64,000 nt of DNA. Origin: an uncultured bacterium. Lineage in GTDB: Bacteria > Acidobacteriota > Thermoanaerobaculia > Multivoradales > JAHZIX01. The position numbers and the translations under genes were made by a program. The DNA lies in contig CBDUPA010000012.1 in NCBI GenBank assembly GCA_965368975.1, positions 64,001 through 128,000 of the forward strand, written 5' to 3'. The notes under the pieces were generated by a model. That model did no database searches, had not been told where the DNA came from, and saw only the letters and a program-made list of their open reading frames with translations. Shown piece after piece: positions 1 through 64,000 of the stretch (position 1 is the first letter of the stretch; each line of letters starts with the position of its first letter).

Positions 1-3000
1 GGCGTCCTGGAACTGGAAGCGGGCCTGGACGGTCTTGCGTAGGGCGAGGAAGGTCGTGTTGGTGACGTGCCCCTGCCAGGCGAGCTCCCAGAGCTGGTCG
101 TGCAGCTCTTCGGCGGTCGTGGCGCCTTCTCGGGAGCTGGTAAGCCGGTGCAAGAGCGTGTCGAAGGTGGGGCGGTCGGGTTGCGGGGAGTCAGCCTTGG
201 GGAACAGCCGATCGAGGGACGAGGTCGCGCCCCGGTCCGTCGAGGGTTCTGCGCTGGCGTCGACGTCGAGCAGCAGGTCCAGGTCGGCGGCGGGCACCAA
301 GGTGGCTCGCTTTGAACCAGTCCCGAGCCACAGCAGGTCGGTTTCTTGGAACAGGCTGTCGAGCCACTGCGGGTAGTAGGGCGCGAGTCTCGACGGCAGC
401 AGCTCGGTTTCCCAGCTGGCGGCGGGGGCGGACCAGCCGTAGAGTGGGGCGAGGCGGGCTTGCAGGGTCTCGATGCTGTCGGGACCTCGCTCGGTCAGCA
501 TTGTCTGGGTAGGCATCGTCTGGGCGAGGCCCTGGTGCTGGGCGAGGAAGAGGGGGAGCTCCGTCAGCGGACGCGCTTCGAACTGCGGCCGCTGCTCGGC
601 GCGCAGCAGGCGCAGCAGGATTTCCAGGTTGTCGACGTCGCAGATTTCGGGCGTGGGAGCGTCGGAGGTGTTCTCATCGAGAGTCAGGGTGTCGACGACG
701 AGGCGCTGGTCGTCGGCGAGCAGGGTGAGGGCTTCGTCTATCTCTCCCCACACCCGCGTTGGCATCTCGACCGGAACCGGTCCATAGAATCGCAACCAAT
801 CTGCCAGGATAGCCGGCAAGATCTCGGATGTATCGGTTTCATCGGGGCCGCCCCTACCCACATCGGAGCGCAAGGTTTCTATCGCTCGCAACGCCTCCTC
901 GACGTCCCCGCCGTCGACCAGCGCCTCGGGACCCAGGTCTGTCAACTCGACTCCCAGCGCGGCAAGCAGGCGCGCCACCGCCTCGACGTGCACGACCGCT
1001 GGCGAACCTCCGGGTATCTCGACGCGCAGTAGTCGATCCTGCGCCGCCTCGACCATGGTTGCCGTGACCTCGGAGGCCGTCTGCGCACCGTCTTCAGCTT
1101 CTTCCTCCCGATCCCGTACGATTGCCGCCACCAGCTCCGGCCACTCGCCGAGCGGGATCAGGACGCGCTCGTGCACCCAGTCGCGCAACTCGTCGGCGTC
1201 GCGTGGAGCGTAGCCGGGGGCGGTGCGGTGCAGCTTGGCCTGGAAGCGGGCCACCAGCTCGACGGGCAGGCGCGGACGCAGGTCACCGGCGAAGACGAGT
1301 TCCTGGATCAGGTCGCCGCGCAGCTGCGAGCCCTTCGCGCTGCCTTCGGGCACGTCGTCCTCGTACATCAGGCGATTGGTCTGCTTCCAGACGACGCTGC
1401 CGGCAAAGGGCGACGGCTCGCGTGTGTGCGCGTGGCTGACCCGGATCTCACCGCTCGCCAGCTCGCCGAGCACCTGGCGCAGGGCGTCGAGGTCGAATTC
1501 GTCCTGCAGGCAGGTGCGCCAGGTCTCGGCCAGGACGGGGAAGTCGTCGTAGCGGCTAATCGTCTCCAGGAGCTTTTTCGAGCGCGCGCGGTTGAGCCAC
1601 AGCGGCGTGCGGCTCTGGAAGCCGGCCCGTGGTAGCAGCAGGGCACGGGCGGCGTTCTCGCGGAAGCGGGCGCCGAAGAAGCCGGTGGCTTCCAGCCGGG
1701 CGCGCAGCAGGCGTTCCAGGTTGTGCTCGCCGACCAGGCTCAGCACGTCGTCGGTGGGGATGTCGTCGTTGAGGCCGAGGGCGATGCAGTCGTTGTCCTG
1801 GATGATCTCGACGGGGAAGGGAAATGCCTCGTCCCAGGCGGCCTGCAGCGCGATGGCGAAGGGCCGGTTGACGCGGCCACCCCAGAAGGTGTGCAGGACG
1901 ACGAAGCGGCGCACGCCGACGCGCGACAGGTCACGAGAACCGTTCGCGTCCTCCGTGCTCTCGGGTCGTGCCTGCGAGGCACCGCCGGCTTCGGTATCGG
2001 CATAGTGCTCGACCACCAGGTGGCGGCGGTGCGGCAGCGGCGTGTGCGTAGCTTCCTTTTGGCGGCGCAGGAAGTCGACCAGTTCGTCGGCAGCGGCGGG
2101 CGTCATGCCGTGACGCTGGCGCAGTTCCTGGGCGAACGCCGCGTTGGCCGTCTGCGCCTTTCTCGACGCTCCCTTTTGCACCTGCCGATCCGCGTGCGCC
2201 AGCAGCTCACCGATGCGCTCGGAGAGGTGGAAGCTGCGGTTGCGCTCCTCGCCGCGCCAGAAGGGGGCGAAGTTGGCGCCGCGCCGCGCTGGGCTGACGA
2301 AGACGTCGTTGTGGGTGATGCGGTCGATGCGCCAGGCTTGGGTGCCGAGCACGAAGGCATCGCCGAGCGAGCGCTCCCAGACGAACTCTTCGTCCAGCTC
2401 ACCGAGCTTGGCCTTGGTGTCCGCCAGGCGCAGCTGGAAGTAGCCGCGGTCGGGAATCGTGCCGCCGCTCATGTAGACCAGGCGCGCGATACCGGGGCGC
2501 CCGCGCACCGTGCCGCCGACGCGGTCGAGGTGCAGGCGTGGTTTCAAGTCGCGCAAGCGCGAGTCTGCATAGCGCCCGGCCAGCATGTCGACCACGCGGT
2601 CGAACCAGGGGCGTTCGAGGTGACGGTAGGGGTAGCTGGTGCGCAGCAGGTCGTAGAGGTTGTCGAGCTGCCAGGTGGCGCCGGCGCACATCGACACCAG
2701 AATCTGCGCCAGCACATCGAGCGGCGCGCGCACCGGCGTCAAGTCCTCGACGTCCTGGTCGAAGATGCCGCGCACGGTGACCGCGGCGTCCAAGAAGTCG
2801 CGGCCGTGGGTCGGCACGAGCAGCCCTTCGCTCACCTCGCCCACCCCGTGCCCGGCGCGCCCGACACGCTGGATGGCGGCGGCGATGGTCGGTGGGGTCT
2901 GCACCATCACGACGGCGTCGAGGGCACCGATGTCGATGCCCAGCTCCAGCGAGTTGGTGGCTACGATGGCCGCTAGCTCACCGTCCTTGAGCCGCTGCTC

Positions 3001-4077
3001 GACCGCCGTGCGCAGCTCACGCGACAGCGAGCCATGGTGCGCGTACACTTTTCCCTCGGTGCCCCCCAGACCTTCATTCAGCAACCGCGCCAACCGTTCC
3101 GTCAAGCGCCGGCTGTTGCAGAAGATCAGCGTCGCGCGATGGTCATCGACCACCCCGCGCAACTCGTCCGCCAGCCGGCTCCAGAAGTCGTTGCCCTCCT
3201 CCTCCGCCGCCCCGGCCGAGCTGCCGGGGGCCGGTTCCCGCAGCGACTCGGGAAAGTCGACCGTCAACTTGTAACGCTTCGGCGTCTTGGCCTCCAGCAC
3301 CGCTACCTCGCGCCGCTCGTACGCAGCCTCCCCCTCGCCGGACTGGCTACCGCCGTCCTCACCGCGCGTCGACGCCCGCAGCAGCCGGTAGCCACCCAGG
3401 AACTCCGCCATGCGCGCCAGCGGCTTGACCGTCGCCGAGATGCCGATGCGCTGGAAGTCGCCGGCTGCGGTGTTGAGAGGGACGAGCCGGTCGACCGCCG
3501 TGATCAGGTGCGTCCCCCGCTTGCCATTCGCCACCGCGTGGATCTCGTCGACGATCACCGTCTCGAGCCCGGTCAGCAGCTTCTGCCCGCCCTGCGACGT
3601 CAGCAGGATGTTCAGACTCTCCGGCGTCGTGATCAAGATCTCCGGCGGTCGTCGCACCATGCGCTGGCGCTCCTGACTTGGCGTGTCGCCACTGCGCGTC
3701 AAGGCCCGGATGCGCGGCACCGGGATCCCCGCCCGTGCAAAGCGGGCAAAGAGCGCGGCCAAGGGAGCGTCGAGATTGCGCCGGATGTCCGCGTTGAGCG
3801 CCTTGAGCGGCGAGATGTACAGCACCCGCGTGCCGCCCGGCTCCCAGGCGCCGGTGAGCAGTTGTTGCAGCGCCCACAAGAAAGCCGTGAGCGTCTTGCC
3901 ACTGCCCGTCGGCGCGCTGATCAACACATGCTCGCCCGCCGCGATGCGCGGCCAGGCGAGCGTCTGGATTTCCGTCGGGGTGCCGATGTCGTCGCGGAAC
4001 CAGGCGCGGATCTCGGGGTGGAAGAGATCGAGCGGGGCGCGGGCGTCGGAAGCGTCGGCGTTGGGGGAGGGAGTCAC
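1..4077 (-). CDS. lhr: Lhr-family ATP-dependent DEAD/DEAH-box helicase (3' end runs off window)
   Basis: Not in the ORF track because it is open at the window edge. Manual minus-strand translation from GTG 4077 gives FHPEIRAWF..GTPTEIQ..AWPRI..SAPTGSGKT (motif I), SPLKALNADI, TTPESL, VDEIHAV (motif II), AHHGSLSR, ATNSLELGIDIG, QRVGRAGH. The C-terminal segment also reads without stops in the same frame. Confidence 0.93.
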   Translation of the reverse strand, partial: MTPSPNADASDARAPLDLFHPEIRAWFRDDIGTPTEIQTLAWPRIAAGEHVLISAPTGSGKTLTAFLWALQQLLTGAWEPGGTRVLYISPLKALNADIRRNLDAPLAALFARFARAGIPVPRIRALTRSGDTPSQERQRMVRRPPEILITTPESLNILLTSQGGQKLLTGLETVIVDEIHAVANGKRGTHLITAVDRLVPLNTAAGDFQRIGISATVKPLARMAEFLGGYRLLRASTRGEDGGSQSGEGEAAYERREVAVLEAKTPKRYKLTVDFPESLREPAPGSSAGAAEEEGNDFWSRLADELRGVVDDHRATLIFCNSRRLTERLARLLNEGLGGTEGKVYAHHGSLSRELRTAVEQRLKDGELAAIVATNSLELGIDIGALDAVVMVQTPPTIAAAIQRVGRAGHGVGEVSEGLLVPTHGRDFLDAAVTVRGIFDQDVEDLTPVRAPLDVLAQILVSMCAGATWQLDNLYDLLRTSYPYRHLERPWFDRVVDMLAGRYADSRLRDLKPRLHLDRVGGTVRGRPGIARLVYMSGGTIPDRGYFQLRLADTKAKLGELDEEFVWERSLGDAFVLGTQAWRIDRITHNDVFVSPARRGANFAPFWRGEERNRSFHLSERIGELLAHADRQVQKGASRKAQTANAAFAQELRQRHGMTPAAADELVDFLRRQKEATHTPLPHRRHLVVEHYADTEAGGASQARPESTEDANGSRDLSRVGVRRFVVLHTFWGGRVNRPFAIALQAAWDEAFPFPVEIIQDNDCIALGLNDDIPTDDVLSLVGEHNLERLLRARLEATGFFGARFRENAARALLLPRAGFQSRTPLWLNRARSKKLLETISRYDDFPVLAETWRTCLQDEFDLDALRQVLGELASGEIRVSHAHTREPSPFAGSVVWKQTNRLMYEDDVPEGSAKGSQLRGDLIQELVFAGDLRPRLPVELVARFQAKLHRTAPGYAPRDADELRDWVHERVLIPLGEWPELVAAIVRDREEEAEDGAQTASEVTATMVEAAQDRLLRVEIPGGSPAVVHVEAVARLLAALGVELTDLGPEALVDGGDVEEALRAIETLRSDVGRGGPDETDTSEILPAILADWLRFYGPVPVEMPTRVWGEIDEALTLLADDQRLVVDTLTLDENTSDAPTPEICDVDNLEILLRLLRAEQRPQFEARPLTELPLFLAQHQGLAQTMPTQTMLTERGPDSIETLQARLAPLYGWSAPAASWETELLPSRLAPYYPQWLDSLFQETDLLWLGTGSKRATLVPAADLDLLLDVDASAEPSTDRGATSSLDRLFPKADSPQPDRPTFDTLLHRLTSSREGATTAEELHDQLWELAWQGHVTNTTFLALRKTVQARFQFQDA

Positions 4078-4145
4078 GCGTCTAGGATATCGCGGCGGGG
4101 TGGTGGGAAGGTCGAATCAGGCTTCGAACACTTCCGCCGCGCTGC

Positions 4146-4787
4146 TCACTCCAGCGCCGCTACCGCCTCCTGGATCTGACCCTGGTGCCGGCGGTCGTGC
4201 TGGGCTAGCAGGCGCAGCAGGCCGGCGACCTTGGTGAAGCCGAACAGGGGGCTGTAATAGAGGCCGGCGTCGAGGTCGAGGCCGGTGTCCTGGCCCAGGT
4301 GGTCGAGCTGGTCGAGGCTGGCGCGGAGGTCGGTGAACAGGTCGGCGCGGGGACGCCGGGGGCGGGGGCGGAGCATTTCGGGGGCCTGGGCGCGCACTTG
4401 ACGCTGACCGAGGAAGCCTTCGCGCACGGTGGCGGGAACGCCGAGGTTGAAGAAGAAGAAGGCGCCTTCGAAGGGCAGGCGGAAGGGGAGGGGGAGGCGG
4501 CCGATGACGGGGGCGCCGGCTTGACGTAGGTTGCGGTAGACGTAGGGGGGACGGCCTTGGCGCTGCTTTTCGATGACGGCGCCGATCTCGCGCTGGAACA
4601 TCTGGTCCGCGCGTACCAGGTGGTCGAGGACCTCGCCGACCGACCAGCGGCCGGGCTTGGGCACGGCGTCGAGCTGCTCCTGGCTCAGGTGCTCGGTGAG
4701 GGCAATGTTCTGCTCGCGCACGGTGCGCAGGTCGGCAATGGCGTCGAGGTAGCTGCGTGGGGCGTGGTGCATCTCGTGGGTCCTCAC
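4146..4787 (-). CDS. DinB/YfiT-like four-helix putative metal-binding protein; last gene of the operon
   Basis: WSVGEVLDHL near the N-terminus and HDRRHQGQI at the C-terminus form the DinB_2 His pattern; GTGA overlap with the upstream gene. Confidence 0.82.
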   Translation of the reverse strand: MRTHEMHHAPRSYLDAIADLRTVREQNIALTEHLSQEQLDAVPKPGRWSVGEVLDHLVRADQMFQREIGAVIEKQRQGRPPYVYRNLRQAGAPVIGRLPLPFRLPFEGAFFFFNLGVPATVREGFLGQRQVRAQAPEMLRPRPRRPRADLFTDLRASLDQLDHLGQDTGLDLDAGLYYSPLFGFTKVAGLLRLLAQHDRRHQGQIQEAVAALE

Positions 4788-6085
4788 ACGGTTCGACCGT
4801 CCAGCACGAACGCCGGCAGCGACGCCGCGTCGAGCCAGTCGGGGATCTGACGCCAGGTCTGTAGCGAGCCGAGGATGGTCTGGTAGTGCTGCTGGAAGTG
4901 CAGGAAGAGGAACTCCTTTTCCAGCTGCTCGGTGGAGATGCAGAAGCGCTTGCTGGCCTGGCCGAGGGTGGCCACGTCGAGCAGGCGCAGGGCGGGGAAG
5001 ACAGGGTCGAAGCGCAGGCCGCTGCCGGGTAGGCTGTGGTAGAAGCGCTTCCAGGGTTGCAGGAAGCGTTTGACGCTGGGCGGGCCGAAGGTGTTGGCGA
5101 ACTGGAAGCCCCAGGCGAAGGGGTCGGCGGCCAGGCGTAGCATGGCGCGCGGGCGTTCGGCGACGAAAGTGGCGCGGACGGTGACCTGGCCGCTGGCGTG
5201 GACGGTCCAGACGAGCAGTTCGAAGGCGGGTTCGAGTTCGCCTGGGCCGTAGCCGAGGGCGGAGGGTTCGGGCTTGCGCACGAAGGCGTAGCCGAAGCCG
5301 TAGCGGCCCAGGATGCCGGGCTCGGGGTGGTGTTCGTCGACCACGAAGTCGCGCGACAGGGCCAGGTAGTTGAACTCGCTCAGCGGCAAGCTGAGGCTGG
5401 GGCCCTGGGGGCCGAAGGGTTGGAGCTTGAACTGGAAGTCGTAGATCGGGTTGCGCAGTACCAGCAGGTCGAGATCGCTATCGCTAGTATTGGCATCGCT
5501 GGTGCTGGTACCGCCGGGGCCGAGAGTGCGCAGGTCGACGATCGCGTCGCGACGCGTTTCCCGGAACCGGTGCCACAGGCCGGGGGTCGCGTGGGTCGGG
5601 CCGCCGCGGTAGTAGAGCTGCTGGAAGCCGAAGCCTTGACGCTGGGCCGGGTCGGGGATGCACTGGCTGAGCAAGCCGAGGCCCGGGGGTGTCGGTGCGT
5701 GCGGTTCGGGGGTGCGCTGGGGCTGGCGGAAGTCGGAGACGCGCAGGAAGTAGTGCAGCACGAACTCGCGCACCTGCTCGGCCATCCACTCGGCGGCTTG
5801 CTCGACGCTCTCGCCGCCGCCGCGCGCGGTCTTGGGCTCGTCGTAGAACATCTCCTGCACGTTGCCGTTGACCGCGATCGTGCCGCTGCTCAGCGGTGCC
5901 CGGTCGAAGAAGCCGAAGCTGCGGTCTTCGGGGCGGTTGAAGACGTAGGTTTCGGGGTAGGTGCGGGCGTAGCTGCCGGCGGCGTCGGTGTGGCGCCACC
6001 AGTCGAGCAGTTCCCTGCCCGAGCGCAGCGCTGCCGGCACGCGCTCGAGGAGCTCGGACTCTTCGGGGGCCAGGGGCGTGGTCAT
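4784..6085 (-). CDS. Hypothetical protein (433 aa), operon member
   Basis: Protein-like composition, 7-bp gap to the upstream gene, 4-bp overlap with the DinB gene; no motif recognised. Confidence 0.85.
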   Translation of the reverse strand: MTTPLAPEESELLERVPAALRSGRELLDWWRHTDAAGSYARTYPETYVFNRPEDRSFGFFDRAPLSSGTIAVNGNVQEMFYDEPKTARGGGESVEQAAEWMAEQVREFVLHYFLRVSDFRQPQRTPEPHAPTPPGLGLLSQCIPDPAQRQGFGFQQLYYRGGPTHATPGLWHRFRETRRDAIVDLRTLGPGGTSTSDANTSDSDLDLLVLRNPIYDFQFKLQPFGPQGPSLSLPLSEFNYLALSRDFVVDEHHPEPGILGRYGFGYAFVRKPEPSALGYGPGELEPAFELLVWTVHASGQVTVRATFVAERPRAMLRLAADPFAWGFQFANTFGPPSVKRFLQPWKRFYHSLPGSGLRFDPVFPALRLLDVATLGQASKRFCISTEQLEKEFLFLHFQQHYQTILGSLQTWRQIPDWLDAASLPAFVLDGRTV

Positions 6086-6092
6086 GGTCGTC

Positions 6093-9000
6093 CTACGCTT
6101 TCGTGCGCTGTGCCGGCTTGAGATCGACGTTGGAGGTGACGCCGCCGTCGACCTGGATGCCGACGAAGGGAGCGTCGTCGGCCCGGGAGATCTGGACCGA
6201 GACCTGGTGGATGCCGCCCGGATCTTCGCTCCAGGTGCCGAAGCCGCTGAAGCTGAGCACGTCGGGTTCGCTGCCGTCCCTGGCCTCCAGCGTGTGACTG
6301 AGGTCGAGCCAGGTGAGGGTGCTCAGGCGGAAGGTGCCGCCGTGGGTGTGGTTGCTGTACTCGAACCAGGCTTCGGGGGCGCGTCGCGGATCGTGGGGAA
6401 TCGACCAGCGGTAGGAGAATTCGACGCCGGTGGCGGGGGAGCGCGCGCGCTGGACGTCGCCCCGGCTGCAGTCGTTCGGGTCGTGTGTGAGTGTGGGCGC
6501 GGCTGCAGGCGTCACGGCGCGCACGCTGCGGAAGGGGTCGAGGCGCGAGTGCTCGCGGATGAGGAGGGGGGGGCGGCCGCCGGGGGCCGCGGAGGGGAAG
6601 TGGAAGCCGGCCGGGTAGGGCAGGAAGACGTCGCCGTTCCAGCGCAGCACGAGGGTGCCGTCGGGGCCGCGTTCGAAGCAGCCGGGCCCCTGGTAGTTGA
6701 AGGAGTCGGCGGGGGTGCAGGGTTCGACCTGGATCAGCTCGGCGAACAGGGATTGCACGACGTAGCCGCGCCACAGCAACGGGCCGGCGATCTGGCCGCT
6801 GGGCAGGTGCAGGGTGGCGGTGCAGACGTTGAACGGATCGTCGGGTGAGGACAGGCCGCTCTGGTCGTAGCTCAGCTTGGGGAAGTGCATCACTGTGTCG
6901 AAACCGCCGCCGCCGCGCGAGACGCCAGGGGGCAGGAAGGGTGGCACCACTGGTGCATCGTCGAGCAAGCCGCCGGCGGGTAGGATCTGCAGCACGACGG
7001 GCACTGTGTTCCCGCAGCGCGCGCCGAATTGCACGCGCACGCGCGCCAAGAGGTGACCGCGACCGGTGGCGGGGCCGCCGAGCTCGGGGGCGTGCAGGTC
7101 GAAGGCGTCGCCGAAGCAGGTCTCGTGGCCGAAGGCGCTCAGCTCGCAGACGCGGTCGCAAGGCCAGTCGTCGACCGAGACGCGAGAGTTGGTGCTCGGG
7201 GTGGCGCGGGTGGTGAGGTAGATCCGCGGGTGCAGGGAGGTGCCGCGGGCGACGAAGCTGGCGGCCTGCAGATCCGGGGTGGTGAAGGGGAGGGCGAAGC
7301 GCACTGGTTGTTCGGCGCTGCCCGCTCCCAGCGGCACGAACATGTGAGCTGCCACCTCGACATCGAAGCCGTCACCCTGGGCCCCAGCTCCCGGGCGCGG
7401 CGTGAAGCGGGCCCAGCTGGAGCCGCCGTTGGGTTGGCCGGGGAAGGTGAGCAGGGCCGCGCGCACGGGCGGCGGCAGGTCGGGGTTGAGCGCCATCAGG
7501 CAGTGCAGGGCGGTGTTGGTGTTCTGCAGGTTGTAGTGGAAGTTGTAGACGCTCCCGGTGCGCGTGTCCAGGACGCCGCCGGAGACCAGGCCCGGCAGGT
7601 CCTGCACCTGGGTGTGCTGCACCGGCATGCGGAACAGTTGGGGGCCGCTGAGATCGCCGTCGGTGCCTTGCAGGCCGCTGGGATGACGGATCTCGAAGCG
7701 CGCCTTGCCCTCGGCGTCGGGCGGCTCGATGCGCACGTGGATCTTGCCCGACAGCGCGCTAGTGGTAGGCAGGAAGCCGCCGAAGAAGGTGCGCTCGCAC
7801 AGCCCGAAGGGCGGGAAGCCGGGCAGCAGGGGCGGCTCGCCGGGGCAGTCCACCGGCCGCAAGGCGTCGCCGACGCAGCTCAGTTCGGGGTTGACGTCGA
7901 GGGTGGCTTCCCAGCCGCCGGCCGGGATCTCGAGGGGCTGGAAGTCGGGGTCGTCGTAGGACGGATCGTCCAGGCCGCCGGCCGGAATGCCGACGGCCGG
8001 GGTGCACTGCTGCTTGCCCGGCTGTAGCGACGGATAGGTGGTCTGGATCGGCGGCTCCTGCAGGGGCTGTGCGGACGGGGGCAGCGGTGGAATGCTCGGG
8101 ATCTCGTCTGCCGTGCGGGGGTGCAGGAAGGCGTCGGTTGCCGGCTCGCCGGGGGCCAGCTGGGTGAGGGTGTTGACGTCGCTCGCCGCGATCTCGTCCA
8201 CCGGCACCGCGGTCACGGCAACGCTGCTGAACTCCTGCCCGATCCAGGCGACCATCTCGGCGGCCAAGTGGGCGTTGAGAGTCGGGCCGGGATAGGCGCC
8301 GTTGAGCAGGTAGAGACCGCCCAGGTAGCCGGCGTCGAGGTGGTGGCCGGTCGTCCCCCGTGTGGCCTGCAGGCCTTGACGCGCGACTCTCTCGACGGTC
8401 GCGTGCAGGTCGAAGACGTGGGCGCCGGCGCGCTCGGCCGCCGCGCGCACGGCGGTGTTGGCATCGGCGATGGTGGCGCGCACGGAGGCCGCCAGCGCGG
8501 CCGGCAGGATGGGGGATTCCGCCAGGGGGCCGACTTGGCGCGCCATGGTTTGGTAGCCCATGGCCCACAGGCCGGGCAGGTGGACGAGGTCGTCAGCGCC
8601 GACGCCCCAGTGCCGGTGCAGGAACTCCGGCGTGGTCTTGAGGATCGCGGCGGCGGTCTCCGGCGTCGAAAAGTAAGCGCTGTCGAGCGGGTCGGGGACG
8701 GTGGTGACCAGAGTCGTGGTGGCCGCGGGCAGCGTTTGCAGCAGGCGGGTCAGGAGCTGCTCGACCTGGTGGCCGGTGGGGAGCTGCGTGGCGTCTTGCT
8801 CGACCGCCGCGCGCAGTAGCTGGTCATAGCCGAGGCAGACCAGGGCCAGGGTCGGCTGGCGGTCGTGGGCGTATTCGGCCTGGGTGCGACCGTGGTCGGC
8901 GCCCAACTGCAGGTCGGGCAGGCCGAGGATGAAGTTGGCCAGGGTGGTGCGGCTGCAGGCGCGGTCGATCAGCGGTGCTCGCGGGCGCAGGTCGAGGGCG

Positions 9001-9611
9001 TCGGCGAAGCTGAAGCCGGGCACGGAGAGGTTGCCCAGGTCGCTGGAGCGCGGTAGCTCTTCGAGCACGGTCGACTGGCGGATGCCGGGCACGATGGCGG
9101 GCTGCGGCGGTAGGCCGATGACGTCGCCCAGGCCGGGTGGCTGCAGCAGCGGCTGGCGCAGCTCGGTGCCGATGGCCTGCGCCAGCAGGGCCGGCAGGCT
9201 GGTGGCCTGGAAGGAGCCTTCGAGCGCGAAGTGGCCCATGCCGGCGCTGAAGCCGTCGCCGAGCACGACGAAGGTCGAGGCGTCGAGACCTCGCCCGGGA
9301 CGCTGGCGCTCGGTGGCCGGGCTGAAGGCGTCGAAGACCCCATCGACGATCGAGTCCTGGACCTTCTCCGCCAGCTCGGCGGCGCGCTCGAAGGGGCCGT
9401 CCAGCTGCTCGGCGGCGCGCTGGCTGAGCTCATCCAGCTCTGCGCTGGACGCGGGTGGGCGCAGTCGTAGCAGGTTGGCCATGCCGCGCGCGCCGAGCAG
9501 GGTCATCGACCAGGCGAAGCGACCGCCGGAGCGCAGCAGGCGGGGCAGGTTCTCGAGCGGTCCGTCTAGGGGGCCGTCGGGCAGGTTGTTGGATTCATTC
9601 GGGCGTTTCAT
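6093..9611 (-). CDS. Large multidomain protein: N-terminal amphipathic module, degenerate SGNH/GDSL-like domain, beta-rich C-terminal domains (~1172 aa)
   Basis: ATG 9611 with a GAGGAG RBS. FVVLGDGFSAG..NLSVPG..LNGAYP mirrors the GDSL blocks (GDS..G..DGxHP) with the catalytic residues substituted. Confidence 0.8.
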   Translation of the reverse strand: MKRPNESNNLPDGPLDGPLENLPRLLRSGGRFAWSMTLLGARGMANLLRLRPPASSAELDELSQRAAEQLDGPFERAAELAEKVQDSIVDGVFDAFSPATERQRPGRGLDASTFVVLGDGFSAGMGHFALEGSFQATSLPALLAQAIGTELRQPLLQPPGLGDVIGLPPQPAIVPGIRQSTVLEELPRSSDLGNLSVPGFSFADALDLRPRAPLIDRACSRTTLANFILGLPDLQLGADHGRTQAEYAHDRQPTLALVCLGYDQLLRAAVEQDATQLPTGHQVEQLLTRLLQTLPAATTTLVTTVPDPLDSAYFSTPETAAAILKTTPEFLHRHWGVGADDLVHLPGLWAMGYQTMARQVGPLAESPILPAALAASVRATIADANTAVRAAAERAGAHVFDLHATVERVARQGLQATRGTTGHHLDAGYLGGLYLLNGAYPGPTLNAHLAAEMVAWIGQEFSSVAVTAVPVDEIAASDVNTLTQLAPGEPATDAFLHPRTADEIPSIPPLPPSAQPLQEPPIQTTYPSLQPGKQQCTPAVGIPAGGLDDPSYDDPDFQPLEIPAGGWEATLDVNPELSCVGDALRPVDCPGEPPLLPGFPPFGLCERTFFGGFLPTTSALSGKIHVRIEPPDAEGKARFEIRHPSGLQGTDGDLSGPQLFRMPVQHTQVQDLPGLVSGGVLDTRTGSVYNFHYNLQNTNTALHCLMALNPDLPPPVRAALLTFPGQPNGGSSWARFTPRPGAGAQGDGFDVEVAAHMFVPLGAGSAEQPVRFALPFTTPDLQAASFVARGTSLHPRIYLTTRATPSTNSRVSVDDWPCDRVCELSAFGHETCFGDAFDLHAPELGGPATGRGHLLARVRVQFGARCGNTVPVVLQILPAGGLLDDAPVVPPFLPPGVSRGGGGFDTVMHFPKLSYDQSGLSSPDDPFNVCTATLHLPSGQIAGPLLWRGYVVQSLFAELIQVEPCTPADSFNYQGPGCFERGPDGTLVLRWNGDVFLPYPAGFHFPSAAPGGRPPLLIREHSRLDPFRSVRAVTPAAAPTLTHDPNDCSRGDVQRARSPATGVEFSYRWSIPHDPRRAPEAWFEYSNHTHGGTFRLSTLTWLDLSHTLEARDGSEPDVLSFSGFGTWSEDPGGIHQVSVQISRADDAPFVGIQVDGGVTSNVDLKPAQRTKA

Positions 9612-10806
9612 CGAAGCTCTCCTCGTCCACCAGTAGGCAGCCCGCTCGCTCACAGTCGTGCTCCACCGTGTCTTCGAAGCCTTGACGCATCAGGCGCTCG
9701 ATGCGGCGGGCGTCGAGATCGAGCAGGCCGACGGCGCCGCCGAAGTCCTCGCGCGGGGAGAAGCGGTGGATGGTCAGCGCGTGGAGGTCGCGGTGGCGCC
9801 GGGCCATGTGGCGGTACAGCGGACCCTCGGTGTCGCCCAGCTCGCGCGCGCGGCGCAGCCAGGCCAGGGCGAGGTTGATGCGCCGCGCGGCGGCGATGTC
9901 GAGGCGGATCTTGGCGGCCCAGGCGATCTGCTGCGAGCGGTAGAGGGTCTCCAGCGTGTTTTCCAGGTGTGACAGCGGCACGGCGCTGATGTCGGGGTCG
10001 AGGTAGACCACGAACAGCTCGCGACCGCCGGCACGGATCGCCGGTTTGAGCGGTGTATTGAGCAGCACGCCGCCGTCGATGTAGGGCTGGGAGCCGACGT
10101 CGGCGGGCGGGTAGAAGCCGGGTAGGGCGCTCGAGGCTTCGATCGCCAGCGGGCCCAGGGTGTCGCTCATGTTGCTGTTGTCGAAGATGCGTAGCTTGCC
10201 GGTGGCCCAGTTGGTGGCGACGATCCGCAGCTGGCGGCTGGAGCGGCGGATGGTCTCGAAGTCGATGCTGCGGCGGATGGTGCGGCTCCACGGCTCGCGC
10301 GAGACGAAGCTCGAGAAGTTGACCAGCTCCGCCGAGCGTTGCACCAGGCCCTCATCGTGACTACTGGCCGCGTGCACTAGGCGCTGCAGGCCTTCCCAGC
10401 CCAGTGACGCGCTGTCGCGCGCCAGGCGCAGGGCGGTCGAGAAGGGGTTGGGGAAGTAGCAGCGTGGGTCCAGGTACTCGGTCGGGGAAGCCTTGATGCG
10501 GTAGGCACCGTTGCCGCACGAGCCGGGGCGCTCGGCCAGCTGTTGGCGCCACACGTCGGCCAGGCGCCCGGCCGAGGCGTTGCCCAGATGGTCCCAGTTG
10601 GCGGCCAGGAAGGCGGCGTTGAAGGAGCCGATGGAGGTGCCGGCGAAGATGCCCGGGTCCAGTGACTGGTGACCGGTGGCAGACGAGCGGCCAGCTGCCA
10701 GGGCCTCGACGACGCCGACTCCGTAAGCACCGTCGGCACCGCCGCCGGAGAGCACCAGCGCTTGCGCGGTCGAGGAACCCGTGGAAGAACTAGTCGAGGC
10801 GCTCAT
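9595..10806 (-). CDS. Patatin-like phospholipase / acyl hydrolase
   Basis: LVLSGGGADGAYGVG (oxyanion loop), GTSIG (nucleophile elbow), ASSALPG, YIDGG; ATG 10806 overlaps the upstream stop. Confidence 0.93.
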   Translation of the reverse strand: MSASTSSSTGSSTAQALVLSGGGADGAYGVGVVEALAAGRSSATGHQSLDPGIFAGTSIGSFNAAFLAANWDHLGNASAGRLADVWRQQLAERPGSCGNGAYRIKASPTEYLDPRCYFPNPFSTALRLARDSASLGWEGLQRLVHAASSHDEGLVQRSAELVNFSSFVSREPWSRTIRRSIDFETIRRSSRQLRIVATNWATGKLRIFDNSNMSDTLGPLAIEASSALPGFYPPADVGSQPYIDGGVLLNTPLKPAIRAGGRELFVVYLDPDISAVPLSHLENTLETLYRSQQIAWAAKIRLDIAAARRINLALAWLRRARELGDTEGPLYRHMARRHRDLHALTIHRFSPREDFGGAVGLLDLDARRIERLMRQGFEDTVEHDCERAGCLLVDEESFDETPE

Positions 10807-11825
10807 GGCAGGTACCTGAACAGTTCGGGGGCGGGGACGTCCTGGCGCAGGGCCGGCGCGGCGCTCGACAAGCCCCAGTGCCGCCAGCGCGCGTCGCCGG
10901 CATGGCGCAGCAGGGCGTGGAGCAGGTCGTCGCGGCCGTTGGCGCGCTGCCACAGGTGCAGTGCGCTGTGCACGCCGTGGCTCCAGGCCGTTGCTGCGTC
11001 CCGGTTGGCCGTTGGGTTGGGCGTGAGGTTGGACAGGGTGGTGGGTAGGGCGCGTTCGAGGATCGCCGGCTGGCGCAGGTTGACCAGCGTAAGCGCCCAG
11101 GCCAGGCCGCTGAGCGCGTTGAGCCGCGCCAGCGGATGGGGGGCGTCGCGCTGTGCGCGCGCCAGTGCCTGCTCGACCGAACCCACGTAGGGCAGGGCAT
11201 GGAAGGGGGAGAAGTAGAGGCCGCGGCCGTAGCCGTGCCACAGGTAGGGCACCAGGTGGGGGGCCAGGCGGTGCAGGTCGCGGTCCGCGCGGTGTAGCAG
11301 GCGAGCGTCACCGTCGGCGCGCAGGCCGAGCACCAGGCCGCTGGCTTCGAAGGTGACCTCGGCCCAGCCGGGGTGAGAGTGCCGTCGCGCGGCATCAAGG
11401 AGTTGCTCGAAGGGCTCGTCGAAGCTAGGCAGCGCGGCTGGGGCGCGCAGCGTCCGCGACGCCAGCTGCATGCCGAGACCTGGGTGCACGCAGGCCAAGG
11501 TTGCGCTCGGTAGGCCGTCGCGACCCAGGGGCGTGGACTCCAGGTGCTCGGCAGCCAGCCAGCCCAGCCCTTCCCAGGTCCACAAGCGACGCCAGGGCGC
11601 TAGCTCGTTGGTGCTGTGCAGGGAGCGGCTCAGGTCGCCGCGCCAATACGGGTCGGCGTGGCGGAAGAAGGTGAAGGCCTGCACCCGGTTTTGGAACTCC
11701 TGCCACACCGCCTGCTGCCCGGGCAGACGCTTGGCGGCCAGCGCCCAACCCTCGGCCATCGCCAGCGGTAGCAGGCTGACGGCGCGTGGCGCCAGGCCGT
11801 CGAGGCTGGGCAGCAGGTCTCTCAC
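10803..11825 (-). CDS. Helical hypothetical protein, paralog of 20149-21453 (loosely DUF1702-like)
   Basis: GTG 11825 overlaps the upstream TGA. Motifs WEGLG, HPGLGMQLA, EASGL, WHGYGRGLYF, SGLAWALTLVN are shared with the paralog. Confidence 0.75.
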   Translation of the reverse strand: MRDLLPSLDGLAPRAVSLLPLAMAEGWALAAKRLPGQQAVWQEFQNRVQAFTFFRHADPYWRGDLSRSLHSTNELAPWRRLWTWEGLGWLAAEHLESTPLGRDGLPSATLACVHPGLGMQLASRTLRAPAALPSFDEPFEQLLDAARRHSHPGWAEVTFEASGLVLGLRADGDARLLHRADRDLHRLAPHLVPYLWHGYGRGLYFSPFHALPYVGSVEQALARAQRDAPHPLARLNALSGLAWALTLVNLRQPAILERALPTTLSNLTPNPTANRDAATAWSHGVHSALHLWQRANGRDDLLHALLRHAGDARWRHWGLSSAAPALRQDVPAPELFRYLP

Positions 11826-13018
11826 GAGCGCACCAAGTCCAGCAGCTGGCGGCCGGGCGAAGCGCTCAGACGCACGGCGTAGAAGGTGGAGGTGGCATGG
11901 GGGGCGACGCCGACCGCCGAGTTGTCGGTGAGGATTCCCTGCAGGCCGTCGAAGCAGCCGCTGGTGGTGGTGATCGGTTGGAAGGCACCGAAGCGCAGCG
12001 CCTGCTGCTCGGGCAGGCCGCGCAGGCGCAGCACGAAGGAGCGCCCCTCGCCGCCCCGGGTTTCGAAGCTGCCGAGCTGCCGGCCGTCGGGTGTGCGCAG
12101 GAAGAACTCGTTGCGGCTGTCGAAGGGGATCGGACGCACGAGGGTGCCGGGAGCGCCCGGATCCAGGATGTTCAGGAATACCTTCGAGGTCATGCGTCCG
12201 ACCACGCGCCCGACTTCGACCTGCGTGCGCAGGCCCCGCTCCCCGTCGACCGCGCAGCGCAGGCGCAGCTGGGTCAGCTCTTGCTCGAGCTGGAAGCCGC
12301 GTGGAGTGCCGTCGGGGTGGAAGAGGAACTCGGTACGCGACTGCTTGCTGTGCTTGCGACCGTGGAAGTGCAGGTGGTGGATGCCCGGGTGTGTTCCGGT
12401 GCCGGTGTCGGGACTGCCGGTGTCGGGACTGCCGGTGTAGGGGGGGCCGGCGCCGAGGTCGTTGCTGAGCAAGCTCTCGACGGGGTTGAGCACGCGCAGG
12501 GTGAGGCGACCGCGGAACCCGGAGTCGGGACGCAGCTCGCCGTTGTAGGTGAAGGTGCCGTCGCCTTGCGCCAGCTTGCCGAAGCCGCGGTGCAGCACGC
12601 CCACCGCGGCGGCCCACAGGCGACCGTCGCCCGTCGGGAAGGTGCAGCCGGTGCCGAAAGCTTGGAAGCCGTCGCGCTCACTGGCGAAGCGGCACTCGGT
12701 GCCGACCATGGCGAAGCGCTGCGGGCGCTCCGGTCGGAAGGGAGTGGCCGGGGGGAGCTGGCCGGGGCGGGCGGCGTAGTCGTCGGGCATGAACAGCCAG
12801 CGCTGCGTCAGGTTTGCCAGCGGCGTGCCTTCGGGCGCGCTGCCGAAGGGGTACGCCGCGTCGACCAACTCGAAGCCGACCACGTCGCCGCCGTGCCGCA
12901 AGCCACGGCTCCGGTTCTCGACGCACGCCGTGACCAGGTCGAAGTAGGCGCTGCGGTCGAGCAACTCCTCGACGATCCCGAACGGGTGGGTCTCGGCGTT
13001 GAGGTCGGGCAACTGCAT
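11822..13018 (-). CDS. Tandem beta-barrel hypothetical protein, paralog 3 of 3 (allene-oxide-cyclase/dirigent-like Gly motifs)
   Basis: ATG 13018. FGTGCTFP, AAAVG..GFGKL..GTFTYNG, GRSF..PEQQALRFG and GCFDGLQG align with 14519-15775 and 15788-16984. Confidence 0.8.
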   Translation of the reverse strand: MQLPDLNAETHPFGIVEELLDRSAYFDLVTACVENRSRGLRHGGDVVGFELVDAAYPFGSAPEGTPLANLTQRWLFMPDDYAARPGQLPPATPFRPERPQRFAMVGTECRFASERDGFQAFGTGCTFPTGDGRLWAAAVGVLHRGFGKLAQGDGTFTYNGELRPDSGFRGRLTLRVLNPVESLLSNDLGAGPPYTGSPDTGSPDTGTGTHPGIHHLHFHGRKHSKQSRTEFLFHPDGTPRGFQLEQELTQLRLRCAVDGERGLRTQVEVGRVVGRMTSKVFLNILDPGAPGTLVRPIPFDSRNEFFLRTPDGRQLGSFETRGGEGRSFVLRLRGLPEQQALRFGAFQPITTTSGCFDGLQGILTDNSAVGVAPHATSTFYAVRLSASPGRQLLDLVRS

Positions 13019-13020
13019 CG

Positions 13021-14076
13021 TTACCTCACGAAGGAGAAGTGGGACTTGCGGAAGCTGTCGCCGAAGGCCTTGGCGCTGCCCTGCTCGAAGTCGATCTCGA
13101 ACATCACGCCGTACATGTAGTAGGACTTGCGCGGCCGGCTCTTGTACCACTCCAGGAACATCCAGAAGACGTTCTCCTGCATCACCGGCTTGAGGTCGGG
13201 TCCCAGCACCTGGCCGATCCACAGGAAGGCGCCGCGGCTGAGTTCGTAGGCGATCAGGGCCAGCTCCTGACGGAACTCGATGCGCGTGGTCAGCCAGCCG
13301 GTGATGCCGATCTCCGGCCGGTAGACGTTGAGCGCCAGGTCGACCTTGTTCTCGGCGATCGGTGGCAGCTTGTCGGCGGTGAAGTGGCGCAGCTGCGAAC
13401 CGACCACCGTCTGCACGTACTCGTCGCCGCTGGTCTCGCCCTTGCCCCAAGTCATGTGCCAGGTGGGGGGATCCGGGTCCATCTCGTCGCCGCCATCGAA
13501 GGCGAAGCGGCGGTTGACGCCCTGCCATTTGCCCGGGAAGCTCTCCAGGCCGGCGGGGTCGAAGGGGGCATCGCTGCCCGCCGCGAAAGCCTTCTCGAGT
13601 GCTTTGGTTTCGACTTCCATGGCCTCGAAGTGGCCGCCCTCGCGGTATTTCTCGAGCACCCCGGCGACGTCGGTGGCGAGGGGGCCGGCGTGCCGCTGGA
13701 AGCCGTTGCGCAGGAACTGCAGCCGGTCGACGTTGCGATCGAGTCGCCGCGCTACGATGTCGAAGTAGCTCTTCTGGGCGATCGCCTCGGAGATCCCACG
13801 CAACTGCTCCAGCTGCTGCTTCTGGTAGTTTCGATCCTGGCGCGGCCAGCGGTCGAGAACCTCGTAGTTGACGCGCAGGTACTTGTTGTCCTGCTTGGGC
13901 AGGGTGCTCTGCCCGGCATAGTCGGAGATCACCCAGGCCGAGAAGGCGGCCTCGTCCAGGTTGTCGTCGAAGATTCTCTCGTGGCCGCTCACCAGGGTCG
14001 TCTCGTGATCGCGTTGGACCGAGACGATGCTGTAGCGGACCAGCTTCACCATGTCGTCGCTCAGGTGGGTATCCAT
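13021..14076 (-). CDS. Hypothetical protein: N-terminal 'RWPRQDR' domain plus C-terminal beta-rich domain
   Basis: ATG 14076 with an AGGAG RBS; LSDDMVKLVRYSIVS..AFSAWVISDY..YLRV..RWPRQDR. Confidence 0.85.
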   Translation of the reverse strand: MDTHLSDDMVKLVRYSIVSVQRDHETTLVSGHERIFDDNLDEAAFSAWVISDYAGQSTLPKQDNKYLRVNYEVLDRWPRQDRNYQKQQLEQLRGISEAIAQKSYFDIVARRLDRNVDRLQFLRNGFQRHAGPLATDVAGVLEKYREGGHFEAMEVETKALEKAFAAGSDAPFDPAGLESFPGKWQGVNRRFAFDGGDEMDPDPPTWHMTWGKGETSGDEYVQTVVGSQLRHFTADKLPPIAENKVDLALNVYRPEIGITGWLTTRIEFRQELALIAYELSRGAFLWIGQVLGPDLKPVMQENVFWMFLEWYKSRPRKSYYMYGVMFEIDFEQGSAKAFGDSFRKSHFSFVR

Positions 14077-14111
14077 TGTCGCGTTCTCCTGCGCAGCGTG
14101 TTGTGGGGGTG

Positions 14112-14522
14112 TCAGAGTTGGCCGATCTGCTCGCCGATGTCGCGCAGCGTCTCCAGCTTCCGTTTCTCGTACTCGCGGTCCTGGCGCGGCCAGCGGCGCG
14201 ACACCACGAAGTCGACCCGCAGGTCCTTGTGCTCGCCCTCCTGCAGCTGGTCCGCCGGCTCCAGCTGGTGATAGTCGTCGGACTGCAAGTACTCGGTGAT
14301 GCGCCAGGCGGCGAAGGCCTCGGCGGTCATGCTGTCGGTCACCATCACCGTGCCGGAGCCCTGGGGCAAGACGCGCTCGTGGTCGCGCCGGATCGAGACG
14401 AGGGTGTAGGCGACGAGTTTGACCTGGGTGTCGCCCAGGTCGTAGGGCGAGGGCAGGCCGTACTTCTGGGCCGCGCCGCCGGTTGACGTGGTGGGGGGCT
14501 GGTGGGCCGTGGAGTCGCTCAT
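14112..14522 (-). CDS. Small 'RWPRQDR' domain protein
   Basis: VKLVAYTLVSIRRDHE..AFAAWRITEY..LRVDFVVSRRWPRQDREYEKRKLE; ATGA overlap with the upstream gene. Confidence 0.85.
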   Translation of the reverse strand: MSDSTAHQPPTTSTGGAAQKYGLPSPYDLGDTQVKLVAYTLVSIRRDHERVLPQGSGTVMVTDSMTAEAFAAWRITEYLQSDDYHQLEPADQLQEGEHKDLRVDFVVSRRWPRQDREYEKRKLETLRDIGEQIGQL

Positions 14523-15775
14523 CGATGACCTCCGGCGCGCCAGCGACCCTCGGGGTCGACCAGCTGCAGGACGTTGACCATCGACAGCGCGTGCGGCGTG
14601 ATGCCAATGGCCGAGTTGACGGACAGCAGGCCCTGGACGCCCTCGAAGCTGCCGCGACCGGCGACCACCGGGCCGACGCCGCCGTAGCGCATGGCCGGTT
14701 GCTCGGGATGCGTCGGGAAGCTGAGGCCGAAGGAGCGACCCAGGGCGACGCCGGCTTCGATCACCCCGGCGCCGCCGCCGAAGGTGTATTCGTTGTGGGT
14801 GGTGAAAGCGTTGGGTTGCTGGTCGCTGCCGGGCGGTGCCAGGATGTCGAGGTGGACCTCGGCGACCAGCTCGGCGAGCAGCGGACCCAGCGTGGCGGCG
14901 CAGCGCGGGCCGTCGTGGCCGTGGTGCTGGCGGTAGCGCACCGCGCGCATCTGCGCTGGCGTCACCAGGCTGACGTGCCCGGGTGCGGGCGGTGGTCCGT
15001 ACTCGGTGCGCACATTTGGGTCGGCTTTCTCGCCGCGCATCAGGACGTACGTGACGCCGCCTTCGGGATCGTCGAAGACGCCGGATACGGCCGGCATGGA
15101 TTCGGGCTCGCGTTCGCTGCGCAGGCGGCCGTCAGGGTCGAGGATGCGGCAGTCGACGTGACCGCGGAAGCCCAGCTGCGTAAAGCTGCCGTTGAGCGCG
15201 AAGGTGCCCTGCATGCCGCTCAGGCGGCCGAAGCCCTCGCGAACATTGCCCACCGCGCCCGCCAGCAGGTAGGGGCGTCCGGCTACCACCACCGGGTGCG
15301 TGCGGCCGACTGCGTAGCCGCGCACGCCGTGTCCCGGCGCGATCGTGATCTCGACGTCGACCAGGGCGAAAGACTGCGCTCGCCAGGGGTCGAAGAGAGT
15401 TGCCGGCGGTAGCTTTCCCGGTGTCCAGGGGATGTCGTCGGGGCCGATCAGGAAGCGGCCGCTGAGCGTGCCCGTTGCCGCGCCGACCTGCTGGGTCACG
15501 CGCAGTCCGCCGTCGGCACGCGGGCTGGCTTCGGCCTCGAAGGGGTGCAGGGCGCTGCGCGCATCGAGGCCGTAGCCGCCGTGGATGCCGAAGTAGTCGT
15601 CGGGGTGGCCGGGGGTGAGCGTCGCCTGCCGCTCGCTGTAGCCGCGGTCCGGGACGGCGAAGAAGACGAAGTTGGCGGCCTGGTCGAGCAGGTGTTGCAC
15701 CAGGGGATAGGGCGAGGTCAGCCGGTTGACGTCGGGCAGCTGCGCGGGTTGGGCGCTCGGGGTCGTCATGGTCAT
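14519..15775 (-). CDS. Tandem beta-barrel hypothetical protein, paralog 2 of 3
   Basis: AAAGGAGG RBS; AGAVGNVREGFGRLSGMQGTFALNG, GRSFGL..PEQPAMRYG, GSFEGVQG. Confidence 0.85.
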   Translation of the reverse strand: MTMTTPSAQPAQLPDVNRLTSPYPLVQHLLDQAANFVFFAVPDRGYSERQATLTPGHPDDYFGIHGGYGLDARSALHPFEAEASPRADGGLRVTQQVGAATGTLSGRFLIGPDDIPWTPGKLPPATLFDPWRAQSFALVDVEITIAPGHGVRGYAVGRTHPVVVAGRPYLLAGAVGNVREGFGRLSGMQGTFALNGSFTQLGFRGHVDCRILDPDGRLRSEREPESMPAVSGVFDDPEGGVTYVLMRGEKADPNVRTEYGPPPAPGHVSLVTPAQMRAVRYRQHHGHDGPRCAATLGPLLAELVAEVHLDILAPPGSDQQPNAFTTHNEYTFGGGAGVIEAGVALGRSFGLSFPTHPEQPAMRYGGVGPVVAGRGSFEGVQGLLSVNSAIGITPHALSMVNVLQLVDPEGRWRAGGHR

Positions 15776-15787
15776 CGCAGCCTCCTT

Positions 15788-16984
15788 TCACGTGGCACGG
15801 AAGCGCGCCTCGGGGTCGAGCAGGCGGGCGACGTAGCGGTTGGTGATGACGTGGTCGAAGGGCGGAGGTCCGAAGACCGAGCCGGCGGTGCCGTAGATCA
15901 TGCCCTGAGCGCCGCGCAAGCAGCCCTTGCTGCCGACCACGGCGCCGAAGTAGCCGAAGCGCAGCGCCGGTGCCTCGGGGGCGCCGGGTAGCTGCATCTG
16001 GATGCTGCGCCCTTCCAGGAAGTTGGCGGTCAGGCTACCGACGGTGGTGCCGGCGGCGTCGTGGAAGAAATACTCGCTGACGCCTTCGAATTGGAACGGG
16101 GTGGCCGCTGTGCCGGCGCCCGGACGGCGCGCCTGGGTTTCGCGCCCAAAGCCGATCTCCAAGCCGAGCCGGGCGCCGATCTGGAACTCCTGCACGCGCA
16201 GGCCGTCGCGGCTGCTGAAGTCGGCACTCGCGTGCTTCAGGTGTACAGGGATGTTGACGCCGCGCGGCTCGCCCTCCGGCGTCGTGCTCCAGTGGTTCTC
16301 GAGCTGCGGGTCGTCGTCTTTCTGCGCCACCCAGGTGAGCAGCGTCGCGGAGCGATCGGGGAACGGCACCGGGTCGAGGGCGGGCAGCTCAGCGCCGCCG
16401 CGCCGCAGCTTGCCGCGTGGGTCGACCAAGCGCACCATGATGTGTCCCTGGAAGCCGGCTTCGGCGCTCAGATCGCCGCACAGGGTGTAGTTGCCCTGCA
16501 CGCCGCGCAGGCGGCCGAAGCCCTCGGTGAGGTTGCCCACCGCCGCCGCCAGAAGCCGCGGTCCTCCGCCGGACGCCCCCCCGGGGGACCACATTGGAAA
16601 GGTGCGACCGGTACCGAAGCTGTGGAAGCCGTCGCCGCTGCCGAAGCTGAACGTGGCGCGTCGCAGTTCGAAGCGCTGGCTGCGGTCGGGATCGAGTTCG
16701 GTGAGCGGTGGCGTGTGGCCCGGGCGCGCCAAGGTGGACCACGGGATCATGCGCAGCTCGAGGTCGAGCCGGCCTTCGGCTGCGGCCACCTGGTTGCGCG
16801 CCTGCACGCCGGTGGTCATGGACGGCGGCAGTAAGTCGATGCGGCAGCGGTGGATCGCCAGCTGCTGACGCAGGCCGCCTGCCGCACCGCCGGCGGGCGC
16901 GGTCTCGGGCACTACGAACAGGTCGAAGCTCGCGGCCTGGTCGACCAGGTGTTGCAACGCAGGGGCTGAGTGCCGATCGCTCAT
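15788..16984 (-). CDS. Tandem beta-barrel hypothetical protein, paralog 1 of 3
   Basis: AAGGAGG RBS; FGTGRTFP, AAAVGNLTEGFGRLRGVQGNYTLCG, GRSIQM..PEAPALRFG, GCLRGAQG. Confidence 0.85.
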   Translation of the reverse strand: MSDRHSAPALQHLVDQAASFDLFVVPETAPAGGAAGGLRQQLAIHRCRIDLLPPSMTTGVQARNQVAAAEGRLDLELRMIPWSTLARPGHTPPLTELDPDRSQRFELRRATFSFGSGDGFHSFGTGRTFPMWSPGGASGGGPRLLAAAVGNLTEGFGRLRGVQGNYTLCGDLSAEAGFQGHIMVRLVDPRGKLRRGGAELPALDPVPFPDRSATLLTWVAQKDDDPQLENHWSTTPEGEPRGVNIPVHLKHASADFSSRDGLRVQEFQIGARLGLEIGFGRETQARRPGAGTAATPFQFEGVSEYFFHDAAGTTVGSLTANFLEGRSIQMQLPGAPEAPALRFGYFGAVVGSKGCLRGAQGMIYGTAGSVFGPPPFDHVITNRYVARLLDPEARFRAT

Positions 16985-17024
16985 GGCGAGGCCTCCTTCC
17001 GGGAGTCGGAGAGCGAGTGCGGGA

Positions 17025-17573
17025 CTACAGGCGGTCGATGGCTTCCTTGATGCCTTCCAATTCTTCTAGCTTACGCTTCTCGTACTCACGGTCTTGCCGC
17101 GGCCAGCGATCCTTGACCGACCAGGAGACGCGCAGGTACTTGCGGTCGTTGGAGTCCATGTTGGTCTCGCTGGCGTAGTCGGAGATGACCCAGGTGGCAA
17201 AGGCGTCGTCGGTCAGCTTGTCGTCGAAGATCTTTTCCTGCTCCTTGACCAGGACTTCTTCTTTGTCGCGCTGGATCGAGACGATGCTGTAGCGCACCAG
17301 TTTGACCATGTCGTCGTTGAGGTTACGGTCGCTCATGATGGTGTCCTCTCGGGATGGTGGGGGTTGAGTCGTGGGTTGCGGCAGTACCGGGCCGCCAGTG
17401 CGGGTTGCGGAAGGCGGGGTGACGCCGGCCGGGGGCCGGGGTTCTCGAGCCACCTCTGCCACGGGATCCGCTGTGAAGCGCTGCACCTCGTGCAGGGTCT
17501 GGCCGGCCAGCTCGAAGATGGCACTCGAGAAGGCCAGAGGCAGGCGGATCAGGTGGCGGAAGAGCTCGAACAT
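17025..17573 (-). CDS. Protein with amphipathic N-terminal helix, Pro-rich linker and C-terminal 'RWPRQDR' domain
   Basis: ATG 17573 (MFELFRHLIRLPLAFSSAIFEL); the C-terminal ~100 aa are highly similar to the N-terminus of 13021-14076; possible internal start at 17336. Confidence 0.8.
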   Translation of the reverse strand: MFELFRHLIRLPLAFSSAIFELAGQTLHEVQRFTADPVAEVAREPRPPAGVTPPSATRTGGPVLPQPTTQPPPSREDTIMSDRNLNDDMVKLVRYSIVSIQRDKEEVLVKEQEKIFDDKLTDDAFATWVISDYASETNMDSNDRKYLRVSWSVKDRWPRQDREYEKRKLEELEGIKEAIDRL

Positions 17574-17589
17574 GGATCTCTCGCGGTTC

Positions 17590-17994
17590 TCAGGAGCCGG
17601 CCGGCACCGGGCCCCAGCCCTCGGGCGGCGCCTGGGCGGCTGCGTCCTGAGGGGCTGCGGCCTGATGGGCAGTGTCCTGATGGGCAGTGTCCTGATGGGC
17701 GGCGTCGTGATGCGCTGCATCGGAGTGCGCTGACGACGGCGAAGCGGCACTGTCGCCCATGGCACCGAAGACCAGGTCGAGCGTGCTGCTCTGCACGCGG
17801 TCGCCCAGGTCGTAGACCTCCTGCAGTCCTTCGCCCAGCTGGTCGCGCGCCGCCGAGCTGACGGCGTCGAGGGCTTCGGTGACCTTGCCGGGGCGGGTCC
17901 ACTCTTGCGGCGTGGCCAGGCTCGCCATCTGTTTCATGGCGAACAGCGGCAGGGTCCAGCCGAAGCGCAGCATGGCCTTGGTCAGGTCGCGCAT
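17590..17994 (-). CDS. Small amphipathic helical protein with HQDTA-repeat tail
   Basis: MRDLTKAMLRFGWTLPLFAMKQM..YDLGDRVQ; paralog of 17998-18279; 3-bp gap to the upstream gene. Confidence 0.82.
   Translation of the reverse strand: MRDLTKAMLRFGWTLPLFAMKQMASLATPQEWTRPGKVTEALDAVSSAARDQLGEGLQEVYDLGDRVQSSTLDLVFGAMGDSAASPSSAHSDAAHHDAAHQDTAHQDTAHQAAAPQDAAAQAPPEGWGPVPAGS
17631..17733. repeat. In-frame 15-bp tandem repeat (about 7 degenerate units, CCTGATGGGCAGTGT core)
   Basis: Directly visible; encodes HSDAA-HHDAA-HQDTA-HQDTA-HQAAA-PQDAA. Confidence 0.85.
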
Positions 17995-17997
17995 GGC

Positions 17998-18279
17998 CTA
18001 CGGGCCGTCCGTGCCGGTGCTGGTGCGGGTGCCGGCGTCGACGGCCGAGAAGGCGGCATCGACCACCCGGCGCTGCAGCTGGTCGCCCTGCTCGTAGAGC
18101 TTGCGCAGCTGCGGCCCCATGTGGCGTTCGGCTTCTTCGGCCAGGGCGTCGAAGGTCTCGGTGGCGGCCTCGAGTGGTCGCTGACCTTCGCCGGGTTTGA
18201 CCAGCTTGACCATCTGGTCCAAGCCGAGCATCGGCATGGCCCAGGAGAAGCGGAGCATCGATCGGGTGAGTTCTCGCAT
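17998..18279 (-). CDS. Small amphipathic helical protein (93 aa)
   Basis: AAAGGA RBS then ATG 18279; MRELTRSMLRFSWAMPMLGLDQM..YEQGDQLQRRVVD. Confidence 0.82.
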   Translation of the reverse strand: MRELTRSMLRFSWAMPMLGLDQMVKLVKPGEGQRPLEAATETFDALAEEAERHMGPQLRKLYEQGDQLQRRVVDAAFSAVDAGTRTSTGTDGP

Positions 18280-18295
18280 GTGGGATCCTTTACAT

Positions 18296-20152
18296 CTAAG
18301 GGCGCGTGATCGCGCGCAGCAGCCAGGCACCGAGGACCAGGAAGAGGACGGCCGTCCCGGGCTCGGCCCACGCCGGGTCGACGCCGAGGTCGGGCAGGCG
18401 CGGTGCCAGCAGTGCCACGGCCGCCATCAGCAAGCCCAGGCACAGTACGGTGGTGAAGGTGTCGCTGCGCTGCTCGCCGCGGTCGGCGACGCGCAGGTCG
18501 AGGCGCAGGGGGTGGTCGGCTTCGCCGGACAGCAGGTGCAGCAGCCGGTCGAGCTTCTGGGGCATCTCGAGCAGGCCCGAGAGGTTGGCTTCCAGGGCCT
18601 GGCCGAAGACGGCGGGGCCGGCGAACTGGCGCAGTCGTCGTACGCCGGTGAGCCAGTGCAGGTCGTCGAGCGCGCGCCGCAGTGGGTCGCCCGTAGGGTC
18701 GAGATGGCGGCTGTCGGCCGCGCTCTCGAACAAGCCTGTGTAGAGACTGGCGAGGGCTGGTGACGGCTGCAGGCCGAGCTCGCGCAGCAGGCGCCAGTGC
18801 AGCACCAGCAACTCGGCCAGCGTGTCGCGCTTCTCGCTCCAGCCGCCGTCGCGGAAGGGGACGAGCTGGCGCAGGCGCTGGCGCACGCGACGCTCGTCGA
18901 TCTGAGCCTTGCCGCGCGTCGACCCGACGGCGGTCAACTCGCCGGCAATGGCGTCATAGGCCTCTTCCGGCAAGTGGTCGGCGAGCTGCTGCAGGTAGGC
19001 ACAGAGCCGTGGCAAGGCCGCTGTGCCGAGGTGGCAGCAGCGGCCGGCGAGCAGGGCGAGGCGGCCGTCGCGCAGCTCGGCCCACGCGGCGTCGAGGGGG
19101 GCATGACCGGTGACCAGGGCCTGCTGCAGCCAGGCCAGGTGCAGGCGGCGCGCCAGGTCCCGGGCCCGGGGCGAGCTGGCCCGTGATGAGCCAGCCCGTG
19201 ATGAGCCAGCCTGTGATGAGCTAGCCGCGGGCTCGTCCCCGTCGCTCGACGGCGGGCGCAGGTCGAAGTGGGCGACCGGCAGCGCACCCAGGATCAGCAG
19301 GCGCGGGGTGGCGAAGAGCACGCGCGGTACGGCCAGCAGATCCGCGTCCGCCAGTTCGGCGGCCAGCTGGCGCAAGCTGGCACCCTCGGTGCGCAGGTCG
19401 AGGTCTTGTTCGAGGCGCGCCTCGAAGTCGCGCAGCAGGCGTTGGAAGGTGTCCCTGGCTGGGTTTGTGGCCTGGAACACGCTCCACCCGTTCGTTCTGT
19501 CCGCGTCGGTGGGGTCGAGACGCCTGGCGAAGGCGGGCTGCAAGTACTGCAGCTGCGGCAGCTCGTGCTGCGCCGCCGCTGCCAGTCCCGGGCGGCGCAG
19601 CCGCAGCCAGACCTCGACCGCCGTAGCGTCTGTAGCGGTCGCGTCCGCGAGCACGACGCCCGGGTGGAGCCTGGCGCGGTAGTCGTCGCTGCTGCGGCCA
19701 CGGCGCACGGGCTCGGGGTCGAAGTCGGCGAACAGCTCGGCTGCCGGACGCTGCAGCTCGCGCGCGGCTCGTTGCACGGGGTCGCTGTTCGTCGGCGGGA
19801 TGGGTGTTGGTGGTAGGAGTGGCGGGGGCTCGCTCACCGGAACCCGTGCGGCGCGCAGTTGCAGCACGTCGTCGATCGGCAGCACGTCGGGACGCGACCC
19901 CAGGTAGTCGGTGAACAGTTGGAAGGTAGGGCCCAGGTCGCTGGCGGCGTCGATCAGGCGCTGCGCCCAGAGGCCGTCCGCGGCCTGGGAGTCGGTCGGG
20001 TTCGCGTCCGAGGAAGGTGTCGGGGCAGCCCCTCCGAACCAGCCCTGCTGCTCGAACCAGCTCGATCTTTCGAACAGGCCGTGCTGGGCCAGGCAGGCCT
20101 CGACGCGGTGACGAGCGTCGTCGCGGTGCACGCGGTGACCGGCGCGCCTCAC
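18296..20152 (-). CDS. ABC1/UbiB-family pseudokinase with two C-terminal TM helices
   Basis: GTG 20152 overlaps the upstream TGA. LGPTF..YLGSRPDVLP, LRRPG, LDLRTEG and VPRV are retained; VAVK, HADxHxxN and DFG are absent. Confidence 0.72.
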   Translation of the reverse strand: MRRAGHRVHRDDARHRVEACLAQHGLFERSSWFEQQGWFGGAAPTPSSDANPTDSQAADGLWAQRLIDAASDLGPTFQLFTDYLGSRPDVLPIDDVLQLRAARVPVSEPPPLLPPTPIPPTNSDPVQRAARELQRPAAELFADFDPEPVRRGRSSDDYRARLHPGVVLADATATDATAVEVWLRLRRPGLAAAAQHELPQLQYLQPAFARRLDPTDADRTNGWSVFQATNPARDTFQRLLRDFEARLEQDLDLRTEGASLRQLAAELADADLLAVPRVLFATPRLLILGALPVAHFDLRPPSSDGDEPAASSSQAGSSRAGSSRASSPRARDLARRLHLAWLQQALVTGHAPLDAAWAELRDGRLALLAGRCCHLGTAALPRLCAYLQQLADHLPEEAYDAIAGELTAVGSTRGKAQIDERRVRQRLRQLVPFRDGGWSEKRDTLAELLVLHWRLLRELGLQPSPALASLYTGLFESAADSRHLDPTGDPLRRALDDLHWLTGVRRLRQFAGPAVFGQALEANLSGLLEMPQKLDRLLHLLSGEADHPLRLDLRVADRGEQRSDTFTTVLCLGLLMAAVALLAPRLPDLGVDPAWAEPGTAVLFLVLGAWLLRAITRP

Positions 20153-21453
20153 GGTGCACCTCCGCCGACGGTTGCGTCTCGACCTGCTGGCGCGTCCCGA
20201 TCTGCTGGCGCGCCTCGATATGCTGGCGTGCCGCGCTCGCGGGCCGCTCGCGCCAGCTGGACCACCACCGCGCTGGCGCCCGGACCTCTGCCGCCGCTGG
20301 CGCCACCCTCGGCGTGGGCCAGCAGGGCACGCACCGGCTCGATCAGCCGGACGTGCCAGGGGCTCGAGGTGACCGCTGGATGGTCGAGGAAGGCGTCGAC
20401 CTCGGGGCCGGCGGGGGCCAGGCTGCGGCGCAGGAGCAGGGCCGAGGCCACACCCTCGACGAAGGCGGCGTCGACCGCTTCGGGGTCGTGGCGCACGAAA
20501 CGTTCGAGCACGAGAGGTCGCTCCAGGTTGACCAGGGTCGCGGCGTAGGCGATCCCGGCACTGCCGTTGTCGAGCGCCAGGCGATGCGGCGCTTCGTGCC
20601 GCAGGCGGCGCAGGGCGGCGTCGACAGTGCTGTAGCCCGGTAGCAGGTGCAGTGGCAGGAAGTAGAGCGCGCGCCCGACGCCGTGCCAGTAGACGACACT
20701 CACTGACGCTCTCGCGGCTGCCGGGTCCTGGCGCGCCAGCGCATCGCAAGCGCGGCCGAGGTCGGCGGTCAACTCGGGGAAGAAGCAGCGCACGGTGAGA
20801 CCGAGGGCCTCCACCGCCGCGTCCTCGTGCGCGGTCTCGGCGTTGGCCTGGCACAGCGCCAGGAAGTCCTGCAGCACGCGGCGCGCGCCGTCGTCGTCGC
20901 CCGGCTGGAGAGCGGTGCACAGGTGTTCGGCCAGTGCCATGCCCATGCCCAGGTGCGCCATGATCAGGGCGCCGTCGCTCAGCCGCAGGTCGTGCAGCAG
21001 ACCGCGCGGTGCGGGGTCGTGGGCCAGCACGGCGGCGGCGTGGCCGTGACCGAGACCCTCGAGCAGCCAGGGCGCGTGGCTCGAGTCCAGGCCGAGAGCG
21101 TGCTCGGCGGCGACTTCGAAGACCTCGCGGCGCGCGGCCCGTTCATGAGGGCCGAGGCTGCTGCTGGCGCGGCGCACCAGGGTGTAGACCTCGAGCTTGT
21201 CGAGCAGTTCCTGGCGCACGGCGGTGCCGTCGGCGCTGGGGGCCAGGGCGCTCAGGGCGGCGTGGGTGTCGCTGGCCAGGCGCTCGCCGAAGCGGCGCCA
21301 GGTCGTCGCGGACAGGTCGCCGGGCAGCAGGTCGAACCACTCGTTCTGGAAGTCGTCGCCGAGCCGGAAGAGGAGCTGCGGCAGCGGCGCCATGCGCCGG
21401 CGCGCGCGCAGGGAGAAGGCGTCGAGGGCGGCGGCGGCCGTGCGCAGGATCAC
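20149..21453 (-). CDS. Helical hypothetical protein, paralog of 10803-11825 (loosely DUF1702-like)
   Basis: LEGLG, HLGMGMALA, EALGL, WHGVGRALYF, AGIAYAATLVN; GTGA overlaps at both ends. Confidence 0.78.
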   Translation of the reverse strand: MILRTAAAALDAFSLRARRRMAPLPQLLFRLGDDFQNEWFDLLPGDLSATTWRRFGERLASDTHAALSALAPSADGTAVRQELLDKLEVYTLVRRASSSLGPHERAARREVFEVAAEHALGLDSSHAPWLLEGLGHGHAAAVLAHDPAPRGLLHDLRLSDGALIMAHLGMGMALAEHLCTALQPGDDDGARRVLQDFLALCQANAETAHEDAAVEALGLTVRCFFPELTADLGRACDALARQDPAAARASVSVVYWHGVGRALYFLPLHLLPGYSTVDAALRRLRHEAPHRLALDNGSAGIAYAATLVNLERPLVLERFVRHDPEAVDAAFVEGVASALLLRRSLAPAGPEVDAFLDHPAVTSSPWHVRLIEPVRALLAHAEGGASGGRGPGASAVVVQLARAARERGTPAYRGAPADRDAPAGRDATVGGGAP

Positions 21454-23102
21454 GCCAGGCTCCGCAGGTTCGCCGCCAGGGCCAGGGCGGTGGCGGTGGT
21501 GAAGGTGAGGGCGGCGGTGAGCAGGTTGAGGCCGAGCGCCGGGTCGGGCAGGGAGGCGGCGACGGCGGCGCCACCGAGGGTGGCCAGCGCCAGCTGCACG
21601 GCGCGCGTGCGCCGCTGCTTGCCGGGCTGTGACCGCAGGTGGACGCGCACCGGCACGTCACCGGTGTTCAGGCGGTCGAGCAGGCGTGCTCCGCGCGCCG
21701 GGCCGTCGTGCAGCAGCTGCGCCGAGGCGGTGGTCCAGTCGAGCAGAGAATCGCTGCTCAGCAAGCGGCCTCGGTACTGCCAGCGCAGCAGACCGGCGCA
21801 GCGCTCGGCCAGGTAGGCGCTGAGGTCGAAGTCAGGCTCGAAGCGGGTGACCAGGCCGTCGATGGCGATCGAGGAGCGGATGTACTTGATGACGTTGCGC
21901 TCGGGCATGACGTTGGTGCGCCGGGACAGGTGCAGCATTTCGGTCATCACGCGCGTGAAGTTGGCCACCAGGCGTGGCCCGTCGGGGCCGTCGGCATACC
22001 AATCCGCCGACAGCGTGTCGAGGCCGGCCCGGAAGCCCTCGAGGTCGGACCCGTCGTCCCAGATGGTGACGCGCAGGAATTGCTCGTGGAACGTGTCCAT
22101 GTCGCCGCGGGCGAGCGCCAGTGTCATGCGCATCAGGTGGCGGCGGGCGTACTCGTTCATCACGCCGGTGATGCCGAAGTCGATGTAGCCGACCACGTTG
22201 CGGTCCAGAATCATCAAGTTGGCCGGGTGCAAGTCGGCGTGGTAGACGCCCAGCTCGAAAGCGTTGGCCAGGAAGTTGTCGATCACGTGGCTCGCCACCT
22301 GCCGGCGGTCGAACCCGCGGCTGGCCAGGCGGCGCGACAAGACCTCGTCGCCGTGCTCGCGGGCGCGCAGGTAGTCGAGCAGGGTGACGCCGTCCAGGAA
22401 CTCGACCACCAGCGTTCGGCGCGTGGTGTAGCGGTCGTAGACGCGCGGCACGTACTGGCCCGCGCGCCCCTGGATCCGCTGGCGCAGCGTCTCGGAGCAG
22501 CGCGCTTCGTGACGGTAGTCGAGCTCTTCACGCGTCCAGTCGACGAACTCGCGCAGCGGCTCGAGTAGCCAGTACAGCGGCGCCAGGCGCAGCCCACGGA
22601 TGGTGGCCATCAGCGCCAGCATCATGCGGATGTCGCTCTTGAATTCACTGTCGACGTTGGGCCGTTGCACCTTGACCGCGACCTTCTGCCCGTCGAGCCA
22701 GGCGACGTGGACCTGTCCCACCGAGGCGGTGGCCAGCGGTTCGCGCTCGATCGAGTCGAAAACCTCGTCGGGCGCGCGCCCGAGTTCTTCTTCGACGATG
22801 CGCTCGACGTCGTGCCAGCCGAACGGGTCGACCTGGTCGAGCAGCTTGAACAGGGCGTTGCAGTACGCTAGCGGCAGGATGTCCGGTTGCAGGGCCAGCA
22901 TCTGTCCCAGCTTCACGAAGGTACCGCCCAGGTCTTCGAGCGCCAGCCGCAGGCGCTCGGGACCCGGCAAGGACGGCCCCCAGCGGCGCGCCGCCCAGCT
23001 GGGTCCGCGTTGATGCAGCAGGTGCCCTAGGAGATGCGCCAGTCCATGGCGCAGGGCGATGCCGGCGACATGCACGAAGCGGCGCGGGGTGGTGGCACGC
23101 AT
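21450..23102 (-). CDS. ABC1/UbiB/AarF atypical kinase
   Basis: LGGTFVKLGQML, PLATASVGQVH, VAVKVQRP, ELDYRHEA, YHADLHPAN, IDFG; C-terminal hydrophobic helices. Confidence 0.95.
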   Translation of the reverse strand: MRATTPRRFVHVAGIALRHGLAHLLGHLLHQRGPSWAARRWGPSLPGPERLRLALEDLGGTFVKLGQMLALQPDILPLAYCNALFKLLDQVDPFGWHDVERIVEEELGRAPDEVFDSIEREPLATASVGQVHVAWLDGQKVAVKVQRPNVDSEFKSDIRMMLALMATIRGLRLAPLYWLLEPLREFVDWTREELDYRHEARCSETLRQRIQGRAGQYVPRVYDRYTTRRTLVVEFLDGVTLLDYLRAREHGDEVLSRRLASRGFDRRQVASHVIDNFLANAFELGVYHADLHPANLMILDRNVVGYIDFGITGVMNEYARRHLMRMTLALARGDMDTFHEQFLRVTIWDDGSDLEGFRAGLDTLSADWYADGPDGPRLVANFTRVMTEMLHLSRRTNVMPERNVIKYIRSSIAIDGLVTRFEPDFDLSAYLAERCAGLLRWQYRGRLLSSDSLLDWTTASAQLLHDGPARGARLLDRLNTGDVPVRVHLRSQPGKQRRTRAVQLALATLGGAAVAASLPDPALGLNLLTAALTFTTATALALAANLRSLA

Positions 23103-23106
23103 CGTC

Positions 23107-24789
23107 TCAGGCTCCAGCCTGGTCCAGAATGGAGCCGAAGAAGATCGACTTGCGGCGCTCCAGCATCTCGGCGATCGCGGCCTCCATGCGCTGGCGCACT
23201 TCCTGGCTCAGCTGGCGGACCAGCTCGGCGTCGTCGGCAGCGGCGGGGCCCTGCGCGTCGAAGTACTCGGCGACCGGCACGGGTTGCAGAAAGCGGGTGT
23301 GCCACTTGGAGGGCAGGGGCACGGTGCCCATGGTCGGGGTAATGGGCAGGTAGGGCCATTCGCTGAAGCGCTTGAACCAGCTCCAGTCGATGCGGCCGAA
23401 GATCGGGAAGATCTCGGCACTGCCGACGGTGACGAAGGGCACGATCGGTGCGCCGTGGCGTAGCGCCGCCTTGACGAATTCGTCGCGCCCGAAGCGCCCC
23501 AACTTGTAGGCGTCGCGGTAGGGCGTGAAGGCGCCGCGGATGCCCTCGGGAAAGATGGCGAGGAGACCGTCGTTTTCGAGGATGCGGGCGCTGTTGTCGC
23601 GGCAGGCGTGCAGGCCGCCGCAGCGCAGCATGTAGGGCGCCAGGAAGGGAAACTTGACCAGCGTCGGATGGATCAGGAAGCGAGGGTAGCGCTGCAGCTC
23701 GCGCACCAGCAGGTGCAGCATCATGACGCCGTCCCAGGGCTGGTGGCCGCGGTGGACGCCGGCGAGCACCGCGCGCCCGCTGCGCGGCACGTGCTCCAGG
23801 CCCGCGACCTCGATGCGCCACCAGGCGTCGTGCAGGAAGCGGAAGAGCGTCTTGCCCAGGCGGCCGATGTACGCCGGGTCCATGCCGAAGTCGTCGTACC
23901 GGTTGGGCAGCGGCGACGCCGCGGAATTCTGCTGTGGGTCGCCCCGCGGCCCGGCGAAGGTGCGGGCGACCTCGGCGCTGGAGATGGCCGGTTCGACGCC
24001 CAGCTCGCGCCGCAACGTCTCGCCGCCGGCGGTCCAGCTGTGGCGCAGGTAGTCGCTGGCGTCGGCGGAGCGCGGCTGCAGCGGCGACGGCAGGCGACGG
24101 CTACCGGCGTGCCGTAGCGCCTGGCGCAGCGGTACGGCGACCGGCGGCACGACGTGGTAGACACCGTTCTGCCCGCGCTGCACCCGGCGTTCGAGCAAGG
24201 CTTCGAGCGCGGCGGCCAGGTCGTCGAGACTGAGCAGTTGCACGGTCGGGTCGAATCCGACAGGCACGACAGCCCAGCGGCCGGGGTTTCGTCCGCTGAG
24301 CAGACGGGAGACGAGATCGTGGGCACCCGGCACCGGCGTGGGCGCCGGGCGCAGAATGGACAGGCGCGCGTCGGCGGCCGCGGCCAGTTCCGCGGCGCGC
24401 GCTTCCAAGGCCCGCCAGGCGTCGGCGATCGGATTGCGCTTGCGCGCCGCGCCGCGGTACTGCTCGCTCACCAGGCCCGCGTGGTGGTGGCTGGGAGCGT
24501 GGACGGCGGTGCTCGAGATCAGCACCAGGTGGCGCACCCCTGGTGGTAGTTCGTCGCTCGCCAGCGGTCCGCGCTGGCGCGCGGCGTCGAGCACGGCGGG
24601 GTCCCAGCACGGCGGCTGCGCCCACACGAGGGTGCTCGCCTCGGGGACCTCCTGTGTCGCTGCCGACTCGGGCGCAAACCACTGCCAGCTACCGCCCTGC
24701 CGCGCTTCCAGCGCTCGCTGCAGGTGGTCGCGCCAGGCACCACGAGGGGCGCTGATGGCGACCGACGGACCGGCTGTGCCTTGGCTCAT
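23107..24789 (-). CDS. Fusion of a degenerate extended-SDR/epimerase-like domain and an LPLAT/PlsC-DGAT-like acyltransferase
   Basis: N-terminal LVLISSTAVH, ILRPAP, VQLLSLDDLA; C-terminal DDFGMDP, WWRIEVAGLEHVP, VHRGHQPWD (HxxxxxD), IFPEG, APIVP. Confidence 0.88.
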   Translation of the reverse strand: MSQGTAGPSVAISAPRGAWRDHLQRALEARQGGSWQWFAPESAATQEVPEASTLVWAQPPCWDPAVLDAARQRGPLASDELPPGVRHLVLISSTAVHAPSHHHAGLVSEQYRGAARKRNPIADAWRALEARAAELAAAADARLSILRPAPTPVPGAHDLVSRLLSGRNPGRWAVVPVGFDPTVQLLSLDDLAAALEALLERRVQRGQNGVYHVVPPVAVPLRQALRHAGSRRLPSPLQPRSADASDYLRHSWTAGGETLRRELGVEPAISSAEVARTFAGPRGDPQQNSAASPLPNRYDDFGMDPAYIGRLGKTLFRFLHDAWWRIEVAGLEHVPRSGRAVLAGVHRGHQPWDGVMMLHLLVRELQRYPRFLIHPTLVKFPFLAPYMLRCGGLHACRDNSARILENDGLLAIFPEGIRGAFTPYRDAYKLGRFGRDEFVKAALRHGAPIVPFVTVGSAEIFPIFGRIDWSWFKRFSEWPYLPITPTMGTVPLPSKWHTRFLQPVPVAEYFDAQGPAAADDAELVRQLSQEVRQRMEAAIAEMLERRKSIFFGSILDQAGA

Positions 24790-24840
24790 GCGTCGTCTTC
24801 CTCAACTCCCCGGAAGCTGGCCACAGTCTCCAGCTCGCCG

Positions 24841-25146
24841 CTAGGCGGCGCTCTCGGCGGCCATCGCGGGTGCAGCGGCCGTCGCAGGTTCAGCAGTGGA
24901 CGCCGTTCCCGCGTTCTTCAGAATCAGGTCGACGGCATCCTGGATCGTGCGCAACTGCTGCAGCCGTTCCTCCGGCAGCCCCAGCTGGAAGGCGTAGTCG
25001 ATGTCGATGCCGATCTCGAGCAGCGACAGGGAGTCGAGGTCGAGATCGTCGAGAAACGAATCCTGATCGCCGATGGTTTCGGGGTCGATGCTGGTGATGC
25101 TGGCAATGATCTCTTTGACCTTGCTCCGAACTTCAGTTACGTCCAT
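24841..25146 (-). CDS. Acyl carrier protein
   Basis: GAGGAG RBS then ATG 25146; acidic protein with the DLDLDSLSLLEI phosphopantetheine-Ser motif and TIQDAV. Confidence 0.92.
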   Translation of the reverse strand: MDVTEVRSKVKEIIASITSIDPETIGDQDSFLDDLDLDSLSLLEIGIDIDYAFQLGLPEERLQQLRTIQDAVDLILKNAGTASTAEPATAAAPAMAAESAA

Positions 25147-25229
25147 AGCAATTCTCCTCAGCCGGTTCCCGGGCCACATGGCCCACAGCGGGCACTCCGC
25201 AGAAGTCTCTTGCAGAGAAGGTGCTGAAT

Positions 25230-25258
25230 ACTACCAATTGCTGAAGGTTTGTGGTAGT
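25230..25258. promoter_or_regulatory. Inverted repeat ACTACCA-N15-TGGTAGT, candidate operator upstream of the ACP operon
   Basis: Perfect 7-bp dyad in an AT-richer intergenic stretch between the luxR-like gene and ACP. Confidence 0.35.
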
Positions 25259-25347
25259 CGGTTGACGGGATGACGTCGGACCAGGCGTCAGCCAGCCGGT
25301 GGACGCCAACCAGGGGACACCCGCCGCGCGCGCCGCGCGCACTGTGA

Positions 25348-25659
25348 TCACAGCTGTCTCCGGTCGAGTTGCAGGGCCACGGCTACCACCCGCACGACCA
25401 GTTGCACCCGACTATTGACCGCTAGCTTGCGGTAGATGCGTTCGAGATAGGTGTGCACGGTGTGCGGCGAGATACCCAAGTGCTGCGCGATGGTGATCTC
25501 CTTGCCATCGTCGAAGACGCCGCGCACAATCTGGAGCTCCCGCGGCGACAGCGCCAAGATCTCGGCCAACTCGTTCCACTGCGCGATGGAAAAGATCTCG
25601 TGACCCTCTGGCTCCCAAGGCTGCGATGGGTCAGGTAGGACCCTCTGTGCCTTGGCCAT
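25348..25659 (-). CDS. Stand-alone LuxR/GerE-type HTH regulator
   Basis: LSPRELQIV..IAQHLGISPHTVHTYLERIYRKLAVNSRVQL; AGGAGG RBS; no receiver domain. Confidence 0.92.
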   Translation of the reverse strand: MAKAQRVLPDPSQPWEPEGHEIFSIAQWNELAEILALSPRELQIVRGVFDDGKEITIAQHLGISPHTVHTYLERIYRKLAVNSRVQLVVRVVAVALQLDRRQL

Positions 25660-25980
25660 GTCTCCCTCCTCTCGATGCTGCCGACTTAGTTGAGACCAGG
25701 ACCTGCCAAGGAAATAAATATCAGTCTTTCTTTAATCTTATAGCAAGACGGATCTCTGTCGAAGTCCCCCGGCCAGACGTCGGCTCTCCAGGGGGCATTT
25801 GCATGTGGTCGCATCTACTAGATCCGAGCCCACACTGCGGTGCCGGGGGCTGCGCCCTCCGGCCCGGTCCCTCGGCGGATCGAGCGTCGCCCCCAGCGAA
25901 CTGTGTGGACCACATCCCAGACCGTCTCCGCTACAATCCCCTCGACCCTTCGCCACTTTTCGCAACCGGGGGATTGCTGC

Positions 25981-28845
25981 ATGCCCGAGCCGCTGTCTGT
26001 TTTTATTTCCTACTCACAAAAAGACGAGGCCTACCGTGAGGCTTTCGTCACGCACTGCGCCACGTTGCAGCAGCAAGGCTGGATCGATGCCTGGCACGAT
26101 GGCCTGATCCCAACTGGTGAGGAATGGGAAGATGCGATTCTGGGCAAGCTGCGGAGCGCTCAGTTCGTGATGTGCCTGGTGTCGGCGAACTCGCTGGCGT
26201 CGGAGTACTGCTGCAAAGAGCGCGACGATGCGTTGGCGCGCGGTAAGCAATGCCTGGTGATTCCAGTGATTCTGGACGACTGTGACTGGCAGGCTTCACC
26301 GTTCGGTCGGCTGCAAGCCTTGCCCAAGCAGGCGGCGATTGTGCCGGTGGCACTGTGGGAGAACCAGAATAGCGGTTGGAACAGCGTCATCCAGAGTCTG
26401 CGGCAGCTGATCAGGGAATGGTTTCCCACTCGAGCGAAACAGGCGGCCTGGCCGAAGCCCAAGGGGCAGGTTGACGTCAACATCCACCGCCTCCCCACTC
26501 CCGGCCCGACCTTCGTCGGCCGCACGGACGAACTCGCCCGCCTCGACGCTGCCTGGACGAATCCGGACGTCCGCATCTTCAGCGTCGTGGCCGCGGGTGG
26601 CTTCGGCAAGTCGGCGCTGGTGCACCGGTGGACGCAGCAGTTGCAGGCGGACGGCTGGCGGGGCGCGGAGCGGGTGTTTGCGTGGTCGTTCTACTCTCAG
26701 GGGACGGCGGAAGCCCCGCAAGCTGGAGAAAGAGGGTCTCGACGCACGGCGGCGTCGGGGGAGCCGTTCTTGATCGAGGCGTTGGAGTGGTTCGGATGGG
26801 AGGGAGGGATACCCGCTTCAGCGAACAAGAAGGGCGAAGTCCTCGCCGACCTCGTGGCATCGACACGCACGCTCCTGATCCTGGACGGCCTGGAACCACT
26901 GCAACAGAGCAGCGAACTCCCCGGCGAGGCGGGCCACCGACTGCTCGACCCGGGGATCAAGGCGTTCTTGCGCCAGCTGGCGACGAGTAACGCCGAGGGA
27001 TTGTGCGTGCTGACGACACGGCTGCAAGTTGCCGACCTGGCGTCGCGGGAGGCTTCGACGGCGCCGGTGCTGCGGTTGGAGAAGTTGGAGAAGGCGACGG
27101 GCGCGGCGTTGTTGGAGGCGGTGGGGGTGACGGGGCCTCGGAAGGAGCTGGAGCGGGTGAGCAAGGAGTTCGAGGGGCATGCGTTGACGTTGCAGCTCTT
27201 TGGGACCTACCTGGTGAGGTACCACGGCGGCGGCATCAAGCACCGGACGGAGGTGCCGTCGCTTGTGACCAAGAAGGGGTTCCAGAATCCGGTAGAACGG
27301 GTGTTCAAGGCGTACGTCGAGCAGATGACGCCGGAGCAGTTGCGGGTGTTGTTGCTGCTCGGGCTGTTCGACCGTCCCGCCGAGCCGGAGGCGGTGGAGG
27401 CGGTACGGGCGGAGCCGGCGATTGCGGGGCTGACGGAGGGGATCAGCGCGGCGGACGAGGAGGCGTGGGTGGATGCGGTTGTCGAGCTGGAAGACTTGGG
27501 GTTGTTGCGGCGGGAGGGAGGAGCCTTGGACGCTCACCCTCTGGTGCGCGAGAGCTTCGGCGCGCGGTTGCAGACGGAGCACGCGGAGGCGTGGCGACAG
27601 GGCAATCGGCGGCTGTACGAGTATTACCAGGCGTCGACGGACGAGTTCCCGGAGACGCTGGAGCAGATGCTGCCGCTGTACACGGCGGTGGTGCATGGGT
27701 GTCGGGCGGGGTTGGAGCAGGAGGCGCTGCACGAGGTGTTGTTCAAGCGCATCAAGCGGGCTAGCGAATTCTACAGCACCAAGAAGCTCGGCGCCTTCGG
27801 CTCGGAGCTGACGGCGTTAGCGGCGCTGTTCGAGCGGCCCTGGGACCGTCCCGCCGTCGCGCTGACGGCAGCGGCCCAGGCGTGGCTGCTCAACCAGGCC
27901 GCCTTCGTGCTGCGCGCCCTGGGGCGGCTGTCGGAGGCGGTGGCGCCGATGGAGGCGGCGCTGGAGCTCGGCATCAAGCAGGAGAACTGGAAAGCAGCCG
28001 CGACCCGTGCCAGCAACCTCAGCGAGCTGACGCTGACGCTGGGGCGGGTGGCGGATGCGGTCGAGTTCGGGGCGCGCGGCGTCGAGTTGGCGGATCGGAG
28101 TGGGGATGAGTTCCAACGCATGGGTAACCGCACCACCCAGGCCGACGCGCTGCACCAGGCCGGCGTAATCGAGGCCGAATCAGGCGACGCCAGCGCGGCG
28201 CGCTTCGCCGAGGCCGAAGCGCTGCAGGCGGAGCGGCAGCCGCAGTACCCGAAGCTGTACTCGGTTCAGGGCTACCAGTACTGCGACCTGCTGCTGACGC
28301 AGTGCGCGCGGGCTGTGGACGTCTCGGCCGTGGACCTCTCGGCGGGGGAGCGGGCGGAGAAGCTCGACGCGGTGCGGCAGCGGGCGGAGACGACGTTGGC
28401 GTGGTTGACCCAGGCAGGGAAAGACGTCCTATCTGTCGCCCTGGACCACCTGACGCTCGGCCGGGTCCACCTGGCCCTGGAGCAGGTGAGCGAAGCGGCC
28501 CTGGCGCTGGAGCGGGCGGTGGCGGGGCTGCGGCAGGCTGGACACGAGTGGTTTTTACCCGCTGGCCTGTTGGCCCGCGCCGCGCTGCACCGCCACACCG
28601 GCGACGGCACGTCCGCCCGCCGTGACCTCGACGAAGCGCTGGAGATCGCCGAGCGGGGATCGATGCGGCTGCACGAGGCGGATGCGCACCTGGAGTGGGC
28701 GCGGTTGTTGTTGTCGGAGGGGAAGGTCGAGGAGGCGCGGGGGCACGTGGCGGTGGCGCGGCGGATTGTGGACGAGACGGGGTATGGGCGGCGTCAGCCT
28801 GAGATTGCGGAATTAGAGGAAAGGTTGGCGGTAGGTTCTGGGTAG
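25981..28845 (+). CDS. TIR - STAND P-loop NTPase - TPR protein (NLR-like)
   Basis: VFISYSQKD..WHD..SEYCCKE (TIR); FVGRTDEL, AAGGFGKS (Walker A), LLILDGLE (Walker B), LTTR, GHALTL, HPLVRE; C-terminal TPR-like helices. Confidence 0.88.
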   Translation: MPEPLSVFISYSQKDEAYREAFVTHCATLQQQGWIDAWHDGLIPTGEEWEDAILGKLRSAQFVMCLVSANSLASEYCCKERDDALARGKQCLVIPVILDDCDWQASPFGRLQALPKQAAIVPVALWENQNSGWNSVIQSLRQLIREWFPTRAKQAAWPKPKGQVDVNIHRLPTPGPTFVGRTDELARLDAAWTNPDVRIFSVVAAGGFGKSALVHRWTQQLQADGWRGAERVFAWSFYSQGTAEAPQAGERGSRRTAASGEPFLIEALEWFGWEGGIPASANKKGEVLADLVASTRTLLILDGLEPLQQSSELPGEAGHRLLDPGIKAFLRQLATSNAEGLCVLTTRLQVADLASREASTAPVLRLEKLEKATGAALLEAVGVTGPRKELERVSKEFEGHALTLQLFGTYLVRYHGGGIKHRTEVPSLVTKKGFQNPVERVFKAYVEQMTPEQLRVLLLLGLFDRPAEPEAVEAVRAEPAIAGLTEGISAADEEAWVDAVVELEDLGLLRREGGALDAHPLVRESFGARLQTEHAEAWRQGNRRLYEYYQASTDEFPETLEQMLPLYTAVVHGCRAGLEQEALHEVLFKRIKRASEFYSTKKLGAFGSELTALAALFERPWDRPAVALTAAAQAWLLNQAAFVLRALGRLSEAVAPMEAALELGIKQENWKAAATRASNLSELTLTLGRVADAVEFGARGVELADRSGDEFQRMGNRTTQADALHQAGVIEAESGDASAARFAEAEALQAERQPQYPKLYSVQGYQYCDLLLTQCARAVDVSAVDLSAGERAEKLDAVRQRAETTLAWLTQAGKDVLSVALDHLTLGRVHLALEQVSEAALALERAVAGLRQAGHEWFLPAGLLARAALHRHTGDGTSARRDLDEALEIAERGSMRLHEADAHLEWARLLLSEGKVEEARGHVAVARRIVDETGYGRRQPEIAELEERLAVGSG

Positions 28846-28990
28846 GGGCGTCCCCATGTGGGCGCCCTGCGGCGGAACGCCGCATCCGGATCCGGATCCG
28901 GAGGGCGCAATGCCTTGCGCCCCTACGACCCTCCCGCCCCCCGAACGATACGCATGCGGGATGACATTACCGATGCGGACGTTCGGGGTC
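28842..28990. repeat. GTAG-family REP cluster / partial REPIN
   Basis: GTAGGGGCGTCCCCATGTGGGCGCCC (28842-28867) and the inverted GGGCGCAATGCCTTGCGCCCCTAC (28903-28926), followed by the CCCGAACG..CGTTCGGG core seen in the other copies. Confidence 0.75.
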
Positions 28991-29067
28991 CCAGGTTTGA
29001 CCCTCCTTCCACCCCGGTGATAGCGTCCAAACGACCCTACGCCCAAGGAAACCGAAGGAAAAACCCA

Positions 29068-30186
29068 GTGCCCGAATCCTCCGAATCCCTAGCCACCTCG
29101 ACCGACACGCTGGACCTCACCGTCCACCGCGACAAGTCGAGCGAATTCCGCACCATGACGGGCGAGCCGGCGGTGGAGGCGAGCATCATCTTGATCGCGC
29201 ATCCGGAGCACCAGCGCATGGGCACGCGCTACCGCCTGGTACCGGGGGAGATGCTGGAGGTCGGGCGGTCGTCGAAGGCGGGGGTGAGTCTGCCGGAAGT
29301 GGCGGCGTTGTCGAGGGTGCACGCGCGGCTGCAGCATCGCGGGGAGTGGGTGACGCTGGAGGATCTGGGGTCGACCAATGGCACCTACATCAACGGCCGA
29401 CGCCTGCACGAACCGACGGCGCTACACAGTGGCGATCGCTTCCAGGTCTCGTCGGTGCACTTCAAGTTCCTGCACGAGAAAGACGTCGAGGCGGCGTACC
29501 ACGAGGCGATTTACAACCTGGTGGCGCACGACGGGTTGACCGAGGCCTACACCAAGCGCAAGTACGAAGAAGAAGCGGCGCGCGAGCTGGCGCGGGCGGC
29601 GCGGCACCGGCGGCCGTTGTCGTTGATCCTTCTCGACCTCGACCACTTCAAAGACACCAACGACACCCACGGCCACCTGGCCGGCGACGCGCTGCTCAAG
29701 CACTTCGCGGTGGTGGTGCGCCGGCACTTGCGGCCGGAGCAGATCTTCGCCCGCGTGGGCGGCGACGAGTTTGTGGTGCTGTCGCCCGAGATGACGGCGG
29801 CGCAGGCGGAGCGGCTGGCCGAGCGGCTGTGCCACAAGCTGGCGGCGTCGCCGCTGGAGTATGAAGACGTGCGGCTGACGATCTCGGTGTCGTGCGGGGT
29901 CGCCGAGTATGCGATGGACATGGAGCGGCCCGAGGATCTCTACGCCGCTGCCGACCGGGCGCTGTACAAGGCCAAGCTGGCCGGCCGGGGACGCGCCGTG
30001 CGGGCGGAGACGAATTCGGGCGCCATGCCGCCGCTGCCGGGCTCGGACCGCCGGTTCGAGAGCCACGGCTTCGAGGCCGGCTCCGGCAACGACGCGGAGG
30101 AGTCTTCGACCGACGTGGGCGAAGCGAAGGAAGACGCCGCCCAGGATGCGGCTGGCCGCGACCCGCAAGCGGATACGCGGGGCTGA
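29068..30186 (+). CDS. FHA-domain diguanylate cyclase
   Basis: VGRSS, SRVHA, DLGSTNGTYING (FHA); HDGLT, DLDHFK..ND..GH..GD, RVGGDEF, ADRALYKAK. Start uncertain (GTG 29068). Confidence 0.92.
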   Translation: MPESSESLATSTDTLDLTVHRDKSSEFRTMTGEPAVEASIILIAHPEHQRMGTRYRLVPGEMLEVGRSSKAGVSLPEVAALSRVHARLQHRGEWVTLEDLGSTNGTYINGRRLHEPTALHSGDRFQVSSVHFKFLHEKDVEAAYHEAIYNLVAHDGLTEAYTKRKYEEEAARELARAARHRRPLSLILLDLDHFKDTNDTHGHLAGDALLKHFAVVVRRHLRPEQIFARVGGDEFVVLSPEMTAAQAERLAERLCHKLAASPLEYEDVRLTISVSCGVAEYAMDMERPEDLYAAADRALYKAKLAGRGRAVRAETNSGAMPPLPGSDRRFESHGFEAGSGNDAEESSTDVGEAKEDAAQDAAGRDPQADTRG

Positions 30187-30212
30187 CGGCGAGCTTCGCC
30201 GAGGACGTCGAC

Positions 30213-32012
30213 ATGCTGCGCGAACTCCATGTACGCAATCTCGCCGTGCTCGCCGGAGCGGCGGTGGATTTCGCCGCCGGCTTCAATGTGCTCACCGGCG
30301 AGACCGGTGCCGGCAAGTCGATCGTCGTCGACTGCCTGGAACTGCTGGCCGGGGGCCGTGCCAGTGCCGAGCTGATCCGAACCGACGCCGACAAGCTGAT
30401 GGTCTCGGGCGTCTTCGAACCGGCCGGCAACGGCTGGAAGGTGCTGCTCGAAGAGGCCGGGCTGGACGCCGACGGGCGCGAGTTGCTGATCCGCCGCGAG
30501 GTCAGCCGCGAGGGGCGCAACCGGGTGTATGTGAACGACCAGCCGACGACGCTGCGTCTGCTCGCGGACCTGGCACCGTCGCTGCTGCGCATCCACGGCC
30601 AGCGCGACGAGCTGGGGCTGATCTCGCCCGAGCTGCAGCGCGCCTGGCTCGATCGTGCCGGCGGCGACGAGGCCGGCCCACGGCTCGACGCGGTCGCCGA
30701 CGCCCACCGCGCCTGGCGCCGGCTGGCACGGCGGCTCGAGAGCCTGACGGGTGACGAGGAGCTGCGCCGCCAGCGTCTCGACTTGCTGCGCTTCCAGGCG
30801 TCCGAGATCGACGCTGCTGAGGTGCGCGCCGGTGAGGAGGACGAGCTGCGCCAGGAGCGCGACCAGCTGCGCCACCGCGAGGCGGTGGTGGCGGCGCTGT
30901 CCGAGCTGGTCGAGCGGCTGTACGAGGGCGAGACGGCGGTGGTCGACGAGCTGGCCAAGAGTGGCCACCGGCTGCAGGACATCGGCGAGTGGGAGCCCGC
31001 GGCAGCGAGCTGGACGACGGAACTCGAGGAGCTGCGCATCCGCGCCGAGGAGGTGGCGCGCGGCGTGCGCGAGCGCCTGGACGGCATGGAGAGCGACCCG
31101 CGACGCCTCAACGCGGTGGAGGACCGGCTGTCGACGCTCGAACGCCTGTGCCGCAAGTACCATGGCACGACCGACGACATCCTGGTGCGGCGCGCCGAGA
31201 TCGCCGCCGAGCTCGAAGAGCTGGAAGGCGACGCCGAGAACGTCGAGGAGCTGGAGGCCGAGGCGGCGGCGGCGCTGGACGTCTATCGCAAGGCCGCGCT
31301 GGCGCTGTCGGCGGCGCGCGTGCGCTGGGGACAGGGGCTGGCCGAGCGCATGACCGCCGAGCTGGCCGACCTGGCGCTGGCGCAGGCGCGGCTGGAGGTG
31401 CGGCTGGAGCGCAGGCCACAGCCGAGCAGTCCGCTGCTCGTCGACGGCGTGGCGGTCGACTTCTCGGCGGCGGGTGTCGACCAGGTCGCATTCTACTTCG
31501 CGCCCAACCCCGGCGAGGCACCGCAGCCGCTGTCCAAGATCGCTTCTGGCGGTGAGCTGTCGCGCTTGTCGCTCGCTTTGCAGCTCGCGGCGCGGGCCGA
31601 AGGCATGCAAGATCGACCGACGCTGGTGTTCGACGAGGTCGACACCGGCATCGGCGGTGCCGAGGGTGCGGCGCTGGGGGCCAAGCTGCGACGCCTGGCG
31701 CGCGGTGGCCAGATCTTTGCCGTCACCCATCTGCCGCAGGTGGCCAGCTGCGGCGACCACCACCTGAAGGTGAGCAAGGAAGTGCGTGGCGGCCGGACCT
31801 TCGCCGAGGTCGAAGCGCTGAGCGACAGTGCCCGCGTCGACGAGGTGGCGCGCATGCTCGGCGGCGAGACGCTGACGGACCTGTCGCGCCAGCACGCGCG
31901 CGAGCTGCTGCGGGATGGCCGTGAGCTACAGCGGGAAGGCACAGAGGGCGATCCGCCCTCCAGCAGCGGCAAGAAGCGCCCACGAGCCAAGCGCGCCGCC
32001 GCCGGGAGCTGA
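30213..32012 (+). CDS. recN: DNA repair protein RecN
   Basis: LTGETGAGKS, IHGQ, NPGE, IASGGELSR, FDEVDTGIGG, VTHLPQVA, EVARMLGG. Confidence 0.97.
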   Translation: MLRELHVRNLAVLAGAAVDFAAGFNVLTGETGAGKSIVVDCLELLAGGRASAELIRTDADKLMVSGVFEPAGNGWKVLLEEAGLDADGRELLIRREVSREGRNRVYVNDQPTTLRLLADLAPSLLRIHGQRDELGLISPELQRAWLDRAGGDEAGPRLDAVADAHRAWRRLARRLESLTGDEELRRQRLDLLRFQASEIDAAEVRAGEEDELRQERDQLRHREAVVAALSELVERLYEGETAVVDELAKSGHRLQDIGEWEPAAASWTTELEELRIRAEEVARGVRERLDGMESDPRRLNAVEDRLSTLERLCRKYHGTTDDILVRRAEIAAELEELEGDAENVEELEAEAAAALDVYRKAALALSAARVRWGQGLAERMTAELADLALAQARLEVRLERRPQPSSPLLVDGVAVDFSAAGVDQVAFYFAPNPGEAPQPLSKIASGGELSRLSLALQLAARAEGMQDRPTLVFDEVDTGIGGAEGAALGAKLRRLARGGQIFAVTHLPQVASCGDHHLKVSKEVRGGRTFAEVEALSDSARVDEVARMLGGETLTDLSRQHARELLRDGRELQREGTEGDPPSSSGKKRPRAKRAAAGS

Positions 32013-32013
32013 C

Positions 32014-32709
32014 GTGGCCGAGGCCGTGGCGCGCTGGAGCTGGGACCACGACCCGGCCGGGGTGCGCGCCCTGCTCGACGCCGGCGGCGTGCTGGCGATC
32101 CCCAGCGAATCGAGCTACGGCCTGGCGGTCGAGCCGACGAGCGTCGCGGGCGTCGAGGCGGTGTACCGGCTCAAGCAGCGCGACGCCGGCAAGCCGCTGC
32201 TGGTGGTGGTGGCGTCGCGGGCGCAGCTCGAAGCGCTCGGCGTCGCGGCACCCGCTCCGGCCTGGCGCGCGCTCGACGCCGCTTGGCCGGCACCCTTGAC
32301 CGCCGTCTTGCCCCTGGCTCCCGAAGTCGCCGCCGGGAACAATCTTCCTGCCGCGGCCGGTTCTTCTAGCTTGGCGGTGCGCATCCCCGATCACCCGCGG
32401 CTGCGCGCCTGGCTGGCCTGTGTCGGGCCGGTGACCGCCACCAGCGCAAACCTCAGCGGTGAACCTCCCGTACTCAGTGCGGACGGTGCCGCCGAGTTGC
32501 TGGCCCGGCTGGCGCACAGCCCGGGGAACCACGTTCCCGTCGCAGTGATCGAAGGGGATGTGCCCGGCGGCCTCCCCTCGACGCTGATCGCCTGGGCGGG
32601 CTCTGATTCTGATCACCACGATGCCCCCGCCTGGCGCCTGCTGCGCGCCGGGCGCTACGACCTGACTGACACGGACTTCCAACCATTCATGGTACCTTCC
32701 CAGCGATGA
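32014..32709 (+). CDS. tsaC: L-threonylcarbamoyladenylate synthase (Sua5/YrdC)
   Basis: AIPSESSYGL, LKQR..KPL, WPAPLT, AVRIPDHP, TATSANLSG, PSTLI. Confidence 0.88.
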   Translation: MAEAVARWSWDHDPAGVRALLDAGGVLAIPSESSYGLAVEPTSVAGVEAVYRLKQRDAGKPLLVVVASRAQLEALGVAAPAPAWRALDAAWPAPLTAVLPLAPEVAAGNNLPAAAGSSSLAVRIPDHPRLRAWLACVGPVTATSANLSGEPPVLSADGAAELLARLAHSPGNHVPVAVIEGDVPGGLPSTLIAWAGSDSDHHDAPAWRLLRAGRYDLTDTDFQPFMVPSQR

Positions 32710-34814
32710 ACCAACCTCCTGCTCGTTTCCCGCGTCGACGTCTTGCCACCTTCTTTCTCGGCCGCCGCGGTGCCGTGCTGCCGGTCTTGTGGGTCGCTGT
32801 CGTGGCCACCTTGTTGGCCCCTTCCTGGGCGACCGGATCGGCGCTGGCGCAGGACGAGCTGTCTCGCGACGAGTTGCCCGCGCAGCCACCCGTGCCGCAC
32901 GACGAGATCGAAATCTTCGAACTGCACGAGGCGCGCGCCGGCCAGACGGGCTACGGCCTGTCCGTCTTCCAGGGGCGTGAGCCGCAGCGCTTCGAGGTCG
33001 AAGTGATTGGCGTCATGGAAGACTCGTCCGGCCTCGGCGACGCCATCCTGGCGCACCTCAAGGGGCAGGGCCTGGAAGAGAGCGGCGTGCTCGGCGGCAT
33101 GAGCGGCAGCCCGGTGTACATCGAGGGTCGCCTGGCCGGTGCCGTCGCCTTCAGCTGGAATTTCAGCCGCGGCGCCATCGCCGGCATCACGCCGATCCGC
33201 GACATGCGCCGCTTGCGTGTCGAGCCGGTCGCGGAAGTACCCGCGGGCGAGATGGCGAGGTCGGACGCCTCGGTCTCGTCCTCAATCTCCACGACCACCC
33301 GGGAGGGCGCCGTGCCCGTTCCCAGCCTCGACGACCTGCTGCACCGGCGCTTCGACCAAGACCTGCTGCAGCAGCACCTCGCCGCGCTACGCCCGCCGAC
33401 AGTGAGGGGTGGTGGTGGTCCCGAGGCGGCGACGTCCAACGTTCAGTGGCTGGCCAGCGGCTTCAGTGACGGCGGCCGCCAGCTGCTGCGCTCGGCCCTC
33501 GGGCCCGTCACCTTTGGCGCGCCGATCCAGGAGCGGACCAGCGGCGCGGGACTGTTGGAAAGGGGGACACTGCTGGATCGTGGCGGCGACGATGGTGTCT
33601 CCGGCCTGCCCAGCGCGCGTCCGAACGCCCCCGATCTGACCGCGCTCTACGAGCCCGACTTCACCGACGTTGCCAAGCCGGGCGGTGCGGTGATGGCGGC
33701 ACTGGTCTTTGGCGACCTCAAGCTCGCCGCCGCTGGCACCGTCACCGACGTCCAGGGCAACGACGTGGTCGCCTTCGGCCATCCCTTCCTGGGCGCCGGC
33801 CCGGTGCGCCTGCCGATGGCTTCGGCCGACATCGTCACCACCGTCTCCAGCATCTTCAGCTCGTTCAAGGTCTCCAACATCGGCCGATTGGTCGGTACCG
33901 TGTGGCAGGACCGCTCCGCAGGCATCTACGGCCGCTTGGGCGAGGCGCCGCCGATCCTGCCTTTGACGGTGCGCTTGCATCCATCGGCCGGGCCGGGTGC
34001 TGACAGTGCGGAGGTCTACCAGATGTACCTGGCCGAAGCGCGCGACATCACGCCCGCTCTGCTCGGCACCGCCGCCGTCAGCATTCTCGACGTTGCCAGC
34101 CCGCGCCTGGGCGCCGGCAGCGTCGACCTGCGCGCCCGCTTCCAGATCGCTGGCCACGACGAACTGATCGTCGAGCAGAGCTTCGACGCGCCGCAGGCTG
34201 GCGTGCAAGCGATCATCACGACGCTCAGCTACGCCGCCTTCCTGATGCAGACACCGCAGGCGCCGCTCGACCTCGAAGCCATCGAGCTGGATTTCACCCT
34301 GCACCCGCGCCGCCGGCTGCAGACCCTGGTCGATGCCCACCCGCTGCGCACCGTCGTCAAGCCCGGCGAGCGTCTGCCGGTATTCCTCGAACTCGAGTCC
34401 TACACCGGCGGTCGCCAGCGTCGCACCGTCGAGGTGCCGCTACCCGAGCATCTCGACGACGGTACCTACGTGCTGCTGGTCGCCGACGGTGCCAGCGCCG
34501 ATGCGCTGCGCCTGGCGGTCGAGCCGCAAGACCCGACGTCGATCGACGACAGTCTGGCGATGCTGCGCGGCTTCCACTCCAACCGTGAAGTGCACGTCCT
34601 CGGCCTGGTGCCCGACCGCGGCCTGGTGCTCGGCGGCCAGGCCTTGCCGCGCGTGCCGGCGTCGATGCAGACCGTCTGGGGCCAGGCGCCGCCCGGCAGC
34701 ACGCAGCCGCTCAATCTGGCGCTGGTCGACGAGACCAGCTGGACCTGGGACGAACCCGTCGCCGGCCTCGTTCGCATCGATTTGACGGTTCGCCGAGGAA
34801 CCGGCCGTCGATGA
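32706..34814 (+). CDS. SpoIVB/S55-type serine peptidase domain protein, secreted
   Basis: Signal peptide; GMSGSPVYIEGRLAGAV, GTVT, AFGHPF, SSFK. Confidence 0.85.
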   Translation: MNQPPARFPRRRLATFFLGRRGAVLPVLWVAVVATLLAPSWATGSALAQDELSRDELPAQPPVPHDEIEIFELHEARAGQTGYGLSVFQGREPQRFEVEVIGVMEDSSGLGDAILAHLKGQGLEESGVLGGMSGSPVYIEGRLAGAVAFSWNFSRGAIAGITPIRDMRRLRVEPVAEVPAGEMARSDASVSSSISTTTREGAVPVPSLDDLLHRRFDQDLLQQHLAALRPPTVRGGGGPEAATSNVQWLASGFSDGGRQLLRSALGPVTFGAPIQERTSGAGLLERGTLLDRGGDDGVSGLPSARPNAPDLTALYEPDFTDVAKPGGAVMAALVFGDLKLAAAGTVTDVQGNDVVAFGHPFLGAGPVRLPMASADIVTTVSSIFSSFKVSNIGRLVGTVWQDRSAGIYGRLGEAPPILPLTVRLHPSAGPGADSAEVYQMYLAEARDITPALLGTAAVSILDVASPRLGAGSVDLRARFQIAGHDELIVEQSFDAPQAGVQAIITTLSYAAFLMQTPQAPLDLEAIELDFTLHPRRRLQTLVDAHPLRTVVKPGERLPVFLELESYTGGRQRRTVEVPLPEHLDDGTYVLLVADGASADALRLAVEPQDPTSIDDSLAMLRGFHSNREVHVLGLVPDRGLVLGGQALPRVPASMQTVWGQAPPGSTQPLNLALVDETSWTWDEPVAGLVRIDLTVRRGTGRR

Positions 34815-37210
34815 TGTCGCCGCCGATGACACTTCTTCTTTCCACCTCGACCTCGAAGCCACGGAGACCGCTCGCCGCCATGACCCACTCCCCGCGTCCC
34901 CGCCCTGCGCGCCGCGCCTCACTGGCGCCGCTCACCGCCGCTCCGCTCACGGCTGCTCTGCTCACGACCGCCTTGCTGCTGTCTCCGGCCCTGGCACCGC
35001 CCGCGAGCGCCACCGAGGTCAAGATCTTCCGCACCGCCGACCGCGCCGGCTTCCTGGCTGGTGAGCTCGACGGCGTCAGCCTCGATCAGCTCGGCCGCCT
35101 GCGCCTGGCGGATCGCATCGAGCGCGTCAGCACCGTCGAGGAACCGTACCTGTACGCCGCCGCGGACTATCCGTCCGAGGATGGCGGCGGCTGGGTCGTC
35201 GGCACCGGTAGCGCCGGGCGTGTGTACCACGTGCGCCAGGACGGCACCTCCTCGCTGCTGTTCGAGGTCGCTGAGCCGCAGGTGCTGAGCGTGCTCAGCC
35301 ACGGCGGCGCCGTCTACGTCGGCACCGGTCCGACCCCCGGCGCCGAGGCCACCGGCAAGGTCTACCGCTACACGCCGCCAGCGTCCGGCAGCGACGAAGC
35401 GACGCTCGAAGTCTTGTTCGACAGCGGCGAGACCTATGTTTGGGCGCTGGCCATGCTGAGCGATGGTCGCCTGGCGGTCGGCACCGGTACGCAGGGCAAG
35501 CTGTTCGCCCTCGACCTGAAGCAGGATCTGGCCGAGCAGGAAGCCACCCTGCTGCACGACTCCACGGACATCCACATCCGCAGCCTGCTGGCGCTTCCCG
35601 AGGACGGCGACTTCGGTGGTGGCCTGCTCGCCGGCACCGCTGGCGAAGGCCTGCTGCTACACGTCGCCGCCAACGGCACCACGCGCACGCTCTACGACGC
35701 GGCGCAGCCCGAGATCACCGCGCTGACCGCCGGCCCGGACGCTAGCGGCTCCGGCGTGCGCGCGTATGCCGCCGCCATCGCCTCTGAAGCCTCCGGCGTC
35801 GACCTCGCACGCCGCGCCGCCCAGCAACAGCAGCAGCAAAGCCAGGAAGACCCGAGCAACGGCGACTCGCAGGCCGAGCTCGTCGCCCCGACACCCGACG
35901 GCACCGTCGGCTCGCGTCCCGGCAATTTCCGCGGCGGTCGCAGTGAGATCCTCACCATCGCCGCCGATGGCGTCGTCGAGAGCCTGTGGACGTTCCAGGA
36001 ACAGACCGTCTTCAGCCTGCTCTACCTGGATGACCGCCTGTGGCTCGGCACCGGCGTCGAGGGCGAGCTGTTCAGCTTCCGCGGCGGCGACATGGTGGTC
36101 GAGAAGCAGAGCGAGGAGCGGCAGGTGATGGCGCTGCTGGCGAGCGAAGACGGCCCCGTCCTGGCCACCACCAACGGCGCCGCCGTCTACCGCGCCAGCG
36201 GTGGTCGAGAATCGGCGGGCATCTACACCAGCAGCGTCTACGATGCCGAGGCCGTTTCGCGCTTCGGCAGCTTCCGCTGGTACGGCTCGCAGGCCGAGAA
36301 GGCTGCCAGCTTCTCCTTCCGCTCCGGCCTCTCCGCCTTCCCGGACGCCACCTGGTCCGACTGGACCGCACCCAAGAACGGCCACGAGATCGCCCTCGAC
36401 ACCCTGCCTGCCGGCCGCTACGTGCAGTGGCGCGCCGAGCTGAAGAATGGCGACGTGAGCCCGCGTCTCGACGCCGTCGAGCTGAGCTACCGGCAGCGCA
36501 ACGCCAAGCCGCGCATCCACGAGCTGAGCGTCCTGGAACCGGGGCAGATCCTGGTCCCCAGCACCTTCAACCCCAACGGCCAGACGTTCGAACCCGCGCA
36601 CCCCAACCGCGATGGCATCTTCACCACCCTGCAGCCTGCCGCGCGCGAGGATGCCCGCCTCAAGACGCTGTGGAAGCTTGGCTACCGCTCGCTGTCCTGG
36701 AAGACCGAAGATCCCAACCAGGACGACCTCGAGTACACGCTGTCGTTCCAGCGCCAAGCGGACGTGGCGCCGGCAGACGACTGGTTGCCGATGGTCGAGA
36801 AGCTCGACGACGACCACCTCAGCTTCGACGCCACCGTGCTGCCCGATGGCATCTACCGTTTCCGTCTCGAAGCCAGCGATGCCGAGGCCAACCTGCCCGG
36901 CGAAGGCCAGAGCGCCGAGCGCGTCAGTGAGCCGGTGGTGATCGACCACAGTGTGCCGGTGCTGGTCAAAGCCGAGCGCCAGGGCAGTACCCTGCAGGTC
37001 GAAGTGCGCGACGCCTGGAACCCCCTGCGCGAAGTCGTCTACAGCGTCGATGCCGGCGAATGGCAACGCGCTCCCACCGCCGATGCCCTGGTCGACGGTC
37101 GGCGCGAAGTGCTGCAGATTCCGATCCCCGAAGGCGCCAAGCTGCTGATCCTGCGCTGCACCGACGCTGCCCACAACGTCATTACCTTCGACTTGTCCGG
37201 AGAGCTGTGA
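34811..37210 (+). CDS. Secreted beta-propeller plus beta-sandwich protein (neighbour of the S55 peptidase)
   Basis: Signal peptide; repeated GTG..GKVY/LF blades; WSDW..RYVQWRAEL; PDGIYRFRLEASD. Start may be 34880. Confidence 0.8.
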   Translation: MMSPPMTLLLSTSTSKPRRPLAAMTHSPRPRPARRASLAPLTAAPLTAALLTTALLLSPALAPPASATEVKIFRTADRAGFLAGELDGVSLDQLGRLRLADRIERVSTVEEPYLYAAADYPSEDGGGWVVGTGSAGRVYHVRQDGTSSLLFEVAEPQVLSVLSHGGAVYVGTGPTPGAEATGKVYRYTPPASGSDEATLEVLFDSGETYVWALAMLSDGRLAVGTGTQGKLFALDLKQDLAEQEATLLHDSTDIHIRSLLALPEDGDFGGGLLAGTAGEGLLLHVAANGTTRTLYDAAQPEITALTAGPDASGSGVRAYAAAIASEASGVDLARRAAQQQQQQSQEDPSNGDSQAELVAPTPDGTVGSRPGNFRGGRSEILTIAADGVVESLWTFQEQTVFSLLYLDDRLWLGTGVEGELFSFRGGDMVVEKQSEERQVMALLASEDGPVLATTNGAAVYRASGGRESAGIYTSSVYDAEAVSRFGSFRWYGSQAEKAASFSFRSGLSAFPDATWSDWTAPKNGHEIALDTLPAGRYVQWRAELKNGDVSPRLDAVELSYRQRNAKPRIHELSVLEPGQILVPSTFNPNGQTFEPAHPNRDGIFTTLQPAAREDARLKTLWKLGYRSLSWKTEDPNQDDLEYTLSFQRQADVAPADDWLPMVEKLDDDHLSFDATVLPDGIYRFRLEASDAEANLPGEGQSAERVSEPVVIDHSVPVLVKAERQGSTLQVEVRDAWNPLREVVYSVDAGEWQRAPTADALVDGRREVLQIPIPEGAKLLILRCTDAAHNVITFDLSGEL

Positions 37211-37710
37211 TGCCCCATCGACGTCCCCCCGGAGCCCCCCTCACTGCCGTCTACCCGGGCTCCTTCGACCCCATCCATCACGGCCATCTCGACCTGATCG
37301 AGCGCTGTAGCGTGCTGTTCGACGAAGTCATCGTCGGCGTGCTGCACAACGAAGCCAAGCAGCCGCTGTTCACCAGCGCCGAGCGCGTCGAGATGATCTC
37401 CGAGCAGGTCACCCCCTTCGGCAACTGCCGCGTCGAGGCCTTCTCCGGCCTGCTCGTCGACTTCGTCGAAGGCGCCGGCGCCTCCTGCGTCATCCGCGGC
37501 CTGCGCGCCGTCGCCGACTTCGAGTACGAGTTCCAGATGGCGCTGATGAACCGGCGTCTCAACCCGAGAGTCGAGACCATGTTCATGATGCCCAAGGAGG
37601 ACTACACCTTCCTGTCCAGCCGGACGGTGAAAGAAGTCTTCTTCCTCGGCGGCAACCTGGATGGCCTGGTGCCTGAGGGCGTGATCGAGCGGATGAAGGA
37701 GAAGTTGTAG
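37210..37710 (+). CDS. coaD: Pantetheine-phosphate adenylyltransferase
   Basis: AVYPGSFDPIHHGHLDLIER, IRGLRAVADFEYEFQMA, LSSRTVKEV. Confidence 0.97.
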   Translation: MPHRRPPGAPLTAVYPGSFDPIHHGHLDLIERCSVLFDEVIVGVLHNEAKQPLFTSAERVEMISEQVTPFGNCRVEAFSGLLVDFVEGAGASCVIRGLRAVADFEYEFQMALMNRRLNPRVETMFMMPKEDYTFLSSRTVKEVFFLGGNLDGLVPEGVIERMKEKL

Positions 37711-37724
37711 GGGTTCCAGGGGGA

Positions 37725-37865
37725 GGGCGCAATGCCTTGCGCCCCTACGACCCGCGCCCCCGCCCGAACGTTACGCATTCGGGAGATCCACCAGGCCGCG
37801 GAGTTCGTGCCGTGCGTAGCGTTCGGGGGAAGGGTGGTTCCGTAGGGGCGCAGGGGTCTGCGCCC
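37725..37865. repeat. REPIN-like element (two inverted GTAG REPs with internal palindrome)
   Basis: GGGCGCAATGCCTTGCGCCCCTAC ... CCCGAACG ... CGTTCGGG ... GTAGGGGCGCAGGGGTCTGCGCCC between convergent genes. Confidence 0.8.
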
Positions 37866-37872
37866 TCTGGTG

Positions 37873-38892
37873 TCACAACATTCCCCGCAGCCACGCTCTC
37901 AGCCACAGAGGCCACCGCTTCCACCGCCCCGCCTCGACCGCCAGCTCCGCCGCCTCGACGCACAGGCGACGCCGCCAGTGCTCGCGCACCGCGTCGAACG
38001 TGTAGTCCTTCGCCCGCTCGCGCCCGTTCTCGACCATCGCCCGGTACAGCCCTGGCTCGGTGCGCAAGCGTCGGATCGCCGCTTTGGCGTCGTCCAGGCC
38101 CTCCACCTCGATGTAGTCCAGCTCCGAGCGGCGCAACTCGCGGTACGCCGCTTCCGGTCCCAGCAGCGCCGGAACCCCGGCGTGCCAGGCATTGACCAGC
38201 TTGGTGGCGGGCTTCTTCGAGTGCAACCGGCGATCCGGCGGACGGACGGCGAGGACGAGGTCGACGTCGCGGTAGTCGGGCCAGTGTGTCTCGGGCATCT
38301 CTTCCTTCTGGAAGGCGACCGAGTCGAGGTCCCAGGTCATGTCCTGGTCGTGCAGGAAGGTCGGCCACGAAGGGTCGTGGAACGCGGGGTGCAGGTTGCC
38401 GTGGAAGCCCTTGTACGCCAGGTGCTCGACACGCGTGCCGCGCTGCGGATCGCGCGCTTGCAGTCCTGCCTGCGGCCAGTGCGGCACGTGCACGCGTCGC
38501 TGACCCGCATGCAGTGAGTCGTCGGCATAGACCCCGTTCTGCAGGATCTCGAGATCCGCCAGCCGTGCCGGCTTGAGGTCGCCGCGCACGCCGACCAGGA
38601 CGAGATCGGCGTCTGTACCGCGACGCTGCAACTCCTTGCGCAGCGTGTGGCGGTGCTTGCTGTGGAAGACGACAACCTTGCTCTCCGGTGACACCGCGGG
38701 CAGCGCGTCCACCAGTTCCGCGTCCACCGGCGGCGACTGGCCCGCTCGCCGCAAGCGCAGGCAGGTTTGCAGGATCCAGGCATGCTCGCCGCGTCGGAAG
38801 GCGGTCCAGTCGCGGTCGGGGTCGAGGTGGAGGAGGGAGGGGAGCCCACTATGGGAAGACTCGTCTTGGTGGGGGAGGTAGAAGAGGATCAT
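37873..38892 (-). CDS. Putative GT-B glycosyltransferase
   Basis: C-terminal YRDVDLVLAVR..KPATKLVNAWHAGVPALL..AIRRL..LYRAMVENG resembles a GT-B nucleotide-sugar-binding region. Confidence 0.7.
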   Translation of the reverse strand: MILFYLPHQDESSHSGLPSLLHLDPDRDWTAFRRGEHAWILQTCLRLRRAGQSPPVDAELVDALPAVSPESKVVVFHSKHRHTLRKELQRRGTDADLVLVGVRGDLKPARLADLEILQNGVYADDSLHAGQRRVHVPHWPQAGLQARDPQRGTRVEHLAYKGFHGNLHPAFHDPSWPTFLHDQDMTWDLDSVAFQKEEMPETHWPDYRDVDLVLAVRPPDRRLHSKKPATKLVNAWHAGVPALLGPEAAYRELRRSELDYIEVEGLDDAKAAIRRLRTEPGLYRAMVENGRERAKDYTFDAVREHWRRRLCVEAAELAVEAGRWKRWPLWLRAWLRGML

Positions 38893-38915
38893 GGGGAGCC
38901 CTCATCCGCCCCGGA

Positions 38916-39041
38916 GGGCGCAGACCCCTGCGCCCCTACAGACCCGCGCCGCCGCCCGAACGTTACGTGGTCCGAATCGTTCATGCCGTGCGTTCCGTTC
39001 GGGGGTTGGGGTGGGTCGTAGGGGCGCAAGGCATTGCGCCC
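38916..39041. repeat. REPIN-like element, inverted copy of 37725-37865
   Basis: GGGCGCAGACCCCTGCGCCCCTAC ... CCCGAACG ... CGTTCGGG ... GTAGGGGCGCAAGGCATTGCGCCC. Confidence 0.8.
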
Positions 39042-40048
39042 TGGGTGGTGGTTGGCTCCGCCACCTTCCCCGCCGCCGCCACCAACACCTCGACGCCCGC
39101 ACCGTCGAGATGCGCCTTCTCGCTCAGGTACCGTCGCCATGCACGCGCCCCTGGCTGGCCGGCGAAGAGCCCCAGCAGGTGACGGCTGATCCGCTTCAGC
39201 GGCACCCCCGCCGCCAGCTGGCGCTCGACGTACGGAAAGAGCCCTTCGACGACCGCGCGGCGTGTTGGCACTTCACCGTCGTCGCCAAAGATCGCCGTGT
39301 CCACCGACGCGAGGAAGTACGGATCTTCGTACGCAGCCCGCCCGATCATGCAGGCGTCGACGTGACGCAGGTGCTCCTGGATCGCGTCCAGCGTGCGGAT
39401 ACCGCCGTTGATCTCGATGTGCAGGTGCGGGAACTCCCGCTTGAGCCGATACACGTCGTCATAGCGCAGCGGCGGAATCGTCCGGTTCTCCTTCGGGCTC
39501 AGCCCCGACAACCACGCCTTGCGCGCGTGCACCGTGAACCGATCCGCCCCGGCGCGCGCCACCACCTCCACGAAGCGCGCCATGTCCTCATAGCGGTCCA
39601 GGTCGTCAATGCCGATGCGATGCTTCACCGTCACCGGCAACGCTACCGCCCCGCGCATCGCCTCCACCGCCCGCGCCACCTTCTCCGGCTCGGCCATCAA
39701 GCAGGCGCCAAAGCTCCCTTTCTGCACCCGGTCGCTCGGGCAGCCGACGTTCAGGTTCACCTCGTCATAGCCCAGATCCGCCGCGATGCGCGCGCACTCG
39801 CTCAGCTCCGCCGGATCGTCGCCCCCCAGTTGCAGCGCCAGCGGATGCTCCACCTCGTCATAGCCGAGCAAGGCGTCGCGGTTCCCATGCAACACCGCTC
39901 CCGTCGTCACCATCTCCGTGTACAGCAGTGAGTGTCGTGTCAGCTGGCGCTGGAAGACGCGGAAGTGCCGGTCGCTGTGATCCATCATCGGGGCGATGGA
40001 GACGGACGGCGTCGAGGTGCGGGGAGTGGGGAGCGGCGTGGGCGTCAT
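38981..40048 (-). CDS. dusA: tRNA-dihydrouridine synthase A
   Basis: SIAPMMD, LYTEMVT, EHPLALQLGG, NLNVGCPSDRVQ, VTVKHRIG, VHARKAWLSGLSPKENR, INGGI, MIGRAAY. Confidence 0.96.
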   Translation of the reverse strand: MTPTPLPTPRTSTPSVSIAPMMDHSDRHFRVFQRQLTRHSLLYTEMVTTGAVLHGNRDALLGYDEVEHPLALQLGGDDPAELSECARIAADLGYDEVNLNVGCPSDRVQKGSFGACLMAEPEKVARAVEAMRGAVALPVTVKHRIGIDDLDRYEDMARFVEVVARAGADRFTVHARKAWLSGLSPKENRTIPPLRYDDVYRLKREFPHLHIEINGGIRTLDAIQEHLRHVDACMIGRAAYEDPYFLASVDTAIFGDDGEVPTRRAVVEGLFPYVERQLAAGVPLKRISRHLLGLFAGQPGARAWRRYLSEKAHLDGAGVEVLVAAAGKVAEPTTTQGAMPCAPTTHPNPRTERTA

Positions 40049-40109
40049 GGCGGGGGTATTCTACCGAGGTGGGGAGATGGGGGCGATGTGGTGCTTCCGA
40101 GGGGCCGGG

Positions 40110-41420
40110 TCAGAGCCGCCAGTAGAGGTGGTAGACGGGGAAGGGACGGCCGCCGGCTCGCTCGGCGCGCAGGACCTCGTGCAGCACCAGGCGGAGGTCC
40201 TGCAGCGTGAGATGTCCGCCAGAGGCTTGATTGCCGAACAGGCGTAGGGCGAGGGCGGCTTGGGGGCTGCACGTGAGATGGTCGGCGAGGGCGGCGATAC
40301 GACGTGCCAGGTCGAGGTCGACAGCTTGCTCGCCTTGGTGCCCCGCCCTGGCATCGGCCTTGCGGCTCAGCTTGCGGCCGGTCTTGCGAGCGGGTGCCAG
40401 TCGCAGCTGCAAGCCGTGGCTGAGAACGAGGACCGCTTCCAGCGCTCGACGGACCTGGACGAATTCGTCAGCCAGGTCGATCCAGGGGCGCGGGTCGGTG
40501 GCGTCGTCGACGTCGAGATCCCGGCCAGCGAAAGGGGAGCGCACGCCCAGGTCGTCGCCGTGCAGCAGGCACAGCCAGCGCAGGTGCGGCGGTGACGTGT
40601 CGAAGCCGGCGGTGTCGGCGGCACGCAGGCCTTCTTCGATCACTTCGCGGGCCCGCTCCCGGTGGCCGTGGTAGAGCAAGGCTCGTGCGGCCGCGGCGTG
40701 GGCGCTGTCGTCGACCAGGGACGGGGCGCTCAGGGCTTCCAGGTCACGCAGTAGGTTCCGCCGGCGCAGGCGATCTTGCCGCAGGTCGAGCATCATGCGT
40801 CCGAACAGTGCGCTGTGCCGCAGCGGGAAGGGGTCGGGCAGGCTGGCGGCAGGGTCGGAGTCTTCGGCTCTCCCCGTAAGCGCTATGGGTAGCCGGAAGG
40901 CCAGGTCGACGGCGGTCTCGACGTGGTCACGGGCGGCCGGCAGGTAGCCTTGCCAGCTGTTGTAACTGGCCAGGGCCCAGTGGATCAGCGTGCGGGTCGC
41001 GGGGTGCAGGGGCTGCTGGTCGGTGCTCAGGTCGAGCGCTTGGTGCAGTCGTCGATAGCCTTGGAGATGGTAGCCGGTGTAGCTGAGGAAGCGGCCCAAC
41101 TGGGCCAGTGCCAGCGCGTGCAGTTCGCGCGCGTCGCCGGCGAAGTGACGCGTCTGCCGCAGCTGCGCCGTGATCTCGACGGCAAGCCGGGTCAGCTGCG
41201 ACGCCGCGGCGGGGCTCTCGCGCACCACGGCCTCGGCGGCGGTGAACAGCATCGCGACGCTGCCGCTGGTGTGGTAACGGCTGTCCTTGCGTACGATGTC
41301 CACGCGCCGCTGGGGCGTCTCGCGCAGCAACCGGGCGAGCAGCGGCCGCACCTCGGCGATTTCGGGGCGTTGTAGGAGTTCTTGCAGGCTGGGTTCTTTG
41401 GATCTGCTGTCCTGAGGCAT
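40110..41420 (-). CDS. Divergent TPR-like helical protein, paralog of 43164-44441
   Basis: SQLTRLAVEI..ELHALALAQLG aligns with GRLARLALML..ELRALAWANLA; the C-terminal ALALRLFGNQA..LTLQDL aligns with ALAALELFREAA..LSIEML. Confidence 0.65.
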   Translation of the reverse strand: MPQDSRSKEPSLQELLQRPEIAEVRPLLARLLRETPQRRVDIVRKDSRYHTSGSVAMLFTAAEAVVRESPAAASQLTRLAVEITAQLRQTRHFAGDARELHALALAQLGRFLSYTGYHLQGYRRLHQALDLSTDQQPLHPATRTLIHWALASYNSWQGYLPAARDHVETAVDLAFRLPIALTGRAEDSDPAASLPDPFPLRHSALFGRMMLDLRQDRLRRRNLLRDLEALSAPSLVDDSAHAAAARALLYHGHRERAREVIEEGLRAADTAGFDTSPPHLRWLCLLHGDDLGVRSPFAGRDLDVDDATDPRPWIDLADEFVQVRRALEAVLVLSHGLQLRLAPARKTGRKLSRKADARAGHQGEQAVDLDLARRIAALADHLTCSPQAALALRLFGNQASGGHLTLQDLRLVLHEVLRAERAGGRPFPVYHLYWRL

Positions 41421-41620
41421 GAGAGGGCTCCTCGTAGGCTGGAGAGACAGGATGCGGGCGGCAAACGACGGCGGCGGGAGGCGTCGAGGCTGCTGGCATC
41501 GACCCCGCCCGTCGCCCGTGGGGTCACGGTGGGTGGCTGTGTCGAGGCACCGTCAGCGCTGGCGAACCGGTGCGGGCCGCCTCGACTCGAGGGGGGCTCC
41601 TGAGCTCCAGGAGTGGCGGC

Positions 41621-42169
41621 CTACAGGGCTTCCGGCAGCGCGAGGCTGCGATCGACCCCCTCGAGACCAGCGGCCAGGTCGAGATCGAGACCGGTGACGC
41701 CGCGGCGCACAGCTGGGCTCGCCACCTCGACGCGGAGGCTCGGGCCGTCGATGCTCAGCCGCGGTGGGTGACGCAGCTTGCGAGCCACCGCGGCGATGGC
41801 GTTGGCGAAGGCGCAGGCGGCGGTGAAGTCCGGGAAGCGGTACTGCTTCTGCAACCCGCGTTCGCCTTCCTGCCAGCCCGGCAGGCGCTGTAGTTCGAGC
41901 GCCAGCTGCGCCGTCTCGACTTCGCCGACCTTGGTGTGCCCGGTACGGCTGGCTGTGGACAGTCGGCTGCAGCCACCGGTGGCGTCGACGGTGGTGCTGT
42001 CGGCTTGCCGCTCCGCATCGCTACCGATGCGTTCTGCTTTGAGCTTGTCGACGCTGCCGAGGCTTTCGATAGGGGGGCCTACACGCGCGGAGTCTGCGCT
42101 CGGGGAGCCCGCGCCGCGGCGAGTGTCGGTCGAGCGAGGGGAGCGTTGTCGTGCATGGGTTTTACTCAT
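41621..42169 (-). CDS. Pterin-4a-carbinolamine dehydratase-like protein with disordered N-terminus
   Basis: LPGW..LQKQYRFPDF..AFANAIA..RHPP..GVTGLDLDLA; the canonical HHP is altered to RHPP; AAGGA RBS then ATG 42169. Confidence 0.75.
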   Translation of the reverse strand: MSKTHARQRSPRSTDTRRGAGSPSADSARVGPPIESLGSVDKLKAERIGSDAERQADSTTVDATGGCSRLSTASRTGHTKVGEVETAQLALELQRLPGWQEGERGLQKQYRFPDFTAACAFANAIAAVARKLRHPPRLSIDGPSLRVEVASPAVRRGVTGLDLDLAAGLEGVDRSLALPEAL

Positions 42170-42791
42170 GGTCGTGTCATCCTTGATGAAGTGGGTTCGA
42201 GGTGAGTTTCGGCGGTAGCGCGCATGAATTCCTGCTGCAATCTCCTTGGATTCGCGCTCATTGCAATGAAATTCATGCGCGATCTGGGGGCAGCTTAGGG
42301 ATGCGATGCTGGCTTTGTCAAGTCTTAGGCAACGCAAAGGCATAGATTTTTATGCGGCTGATGCCGATCTGGACTGGAGGAAGCGTGTTCAGGCGAGTTC
42401 CGAAGGGCACGGCGAATCGCACCTCGGCAAGGAGGTGGGGAGGGAGCGGTCTGGGTACTGCAGAGTTGCCTCAGATCAAAGGGAATATTTCTTCTGCAAG
42501 ATCAAATGTTCGCAGGAAGGGGGGGTGGCCCTGGGTTGTCGCCGCTGTGCGAGAGGCGTAGGATGGCCGTTTCGAGAAGCTGAGGAAGGGCGTAAGTAGT
42601 GCTAGAGGAACGAGTTGCGGGAGGAGGTCTACCGTCTCGGTGGCTGCTGGAGCAGCCCGCAAGAACGCCTGCGATAGTCTCTCTGGAGGCGACGGCTTGC
42701 TGAATGGGGCAAGTCGGCCTGAGTGTCTATATACATCTCAGTGGTATCCGTCATGAGGGCGGTGCCAAACATGGTGAAAAGGAGATGCGAA

Positions 42792-42890
42792 ATGCTGAAG
42801 TATGGTGAGGCGAAGAAGGCTGTCTACAGAGGATCGCTTATCGACCCGATCGGGTTTGATAGAGGGTCATTGATCGATCCCATCGGATAG
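42792..42890 (+). CDS. 32-aa peptide with duplicated RGSLIDPIG motif (MLKYGEAKKAVYRGSLIDPIGFDRGSLIDPIG)
   Basis: AAAGGAG RBS 7 nt upstream of the ATG; the two repeats are identical in amino acids but 6 of 9 codons differ synonymously. Confidence 0.8.
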   Translation: MLKYGEAKKAVYRGSLIDPIGFDRGSLIDPIG

Positions 42891-42953
42891 CCCCGCTGTC
42901 TCGGTCCTTCCGAGTCTAAACTGCTGAATCCCCCCCATCGTACTTCCCCATAT

Positions 42954-42978
42954 GGCCCCGGGTGGCAGGCCCGGGGCC
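42954..42978 (+). terminator. GC-rich hairpin after the peptide gene
   Basis: GGCCCCGGG-N7-CCCGGGGCC perfect 9-bp stem; no clear U-tract. Confidence 0.45.
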
Positions 42979-42983
42979 TCGAC

Positions 42984-43012
42984 TTGCGTCAGTTACCGAC
43001 CTCGACTACACT
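42984..43012 (+). promoter_or_regulatory. Sigma70-like promoter for the TPR gene
   Basis: TTGCGT-N17-TACACT. Confidence 0.45.
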
Positions 43013-43163
43013 TTCGTCGATCCAGTAATATCTTTCCCGCAACCGGCTTGAATTCTGTCTTTCATGGATCACCGAATACTGGAAACGCCCGTGCGCTGTG
43101 ATCCGCAGGGCGACTGTTGACGCATTGGCACCATGCTACAGTGACCTAGGAGGACGAGACACC

Positions 43164-44441
43164 ATGACGGCATCCCATCCGGAACCGCTGCCGCTGACCT
43201 TGATTGCCGAGTATCTTGACGGATCCGCCGACGCCAACTCATTCTGGGACGATTGGGTGTCGGTTCTGCTGGAGAACCCGCGGTTCGCGGCCAGTTTCCA
43301 CCGCCTCTTGGGGCTGAGCGAAGAGTTCAGCTTGCCGCAGCTGAGCCGGGTCGCCTACGAGGGCCCGGAGGCACGCGAGCTATTGCAGCGTCTGCGCTGC
43401 TTGCCGCCAGCGAGGCAGTGGCGCGAGGCACGCAATGCCAGTTGGGTGGTCAATTGGTGTTTGGTGCGCCTCTTGCTGCGAGAGAATCTCCGCATCACTC
43501 CGCAGGACGTGCACGAGGGCGGCCGCCTGGCGCGTTTGGCCCTGATGCTGGTGCGACGCTTGCCGGCTGCAGTCTACGGCACTGAGCGCTTGGCCGAACT
43601 GAGGGCACTGGCCTGGGCCAATCTGGCCAATGTCTATCGCGTGCGCGGTGATCTCAAGCAGGCCGACGCTCTCATGCAGCGTGCACTGCGTCGCCTCGGA
43701 GGAGAGCCGCTGCAAGAGCCCGGTCTGCGAGCGGATCTGCACCTGATTCAGGGTTCCATGCTCTACGATCAGCGGCAACTCGGTGCCGCCCGGATGGCCT
43801 TCGAGCAAGGCTTGAATCTCTGTCAGCACCCGCTTCGGCAAGAAACGGCCGCTATGCTTCAGATGCGGCTGGCCGCTCTGGACTACGAGGTGGCACACCT
43901 AGACAGTGCAATTGAGAGGACCGAGGCGGCCCTACGACTCATCGGCAAGTCTGGGGCTACGCGGCTCTTTGTGCAAGCGAGCTTCAATCTTGCGGATCTG
44001 TTTGCCCGAGCGGGCCGCTTCGACGAGGCGATGGCGCAGCTGTCTCAGCATCGGCAAGCCCTGCAAGTCTATGGGACGCCGAGTGATCAGTGCCGCGCCA
44101 ACTGGTGCGAGGGGATCATCCACCAGGGGCTTGGCGAATTTGGCGCGGCAGTGAAATGCTACGCGCGCGCAAAAAAAGCTTTCCTTTCTCTGGATTTGTG
44201 GTACGATGCAGCCATTGTCACGCTGGAGTTGGCTAGCTTACTGCTCGAACACGGCAAAACAGCTGAAGTCAAGCAACTAGCGCTCGACACGCACAAGCTC
44301 TTTGAAATCCAGGACGTCGACCGCGAAGCTCTTGCAGCGCTAGAGCTCTTCCGCGAGGCAGCGACGCAGGAAGCCTTGTCGATCGAGATGCTGCAACGCA
44401 TCGAAGCCGACTTCCGGCAAGCCTGCCGTGTCTCCGCTTAG
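43164..44441 (+). CDS. TPR-repeat protein
   Basis: AGGAGG RBS then ATG 43164; repeated TPR-like helices (ANLANVYRVRGDLKQAD, NLADLFARAGRFDEAM, GIIHQGLGEFGAAVKCY). Confidence 0.85.
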   Translation: MTASHPEPLPLTLIAEYLDGSADANSFWDDWVSVLLENPRFAASFHRLLGLSEEFSLPQLSRVAYEGPEARELLQRLRCLPPARQWREARNASWVVNWCLVRLLLRENLRITPQDVHEGGRLARLALMLVRRLPAAVYGTERLAELRALAWANLANVYRVRGDLKQADALMQRALRRLGGEPLQEPGLRADLHLIQGSMLYDQRQLGAARMAFEQGLNLCQHPLRQETAAMLQMRLAALDYEVAHLDSAIERTEAALRLIGKSGATRLFVQASFNLADLFARAGRFDEAMAQLSQHRQALQVYGTPSDQCRANWCEGIIHQGLGEFGAAVKCYARAKKAFLSLDLWYDAAIVTLELASLLLEHGKTAEVKQLALDTHKLFEIQDVDREALAALELFREAATQEALSIEMLQRIEADFRQACRVSA

Positions 44442-44567
44442 GCCTTGCGCCTGGGCGTTGGAGATCGCCGCGACATTTCTGGATATCTACACTTGGTGCA
44501 CCAGCCTGGCGACCATCAGTAGCCTGATGGCCATCCTTCTGGTAGCTGGAACCTAAGAAATCGAGTT

Positions 44568-44650
44568 GGCCGGTGTAGGCGAACGGTCGGAGTTAAACCA
44601 GACTTCCGCCAAGTTTCCCGTTCGTCTACACCGGCCTTTAGTTTTTGGGG
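44568..44650 (+). terminator. Long hairpin between convergent genes, with T-rich tail
   Basis: GGCCGGTGTAGGCGAACGG ... CCGTTCGTCTACACCGGCC (19-bp stem with one G-U pair), then TTTAGTTTTT. Confidence 0.55.
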
Positions 44651-44702
44651 CCTCGAGTTCTTAGGGCCCTCGGCTATTGAGCCCTTCAGTTCTGGGGAGA
44701 GC

Positions 44703-45278
44703 CTAGCGGAAGCAGGGGCGCTCCGGCCACGGGACGCGTTGCGGTAGATCTTGCGGTTCGGGAGTGGCCTGCAACTGACCCTGCAGAGCTGCCTCGACGG
44801 TCACACCGTCCGGCGCCAGCGGGTGATCCGGCAGCAGCTCGGCCAGGGGAAGCAGGGCGAACAGGCGTTGCTGGAGCCGTGGATGCGGCAGGGTGAGTTC
44901 CGGGCGCTGCAGGTGGGTGCTGCCGTAGAGCAGCAGATCGATGTCGAGAAGGCGCGCTGCGTTGCGCTGGCGCCGACGCCGGCCGGCGGCCAGCTCCAGC
45001 GCCTGGGTGACGGCCAGGACGGCCGTGGCCGGCAGTCGACAGTCGCCGGTCAGCACGGCGTTGAGGTAGGGAGGCTGGGTTGCAGTCAGGGGCTGGGCTG
45101 TGTCCGTGGACTCGGACTGGGGCAGCCACAGGGGGCTACGATAGAGGCCGGAGAGACGGGCGTGGCGCAGGCGCAGGCGATGCTGCAGAACGCGGGCAGC
45201 CTGCGCCAGGGTCGTTGCGACGTTGCCCAGGTTGGCACCCAGGCCCAGGGCCAGGACGACGGCCGGGGAATCAGTCGT
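44703..45278 (-). CDS. folK: 2-amino-4-hydroxy-6-hydroxymethyldihydropteridine diphosphokinase (start codon non-canonical or uncertain)
   Basis: LALGLGANLG, SGLYRS, QPPYLNAV, ARLLDIDLLLYG, LTLPHPRL..RLFALLPLAEL. Confidence 0.88.
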   Translation of the reverse strand, partial: TTDSPAVVLALGLGANLGNVATTLAQAARVLQHRLRLRHARLSGLYRSPLWLPQSESTDTAQPLTATQPPYLNAVLTGDCRLPATAVLAVTQALELAAGRRRRQRNAARLLDIDLLLYGSTHLQRPELTLPHPRLQQRLFALLPLAELLPDHPLAPDGVTVEAALQGQLQATPEPQDLPQRVPWPERPCFR

Positions 45279-45609
45279 CGTCGTCCTCGTCGTCGCTGTC
45301 GTCGTCGTCGCTCAGGTCGGCACCTTCGAGTTCGCTCTCGAGGTCGTCATCCTCGAGATCGTCGTCGTCCTCGTCGTCATCTTTGGCGCCGTCCTCGAGC
45401 AGGTCCGAGTTGTCCTTCTTCGGCGCCTTCTCTTTCTCGGTCTTGACGGCGACGGGCGGTGGCGGTGCCGCGGCAGGCTTGCTCTTGCCGCTCGCCGGCG
45501 CTACCGGGGTGGCGCACTTGGGACAGGCGGGTTGCGGTCGGCCCAGGTCGTAAAACTTGGTGCTGCACTCACTGCAGGTGTGCTTGGTGCCCAGCTTGTT
45601 TTCAGCCAT
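45271..45609 (-). CDS. FYDLN-acid (TIGR02300-like) zinc-ribbon protein
   Basis: LGTKHTCSECSTKFYDLGR..CPKC followed by an Asp/Glu-rich tail. Confidence 0.9.
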   Translation of the reverse strand: MAENKLGTKHTCSECSTKFYDLGRPQPACPKCATPVAPASGKSKPAAAPPPPVAVKTEKEKAPKKDNSDLLEDGAKDDDEDDDDLEDDDLESELEGADLSDDDDSDDEDDDD

Positions 45610-45781
45610 GATGAAAATCAGCCCCGTAGATCGGTTCAGCCGTTGGATTCGTCCCACATGGGAATCTGTCGACGTGCCGCGAAGAGCGCTTGCCCCCGGC
45701 GCGGCGGGAAGATACCATGCCGCAGGTCCGCGCTGGGACCAGTTCGGCTGGAAGCAGCGCTTCTTATACCCCAAGATGCGA

Positions 45782-46591
45782 ATGTCGACAACGATTTCTA
45801 CTGCAAGTTCCCTGACGTCGTGGCTGGCCAATGTCGCCCGCTACGGGGCGATCGCGCTGCTGGCGCTGCTTCTGGCAGCTTCGCTGCTGGCGCCTGCGTT
45901 GATCGCTCAGGCGTCCGATGTACCCGATCCTTCCGAGCCCGGGCTGAGCGCTGACGAGCAACTGCGCCGGCTGCTGGCTCGTGTTCAGTACGAGCAGCGC
46001 AACACGCGCACGCTGCACGCCGACTTCCGGCTGCTGCAGCAGAGTGAGCTGCTGCTCGAGCCGCAAGAGTCGTCCGGCGAGCTGTTCTACCGTGCACCGG
46101 ACGAGGTGCGCTGGGAGTACAGTTCCCCTGAACCGATGACGGTGGTCATTCGCGAGGATCGTATGCTCACCTGGTACCGCGATCTGCATCGAGCCGAGCG
46201 GGCGCAGGTGGGCAGTTATTCCGAGCGGGTGATGAAGTATCTCAACGCTGCCAACTCCTTGGACGCGTTGCTCGAATACTTCGACGCCCGGGTCAGCTTC
46301 GCGCAGCTCGACCAGCCCTACCAGGTCAAGCTGGAGGCCAACAGCCCGCGCGTGGCGCGGCGTCTGAGTGGCATGACGCTGTGGATCGACCGCGAGCTGT
46401 ACCGGCCGGTGAAGATCATCGTCGAATCGGCGGACGGCGACGTGACGGAGTTCCAGTTCGAGAACTTCCGGGTCAACGGTGAGTTGCCCGAGGGCGTGTT
46501 CGACGTCGAGCTACCACCGGACGTCGAAGTGCGCGACGTCGAGCTGGGTAGTTCCAGCTCTGGAGCCGCCGCGAGCGGCGGTCACTTCTGA
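45782..46591 (+). CDS. lolA: Outer-membrane lipoprotein carrier LolA family
   Basis: Signal peptide; LHADFR..SGELFYRAPDEVRWEY..P; LWID; F.N..VN..LP..VF. Confidence 0.8.
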   Translation: MSTTISTASSLTSWLANVARYGAIALLALLLAASLLAPALIAQASDVPDPSEPGLSADEQLRRLLARVQYEQRNTRTLHADFRLLQQSELLLEPQESSGELFYRAPDEVRWEYSSPEPMTVVIREDRMLTWYRDLHRAERAQVGSYSERVMKYLNAANSLDALLEYFDARVSFAQLDQPYQVKLEANSPRVARRLSGMTLWIDRELYRPVKIIVESADGDVTEFQFENFRVNGELPEGVFDVELPPDVEVRDVELGSSSSGAAASGGHF

Positions 46592-46619
46592 GCCCTGGCC
46601 GCGAGCGGGGGGAGCTGCG

Positions 46620-48272
46620 ATGAGCGACGACCAGTTCAAGTGGCCGGTCTCGGACACGCCGCCTCCCAGGAGCATGCCGACGGGGAGCCGGCCGCCGGGT
46701 GGTTTCGACTTCCCGTCGCGCCGCGGCTTCCTGGGCCGACCGGGGGGCCGCTACCGTGCTGGCGTTTTCGCCTGTGGTGGCGGCGGGCTCGGCCCGATCC
46801 GTTTCGATCTCCTGCCGCCGGAGGAGGACGTCAAGGAGCCGCCGGAGTTCGCCACCTTCATCGGCCAGCGCTTCATGGGCATTCCGGTGGAGTGGGAGCA
46901 GACGCATCTGCCGACCCACATGCGCGAGCCACCGCGCGAGCTCGAGGAGAGCCCGAGTGCGGTTGCCGTGCGCGAAGGACGGCTGGAGCGGCGCGGTCGT
47001 CTGGGCCGCCTGGTGACGCCGCACGGTGCCATCTTCACGCCCGCCTTCATGCCGGTGGGCACGCTCGGTGCGGTCAAAGGCTTGCCGTCCTGGGAGCTCG
47101 AAGCCCTGGGCGCCAACGTCATGCTGAGCAACTTCTACCACCTGGCGGTGCGGCCCGGTCTCGAGCAGATCATCGCTGCCGGTGGTGTGCACGACTTCAC
47201 CGGCTGGCGTGGCCCGATTCTCACCGACAGCGGCGGCTACCAGATCTGGAGCCTGCCGGATCTGCGCAAGATCGACGACGACGGCGTCAGCTTCCGCAAC
47301 CATGTTGACGGCTCGCCGATGCGCCTGACGCCCGAGTCGGTGGTCGACGGCCAGTACTGGATCGGCGTCGACATCGCCATGGTGCTGGACGAATGCCCGC
47401 CGGCCGGCGGTAGCTACGAGGAAGTAGCGGCGTCCTGGAAGCGCACGCTGGCGTGGGCCGGCCGGGCGCGCGACGCCTGGGCGCGCCACGACGCCGAGGC
47501 CGGGCTGTTCGGCATCGTCCAGGGCGGTGTCTACGATGACCTGCGTCGGCGCGCGGCACGCGATCTCGAAGACCTCGACTTCGACGGCTACGCCATCGGT
47601 GGTGTCAGCGTCGGTGAGCCGGAGGCCGACCGCCGCCGCGTCGTCGAGGTGACGGCACCCGAGTTGCCCTTCGACAAACCGCGCTACCTGATGGGGGTCG
47701 GCTATCCGCTCGACATCGGTCACGCCGTGCTGCACGGTGTCGACCTGTTCGACTGCGTGCTGCCGTCGCGCAATGCTCGCCATGGCTTGCTGTTCCAGCG
47801 CGGCGGGGGTGTCGTCAAGATCAAGAACTCCCGCTACCAGCATGCCCACGGCCCGATCGACGCCGCCTGCGCCTGCCCGGTGTGCCAGCAACACACGCTG
47901 GCCTTCGTGCACCATCTCTTCCGCTGTGGCGACATCACAGGCCAGGTCTTGGCGACGGTGCACAATGTCTACCATTACCTTGACTTTATGTCGGAGCTTC
48001 GGCAAGCTATCGCGACCGGTGTGCTGGTGGAAACCATCGCCGACTGGTGTGGTGTCGATCCGGCTGAGCTGAACGTCAGCGAAGAAGAAGCCGAACTCGC
48101 CCGCCAGGGTGTGGCGCTTCGGGAGCGGGAACGCGAACGGTTCGAAGAAGAATCGATTCGCCCGACTGCCGAGGAGTGGGCCGCGTCGAAACGGTTGGCG
48201 ACACAAGCGGCGCAATACGCCGACGCCACAACCGCTCCGGCGCCCGCTCACAAGCCGAAGAGAAGGTCGTAG
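46620..48272 (+). CDS. tgt: tRNA-guanine transglycosylase with N- and C-terminal extensions
   Basis: TPAFMPVGT, LTDSGGYQ, GIVQGG, YAIGGVSVGE, PRYLMGVG, DCVLPSRNARHG, CACPVC..HN zinc site. Confidence 0.95.
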   Translation: MSDDQFKWPVSDTPPPRSMPTGSRPPGGFDFPSRRGFLGRPGGRYRAGVFACGGGGLGPIRFDLLPPEEDVKEPPEFATFIGQRFMGIPVEWEQTHLPTHMREPPRELEESPSAVAVREGRLERRGRLGRLVTPHGAIFTPAFMPVGTLGAVKGLPSWELEALGANVMLSNFYHLAVRPGLEQIIAAGGVHDFTGWRGPILTDSGGYQIWSLPDLRKIDDDGVSFRNHVDGSPMRLTPESVVDGQYWIGVDIAMVLDECPPAGGSYEEVAASWKRTLAWAGRARDAWARHDAEAGLFGIVQGGVYDDLRRRAARDLEDLDFDGYAIGGVSVGEPEADRRRVVEVTAPELPFDKPRYLMGVGYPLDIGHAVLHGVDLFDCVLPSRNARHGLLFQRGGGVVKIKNSRYQHAHGPIDAACACPVCQQHTLAFVHHLFRCGDITGQVLATVHNVYHYLDFMSELRQAIATGVLVETIADWCGVDPAELNVSEEEAELARQGVALRERERERFEEESIRPTAEEWAASKRLATQAAQYADATTAPAPAHKPKRRS

Positions 48273-48471
48273 CCAAGATCTCGTGACGAGCTTCGTGACG
48301 GAGCGCGCTACGACAAGCCACAGACTGCCCTCCGCCGGCAACGTCCGCCGCTAGGAGCGAAACAACCCCCGAGTCAGAAGAATCCGCGAGCCGAGCGGTC
48401 ACGGTCCGTTTCGGGACCGTCGGAGAAGCGTCGCCTCGGTGCCCGCGGGGCAAAGTTTTCAGGAGCACAAC

Positions 48472-48873
48472 ATGTCGATTTCATGGCTGCCCACGTGGAT
48501 TGGGCCGCTCGCCACGGATGCTTTGGCTGGTCCTTTCAGCACGTTGGAAGGGCTGGGTAGGTTCTTGGCGCAGGCCGGCGGAGCGGGTGCAAGCGCGTTC
48601 GGTCAGCTGGCGCCGATCATCATCATCGTCGTCATCTTCTACATCATCGTCTTCCTGCCGCTGCGCAAGCAGCGCAAGCAGCACGCCACGATGTTGGAAG
48701 AACTACAGAAGGGCGACAAGGTGGTGACCAACGGCGGCCTTTACGCCGAAATCGTGTCGGTGGACGCGGACACCGTGATCGTCAAGGTGGCCGACAACGT
48801 CAAGCTCCGCATGATGAAGTCCGCGGTGGCGGGCAAGCAGGGTGAGGAACTCACCGGGAGCACGCAACAATGA
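48472..48873 (+). CDS. yajC: Preprotein translocase subunit YajC
   Basis: Single TM helix, then LQKGDKVVTNGGL; located between tgt and secD. Confidence 0.93.
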   Translation: MSISWLPTWIGPLATDALAGPFSTLEGLGRFLAQAGGAGASAFGQLAPIIIIVVIFYIIVFLPLRKQRKQHATMLEELQKGDKVVTNGGLYAEIVSVDADTVIVKVADNVKLRMMKSAVAGKQGEELTGSTQQ

Positions 48874-50453
48874 ACAACAGTCTAGTGATTCGCGCCCTGG
48901 TGATCTTGGGCGTCTTGGTGTGGGCGGCGTTCTCCGCTTACCCGCCGCAGGAGAGCATCAACCTCGGCCTCGACCTGCGCGGCGGCATGCACTTGGTGCT
49001 GGAGGTCGAGACCAACGACGCTCTGCGCGCCGAGACCGACCAGGACATGGACACGATGCGGGGCCAGCTGGCCGAAGAGGGCATCACCGGTGTGGTGCTC
49101 GAACGCAGTGCCCCGGCGGCCGACGGTAGCGTCTTCGCTTTCACCCTCAGCGGTGTGCCCGCTGGCGAGGACGACACGGTCGATCAGATCCACACGGATT
49201 ACCTCGGCGACGATTGGGACATGAGCCGCAGCGGTGACACCTACCGCTTCAGCCTGACCGAGAGTGCCAAGCGCGACCTGCGCAGCCGCACCGTCGACCA
49301 GGCGCGGCGCACCATCGAGCGGCGTGTCGACGCGTACGGCGTCGCCGAGCCGGCGATCCAGCGTCAAGGTTTCGGCGACAGCGAGCGGCTGGTCGTCCAG
49401 CTCCCCGGTGTCGACGACCCGGAGCGCGTCAAGGACCTGATTCAGGACACCGCTTTCCTCGAGTTCCGCCTGCTCGATGAGCGCACTCCCAACGGCGCCG
49501 GCACGCGCGAGCAACTGCTGTCTCAGTTCGGCGGTACCCTGCCGGCCGACGTCGAGATCTTCCCCAGCGTGCTGGGACCCGAAGAGAGCGGCGAGCAGTT
49601 CTACGCCGTACAGGCCTCCAGCGTGCTCACCGGTCGCGACCTGCGCAACGCGTCGGTAGGAGCCGGCGAGTTCAACGAGCCGGTGGTGAACTTCCGTCTC
49701 AGCTACGAGAAGGGCACCCAGTTCGGCGAGATGACCTCGTCCAACATCGGTCGCCGCATGGCCATCATCCTCGACGGCCAGGTGCTGTCGGCGCCCTCGA
49801 TCAACGGTCGCATCAATGATCGCGGCATGATCGAAGGTGGCTTCGACCAGGCCGAGGCGCTCGACCTGTCGCTGGCCCTCAAGTCCGGTGCGCTGCCCGC
49901 CGGCATCACCACCCTGGAAGAGCGCACCGTTGGCCCGTCGCTGGGCCAGGACTCGATCGACCAGGGCCTCGAGGCTGGCCTCTACGGCGCCGGCTTGGTG
50001 GTGGTGCTGATGTTGGTCGTCTACCTGCTGTCGGGCATGAACGCCATCTTCGTGCTGGCGATGAACGTGGTGCTGGTGTTCGGCGCTCTGGCATCGCTCG
50101 GCGCCACGCTGACGCTGCCCGGTATCGCCGGCATCATCCTGACCATCGGCATGGCGGTCGACGCCAACGTGCTGATCTTCGAGCGCATCCGCGAAGAGCT
50201 GCGGATCAAGCCGGTGAAGGCGGCGGTCAAGGCCGGCTTCGAGAAGGCTTTCTCGTCGATCCTGGACGCCAACGTCACCACCCTGATCGCGGCGATCTTC
50301 CTGTTCCAGTTTGGCACCGGCCCGATCCGCGGCTTCGCCGTCACGCTCAGCGTCGGCATCTTCGCTTCGGTGTTCACCGCGGTCTTCGTGAGCCGCTTCC
50401 TCTTTGACCTGTGGCTCTCCCGCTCGACGGCGGTGGAATCGATCTCGATTTGA
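48870..50453 (+). CDS. secD: Protein translocase subunit SecD
   Basis: LGLDLRGG, GVAEP, VQLPG, LKSGALP, VGPSLG, GMAVDANVLIFERIREE. Confidence 0.97.
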   Translation: MNNSLVIRALVILGVLVWAAFSAYPPQESINLGLDLRGGMHLVLEVETNDALRAETDQDMDTMRGQLAEEGITGVVLERSAPAADGSVFAFTLSGVPAGEDDTVDQIHTDYLGDDWDMSRSGDTYRFSLTESAKRDLRSRTVDQARRTIERRVDAYGVAEPAIQRQGFGDSERLVVQLPGVDDPERVKDLIQDTAFLEFRLLDERTPNGAGTREQLLSQFGGTLPADVEIFPSVLGPEESGEQFYAVQASSVLTGRDLRNASVGAGEFNEPVVNFRLSYEKGTQFGEMTSSNIGRRMAIILDGQVLSAPSINGRINDRGMIEGGFDQAEALDLSLALKSGALPAGITTLEERTVGPSLGQDSIDQGLEAGLYGAGLVVVLMLVVYLLSGMNAIFVLAMNVVLVFGALASLGATLTLPGIAGIILTIGMAVDANVLIFERIREELRIKPVKAAVKAGFEKAFSSILDANVTTLIAAIFLFQFGTGPIRGFAVTLSVGIFASVFTAVFVSRFLFDLWLSRSTAVESISI

Positions 50454-50470
50454 CGGAGGCGTAGCCTGAT

Positions 50471-51655
50471 ATGCGATTTCTCACCGATCCGAAAATCGAC
50501 TTCATGGGCATGCGAAAGGGCTTCATTGTCCTTTCCGTCGTGCTGGTGTTGTCGTCCCTGTCCTACCTTGTCTACGCCTACAGCAACGACGAGCTGAACG
50601 TCGGCATTGACTTTGCCGGCGGTACGCAGATCACCCTGCAATTCGGGGACACGCCCGATATCGATCAACTGCGCACGATCCTCAACGACGCCGGCATCGC
50701 CAAGCCGCAGATCCAGCGCTTCGGCCTCGCTGAGCGCAACGAGCTGTTGATTCGCACCGCCACCGTCGAAGGCAGTGAAGAAGGCGCTTCCGACGCCCTC
50801 TTCGCCGCGCTCGACGGCGCTTACAACCCCGGTTCCGGCGCCGGTGACGACCTCAACCGCATGGGCCCCGATGCCGTTGCCCGCCTGCTCACCGCGTCCA
50901 ACCCGCTCGGGCTGGATCTCATCCCCGGTGCTGTACCCGATGAGTACCGGCAGATCGGTGAAGCCGTCATCGCGCAGCGTCGCGACGTCGGCCTACTGGC
51001 CAGTTGGGACGACCTGGCGAACATCGACGGCATGAGTCCCGAGAAGCTGACGGCCCTGCAGGACTCCACGCACCTGGGTGCCTTCTCGCTGCTCAGCGTC
51101 GAGAACGTCGGTCCGCAGATCGGCAGCGAGCTGAAGTCCAAGGGTATCTGGGCGGTCGTCTTCTCGCTCGTCGGCATGCTGGCCTACATCGCCTTCCGTT
51201 TCCAGCTGCGCTTCGGTATCGGCGCCGTGGTCGCCATCTTCCACGACGTCCTGATCACGCTCGGCATCTATGCCTTCCTCGGCTTCGAGTTCAACCTCAC
51301 CCTGATCGCCGCCTTCCTGACGCTGGTCGGGTACTCGGTGAACGATACGGTGGTGGTTTTCGACCGTGTGCGTGAGAACATGCAACGCTTGCGCCGGGAG
51401 CCGTTGGTCGAGACGCTCAACAAGTCGCTCAACCAGACCCTCAGCCGTACGGTGATGACGTCCATGACCACCTTCCTGGTCGTGCTGACGCTCTTCGTCT
51501 TCGGTGGCCAGGTGATCCGCGGCTTCGCCTTCGTGCTCACCGCCGGTGTCGTGGTCGGCACTTACTCCTCCGTCTTCGTCGCCTCGCCGGTGGTGCTGGC
51601 GTGGGAAGCCCGCTTCAGCAAGGAAGCACGGACGCGGCGTAGAGAAAGCAAGTAG
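50471..51655 (+). CDS. secF: Protein translocase subunit SecF (periplasmic HhH-like insert)
   Basis: GIDFAGG, VGPQIG, HDV, GYSVNDTVVVFDRVREN, GTYSS. Confidence 0.96.
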   Translation: MRFLTDPKIDFMGMRKGFIVLSVVLVLSSLSYLVYAYSNDELNVGIDFAGGTQITLQFGDTPDIDQLRTILNDAGIAKPQIQRFGLAERNELLIRTATVEGSEEGASDALFAALDGAYNPGSGAGDDLNRMGPDAVARLLTASNPLGLDLIPGAVPDEYRQIGEAVIAQRRDVGLLASWDDLANIDGMSPEKLTALQDSTHLGAFSLLSVENVGPQIGSELKSKGIWAVVFSLVGMLAYIAFRFQLRFGIGAVVAIFHDVLITLGIYAFLGFEFNLTLIAAFLTLVGYSVNDTVVVFDRVRENMQRLRREPLVETLNKSLNQTLSRTVMTSMTTFLVVLTLFVFGGQVIRGFAFVLTAGVVVGTYSSVFVASPVVLAWEARFSKEARTRRRESK

Positions 51656-51721
51656 GACGTACGTCGTTCCGTCCGAAATCCGGGTAGGGGCCGCCCTGCC
51701 GCGTCGCCACATCCCTGGATG

Positions 51722-51756
51722 CATCAACCCCCGCCTCTTGGCGGGGGTTGGTGTTT
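51722..51756 (+). terminator. Putative intrinsic terminator after secF
   Basis: CATCAACCCCCGCC-TCTT-GGCGGGGGTTGGTG followed by TTT. Confidence 0.55.
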
Positions 51757-51922
51757 GCGGGCAAATTCCGTCGCTGTACCGGGATTCCCGGCAGGCAAGA
51801 AATGCGCGCCGCGCCGTGCCAGGATTGGCGCAAAAAGTTCCTCTGTCGTAGGACAAGCCCGGGATCACTTGTGCTCCGAGGCACGGCCGGCCGCCGTCGC
51901 CAAATCACAGAGTAAAAAGGGC

Positions 51923-51951
51923 TTGCGTCGATCCAGGGCGTGTTCTAGAAT
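51923..51951 (+). promoter_or_regulatory. Sigma70-like promoter, probably leaderless transcript
   Basis: TTGCGT-N17-TAGAAT with the ATG 8 nt downstream and no RBS. Confidence 0.55.
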
Positions 51952-51959
51952 TGGAACTA

Positions 51960-52787
51960 ATGCTCTCTCGAATCGCGCGCCACCGCTTCGTGGAATTGAT
52001 CCGCTCCCTGGACGCCAGAACCGACCTCGCCGAGGTTGCTTTGGTCGTGGCGGCCGAGACCACGCCCGGTCTGGATATCGAGGCCTACCTGCATCGTCTC
52101 GACTCCATGGCCGAAGAAGCGGATCGACGCACGCGTGCCGCCGAAGAGCCCCACCAGCGCATCGAGACGCTGAACCGCTACCTGTTCGAAGATCTCGGCT
52201 TCATCGGCGACGATGACGACTACTACAACCCGCGCAACAGCTTCCTCAACGAGGTTCTCGACCGCCGCTCCGGCATTCCCGTGACGCTGGCCCTGGTCTA
52301 CCTCAGCCTCACTCGCCGCCTCGGCTGGCCGGTGGTCGGTGTCGGTTTCCCGGCGCACTTCCTGGTCAAGTACACGCGGCCGCAGATCCTCGTCGACCCT
52401 TTCACCGGCGAAGTGATCAACAAGCGCGAGTGTCGCCGCCGCTTGCGCATCGCCTTGGGCGACAACGCCGAGTGGCGCGACGACTACCTCGATCCCGCCG
52501 CGCCCGTAGACATCGTCCTGCGTTTGCTCACCAACCTCAAGCACATCTACATCCAGAGCCAGCGTCACGAACTAGCGCTCAGCTGCTGCGAACGCCTACT
52601 CCTGCTGCTACCGGACTCGCCCAAAGAGCTGCGGGATCGCGGGCTGGTACTGCTCGAACTGGAATGCCGCGAGGAGGCCTACGCCGACTTCGAACGCTTC
52701 CTCGAACTGGCCCCCGAAGACCCCGCCGCCGAAGCCGTGCGCGATGTGCTGTCGATGGCACGGCAGCAGATTCCCCTGGTCAACTGA
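51960..52787 (+). CDS. SirB1-like transglutaminase-core plus TPR protein
   Basis: GFIGDDDDYYNPRNSFLNEVLDRRSGIPVTL, GVGFPAHFLVK, VDPF, NLK, ELRDRG. Confidence 0.9.
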   Translation: MLSRIARHRFVELIRSLDARTDLAEVALVVAAETTPGLDIEAYLHRLDSMAEEADRRTRAAEEPHQRIETLNRYLFEDLGFIGDDDDYYNPRNSFLNEVLDRRSGIPVTLALVYLSLTRRLGWPVVGVGFPAHFLVKYTRPQILVDPFTGEVINKRECRRRLRIALGDNAEWRDDYLDPAAPVDIVLRLLTNLKHIYIQSQRHELALSCCERLLLLLPDSPKELRDRGLVLLELECREEAYADFERFLELAPEDPAAEAVRDVLSMARQQIPLVN

Positions 52788-52863
52788 GCCTCCTCCTCCG
52801 CCTCTGCCTGCGCCGGAACTGAATATTCAGAGAGATAATAAATCTTTGCAGCTAAGAGCTTAT

Positions 52864-52892
52864 TTGACAGCGGCTGCAAGCCTGGTTACGAT
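52864..52892 (+). promoter_or_regulatory. Near-consensus sigma70 promoter of the RiPP locus
   Basis: TTGACA-N17-TACGAT preceded by an AT-rich UP-like tract. Confidence 0.65.
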
Positions 52893-53001
52893 TTCCCCAT
52901 ATTCTCCTATTGCGGGTCCTCTTCTCGAAGCCATTCGAATCACGGTCATCCGGAGCCCCAGCGGTTCCTTATCTCACCACGTGACCTTTGGAGGACACAT
53001 C

Positions 53002-53124
53002 ATGAACAAGAGCAAGAAGCCCGTCTCGCTGAACCTCGAACTCGAAACCGTCGAGTCCCGCTGCAAGCCGGGCTGTGGCAGCTCCACCACGCTGCCGCTG
53101 TGCACCTGTCCCATTTCTTGCTGA
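53002..53124 (+). CDS. RiPP precursor peptide (MNKSKKPVSLNLELETVESRCKPGCGSSTTLPLCTCPISC)
   Basis: GGAGGA RBS; leader with LNLE (FNLD-like); core with 5 Cys, 3 Ser and 3 Thr; directly upstream of LanB-type genes. Confidence 0.85.
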   Translation: MNKSKKPVSLNLELETVESRCKPGCGSSTTLPLCTCPISC

Positions 53125-53235
53125 GGCGATTTGGCTACCGGATCGGACCGTGAATCCGGTCCGGTAGCGGTACTCCTGAGCACCGTTTTCGCCCCATCGC
53201 CTGGGCAGCCCCCTGCCCCGGTATACACTAGAGGC

Positions 53236-54234
53236 GTGAAACAACCCGAGTCTCCGGAATCTGAGCATCCGGACCGTGATCCGGTCCCCGTACCGCCGGC
53301 TTCTCTGCAGGCTACTGCCGAGACGGAAGGCAACTACCCCGACCTGTACCTGGTTGCCGAGTGCGGCGAGCAGGATCAAGAGAAATTGGTGCGCGAACTG
53401 GTGGCCCCGATCGTGGCCGAGATCCGGGATCATCCGGAACTCGAGTCGCTGTTCTTCGTGCGCATGAGCAAGCCTACCTGGCAAGTCCGCCTGCGTGTCG
53501 TCGGAGACTTGGAGTGGTTGCAGAACCGCTGCAGGCGCGTGATGTGCCTGCGTCTCGACGCCTTGCGCGGCCGGCGGGCGGTGCACGACTTCAGCCTGGG
53601 GCACTACGGGCGTGAGCTCGAGCGCTACGGCGGTGAAGGCGGCATGCGCATCGCCGAACAGCTGTACCACCACGACTCGCTCGCCTGCTTGGACCTGATC
53701 ACCGCCGAGGCCCGCGGCCTGCTCGAACGTTCGCGGCGTGAGCTGGCGCTGCTCTACAGCGAGCGGCTGGCCAATCGGTTGGGCCTGCATGGCGAAGACC
53801 GCTCGCGCTTTTACCGCTACGGCTACCAGTGGACCTTCCAGACCGAGACCTGGGACCAGAGCGATGCCGACGCACTAGAAGAACGGTTCGAGCAACTGGA
53901 GGCCGGGCTGCGCTCCCTCTTTCCGCTGGGTGGCAAGGCACCGCCCGAGACGGATCTCTGGGGCGGAGACGAGCCGGCGCGCGTTGGTGCCGGCCTGGCA
54001 GCGTCGCAAGAACCAGCGCTGGCACGGCTGCTCAAGGGGCACAGGGCGGGGCGCATCGGCGGTGATCTGGCCTACCTCGGCTGGTCCTACTGCCACCTCT
54101 TCTGCAACCGCCTGGGCATCGACCCGTCCGGCGAGGCGGTACAGCGCTACCTGATGCACCTGTACCACTACCGCGTCCGTGCCCAGGGCTCGCTGCCGGG
54201 GCCCTTGCTCACCGAAGCGGCCAGCGACACCTGA
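53236..54234 (+). CDS. Lantibiotic dehydratase elimination-domain protein (thiopeptide-type biosynthesis domain)
   Basis: LFFVRM..QVRLRV, YGRELERYGG, AEQLYHHDS, SYCHLFCNRLGI..E; start uncertain. Confidence 0.88.
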   Translation: MKQPESPESEHPDRDPVPVPPASLQATAETEGNYPDLYLVAECGEQDQEKLVRELVAPIVAEIRDHPELESLFFVRMSKPTWQVRLRVVGDLEWLQNRCRRVMCLRLDALRGRRAVHDFSLGHYGRELERYGGEGGMRIAEQLYHHDSLACLDLITAEARGLLERSRRELALLYSERLANRLGLHGEDRSRFYRYGYQWTFQTETWDQSDADALEERFEQLEAGLRSLFPLGGKAPPETDLWGGDEPARVGAGLAASQEPALARLLKGHRAGRIGGDLAYLGWSYCHLFCNRLGIDPSGEAVQRYLMHLYHYRVRAQGSLPGPLLTEAASDT

Positions 54235-54237
54235 ACG

Positions 54238-57003
54238 ATGGGGGACGGCTACCCCCGAGAGGCGGACTGCTGGCAGAGAGGGCCCCGCATCGCCCTCCTA
54301 CGACTGGCGTTGCAACCCTGGCAGCGTCTGCAGGCTCTGCGCGCCGACGCGACCGTCGGGCACCTGGCCGTGGCCCGCCAGGCACAGGCCGAGCTCGACG
54401 CCCTCGTGCCGACGCTCGAGGCCGCACTGTTCACCGCCGCCGGTCCCAAGCGTCCCGCCGCCGGTCCCGTGGAGGCAGCGCGACGCCTGGCGTGCGTCGC
54501 GCTACGGCGGGCGGTGCACAATGGTCGGGAGTTGGACGCCTCGACACTCGGGAGCAGTGACCGCGACGGTGATCTGCAAGGGCAGCTGCAGCGATATAGC
54601 GAGCTGAAGGCTACTGTCGAGCGTGCCCGTGCCGCGGCGTTGCAGGCCTGCCAGGCCGAGTTGCCGCGGGCACGTCAGCACGTTCTCGACGCCAGCGCTG
54701 AACCGCTCCAGGCGGCGGCGCTAGCACTGGTCAGCCGATCGCTGTTCCGCCGGCTGCAGCGTCTGCAGGCCGCAGCCGCACCCCATACTCAGGCCCGCGA
54801 CGCCCAGACCCACGATACGCGTCACACCGTCGCCAAACTGCTCGCCTACCTCGACCGTGCCGCCAGCAAGACCAGCCCCAACGGCCTTTTCTGCGCCACC
54901 GCCGTCGCAACCTGGGGCGAGCGCCTGAACGTCCACCGCCTCGCTACGCCGCCGCGTGTCGATCTGCGCCTCAACGTCACCGAAGCGCGCAAACTCACCG
55001 CCCACCTCGGCTTCGGCCCGCAGATGGATGCCCTCGTGCGACCCCGTGTCACCACGACGCTGCATCGCCAATCCGCGGAGTCCGGCGAAGTCCTGACCTT
55101 CTGGCGCACAGCCTCGCTGCGTCGACCTGAGGACGACGAAGCTCTCCAGCGCCTGGGCGCACAGCCGATCGTCGACCTCTTCGTGCAACTGGCGGATGGT
55201 CGTCGCTCCGTTCCCGAACTCCTCCTGGCCGTCGCCAGCGCGGCGGCAGAGCACGGCATGGAAGTCAGCGTCGAGCAATTGGAGCCCTTCTTCCGCCAGC
55301 TCGTCGACGCCGGCCTGCTGCACGCCGAGATCGAGCTGCCGTACGGCTGCGGCCGCCCCCTGCGCGCGTTTGCGCATCGAGTTGAGGAACCGGCTGTCGA
55401 CGGGGCCCCAAGGATTGCCGAGCTCGAAGCCATCGAAGCCGACCTCGACGCCGTCAACGCCACGCCCATCGAGGCCGCCGCTGCCGTCCGTCTGCCCGCC
55501 ATCCTCGACGACCTGGCACGGCGTCTCGACGCCCAGGCAGCCACCCTGCCCGAACTGGCCCGGCCGCTCGTGCGCGATGAACTCTTCCGTCTCGACGCGG
55601 CCCTCGACGCGGCACCCGGTCGGCAAACCACCCTGCCGTGTCCCTGGCGCGACGCCCTGCAGCCCACCGTCGACGGCTACGCGCGCCTGTTCGCCTCGAT
55701 GTACCCGTCGTCAAACTATCGTCAGCGCCTGGCGTCCGCCTTCCTGGAGCACTGGCCCGCGGACACCGACATCCCCCTGCTCGACCTCTACCATCACTTC
55801 CAACCACCACCCCCGGATTCCCGCGTACTCGACTTCCCGTGCCCGAGCAGCGATGTCGATAGCCAGCCGTACCAAGCCTGGCAGCAAGCCCGCGCCCTGC
55901 TCGTCGAGCTGGCCAGACAGGCCAGGGCGGCCGGGGAGCACGAAGTCCGTCTCGACGACACCGCCTGGCATGCCTTGACGCATCCGCTTTCCGACCCAAC
56001 CGGTCCTTCTGAGACGCTGAAGTGGACCGCCGGCGTTCTCTTCCAGCCCGTGCTCGCCAGTTCCGCGAACCGAAAGCAGCAGAACCGGCTCGTCCTCAAC
56101 GCCCTCTTCTCGGGCACCGGCGTTGCCTTCGCCCGCTTTGCCGACCTGCACCCCGAAGTCGAGCCTGAGCTGCGCCGGCAACTCCGTGCCTCGGACTCTG
56201 CCGAAACCGCCCAAGTCCCCATCGTCGCCGAGCTGACCTACAACCACTGGGGCCGCACCGCCAACGCCGGCCTGCGTCCACGACTCCACGAGTGGGAACT
56301 CGAACTCCCCGGTGACCGCGCCTCCGATGCTGGCTACGCCGCTGGCAAGGTCCTCACCCTCGCCGACCTCACCCTGCGCTACGACTCCACCGAGCAGCGC
56401 TTCCACCTGCGTCGCATCCAAGACGGTCGCCAGGTCCTCCCCGTTCTGTCGAGCGGCGTCAGCCCCGAAGGCCTGGTGGCGCTGCTGGTGGCGATCGGGC
56501 GTCAAGAGCAGCAGCCCCTTGGTCTGCTCCCCGGCTTCGCCTGGCCGGAAGAAGAGCTGGAACAAGACTTCCCAGACGGCGTTGAGACCTGGCCCCGCTT
56601 CGTCCGAGCTGTTTCTTCGGAGGCAGGCACTGACGAGATCGACCTCGAAATCGTCCTCTGGCGCCGCCGCTGGCGCTTCCCCCGCGCCACCATTCCCAAA
56701 CCCCCAAAGTCCCGCCCCGGCGACGACGCTGACCTCCACCTCGCTACCTACTTCGCAGCCGTCGACACCTGGCGCCACCACCACCTCCTTCCTCGCCACA
56801 TCTACCTCCACACCGCCACCGTCCGCAAGCCCACCCACGTCGATCTCGAATCCCCCCTCCACGTCGAGCTGCTGCGTCGACGCCTGGCGTCAGAGAAGGG
56901 AGATGTCTACGTCACCGAAGCGCTGCCGGGGCCAGAGGGTCTGTGGTGGGGCGGTGGAGACGAGCGCTCGAACGTCGAGGTGCTGGTGCAGTTGGGGGTG
57001 TGA
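54238..57003 (+). CDS. LanB-type glutamylation domain (split dehydratase)
   Basis: RRAVHNGR, YLDRAASKTSPNGLF, RTANAG.RP, LADLTLRYD, WPRF..IVLWRRRW, LPRHIY..KPTHVDLES, VTEALPG. Confidence 0.88.
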   Translation: MGDGYPREADCWQRGPRIALLRLALQPWQRLQALRADATVGHLAVARQAQAELDALVPTLEAALFTAAGPKRPAAGPVEAARRLACVALRRAVHNGRELDASTLGSSDRDGDLQGQLQRYSELKATVERARAAALQACQAELPRARQHVLDASAEPLQAAALALVSRSLFRRLQRLQAAAAPHTQARDAQTHDTRHTVAKLLAYLDRAASKTSPNGLFCATAVATWGERLNVHRLATPPRVDLRLNVTEARKLTAHLGFGPQMDALVRPRVTTTLHRQSAESGEVLTFWRTASLRRPEDDEALQRLGAQPIVDLFVQLADGRRSVPELLLAVASAAAEHGMEVSVEQLEPFFRQLVDAGLLHAEIELPYGCGRPLRAFAHRVEEPAVDGAPRIAELEAIEADLDAVNATPIEAAAAVRLPAILDDLARRLDAQAATLPELARPLVRDELFRLDAALDAAPGRQTTLPCPWRDALQPTVDGYARLFASMYPSSNYRQRLASAFLEHWPADTDIPLLDLYHHFQPPPPDSRVLDFPCPSSDVDSQPYQAWQQARALLVELARQARAAGEHEVRLDDTAWHALTHPLSDPTGPSETLKWTAGVLFQPVLASSANRKQQNRLVLNALFSGTGVAFARFADLHPEVEPELRRQLRASDSAETAQVPIVAELTYNHWGRTANAGLRPRLHEWELELPGDRASDAGYAAGKVLTLADLTLRYDSTEQRFHLRRIQDGRQVLPVLSSGVSPEGLVALLVAIGRQEQQPLGLLPGFAWPEEELEQDFPDGVETWPRFVRAVSSEAGTDEIDLEIVLWRRRWRFPRATIPKPPKSRPGDDADLHLATYFAAVDTWRHHHLLPRHIYLHTATVRKPTHVDLESPLHVELLRRRLASEKGDVYVTEALPGPEGLWWGGGDERSNVEVLVQLGV

Positions 57004-57177
57004 GGGGGAGGTAGTTGCAGTCCAGGGCACTCGAGTCCTTGGTCTGCTTGACTGCGGTTTGCCGCGTACTAGATCAAGGGTTTCTTGTCTCTTTCGTAGT
57101 TGGGTAACGAGTGTCGCCGTCAATGAGTGACAGGGCAGCTCGAGTCACGAACCAGGTGACAAAAAGGGGATTGCATC

Positions 57178-59901
57178 GTGGTCGTATGTCTCTTGGAGAC
57201 AGTCGTTCGAAGAGCAGTGACAGCTGCTGCGATTCTGACGCTTGTCGTGGGACTGGGCTTACAGGCACAGTCAGGGTCTGCTAACGCCCCGAAAGGGGCC
57301 CAGTTTGTCTTCGTGATCGATGATTCTGGCAGCATGGGGCAGCCGGAACACGGGCTTACAGACCCCGATCGGCTGGCTGTGTTCGCGGTGCGTGCTCTAC
57401 TGGGTGTGCTCGACGACCGGGACTGGGCGACAGTTGTTCGTCTCAATGGCCCTCGCGAGGGTGAAGATCCGCTATCGCTGGCGCCTTTGGGAGATGCGCA
57501 CCGAACCCGGCTGATGGAGGTTCTGCAGCTGGACGCGGAACTGGCGCGATATGAGGGGGAGTACACGCCTTGCCGAAGGGCTCTACAGGCCGTCAAGCGG
57601 ATGCTCGAAGGGTCGGATAGGCAGAACATTTCCCAAGTCGTGATCTTCCTTTCGGATGGCAAGTGCACACCGGTAACGCAAGGGGAAGATCGTGTCCTTG
57701 ACTTTGCTGAAGGTTTGCGCTCGGCTCAGGGAGAGAATCCGCGCCTTCAGTTCTACTTTCTGCGATTCGAAGGGCAAGAGTACACTCCGGGGCTGGAGCA
57801 GCTGGCCGAGAACACCGGAGGTTCGGCGATCGAGGTCCGACAGGGGGATCCGACGCGGATCCTCTACACCTTTGCGCAAGCGCTGGCCCGCTCGCAGGGC
57901 TACGAACCTCTGATCCTCAGTCCGAGCGTGCGGCAGCTGCCGGCCTACCGGGGGGCCAACCGAGTCCGCTTGCTGGCAATTGCGCGCGGCGATCAGGGAG
58001 AGCCGTTGGCGGTGCGCGTCCGGCGTCGTCAAGGGGGCGGAGTCGATACGGTGCCGATCGAGCAGGGCACCCACAGATTCCCGGGGCAACAGGGGTATCG
58101 CTTCGCTTCGGTGCAGTATCGGCCGGTCGAGCAGCCGGTGGAGGTGGAGGTGGTCGGAGCCGGCGAGGATTGGGAGGTCGTTGCCTTGCCGGAATATCAC
58201 CTGGCGGTCAACCTGGCCTTGCGTCGTGGTGGCTGTGAGGAGGAAGGCGAGACCCTGGGTGGCGTCACGCCAGCCGGAAGCGGATTGTGTGCGGTGATCG
58301 AGCTAGTCAATGAGGAAGGGCGCGTGGTGGGCAAGGAGGTGACCACCGGGCAGTTACAGGCTTCCTTGCGTCAGACAGTCCCGGGTGGTTCCGAGCCTCG
58401 GCTGATTTCGGCAACGGAAGCTTCCTCGGATCTCGCCAGCTTCCGCTTGGATATACAAGGGCTCGAGAGCGGTCACCACGAGTTTCAGGGGCAGGTCCAG
58501 TTGGGGACCCAGGTTGACGATCCCCGAGTTCTGACGGGCACTGCGCGAACACTGCAAGCAGTAGATCTGGCGATCCGGCCGGTTCCGAGTGAGCTGCGAC
58601 TCGATCCAATCCAGCCCGGTGAGGTCAGCCGTCAGAGCCTGGAGATCCATGGCAACTTCGCGCCGTCGGAAGCCGTGGTCTCCTTGGAAGAGGGAGAGAA
58701 TCTGCCGAGCTGCGTGACCTTAAGCTTTGACGGCAAGGAGCTTGGAGAGACCATCTCGATTCGTCCAAAGCAGGGCTACTGGGTCGAATTTCGGGCGGCC
58801 AAAGCCTGCGGCGAGACGCAAGGTCGACAGGTCGATGCGCGCCTGCGCCTGGAGCTTGCGGGACTCGATTCGATTGCCATACCGGTAACCTTTCGCTTGG
58901 AGAACAACGCCCAACGCCGAGATCCGACAACAGTGGAATTGCGGGCAGGTACGACGAGAGAGGTCGATGTAGCAATCCCCGCGGCCTGGAATTCTTTCGA
59001 CGTACAAGCAACCGCCGCCGAGAATGCGCAGGGCGAAACCTATGAGTTGCTGCGCGCTGAGATTCTGAGCGAGCCTCCGATTCCCTCTGAAGACGGTGAA
59101 GCCTCAGGTCGCCAGCGAGTCGAGGGATTGACCGCTGAACAGGGACTGTCTCTGCAACTCGTAGCTTCGGGCTGTTGCAGGTCCGGGACCTACGCCCTCG
59201 ATGTCTACCTGTGGCCCAAGGTCGGTGCCACGACCATCGTACCGCTGGTCGTCGAAGTCGAGGCCAGCTGGTGGACCTGCTACGGCTCTTGGGTGCTCGC
59301 GGGGACCATCGGTCTCTTGGCTGGCTTGCTGGTGTTCTATGTCCTGAGCATGTTCAGTCATACCACCTTGCTCGACCGAGACCAGCTGAGCGCTCGTCTA
59401 GTGCCCTTACGCTGGCCTCGCCATCGCGGCGCACCGCAACCCGCCAGCAATCGCAGTAGTGACCGAGAAGAGGTCGAAGACATTGTGCACAGTGAAGTCT
59501 CTAGCCTGCAGCGGGTGCGGAGCTGGCTACGAGCCAATCCCCTGGTCTTTGGCTCGCCTGGGCGAGAGTACAGAGAGACGGCCGAACTCTTTTTGACCAC
59601 TGATCTCGGGCTAACCTCGATTTCCCTGGTATTGGAGCGGGATGTCGTCGACCGACTCCGGACGAGCGAGGAGATCGACACTTGGGAAGAGGGGAGGCTC
59701 TTCGCGCGCGCCGGCAATCCCGTCTCCTTCTTTGTCGTGCGCGGTCCGAGCAAGAAAGTTCAGCAGATGACTCCGGAAGGCTGGTTCGGCAAGGTCGATG
59801 ACCTGACTGTCGAGCAGGTTTCCAAAGGACAAAGATTCATTCGTCAGCTTTCCATCAAAGAGCGCAAAGAAGGCGCTGTGGCCGGGTGGGTTCTGGAATA
59901 G
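57178..59901 (+). CDS. vWA-domain membrane protein
   Basis: Signal peptide; FVIDDSGSM (MIDAS DxSxS), YTP, VIFLSDG; TM helix near aa 700 followed by a cytoplasmic tail. Confidence 0.85.
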   Translation: MVVCLLETVVRRAVTAAAILTLVVGLGLQAQSGSANAPKGAQFVFVIDDSGSMGQPEHGLTDPDRLAVFAVRALLGVLDDRDWATVVRLNGPREGEDPLSLAPLGDAHRTRLMEVLQLDAELARYEGEYTPCRRALQAVKRMLEGSDRQNISQVVIFLSDGKCTPVTQGEDRVLDFAEGLRSAQGENPRLQFYFLRFEGQEYTPGLEQLAENTGGSAIEVRQGDPTRILYTFAQALARSQGYEPLILSPSVRQLPAYRGANRVRLLAIARGDQGEPLAVRVRRRQGGGVDTVPIEQGTHRFPGQQGYRFASVQYRPVEQPVEVEVVGAGEDWEVVALPEYHLAVNLALRRGGCEEEGETLGGVTPAGSGLCAVIELVNEEGRVVGKEVTTGQLQASLRQTVPGGSEPRLISATEASSDLASFRLDIQGLESGHHEFQGQVQLGTQVDDPRVLTGTARTLQAVDLAIRPVPSELRLDPIQPGEVSRQSLEIHGNFAPSEAVVSLEEGENLPSCVTLSFDGKELGETISIRPKQGYWVEFRAAKACGETQGRQVDARLRLELAGLDSIAIPVTFRLENNAQRRDPTTVELRAGTTREVDVAIPAAWNSFDVQATAAENAQGETYELLRAEILSEPPIPSEDGEASGRQRVEGLTAEQGLSLQLVASGCCRSGTYALDVYLWPKVGATTIVPLVVEVEASWWTCYGSWVLAGTIGLLAGLLVFYVLSMFSHTTLLDRDQLSARLVPLRWPRHRGAPQPASNRSSDREEVEDIVHSEVSSLQRVRSWLRANPLVFGSPGREYRETAELFLTTDLGLTSISLVLERDVVDRLRTSEEIDTWEEGRLFARAGNPVSFFVVRGPSKKVQQMTPEGWFGKVDDLTVEQVSKGQRFIRQLSIKERKEGAVAGWVLE

Positions 59902-59947
59902 AGCTCGAGGCCGGTCCGAAAACAAAAGCAAAATTGCGAGGTTGAAC

Positions 59948-62900
59948 ATGGCCAGAGATCGTAAGTTGATCGTCGAAGAACTCCTGACCAAGCCCAGCGG
60001 CGTGTGTCCGATGCTGTTCGTTGGTATGGGAGGAGCGGGTTGCAGGATGGTGGAGCGGATCGCCGGTCATCTCCGAGGTCGACCGGATTATAAAGAACGC
60101 TTCAAAGATCTGGTCAAGTTCGCCATGATCGACAGCAATGTCAATGATCTGGAAGGGTATCGAGAAGTGGCCAATGCAACCTTCCTGATCAGTGACTTCG
60201 AGAAGGAGGAGTACGCCAATCTGGCCTCTGGCAAGAAGTTCCTGGAACCGCAGCAGTACTTTACACAGTGGGTGCCGTCGGACTATCGCTTCCGCTCCGG
60301 AGATACCTCGGGGGCTGGCCAGATTCGCATCGAATCTCGTCTGGGTGTTTACTACCAGATGAAGCACAAACAATTCGTGCCCAGATTCCGCAGTCTCTTG
60401 GAGAGTCTGAAGTCGCACGAGAACGGACATCGGAGGTTGGACTCCGACGAGATCCGGATCGTACTCTGCTATTCCGTCGCCGGCGGAACCGGCTCCGGTT
60501 GTCATCTGCCAGTGGCCTATATGTTGCGGGATCAGGCCGACGACCTGGGCAAGCCGACTTTGATCGGTGTTGCGGTGTTGCCGGCGGTCTTCGAGGACAA
60601 GGTCGGCGTCAATAAGGATGGTGTTTTTGCCAACGGTTATGCAGCTCTGAAGGAAACCGAGCATTTGATGAAGCTCGGTGCCCCGGATTCTCGGTTCTTT
60701 CCCGAGAAGGGGATCGAGTTTCACTACAACCCCGCCGATGAATCGAAGCGAACGGTTCACGCGCGTCCCTTCGACTTCCTTTATCTGATCGACAAACCCG
60801 AGTCGTTCAGCGTTCCCGAGCCGGTGGATGCTGCGGCGGACGGACTCTATCTGCAGTTCTTCTCGCCCCTCTACGGGGCCCAGCTCTCCGACTACGACAA
60901 CTACACGCAGTACCAGAGGTTCTTGGTACCGGAAGACTTCGAAGAGGGAGGCATTCCGGGCTTCTCGACCTTCTATGGCTCCTACGGTTGCGCAGTGCTC
61001 CTGGTGCCGGTTCCCGGCCTGGTGGAGTATTGCAGCCAGGCTGCCGCCCTGGCGTTGATTCGGGCCAGCTTCATGGGGGATATCCCAGCGGATCCGATGT
61101 ACGAGCCCTTGCGCATCGACAGCGACCGCTTCTATGAAGTCAAGGAGCGCGACGACGAGGATGCGCAGCTCTTCCAGGCTGCGGATATCCCCAGTCAGCC
61201 TCAGAAAGAGCGTCGCCGAAGGTTGTTCGATCGGCTTTTTGCCAAGCGGGTGCGCCTGCTGGCGGCGTGTGAGTACCGGGCTGACCGCGACGGCCGGTTC
61301 CGCGGCATCTTCCGGCACGGCCACTATCTCGGAACCATCCCGAAGCTCGACGGTAGCGCCGTCATGGACATGGAGCGGTTCGACGAAGAGGCCGAGCGCG
61401 AGCGCGAGCTGGTCGGTGGCAAGCTCAGCGTTTCGATCGGCGGCATCATCCTGCCCGCCTTGGTCGGACTGCCGGGGGACGACCCCGGACTCCTGCAACG
61501 GGCGCACCAAGCGATCAAGAACTTCAAGGTCGACAAGCCGCGTCGTGACATGCGGGTCAACGAACTACGAGCGCGCGGCGACGCGTGGCGGACGATGTTG
61601 AGGGATGAGGGGCGTCAACGCCTGCGCGATGGCTACAGCGATGGCACGGTGCAGGTGCCTGGCATGGAGAGCCTGGTGCAAATGGACTTCCTGCGCCGGG
61701 AGGCGGGAGAGGTCGAGCTGGCGGCCAAGCGCTACGCGGTGCTCTCTCTGCTCGACGCGGTGGATTGGGAACAAGCGCCGGAAGACGAGGCCGAGTCCAA
61801 CTTCGATGTCCAGGAGAAGAAGCCCACGGCCAAGGCCGACGATGCCTTGATCGAGCACGTAATCAACCAGGCTCGGGATCTGGCCTTCCGCGACATCCGC
61901 CGCGAGTTCCTGTCCCAATTGGGCGAGTTGCGCGAGGCGCTGGAGAGCATCGCCGACGAGATGCGGGAGCTGGAGCAGGGGTCGACCAACCTGGAGCGCG
62001 AGTACGGTCGTCGCCTGGAGCGCCTGCAGTTCCAGGGCGAGGAGTCGGCCAATCAGTACATCCTGGACGCCGAGGCGTTGCAAGGGGAAGACAATCGACG
62101 CTTCTGGGACTTCTACTTCGAGGACAAAATCGCAGCTCTGCCCGAGTTGTCGCTGAGCAATGCTCGCGTGCAACAAATCCTGAGTGACACCGTCATCGAG
62201 CTATCGCAGCGTACGGGCCGCAGCACGAGCACGTCACGCCTGGAGAAACTGTTCACCGCGTTGCGCAAGTATGCCCAGGACTTCCTCGACAAGCGGATCG
62301 GCGGTGATCGTCACTCACCGGACCTGGAACGTCGCGAAGGGTTGACGCTGTCGGATGCGCTGGAGCTGGAGATCACCTACCGAGCGCTCTATCGCAGCTA
62401 CGCCGAAGCGATCCAGGGGCAGGGGGACAAGGTCATTCGTCGCATTCTCTCCGAATACCGCGCCCTGCCCGACGAGAAGCAGATCGATTTCGCGGAGCCC
62501 AAGCACCAGGACTATCTGCGCGACAAGATCAAGCGGGTAGTGCAGGAGAAGGCATCCCTGCTCTGTGTCTACAACCACTCACGCGATCAGCATGGTGGCG
62601 TGCGGCCAAACCATATCTTCCTGGCCGCGATTGATGAGAACTTCAAGAACAGCAACATCGAACAGGCGCTGAAAGATGCCGACATCGATGATCTCAAGTG
62701 GGTGTCCGGCAGCTGGCACAACGCCAAAGAGATCGTCTTCTACCGCGCGGTGTTGAATGTTCCGCTTTACACCTTCGGTCGGCTCGACCAGATGAAGCAC
62801 CACTATGAAAGCTTCCGCAGTCTGAGGCGGCGCTCGAAGGTGCTGCACATCGACAAGAACTGGGAGGGTGACCAGCTCTGTGACCTGGATCCGGGCACGC

Positions 62901-63817
62901 TCAAAGAAGTGCATCGTCAACTAACCGTGCGCGACCAGATCATCAACTTCACCTCGCTGCTGAGCAGCAAGCATCCGCGCATCGATGAGAAGGGGGCTAC
63001 CTGCATCTTGCGTCGGCGCGGGCGCTACTATCTGCTGGATCCGACCCTCAGCAAGATACCCGATGAGCACGATCCTGGTTCGACCTTGTTGGGCGACGCC
63101 CTGGCCCGAGCCATCGAACGCTTGCCCGAGGTGCTCGATGCCGAGCGCGTGAACTTCAGCGAGTACCGGGATTCGCTGCACGGTGTACGCAATGGCATGG
63201 CCCCGTGGCTGCTGGGCAAGATCTGCAGGTTACCTTTCCAGTGGCGCCTGCAATACGAAGATTTGAGCAACCACTATGGGCATCAGCGTTCGATCGAGCA
63301 GCAAGAGATTCTGCGTGATCTGAAAAACTCCTACGAGAAGCTCAATGAAGCGCTGGACTCTCTGCTCGCGGAACTGCGCAATCGTCGACTCGAGAGTCGG
63401 ACCCGCAAGGAGGACTTCACGGTCTACGCTCGCCGCTTGACCGCCCAGCAGGCCAAGGATGCACTGGATCAGAGCATCAAGGTGCTGGCCAACTACAGCG
63501 AGGCCTGGAGCAAGGTCGAGGACAGCTCGCAGGTCCCGGATACCCCCGAGTCGTTCGTGGATCTCTTCCAGCCTCTGGACCATGGCAAGTTGCAGAGCAT
63601 GCTCGACAAGTTGCACAAGCCGATCCTTGATGACGATGATGACGATGAGGAAGGCGATGGCCCCGGCCCAGCCAAGCCCCCAGCGGAGCCGGTCAAGCGC
63701 CCAGCGGAGCCAGACAAGCCCTCAGCGGAGCCAGACAAAGACTCGGCGGAGCCAGACGAAGACTCTGCCACTGAAGAGCCTTCGGAACCAGATCCCACTG
63801 AAACCGAAGGGTCATGA
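59948..63817 (+). CDS. Large tubulin/FtsZ-like GTPase (Tubulin_2 / FtsZl-type) with helical C-terminus
   Basis: FVGMGGAG, GAGQIRIESR, SVAGGTGSG (tubulin signature loop), ANGYAALKE, PFDFLYLID; coiled-coil middle region and acidic Pro-rich tail. Confidence 0.88.
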   Translation: MARDRKLIVEELLTKPSGVCPMLFVGMGGAGCRMVERIAGHLRGRPDYKERFKDLVKFAMIDSNVNDLEGYREVANATFLISDFEKEEYANLASGKKFLEPQQYFTQWVPSDYRFRSGDTSGAGQIRIESRLGVYYQMKHKQFVPRFRSLLESLKSHENGHRRLDSDEIRIVLCYSVAGGTGSGCHLPVAYMLRDQADDLGKPTLIGVAVLPAVFEDKVGVNKDGVFANGYAALKETEHLMKLGAPDSRFFPEKGIEFHYNPADESKRTVHARPFDFLYLIDKPESFSVPEPVDAAADGLYLQFFSPLYGAQLSDYDNYTQYQRFLVPEDFEEGGIPGFSTFYGSYGCAVLLVPVPGLVEYCSQAAALALIRASFMGDIPADPMYEPLRIDSDRFYEVKERDDEDAQLFQAADIPSQPQKERRRRLFDRLFAKRVRLLAACEYRADRDGRFRGIFRHGHYLGTIPKLDGSAVMDMERFDEEAERERELVGGKLSVSIGGIILPALVGLPGDDPGLLQRAHQAIKNFKVDKPRRDMRVNELRARGDAWRTMLRDEGRQRLRDGYSDGTVQVPGMESLVQMDFLRREAGEVELAAKRYAVLSLLDAVDWEQAPEDEAESNFDVQEKKPTAKADDALIEHVINQARDLAFRDIRREFLSQLGELREALESIADEMRELEQGSTNLEREYGRRLERLQFQGEESANQYILDAEALQGEDNRRFWDFYFEDKIAALPELSLSNARVQQILSDTVIELSQRTGRSTSTSRLEKLFTALRKYAQDFLDKRIGGDRHSPDLERREGLTLSDALELEITYRALYRSYAEAIQGQGDKVIRRILSEYRALPDEKQIDFAEPKHQDYLRDKIKRVVQEKASLLCVYNHSRDQHGGVRPNHIFLAAIDENFKNSNIEQALKDADIDDLKWVSGSWHNAKEIVFYRAVLNVPLYTFGRLDQMKHHYESFRSLRRRSKVLHIDKNWEGDQLCDLDPGTLKEVHRQLTVRDQIINFTSLLSSKHPRIDEKGATCILRRRGRYYLLDPTLSKIPDEHDPGSTLLGDALARAIERLPEVLDAERVNFSEYRDSLHGVRNGMAPWLLGKICRLPFQWRLQYEDLSNHYGHQRSIEQQEILRDLKNSYEKLNEALDSLLAELRNRRLESRTRKEDFTVYARRLTAQQAKDALDQSIKVLANYSEAWSKVEDSSQVPDTPESFVDLFQPLDHGKLQSMLDKLHKPILDDDDDDEEGDGPGPAKPPAEPVKRPAEPDKPSAEPDKDSAEPDEDSATEEPSEPDPTETEGS
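63681..63770 (+). repeat. In-frame 21-bp tandem repeat (AEPDK-type)
   Basis: About 4 units starting (C/T)CAGCGGAGCC; encodes PAEPVKR-PAEPDKP-SAEPDKD-SAEPDED. Confidence 0.75.
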
Positions 63818-64000
63818 CCAACCTGGTGTATCCGGCTCCGGGTATCGTTGTGGGCGTTGGCCGCTTTGGGCTGGCGGTCCTCGAAAAGCTCGGCGAGGAT
63901 TGGCAACAGCTGAAGCTATCGGGGGCCGGGCCGTCGTGCGAGAACCTACGCCTGTTTTGGGTCCATCCAGAGCAGGACGACGAGGGCTGTTGGCGGGAAA
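63814..64000 (+). CDS. Partial gene, probable second (degenerate) tubulin-like protein
   Basis: ATGA overlap; MTNLVYPAPGIVVGVGRFGLAVLEKL resembles the tubulin N-terminal Rossmann strand-loop (hhhGhGxxG). Confidence 0.55.
   Translation, partial: MTNLVYPAPGIVVGVGRFGLAVLEKLGEDWQQLKLSGAGPSCENLRLFWVHPEQDDEGCWRE

What the first reader, a model, noticed from the sequence alone, without database searches (positions are those of the whole stretch)
4146..25659. Candidate undescribed system: ~21-kb paralog-amplified lipid-handling operon with no synthase core
Seen: 18 co-oriented genes from ACP to DinB, mostly coupled by 4-nt (A/G)TGA overlaps or gaps of 40 bp or less, preceded by a lone LuxR-HTH gene. 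The recognisable enzymes are nearly all lipid-associated (ACP, LPLAT acyltransferase, patatin, ABC1 kinases, GDSL-like). Most other genes fall into four internally duplicated unknown families (3+3+3+2 copies). There is no ketosynthase, adenylation/acyl-CoA ligase, PPTase or transporter. Known: ABC1 kinases and acyltransferases populate plant plastoglobules, patatin lipases act on lipid droplets, and paralog expansion of small modules typifies structural organelle operons (BMCs, gas vesicles). Inference: the operon builds a protein-coated lipid inclusion or membrane-remodelling compartment, or makes an unusual acyl-ACP-derived lipid using barrel cyclases.
Basis: partly seen in the sequence, partly recalled or inferred. 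Interest (0 to 1): 0.92.

Follow-up and report, generated by a model that had tools for sequence, protein, structure and literature searches.

The report
Accessory half of split lipid supercluster
This 21-kb operon is real and full of undescribed protein families, but it is the add-on half of a larger Acidobacteria gene cluster for an unusual fatty-acid-like lipid, whose chain-building enzymes lie elsewhere in this genome.

Summary
There are 18 co-oriented minus-strand genes from ACP to DinB behind a LuxR gene. They are tightly coupled and include four paralog families (3+3+3+2) with no Pfam or NCBIfam hit.

"No synthase core" is true only of this window. In three relatives (G027, G431, G432) the same module lies directly downstream of ACP, KS, CLF-like, HMG-CoA-reductase-like and phytoene-desaturase-like genes. 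This genome carries that core on contig C3, and the desaturase on C8, with a 60%-identical second ACP.

The KS/CLF pair best matches PDB heterodimer 9s5h, which is probably the anammox ladderane-cluster FabF pair.

- Family D folds (pLDDT 92.6) as tandem dirigent/AbyU-type barrels.
- Family A is an all-alpha fold with no significant Foldseek match in the PDB.
- Family B is an N-terminal helical tag, found on 86 of 150 family A relatives, on hydrolases and on the 1172-aa giant.
- One UbiB copy keeps its catalytic motifs and the other has lost them.
- The "GDSL" domain has no nucleophile serine.

Best reading (about 0.45): a membrane-tethered multiprotein machine that cyclises or shields the core's ACP-bound chain and moves it into or out of glycerolipids. 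No paper describing it was found. The core is common (30 of 41 genomes of the order). The module is rare (4 of 41, and 1 of 401 across the phylum).

The parts
25348..25659 (-). g01: short LuxR/GerE HTH regulator (103 aa)
   Evidence: Pfam GerE 1.9e-15. A promoter-like site lies at 25762-25735 on the minus strand. Its HTH is 37-39% identical to the LuxR genes that head the C3 core locus and locus L011.
24841..25179 (-). g03: dedicated acyl carrier protein (ACP2), with DSL serine at residue 50
   Evidence: PP-binding 8.2e-11 and a DSL motif. It is 60% identical to the ACP of the C3 core locus and 47-53% identical to the ACPs of relatives.
23107..24789 (-). g04: LPLAT-type acyltransferase (C-terminal half) with an unassigned 320-aa N-terminal domain
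   Evidence: Acyltransferase 3.2e-13 and DAGAT 3.9e-6. FPEGI(R/N/H)G is conserved. His and Asp are conserved as HRGxxPWD, an atypical spacing. The N-terminal part has no Pfam hit. A 50%-identical ortholog belongs to the basal cluster in G021.
21450..23102 (-). g05: UbiB/ABC1 atypical kinase, catalytic motifs intact
   Evidence: ABC1 5.3e-59. The Lys of VAVKVQRP, the Glu of REELDY, HADLHPANL and DFG are conserved in 5 of 5 orthologs.
20149..21453 (-). g06: family A copy 1 (all-alpha, unknown)
   Evidence: blastp against g16 gives 3e-18. The profile finds 816 representative proteins. The AF2 model of a relative has pLDDT 89.9 and no PDB fold match.
18296..20152 (-). g07: degenerate UbiB-like protein with two C-terminal transmembrane segments
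   Evidence: ABC1 5.3e-8, N-terminal half of the model only. HxDxHPxN and DFG are absent in 6 of 6 orthologs, and the Lys is kept in 1 of 6. It is the only protein of the 20 with hydrophobic 19-mers of KD 1.6 or more at its C-terminus.
17998..18279 (-). g08: family B stand-alone helical module (93 aa from the conserved MRELT start)
   Evidence: blastp against g09 gives 1e-18. Alignment A3 has 18 members. No Pfam or PDB sequence hit.
17590..17994 (-). g09: family B stand-alone module with a C-terminal GWGPV motif
   Evidence: The GWGP motif recurs at the C-terminus of stand-alone members in L010, L011, L012 and L013.
17025..17573 (-). g10: weak family-B-like N-terminus plus a family C domain
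   Evidence: blastp against g14 gives 2e-40 and against g13 gives 2e-24. The same layout is matched over q1-179 in L013 and q1-181 in L014.
15788..16984 (-). g11: family D copy (tandem dirigent/AbyU-like barrels)
   Evidence: blastp against g12 gives 9e-44. The fold is inferred from the g12 model.
14519..15775 (-). g12: family D copy; the protein that was modelled
   Evidence: AF2 pLDDT 92.6, pTM 0.92, all-beta. Foldseek: dirigent proteins 6ood, 6ooc and 8th2 at probability 1.00 with target TM 0.53-0.61; AbyU 8qfu at 0.99; Tsn15 6nnw at 0.97. 55 database proteins including itself, none with Pfam.
14112..14522 (-). g13: family C stand-alone domain
   Evidence: and alignment A2 with the WPRQDREYEKRKLE motif. 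No PDB sequence hit.
13021..14076 (-). g14: family C domain plus a 250-aa unknown C-terminal domain (g14C)
   Evidence: g14C has no Pfam hit. g14C is fused to the C-terminus of family D in 8 of 54 g12 homologs and in L011.
11822..13018 (-). g15: family D copy
   Evidence: blastp against g12 gives 2e-46.
10803..11825 (-). g16: family A copy 2
   Evidence: Alignment A5 has invariant E, H, E, WHG and R positions.
9595..10806 (-). g17: patatin-like phospholipase with its catalytic dyad
   Evidence: Patatin 1.8e-29. GGGADG, GTSIG and DGG are present.
6093..9611 (-). g18: 1172-aa giant made of a family B tag, an SGNH-like domain without its nucleophile Ser, and about 690 aa of unknown sequence
   Evidence: hhalign of the N-terminus against family B gives probability 99.1. 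Lipase_GDSL_2 is below the cut-off. Block I reads GDG(F/L)(S/A)AG or GEGLAAG in 3 of 3 orthologs. A public gene call of 1172 aa fits the start at 9611. The C-terminal part has no Pfam hit.
4784..6085 (-). g19: conserved 433-aa unknown protein
   Evidence: No Pfam, NCBIfam or PDB sequence hit. 513 database proteins, none of the 120 listed with Pfam. It is syntenic in the cluster, but it also stands alone in three other genomes.
4146..4787 (-). g20: DinB_2 superfamily protein, coupled by a 4-nt overlap but not part of the conserved set
   Evidence: DinB_2 7.8e-14. GTGA overlap with g19. No match in any related locus.

Best explanation
Window 4146-25659 is the distal, accessory part of a conserved Acidobacteriota supercluster of about 35-40 kb.

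The proximal part makes an ACP-bound chain. It holds a dedicated ACP, a KS with a CLF-like partner, an HMG-CoA-reductase-like reductase and a phytoene-desaturase-like flavoenzyme. It often also holds a halogenase-like flavoenzyme and an RPE65-type oxygenase. In this genome that part sits on contigs C3 and C8, and the ACP is duplicated.

I read the window's operon as a membrane-tethered multiprotein machine for that very hydrophobic product:
- ACP2 delivers the chain.
- The tandem dirigent/AbyU-type barrels (family D) cyclise or shield it.
- The LPLAT esterifies it to a glycerolipid acceptor.
- Patatin supplies the lyso-acceptor or releases the product.
- The active UbiB and its membrane-anchored degenerate partner move the lipid between membrane and complex.
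- The helical family B module is a shared tag. It gathers family A, family C, hydrolase-like proteins and the giant g18 into one assembly.

Shown: the anatomy, the folds, the motifs, the synteny, the split and the fusion network.
Inferred: the substrate, the order of the steps, the roles of the barrels and of UbiB, and physical assembly.
For: 1. Operon. Tight coupling, no minus-strand terminator-like site in 3800-23700, and one promoter-like site upstream of LuxR.

2. Conserved order AT, ABC1a, B, A, ABC1b, C, D, D, C, g14, D, A, g19, patatin, g18 in the related loci.

3. Link to the core.
- G027: ACP, KS, CLF, HMGR, PDH, AT contiguous.
- G431: ACP, KS, CLF, HMGR, halogenase-like, RPE65, ACP, HMGR, PDH, AT, ABC1a.
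- G432: ACP, KS, CLF, CLF, HMGR, PDH, two FG-GAP/UnbV genes, AT, ABC1a.
- G003 and L013: ACP, HMGR, PDH upstream of AT.
- Own genome: LuxR, LuxR, ACP, KS, CLF, HMGR, halogenase-like, RPE65 on C3, and PDH on C8. The window ACP is 60% identical to the C3 ACP.
- The KS is present in 8 of 8 genomes that carry the cluster.
- G021, which lacks the module, has ACP, KS, CLF, HMGR, PDH, a g04-like AT, halogenase-like and RPE65. So the AT belongs to the basal pathway.

4. Folds and motifs.
- Family D is a tandem dirigent/AbyU-like barrel.
- UbiB g05 is intact and g07 is degenerate with transmembrane helices.
- The patatin dyad is present.

5. Fusion network, which points to physical association.
- Family B on 86 of 150 family A representatives.
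- g14C on 8 of 54 family D homologs.
- Family C on 1 of 150 family A representatives.
- Family B on alpha/beta hydrolases in L013 and L014 and on g18.
- A SnoaL-family D fusion in L013.

6. The optional extras in relatives are classic polyketide or lipid tailoring folds: SnoaL, SRPBCC/AHSA1, VOC/glyoxalase, cupin-FGE, MBL and peroxiredoxin.
Against: - No product, lipid or complex has been observed.
- The core is far commoner than the module. The KS is in 30 of 41 genomes of the order, against family D in 4 of 41. The core therefore works without the module, and adjacency in three genomes may reflect clustering of lipid genes in general.
- No KR, DH or ER gene was seen in the loci, so the chemistry of the chain is unknown.
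- Several members look non-catalytic: g07, and the SGNH-like domain of g18. That fits a structural assembly at least as well as a pathway.
- Dirigent-like barrels may be binders rather than cyclases.
- g19 homologs occur alone in three other genomes, so not every part is tied to the cluster.
- The AT's His/Asp spacing is atypical.
Confidence: 0.45

Rival explanations
1. A protein-coated neutral-lipid inclusion, like a plastoglobule or lipid droplet. Families A-D and the degenerate enzymes would be coat or scaffold proteins. Family B would be the surface-targeting helix module. UbiB kinases, LPLAT/DGAT-like AT and patatin would fill and mobilise the droplet.
For: - Two UbiB/ABC1 proteins, an AT with a secondary DAGAT hit (3.9e-6) and a patatin.
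- Barrel proteins in several copies.
- Amphipathic helices in family B, with hydrophobic moment 0.45-0.59.
- One shared N-terminal module on many different proteins.
- Pseudo-enzymes.
- An RPE65-type oxygenase and flavoenzymes in the linked core locus. From recall, these resemble the plastoglobule proteins CCD4 and NDC1.
Against: - No WS/DGAT, phasin or other known droplet protein domain among the 20 ORFs.
- The family D fold matches enzymes such as dirigent proteins and AbyU, not fibrillins.
- The tight link to a dedicated ACP, KS and CLF core argues for a specific product rather than bulk storage.
- The extras in relatives are small-molecule tailoring folds.
Confidence: 0.17
2. A conventional biosynthetic gene cluster for a diffusible polyketide-like natural product. 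The barrels, SnoaL and SRPBCC proteins would be cyclases. AT and patatin would make and release a lipid-linked pro-form, or protect the producer.
For: - The KS/CLF pair is related to the ishigamide KS 6kxd (3e-95) and to the 9s5h pair.
- AbyU and Tsn15 pericyclase-like fold.
- SnoaL, SRPBCC, VOC, cupin and FG-GAP/UnbV extras.
- The genome is rich in giant KS-bearing reading frames.
Against: - No exporter, thioesterase, KR or DH in the window or in the loci scanned.
- Two UbiB-type proteins and an LPLAT point to a membrane lipid as the end product.
- Many members lack catalytic residues.
Confidence: 0.15
3. A stress- or phage-triggered system that remodels or damages the membrane, independent of the KS/CLF core. 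Patatin and hydrolase-like proteins would be effectors and UbiB-like proteins sensors.
For: - A TIR-STAND-TPR gene lies immediately upstream on the other strand.
- Patatin gives weak PADLOC phospholipase-effector hits (4e-9), and g05 gives weak kinase hits.
Against: - 8 of the 10 proteins scanned gave no PADLOC hit, and the hits obtained are generic domains.
- The TIR gene is not part of the conserved synteny.
- A dedicated ACP and AT, and the link to the core in 3-5 genomes, do not fit a defence system.
Confidence: 0.05

Closest known systems
Anammox 'Cluster I', the putative ladderane cluster KustE3603-3608: amxACP, amxFabZ, amxFabF2, amxFabFmut, phytoene-dehydrogenase homolog, B12-radical-SAM (bioRxiv 10.64898/2026.05.19.726425; I read the abstract and passages)
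   Same: - It has a dedicated ACP, a KS with a catalytically altered KS partner, and a phytoene-desaturase-like flavoenzyme.
- The C3 KS and CLF-like proteins have as best PDB matches chains B and C of the heterodimer 9s5h (3.4e-141 and 7e-60). These score well above ordinary FabF (about 1e-80 to 1e-89).
- That 9s5h is the anammox pair is my inference. The preprint describes such a heterodimer and its ACP complex, but the code is not in its text.
   Different: - No FabZ or radical-SAM gene was seen in any locus scanned.
- An HMGR-like reductase, an LPLAT and the whole accessory module are added.
- The host is Acidobacteriota, not Planctomycetota.
- The product is unknown, and nothing suggests ladderanes.
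Aryl polyene / xanthomonadin-type clusters of Gram-negative bacteria (composition partly recalled; abstracts of PMC8358021 and PMC8041823 seen in the listing)
   Same: A type II KS/CLF pair with its own ACP, an LPLAT-type acyltransferase, and in the linked locus a halogenase-like flavoenzyme. The product is presumed to end up lipid-anchored.
   Different: - No KR or DH, aryl starter enzymes, glycosyltransferase, or LolA/MMPL exporter.
- HMGR-like, PDH-like, UbiB, patatin and families A-D have no counterpart in those clusters.
Dirigent / allene oxide cyclase / AbyU-type beta-barrel proteins
   Same: The family D model matches 6ood, 6ooc, 8th2, 8qfu, 6nnw and 7r5z at Foldseek probability 0.84-1.00. 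The nearest named Atlas clusters are AOC_like, Dirigent and DUF3224 at 0.75-0.80.
   Different: - Two barrels in one 400-aa chain.
- No Pfam Dirigent or AOC_like hit at E<=0.01.
- 9-15% identity to the matched chains.
- Three paralogs per operon.
- Fusions to g14C or SnoaL.
UbiB/COQ8-centred lipid metabolons (bacterial Ubi complex, mitochondrial CoQ synthome) and plant plastoglobules (recalled knowledge, not tested here)
   Same: A UbiB-family protein together with lipid-binding barrel-like proteins, small helical accessory proteins and scaffold-like proteins that handle a very hydrophobic substrate beside a membrane. This is the sense in which the module may 'work like' them.
   Different: - No quinone-biosynthesis methyltransferases or hydroxylases in the operon.
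- None of families A-D is homologous to UbiJ, UbiK, COQ4, COQ9 or fibrillins by the searches made.
- The substrate comes from an ACP.
Myxobacterial elbB-elbE ether-lipid cluster (passages of bioRxiv 10.64898/2026.06.23.733905)
   Same: A lipid gene cluster that couples an ACP-bound chain to an AGPAT-type acyltransferase. It is reported in Acidobacteriota.
   Different: - There is no ElbD-like multidomain enzyme with an adenylation domain here.
- The words patatin and ABC1 do not occur in that paper.
- The gene content is otherwise unrelated.

Membership tests
Type II FAS/PKS-like lipid gene cluster (KS/CLF + ACP) | Dedicated ACP with a phosphopantetheine serine | tested here: met
   PP-binding 8.2e-11; DSL at residues 49-51.
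Type II FAS/PKS-like lipid gene cluster (KS/CLF + ACP) | KS and CLF-like pair in the same cluster | tested here: not met
   No KS domain in the 20 window ORFs. The pair is on contig C3 of the same genome. It is contiguous with the module in G027, G431 and G432.
Anammox Cluster I (putative ladderane cluster) | amxFabF2/amxFabFmut-like heterodimeric KS pair | tested here: inconclusive
   The best PDB hits of the C3 pair are 9s5h_B (3.4e-141) and 9s5h_C (7e-60). The origin of 9s5h is inferred, not shown by a tool. The pair is outside the window.
Anammox Cluster I (putative ladderane cluster) | B12-radical-SAM enzyme and a dedicated FabZ | tested here: not met
   No such Pfam domain among the ORFs scanned in the window, L010-L013, L016, L017, L019 and L033. 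Not every ORF of every locus was scanned.
UbiB/ABC1 atypical kinase | ABC1 domain with Lys, Glu, HxDxHPxN and DFG | tested here: met
   g05: ABC1 5.3e-59, motifs conserved in 5 of 5 orthologs. g07 fails this test: the motifs are absent in 6 of 6 orthologs.
Patatin-like phospholipase | GGGxxG oxyanion box, GxSxG serine and DG(G/A) aspartate | tested here: met
   Patatin 1.8e-29; GGGADG at 21, GTSIG at 56, DGG at 244.
LPLAT/AGPAT acyltransferase | HX4D and FPEGT-type motifs | tested here: inconclusive
   Pfam Acyltransferase 3.2e-13. FPEGI(R/N/H)G is conserved. His and Asp are conserved, but as HRGxxPWD with six residues between them.
SGNH/GDSL hydrolase | Block I GDS nucleophile serine, and a score above the Pfam threshold | tested here: not met
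   19.5 and 21.6 bits against a cut-off of 32.9. Block I reads GDGFS, GDGLA or GEGLA in 3 of 3 orthologs.
Dirigent/AOC/AbyU barrel superfamily (family D) | Eight-stranded barrel fold | tested here: met
Dirigent/AOC/AbyU barrel superfamily (family D) | Sequence membership in Pfam Dirigent (PF03018) or AOC_like (PF18678) | tested here: not met
   No Pfam family at E<=0.01 for g11, g12 or g15. The Atlas gives only 0.75-0.80 to such clusters.
Structural organelle operons (BMC, gas vesicle, encapsulin) | A shell or coat protein domain | tested here: not met
   No such Pfam family among the 20 ORFs at E<=0.01.
Plastoglobule / lipid-droplet system | A neutral-lipid body carrying these proteins | not testable with these tools
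   This needs microscopy and fractionation. The only sequence hints are the ABC1 proteins, the AT and the patatin.
Known anti-phage defence systems (PADLOC) | System-specific protein models | tested here: not met
   8 of 10 proteins gave no hit. g05 and g17 gave generic kinase and phospholipase hits of 4e-9 or weaker.

The most novel reading that the evidence does not exclude
The module is a new kind of bacterial cytoplasmic lipid-handling assembly. It would be a functional counterpart of plastoglobules or the CoQ synthome, built from protein families with no described relatives:
- an all-alpha fold with no significant Foldseek match in the PDB;
- tandem dirigent-like barrels;
- two small adaptor domains.
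A shared N-terminal docking module (family B) would hold it together, and a UbiB / pseudo-UbiB pair would anchor it to the membrane. It would turn the product of an anammox-type KS/CLF system into a cyclised lipid by pericyclase-like barrels.
Probability: 0.2. Interest if true: 0.88.

Novelty: new variant of a known kind. Interest (0 to 1): 0.72.

Why it matters
- **An experimental handle.** Acidobacteriota are abundant and hard to study. Here a widespread, uncharacterised KS/CLF, HMGR-like and desaturase-like lipid core (30 of 41 genomes of the order) comes in two natural versions, with and without a 20-kb add-on. Comparing them is a ready-made test of what the add-on does.
- **New families to define.** At least seven protein families or domains without annotation are involved: A, B, C, D, g14C, g19 and the C-terminus of g18. 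One of them has hundreds of relatives (816 representatives). One has a confident fold with no significant Foldseek match in the PDB.
- **Possible new enzymology.** If the barrels are cyclases acting on a lipid chain, this would be new lipid chemistry. It would bear on how anammox-type KS/CLF systems are used outside anammox bacteria.
- **Possible new cell biology.** If family B is a docking tag, it is a new principle for assembling a bacterial metabolon.

Tried and rejected
- **Deeper paralogy.** hhalign of g19, g14C and the g18 C-terminus against families A and D found nothing. The best was probability 9.9 for the g18 C-terminus against family D.
- **Families B, A, C and g19 against Pfam member by member or against PDB sequences.** Nothing consistent.
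- **Family A as an enediyne UnbL/DUF1702 relative** (an idea from memory). No Pfam support.
- **elb ether-lipid cluster.** Its content does not match.
- **Defence system.** Only generic PADLOC hits.
- **Complex prediction, g08 with g09 (family B domains).** No verdict, score 0.02 against a mark of 0.32. This is no evidence either way.
- **The look-up of sequencing runs on 11800-17000.** None was listed, and no RNA holder was listed.
- **Atlas on a g19 homolog.** The sequence is held, but there is no model and no usable hit.
- **Family B with lengths 'longer'.** Only 10 proteins, none with Pfam. The fusion census therefore rests.
- **Taxonomy of g19 homologs.** The listing of cluster members could not be made. 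Only six organism-bearing names were seen among the 120 listed hits, all Acidobacteriota. I did not show a range across phyla.
- **De-duplication.** Each is counted once.
- **Supplements of papers were closed.** They might hold the PDB codes of the anammox structures.
- **Pfam/NCBIfam/PADLOC cap.** The neighbours of the stand-alone g19 genes and some ORFs of G431 and G432 were therefore not annotated.

Full report
**1. Observation**

The window has about 70% G+C. Third-position G+C and ORF listing give one uninterrupted minus-strand gene chain from 25659 to 4146. I number the ORFs g01-g20. g02, a 72-aa ORF between LuxR and ACP, has no support and is probably not a gene.

The 18 genes from ACP (g03) to DinB (g20) have 17 junctions:
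- six 4-nt ATGA/GTGA overlaps;
- nine gaps of 2-40 nt;
- one 17-nt overlap;
- one 51-nt gap.

LuxR (g01) lies 168 nt upstream of ACP. No terminator-like site lies on the minus strand in 3800-23700. One promoter-like site lies upstream of g01.

Pfam confirms LuxR, ACP, LPLAT, two ABC1 proteins, patatin and DinB_2. Eleven of the 20 ORFs have no family at E<=0.01. NCBIfam adds nothing.

blastp confirms four paralog families with 2, 3, 3 and 3 copies. No KS, adenylation, PPTase or transporter domain is present.

The flanks are unrelated:
- an Lhr helicase downstream;
- a TIR-STAND-TPR gene, an FHA-GGDEF gene and a RecN-like gene upstream on the other strand.

**2. Individual parts**

- **g05** is a UbiB/ABC1 protein with all catalytic motifs.
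- **g07** is a degenerate copy. It lacks HxDxHPxN and DFG in 6 of 6 orthologs. It is the only protein with clear C-terminal transmembrane segments.
- **Patatin** keeps its oxyanion box and Ser/Asp dyad.
- **The AT** keeps FPEGI(R/N/H)G, and a conserved His and Asp at an unusual spacing. Its 320-aa N-terminal domain has no Pfam hit.
- **The 'GDSL-like' call on g18** is below the Pfam threshold. Block I has Gly where the nucleophile Ser should be in 3 of 3 orthologs. I do not count g18 as an active SGNH hydrolase.

*Family D.* I modelled g12 with a 53-sequence alignment. The model has pLDDT 92.6 and pTM 0.92, and it is all-beta. Foldseek against the PDB gives:

| Match | Entries | Probability |
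|---|---|---|
| Plant dirigent proteins | 6ood, 6ooc, 8th2 | 1.00 (target TM 0.53-0.61) |
| Diels-Alderase AbyU | 8qfu | 0.99 |
| Cyclase Tsn15 | 6nnw | 0.97 |

Each target covers about half of the model. That agrees with the weak internal repeat seen. The nearest named clusters in the language-model search are also AOC_like, Dirigent and DUF3224, but weakly, at 0.75-0.80.

*Family B* is an approximately 80-residue module (alignment A3, 18 members). Stand-alone members often end in a GWGP(V/M/I) motif.

*Families B, C, g19, g14C and the g18 C-terminus* have no Pfam or PDB-sequence relatives. They show no detectable relation to each other.

**3. Relatives and synteny**

Family D occurs in 4 of 41 genomes of the order, this one included. 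It occurs in 1 of 401 genomes sampled across the phylum, which is this one only.

A pattern scan with family C found six named loci. All carry Acidobacteriota-type labels except one labelled Deltaproteobacteria. Two of the six are the same DNA as G027 and G003. That leaves eight genomes in all: own, G003, G027, G030 and G430-G433.

tblastn of all 20 window proteins shows a conserved order: AT, ABC1a, B, A, ABC1b, C, D, D, C, g14, D, A, g19, patatin, g18. Copy numbers vary by lineage. DinB is never matched. So the unknown families are truly syntenic with the lipid genes.

Abundance in public data:
- g12-type family D: 55 proteins, none named or with Pfam.
- g19: 513 proteins.
- Family A: 816 representatives at E<=1e-3.

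g19 is not exclusive to the cluster. Its profile hits 8 of 401 phylum genomes. In three of these, none of the other 27 query proteins matched the fetched surroundings.

**4. The missing synthase**

| Genome | Gene order |
|---|---|
| G027 | ACP, KS, CLF-like, HMGR-like, PDH-like, then AT |
| G431 (complete chromosome) | ACP, KS, CLF, HMGR, halogenase-like, RPE65, ACP, HMGR, PDH, AT, ABC1a ... |
| G432 | ACP, KS, CLF, CLF, HMGR, PDH, two FG-GAP/UnbV genes, AT, ABC1a ... |
| G003 and L013 | ACP, HMGR, PDH before AT |
| Own genome, contig C3 | LuxR, LuxR, ACP, KS (69% identical to G027's), CLF-like, HMGR-like (60%), halogenase-like, RPE65 |
| Own genome, contig C8 | PDH-like (61%) |
| G021 (no module) | ACP, KS, CLF, HMGR, PDH, g04-like AT (50%), halogenase-like, RPE65 |

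The window ACP and the C3 ACP are 60% identical. They correspond to the two ACPs that are adjacent in G431.

The KS is present in 8 of 8 cluster-bearing genomes. It is also present in 30 of 41 genomes of the order.

I conclude three things:
- A basal lipid cluster is widespread.
- The AT belongs to that basal cluster.
- The window's module is a rare add-on, which in this genome has been separated from the core.

The C3 KS and CLF-like proteins best match chains B and C of PDB 9s5h (3.4e-141 and 7e-60). These score well above FabF, and the ishigamide KS 6kxd comes next.

A 2026 preprint describes such a heterodimer and its ACP complex from anammox 'Cluster I'. I think 9s5h/9s5i are those structures, but the code is not in the text I could read.

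**5. Fusions and optional extras**

Fusions:
- Family B is fused to family A in 86 of the 150 best family A representatives.
- It is fused to alpha/beta hydrolases in L013 and L014, and to g18.
- It is fused to unknown domains in G003.
- g14C is fused to family D in 8 of 54 homologs. Family C is fused to family A in 1 of 150.
- SnoaL is fused to family D in L013.

Optional neighbours:
- SRPBCC/AHSA1, VOC/glyoxalase, cupin-FGE, MBL and peroxiredoxin genes;
- paired FG-GAP/UnbV_ASPIC genes in three genomes.

This pattern argues for physical association of the parts, and for chemistry on a small hydrophobic molecule.

**6. Mechanism**

I commit, at about 0.45, to a membrane-tethered assembly that receives the core's ACP-bound chain:
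- The family D barrels cyclise or shield it.
- The LPLAT esterifies it.
- Patatin provides the lyso-acceptor or releases the product.
- The UbiB pair mediates exchange with the membrane.
- Family B acts as the common docking tag.

Only the anatomy, folds, motifs, synteny and fusions are shown. The substrate, the order of steps and the assembly itself are inferred.

Rivals:
- a plastoglobule-like inclusion (0.17);
- an ordinary diffusible-metabolite cluster (0.15);
- a stress or defence system (0.05).

Points against my own reading:
- The core works without the module in most relatives.
- No KR, DH or ER gene was seen.
- Several members look non-catalytic.
- g19 occurs alone elsewhere.

**7. 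Known or new**

Seven full-text searches found no paper describing this gene set. The library lacks most subscription journals, and supplements were closed.

The module fails the membership tests for anammox Cluster I, aryl-polyene clusters, the elb cluster, structural organelle operons and PADLOC defence systems.

I rate it a new variant of a known kind, namely a type II FAS/PKS-like lipid cluster. It may include a categorically new assembly (probability 0.2).

Noticed in passing
window 25840-28845 (+): A 1001-aa TIR, AAA_16 (STAND-type) and TPR protein lies divergently next to the LuxR gene. It is a defence-like architecture and is not part of the conserved synteny.
   Followed up: partly
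window 28858-30186, 29892-32012 and 32670-34814 (+): An FHA-GGDEF diguanylate cyclase, a RecN/SMC-like ATPase and a protein with a weak SpoIVB peptidase S55 hit.
   Followed up: no
window 1-4077 (-): An Lhr-type large helicase (DEAD, Helicase_C, WH_Lhr, DEAD_assoc) runs off the window start, 68 nt downstream of DinB.
   Followed up: no
window 42000-64000: G+C drops from about 0.70 to 0.60-0.65 in the second half of the window. This may be foreign DNA. I did not examine it.
   Followed up: no
G000 contigs C1, C2, C5, C10-C12, C14-C17, C19, C25, C26: The genome holds many KS-bearing open frames of 1,400 to 14,804 aa. That is a large PKS/NRPS repertoire. Two of them are on the window's own contig, outside the window.
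   Followed up: no
L019 11394-16387; L016 2162-6375; L053 5356-10440: Paired FG-GAP/VCBS proteins with a UnbV_ASPIC domain recur inside or beside the supercluster in G003, G027 and G432. They are absent from the window.
   Followed up: partly
L013 12341-14767 (residues about 172-348); L015 143-652; L020 8997-9554; L013 10544-12298 (residues about 174-268): A further unnamed domain of about 100-170 residues is shared by the SnoaL-family D fusion, a family B alpha/beta hydrolase and two small ORFs in other genomes. It is not present in the window.
   Followed up: no
window 17590-17994 (C-terminus of g09) and relatives in alignment A3: Stand-alone family B proteins end in a conserved GWGP(V/M/I) motif after a low-complexity linker. 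It may be a short docking peptide.
   Followed up: no
L047-L051 (G072, G383, G366): g19 homologs (38-39% identity) stand alone in another family of the phylum, with none of the other cluster proteins nearby. Weaker paralogs of about 350 aa also exist.
   Followed up: partly
G000:C3:309890-311053: A second, more distant HMGR-like match (39% identity) with one in-frame TGA lies 60 kb from the core locus. I did not check whether it is a pseudogene or whether the match simply overruns the stop codon.
   Followed up: no

Follow-up and report, generated by a model that had tools for sequence, protein, structure and literature searches.

Peptide gene and its neighbourhood

One question raised by this locus is whether a small gene, which encodes the same nine residues twice, produces a ligand for the TPR protein that is encoded next to it. 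The first-pass annotation of the window (the whole 64,000-nucleotide stretch of DNA that was analysed) proposed a system analogous to the RRNPP peptide receptors in a diderm, with an antitoxin-like peptide or a multi-core RiPP as other possible roles. The features that make up the cassette are:

42780..42784 (+): Shine-Dalgarno-like AGGAG, 7 nt 5' of the ATG of the peptide ORF, read from the sequence
42792..42890 (+): 32-codon peptide gene, ATG at 42792 and TAG at 42888-42890, product MLKYGEAKKAVYRGSLIDPIGFDRGSLIDPIG
42828..42854 (+): core copy 1, RGSLIDPIG, with the family motif G-x-x-[IML]-D-P-x-G, from the translation and the family consensus
42861..42887 (+): core copy 2, RGSLIDPIG, its last residue directly abutting the stop
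42954..42978 (+): 10-bp GC-rich hairpin with no T-run, in the gap that separates the two genes
43148..43154 (+): ribosome-binding site (AGGAGGA) for translation of the TPR protein, read from the sequence
43164..44441 (+): gene for a 425-aa cytoplasmic TPR protein, the putative receptor, from Pfam and the family alignment

The small ORF with its strong ribosome-binding site, and a second core copy that finishes exactly at the stop codon, are as the first-pass annotation described them. The two cores (27 nt each) have 7 differing bases in 6 of the 9 codons and all of these are synonymous, six at third positions and one at the first position of a leucine codon (CTT/TTG). When 7 changes were put on core 1 in a random-substitution simulation the result was fully synonymous in 21 of 1,000,000 trials. 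This establishes that the frame is coding and that its cores are under selection, as had been argued from the synonymous differences. At the DNA level the cores are identical at 20 of 27 bases, which is a weak repeat; a DNA-level repeat search did not report the 27-nt cores as a direct repeat, and all that it gave in this stretch was an imperfect inverted pair of 17 nt (I2), while Tandem Repeats Finder returned nothing at the repeat in the peptide gene. The core repeat is detectable in translation only. A six-frame translation of the 7.13-Mb genome contains no further copy of LIDPIG, the peptide has no match in Pfam or NCBIfam, and an Rfam scan of 42000-43400 at E <= 1 returned no family.

The longest open frame through the ORF has 55 codons and starts at GTG 42723. 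The extra N-terminus that this start would add is not signal-peptide-like, and there is no AG-rich site 5' of it. The hydropathy maximum of the peptide is 0.61 in a 12-residue window and there is no hydrophobic segment, so it has no signal peptide.

Between the end of the peptide ORF and the start of the TPR gene lie 273 nt. The hairpin noted earlier in this interval is present, although the terminator scan did not report it, and the whole 116-nt stretch around it is not unusual (z = -1.42). A function as a terminator or attenuator is conjectural. The promoter that had been placed after the peptide gene was not recovered, as a scan for sigma-70-type promoters on the + strand of 42300-44700 gave no match.

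In Pfam the TPR protein matches TPR_MalT (8e-12, just above the cut-off), TPR_2, TPR_7 and TPR_12, and its repeats run from about residue 144 to a C-terminal DREALAAL motif. Pfam gives no HTH, and there is no N-terminal hydrophobic segment. Residues ~1-60 align to a zf-HC2-like region of the family (alignment A1), minus its cysteines; the first ~90 residues hold zero Cys, so that the H-x3-C-x2-C zinc motif is absent, and every invariant family column is retained. The earlier description of a TPR-only protein is thus right about the repeats at 43164-44441, but it passes over a family N-terminus that is an anti-sigma-like zinc finger, lost in this copy. Among 5.8 billion proteins the closest non-self relative has 33% identity. 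No orthologue of the window pair was found in that search or in the genome and metagenome contig collections, where single-protein scans gave no relative.

No ECF sigma gene adjoins the TPR gene; its neighbours are a pterin dehydratase-like ORF and one that, from its translation, we take to be HPPK-like. The window also encodes LolA, and because of this gene content we regard the organism as a diderm. Elsewhere in the window there is a TIR-TPR protein with a ThsB-like TIR domain.

A family of TPR proteins with exchangeable N-termini

The window TPR protein is one of a large set of paralogues, with 13 tblastn loci in its own genome and up to 43 matches per genome in related genomes, the copy numbers from the related-genome search being lower bounds. 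Within the phylum sample searched the family is confined to one class of Acidobacteriota, Thermoanaerobaculia. A search of viral contigs gave no relative, and one of the ESM Atlas gave only 'hypothetical protein' clusters from Acidobacteriota, the names of which are uninformative.

What differs between family members is the N-terminus. A zinc-finger-like H..C..C pattern is found in 118 of 170 receptor genes, and the motif of these relatives in the family alignment is H-x3/4-C-x2-C; one such protein (L007) matches Pfam zf-HC2 with E = 7e-4 and 20.0 bits, below the 22.2 cut-off. An XRE HTH (PF01381/PF13560) occupies this position in 28 of the 170, all in one clade (P0015 and P0017-P0019 among them). 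The third class, which includes the window copy, has neither, and is noisy in that some zinc-finger proteins are misclassified into it. One shared TPR domain therefore carries swapped output modules, i.e. zf-HC2-like, XRE HTH or none. An N-terminal hydrophobic segment was seen in 0 of 46 receptors, and the HTH-bearing ones must be cytoplasmic. At E <= 1e-30 just two longer fused forms were found, and each looks like a tandem fusion.

Some family members sit beside sigma factors. A complete ECF sigma gene ends just 5' of the TPR gene in loci of an outgroup order (L144-L147), and another overlaps the TPR gene at the C2 locus (L024) of the window's genome. Overall, sigma ORFs make up 10 of 236 neighbour ORFs, and most cassettes are without an adjoining sigma gene.

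A family of small precursors

We defined a DP-x-G core precursor as a small ORF with at least one G-x-x-[IML]-D-P-x-G within ~12 residues of its stop, beside a gene of the TPR family. The window ORF is one of these, with two cores, the last at the stop, 273 nt 5' of the TPR gene. The consensus from 86 precursors is one to five cores of the form G-x-x-[IML]-D-P-[ND]-G near the stop, or nine residues when the flank is included (x-G-x-x-[IML]-D-P-[ND]-G), at or near the C-terminus; in 34 of the 86 the last glycine of the core is the exact C-terminus. The D, P and G are invariant, and Ser, Thr and Cys are frequent at positions -2 and -1. In multi-core precursors the linkers are variable and the cores conserved.

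The pattern of substitution seen in the window recurs across the family. Core codon pairs within 49 multi-copy precursors are identical in 461 cases, different but synonymous in 292 and different in residue in 201. Examples are a precursor with four copies of GGAGMDPDG (35 synonymous changes and no residue change) and one from the window's genome with four copies of RSAMIDPNG (12 synonymous changes, again with no residue change). Where core positions vary, identity is 0.69 within precursors versus 0.35 between them.

Most precursors look secreted. A signal-peptide-like hydrophobic segment is found in 33 of 34 aligned precursors, where the call is a hydrophobicity heuristic rather than SignalP and starts were set by rule at the first Met of the open frame. 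The earlier remark that there is no Sec signal is thus true of the window peptide, but this is atypical for its family. Short leaderless precursors of 27-44 aa do recur in other genomes, and are commoner beside receptors without a zinc finger (5 of 9 paired, versus 4 of 71, with the noise of the 'none' class applying here). Precursor type also tracks receptor type in a second respect: all 7 of the distinct precursors beside HTH receptors are Cys-flanked (G-C-x-[IL]-D-P-x-G-x-C) and on the opposite strand, versus only 2 of 70 Cys-flanked beside zinc-finger receptors.

Metagenomes contain 3869 clusters of precursors. Related sequences extend beyond the cassettes. Three long secreted proteins each contain a DPNG unit more than 30 times, every unit being followed by K or R; these arrays could be a structural or ion-binding repeat. 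Precursor peptides fall outside Pfam and NCBIfam coverage, and the main texts of the literature searched yielded no published account of a peptide-plus-TPR system.

Pairing of precursor and receptor genes

The search suggested by the first-pass annotation, for small ORFs with G-x-x-[IL]-D-P-x-G beside homologous TPR genes, was positive. Upstream of the TPR gene, 48 of 78 named Thermoanaerobaculia loci have a core ORF on the same strand versus 2 of 78 on the opposite strand, and the downstream controls gave 7 of 76 (same strand) and 3 of 76 (opposite strand). Loci fetched repeatedly were de-duplicated by sequence; related genomes are nevertheless non-independent, so these counts overstate the support. 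In the window's genome a precursor sits beside 9-10 of the 13 TPR paralog loci, and 14 of the 151 stop-proximal motif matches fall on the same strand within 1.5 kb upstream of a paralog (9 of the 13 being represented), where 0.2-0.4 are expected. Among relatives, inspection found a precursor ORF at 16 of the 19 best loci. Receptor genes with no precursor in reach number 77 of 170, a class that includes loci with short flanks. In other orders of the class, where the TPR gene is paired with a sigma gene, 9 loci gave 0 convincing core ORFs.

Little else is shared by the cassettes. In the 2-kb flanks of 80 loci there are 109 neighbour ORFs upstream and 127 downstream, and their 25 commonest Pfam families include no conserved maturase, protease or transporter. 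The window's genome has five genes for OppA-type binding proteins, which only permit, as a possibility, the import of peptides. An upstream-motif search found RBS-like words enriched, and one orthologous group with GAGCAACCTTTCTC ~75 nt upstream; a family-wide promoter motif upstream of the cassettes was not found. It should be stressed that gene pairing proves co-inheritance and not contact, and that a regulator beside its target gene gives the same pattern.

Comparison with known systems

The RRNPP(A) systems of Bacillota (Rap-Phr, NprR-NprX, PlcR-PapR, PrgX, Rgg-SHP, ComR-XIP, AimR-AimP and TprA-PhrA) are the closest parallel. They too have a small propeptide gene beside that of a cytoplasmic protein of the TPR type, an export signal and a conserved, active-looking C-terminal part are usual in the propeptide, and the XRE-HTH plus TPR architecture is shared with one clade of the family described here. 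Short leaderless propeptides, e.g. SHP and ComS, are also part of the RRNPP repertoire. The differences are that the window protein has no HTH output domain and most of its relatives have an anti-sigma-like zinc finger instead; that the window peptide lacks the export segment of its canonical relatives (33 of 34); that the peptide gene is upstream of the receptor gene; that a single core motif, G-x-x-[IML]-D-P-[ND]-G, is common to the whole family; and that the host phylum is diderm. A profile search against PDB sequences matched RapH (2e-6), RapF (1e-5) and Rap105 (1e-4) over ~100-130 residues. Designed TPRs, Pins/LGN and kinesin light chains all ranked higher, which points to generic TPR similarity only with the solved RRNPP receptors. 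The earlier proposal of an RRNPP-analogous system in a diderm gains from the pairing, the XRE-HTH clade and LolA. Rap-Phr propeptides in which the pheromone is duplicated in tandem are known (PMC11343458). Two further accounts place peptide quorum sensing of the TPR-receptor type in Bacillota (PMC10075063; PMC9765709), where it is treated as a trait of these bacteria and their phages, and the first of these describes Gram-negative quorum sensing as small-molecule based (PMC10075063).

A second parallel is the ECF sigma factor with a ZAS/zf-HC2 anti-sigma factor. The N-terminal H..C..C region aligns to zf-HC2, albeit below the cut-off, and an ECF sigma gene is directly upstream in the outgroup loci and in some loci of the window's order. 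However, the protein here is soluble, with a TPR domain of ~300 residues replacing the membrane anchor and periplasmic sensor, the window copy has no cysteines, and most cassettes have no sigma gene alongside. In the sections of the ECF classification that bear on this point, soluble anti-sigmas occur in 10 groups, and TPR is named in just two settings, as an extension of a sigma factor (ECF42) and on an anti-sigma of the FecR-like kind (ECF267) (PMC7826278).

The MalT-type TPR sensor of STAND regulators (PF17874) is the top Pfam match of the window protein, and like it joins a ligand-sensing TPR superhelix to an output module, but there is no NTPase domain here, the protein is much shorter and the proposed ligand is a gene-encoded peptide. 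The precursors, finally, resemble multi-core RiPP precursors and the multi-copy pheromone and neuropeptide precursors of eukaryotes, with near-identical short cores and variable linkers in one precursor. The resemblance extends to the three long proteins, in which K or R comes after each of more than 30 units; unlike the RiPP precursors, those described here have no conserved maturase nearby.

A candidate peptide ligand and its receptor

Our best explanation, to which we give about even odds, is that the cassette encodes a peptide ligand and its cytoplasmic TPR receptor, following an RRNPP-like logic without being a detectable RRNPP homologue. The window ORF would be a real, translated gene under purifying selection. 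We see it as a derived member, without a leader, of a precursor family that had not been described, and each of these small precursors is paired genetically with a member of one TPR regulator family. The core peptide would be the putative cognate ligand of the adjoining cytoplasmic TPR protein and, once in the TPR domain, may switch the N-terminal output module of the receptor. For the zinc-finger output of most members this could mean that an ECF sigma factor is released or captured, and for the XRE HTH of one clade, direct DNA binding; the module of the window copy would be a remnant without cysteines. A canonical precursor would undergo Sec export and cleavage into cores, which would then return to the cytoplasm to be sensed, as in RRNPP quorum sensing. 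The window peptide has no export signal, and so would act within the producing cell or exit by another route. We infer the binding, the processing, the return of the peptide to the cytoplasm, which sigma factor is the partner and in which direction regulation runs, and it is a weak point of this explanation that a secreted peptide would have to cross two membranes on its way back. The window copy is also atypical, as signal peptide and zinc finger are both absent, and this counts against a ligand.

At the scale of the class we propose, more tentatively, a large and diversified private-channel peptide network in Thermoanaerobaculia. Up to dozens of cassettes per genome would produce secreted or leaderless, multi-copy G-x-x-[IML]-D-P-[ND]-G peptides for cytoplasmic TPR receptors whose output module is either the anti-sigma zinc finger or the XRE HTH, in a convergent RRNPP-like system of which the window holds a stripped-down, intracellular version. 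If true, these would be the first peptide-gated soluble anti-sigma factors. Should the cassette work as proposed, RRNPP-like logic would have evolved independently in a widespread, hard-to-culture phylum of soils and sediments, and signalling would be coupled to sigma-factor control and multiplied into dozens of parallel channels per genome. The proposed system would also open a way into the regulation of Thermoanaerobaculia and supply pairs of peptide and receptor that are presumably orthogonal.

Alternative explanations

Could the two gene products never meet? The TPR protein, whether anti-sigma or HTH, may control transcription of the small gene, the secreted product of which acts outside the cell, with antimicrobial activity, adhesion, ion binding or signalling to some other receptor as examples of its role. 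Adjacency and co-inheritance fit this equally well, and so do the export signals of the precursors and the DPNG arrays of more than 30 units in long secreted proteins. HTH receptors are always on the opposite strand to their precursor, often with a shared divergent control region, as would be expected of a local regulator, and the paired cysteines of their precursors suggest an oxidised extracellular loop, which is a poor fit with a cytoplasmic receptor. We nonetheless regard this explanation as rather unlikely. It leaves unexplained why up to dozens of near-identical products should each have their own sensor-type regulator, and gives no account of what the TPR domain senses; the greater identity of cores within precursors (0.69) than between cassettes (0.35) is the pattern expected from specific recognition; and the leaderless peptides, that of the window included, would need another export route to act outside.

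A further explanation is that the window ORF is a decaying relic, formerly canonical, which lost its signal peptide while its receptor lost the zinc finger, and which is now non-functional or untranslated. The window copy does lack features that most members have, the GC3 of the peptide ORF is low (0.64 versus 0.72 for the TPR gene), no orthologue was found (best 33% identity), and in its three-member paralog group C44 has an in-frame TAA and only a single core is intact in the C1 peptide, where a further stretch resembling DP-x-G lies out of frame. Decay is nevertheless improbable, given cores that are saturated with synonymous changes and identical in residues, a strong ribosome-binding site, a receptor with all the invariant family columns, and leaderless forms of 27-44 aa that recur elsewhere, more commonly beside receptors without a zinc finger (5 of 9 versus 4 of 71).

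The multi-core RiPP reading, in which the cores are excised and modified by enzymes encoded elsewhere and the TPR protein is a regulator or a recognition scaffold, we judge to be marginally more improbable still. Conserved cores between variable linkers, the frequent Ser, Thr and Cys at positions -2 and -1 and a LanB-like dehydratase (Lant_dehydr_N) at 54238-57003, ~10 kb from the cassette, are all in keeping with it. However, no maturase family recurs among the 236 neighbour ORFs in the 2-kb flanks of the 80 loci, the cassettes are scattered at many places per genome, canonical precursors have a Sec signal peptide where a RiPP would have its leader, and the invariant residues (D, P and G) are not the modifiable ones.

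An addiction or defence module with a peptide that neutralises the TPR protein is the least plausible account, and the antitoxin-like role once suggested for the peptide found no supporting evidence: two adjoining genes, one of them very small, and the TIR-TPR protein elsewhere in the window are in its favour, but there is no toxin-like domain, the canonical partner peptides are secreted, viral contigs have no relative, and PADLOC matched neither the window TPR protein nor its 40110-41420 neighbour nor a zinc-finger member (L010), and gave only a weak HTH match (E 1.6e-4) for an HTH-form receptor (P0015).

Even if the TPR proteins prove to be regulators of the small genes and not receptors for their products, the cassettes bring to light a new soluble architecture resembling anti-sigma factors, and a large unannotated family of small secreted proteins, for which 642 clusters were found at E <= 1e-10 among 1.84 billion representatives.

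The peptide gene in the window

A small, previously overlooked open reading frame ending in two copies of RGSLIDPIG, upstream of a TPR protein, had been put forward in the first-pass annotation as a candidate peptide-receptor system. Direct reading of the sequence confirms the frame, with the following features.

42780-42784, + strand: AGGAG, a ribosome-binding-site-like word (sequence reading)
42792-42890, + strand: peptide ORF of 32 codons, MLKYGEAKKAVYRGSLIDPIGFDRGSLIDPIG, from ATG 42792 to TAG 42888-42890 (sequence reading)
42828-42854, + strand: core copy 1, RGSLIDPIG (translation)
42861-42887, + strand: core copy 2, RGSLIDPIG (translation)
43164-44441, + strand: TPR gene with its own AGGAGGA site (Pfam matches)

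As claimed, the two cores differ only synonymously, by seven bases in six codons. When seven substitutions were placed at random on core 1 in a simulation, all were synonymous in just 21 of 1,000,000 trials. Synonymous divergence is close to one change per site and the residues are unchanged, so the duplication is old and the peptide has been preserved since. The 27-nt repeat is too weak at the DNA level and went undetected by DNA repeat finders; Rfam has no family over the peptide-ORF region. Extending the frame to its longest form (GTG 42723, 55 codons) brings no signal peptide, and a hydropathy scan found no hydrophobic segment in the peptide. The hairpin described after the ORF is present (10-bp GC stem, 42954-42978). 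The promoter described between peptide and TPR gene is not supported, as a promoter scan gave no sigma-70-type match on the + strand.

On the other side of the peptide gene, a pterin-4a-carbinolamine dehydratase domain (4e-16) spans only residues 143-228 of the 240-codon frame at 41621-42343 (- strand). The true start of this gene is probably much further in than that of the frame, and the non-coding stretch ahead of the peptide gene would then be longer.

The TPR family

The 425-aa product of the downstream gene is indeed a TPR protein, matching TPR_MalT, TPR_2, TPR_7 and TPR_12 in Pfam. Its closest non-self match among 5.8 billion proteins has 33% identity, and searches of genome and metagenome collections found no locus for it. 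It retains all invariant columns of the family alignment. The host genome (7.13 Mb, 65.4% GC) holds 13 paralog loci by tblastn and at least 17 family matches in a separate search. The family was matched in 34 of 41 related genomes, with at least 43 scored matches in one of them, and in 8 of 201 genomes of a phylum sample, all of the same class (E <= 1e-30). The 80 loci from the family-alignment search are labelled Thermoanaerobaculia or Acidobacteriota almost without exception. These searches point to a large and lineage-restricted family.

The nearest paralogs lie on two other contigs, at C1:309663 and on C44. The C44 paralog (L023:4025-5341, + strand) has one in-frame TAA, and its upstream region contains no recognisable precursor. 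Some 580 nt upstream of it is a double-HTH XRE gene, and the C1 paralog has a similar XRE gene 2.4 kb upstream (L021:832-1536). In the window, a 436-aa helical protein without a Pfam family is encoded at 40110-41420 (- strand). It belongs, distantly, to the TPR family (hhalign probability 93%, E 3.4e-7, 351 columns), so the peptide gene lies between two divergently oriented family members. Upstream of this second gene, no DP-x-G ORF was seen.

Precursors are paired with TPR genes

Small ORFs carrying the core motif accompany TPR genes far beyond chance. Within the host genome, 151 six-frame motif matches lie no more than 20 residues from a stop; against an expectation of 0.2-0.4, 14 of them fall within 1.5 kb upstream of a TPR paralog on the same strand, at 9 of the 13 loci. 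In a tenth locus the upstream motif ORF has a longer tail. At an eleventh, on contig C23, the precursor (L027:5617-5859, - strand) lies downstream of the TPR gene in convergent orientation; its 80-aa product combines a signal peptide with four perfect RSAMIDPNG copies joined directly in tandem. The proposed search for such ORFs beside homologous TPR genes was also positive among relatives, at 16 of 19 best loci by inspection.

Stop-proximal motif ORFs by position relative to the TPR gene, among the 80 named loci. Related genomes are not independent, so the counts are descriptive and carry no statistical tests.
Upstream, same strand: 48 of 78 loci; heuristic signal peptide in 39
Upstream, opposite strand: 2 of 78 loci; heuristic signal peptide in 1
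Downstream, same strand: 7 of 76 loci; heuristic signal peptide in 3
Downstream, opposite strand: 3 of 76 loci; heuristic signal peptide in 3

The sigma factor and TPR loci found in other orders of the class lack core-motif ORFs, and it therefore seems that the precursor gene was added within one order.

The precursors and selection on their cores

We collected 86 distinct precursors paired with TPR genes, with a median length of 99 aa (range 27-151) and one (37 precursors), two (34), three (8), four (6) or five (1) cores. Their consensus, x-G-x-x-[I 47%, M 27%, L 16%]-D-P-[N 54%, D 24%]-G with G at -3 in 92%, is the motif that the first-pass annotation had proposed to search for. The precursor ends on the last core glycine in 34 of 86 and two residues later in 29. 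A canonical precursor runs from a signal peptide through a Trp-rich amphipathic stretch (W..L..LW) to the cores, with variable linkers rich in Gly, Ser, Thr and Pro between them; in 33 of 34 aligned precursors a hydropathy heuristic finds a segment hydrophobic enough for a signal peptide. Pfam and NCBIfam have no model for them, and the ESM Atlas returned just unnamed Acidobacteriota clusters. A profile of the 34 matched 3869 of 1.84 billion representative proteins at E <= 1e-3 (642 at E <= 1e-10), nearly all of 83-167 aa.

Selection acts on the cores. Across 49 multi-copy precursors, core codons compared within a precursor were identical in 461 cases, synonymously different in 292 and different in residue in 201, a silent share of 59% of the differing codons. 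Silent against replacement differences number 35 to 0 in a GGAGMDPDG x4 precursor, 36 to 8 in an AGADMDPNG-type x5 precursor and 12 to 0 in the RSAMIDPNG x4 precursor of C23. Among the orthologous precursors of one group, conservation is highest in the cores and lowest in the linkers. In the paralogous cassettes of the host genome every core is different (RGSLIDPIG, RGAWMDPVG, RGAALDPNG x3, RSAMIDPNG x4, RGSVIDPNG, RGVTVDPNG, KGVYIDPIG, VGSYLDPNG and others), and residue identity at variable positions is 0.69 within precursors versus 0.35 between them. This pattern is what specific recognition would predict; recent duplication also contributes to it.

The middle part of three long secreted proteins, P0033 (731 aa), P0037 (669 aa) and P0133 (783 aa), consists of over 30 back-to-back G-x-x-[IML]-D-P-[ND]-G units, with K or R after every unit; the flanking N- and C-terminal domains are unrelated. 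The N-terminal domain had only three weak matches among 301 phylum genomes and none in this class. These proteins could be polyprotein precursors or contain a structural repeat. Separately, GAGCAACCTTTCTC followed by GGCTCCGCCGGCATGCC was observed roughly 75 nt ahead of the precursor genes of L004, L057, L059, L061, L066, L072, L088 and related loci. This element could be a promoter or operator; as it is confined to one orthologous group, it may be mere shared ancestry.

Putative receptor types and their peptides

The family N-terminus aligns as H..E.L....GEL......HL..CP.CR. It looks like a zinc-binding anti-sigma domain, a resemblance that we take from the H-x3-C-x2-C rule, and its match to Pfam zf-HC2 is just below the cut-off. 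Support for this reading comes from loci where a full ECF sigma gene ends directly ahead of the TPR gene (L144-L147 of the outgroup order, and L040, L058 and L063). At the C2 locus of the host genome the order is precursor, sigma, TPR, the last two overlapping by 8 nt. As a rule no sigma gene is adjacent (4 of 109 neighbouring ORFs upstream, 6 of 127 downstream).

Some relatives have, between precursor and TPR gene, an ORF of about 90 aa with sigma region 2 only, which looks like a truncated 'mini-sigma': L007:940-1173, L036:1687-1959, L042:1666-1959, L054:1603-1899, L077:1427-1753, L016:798-1250 and others. The L007 fragment matches Pfam Sigma70_r2 (3.5e-6); the rest were detected by jackhmmer alone.

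A second receptor clade has an XRE HTH (PF01381/PF13560) in place of the zinc finger; it has expanded within a single family of the order, often as tandem copies. The 170 distinct receptor genes divide into 118 zinc-finger, 28 HTH and 24 of a noisy 'neither' class. An N-terminal hydrophobic segment is absent from all 46 receptors scanned, where hydrophobicity peaks in the conserved TPR helix YDAALV.LDLA.

The type of peptide goes with the type of receptor. Zinc-finger receptors have 71 paired precursors, 61 of them upstream on the same strand, and Cys-flanked cores occur in 2 of 70 distinct ones. HTH receptors have 13, all on the opposite strand (6 divergent, 7 convergent), often as a single precursor between two tandem receptors; all 7 distinct ones have Cys-flanked cores, G-C-x-[IL]-D-P-x-G-x-C. 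Short leaderless precursors are commoner beside receptors without a zinc finger (5 of 9 paired, from the noisy 'neither' class, versus 4 of 71). This group includes the window pair and the C1 paralog, whose 50-aa peptide (MSEQ...RGAWMDPVG..., with a GGAGGA site) has one intact core followed by a second, out-of-frame DP-x-G-like stretch. Leaderless forms elsewhere (27-44 aa) retain the Trp-rich stretch, which is missing from the window peptide.

Possible function

The reading with most support, to which we give about an even chance, is that the cassette encodes a peptide ligand and its cytoplasmic TPR receptor, whose output would be sigma sequestration or DNA binding. Canonical precursors would have their peptide exported, cut and then returned to the cytoplasm; import is possible given five OppA-type genes in the host genome. 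In a variant suited to a diderm, the peptide would stay in the periplasm and report periplasmic proteolysis to its own producer. As the window pair lacks an export signal, its peptide would act intracellularly or use another exporter.

The main rival, that the TPR protein is a dedicated regulator and the precursor gene its target, is unlikely although it deserves weight. An extracellular role of the unit is favoured by the Cys flanks of some loops and by the arrays of over 30 DPNG units in long secreted proteins; cores alike within and unlike between precursors, together with the sensor-type receptor, favour recognition. With both cores of the window peptide maintained, we consider it improbable that the ORF is a relic. 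A RiPP precursor is about as improbable, with no recurrent maturase, protease or transporter among 236 neighbour ORFs of TPR genes. An addiction or defence module is hardly credible: PADLOC matched neither the window TPR protein nor the one at 40110-41420 nor the zinc-finger member L010, and gave only a weak HTH match for the HTH form P0015; no viral copies of the family were found.

The available portions of two surveys place RRNPP systems, the peptide quorum-sensing receptors, in Bacillota (PMC10075063; PMC9765709). The likeness of our family to RRNPP is one of logic, plus architecture in one clade. Among solved structures, designed TPRs, Pins/LGN and kinesin light chains came nearest in a sequence-profile search; Rap phosphatases matched so weakly (2e-6 to 1e-4), and behind these other TPR proteins, that RRNPP membership cannot be claimed. 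The TPR/anti-sigma architecture is not mentioned in the available part of the ECF classification paper (PMC7826278), and a literature search of main articles found no publication on this cassette system. On comparative genomics alone, it would be a previously undescribed variant.

Other proteins in the window

About 10 kb from the cassette, a Lant_dehydr_N protein (1.4e-46; 54238-57003, + strand) and the adjoining 57178-59901 (+ strand) may form a RiPP cluster; no link to the window peptide was found. The 1001-aa protein at 25840-28845 (+ strand) combines an N-terminal TIR domain (Pfam TIR_2 1e-16; PADLOC ThsB-like 2e-31) with TPR repeats and is a candidate for a defence or signalling role. 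At 59942-63817 (+ strand), a 1291-aa protein has an N-terminal tubulin-like domain (Tubulin_2, 8.8e-41).
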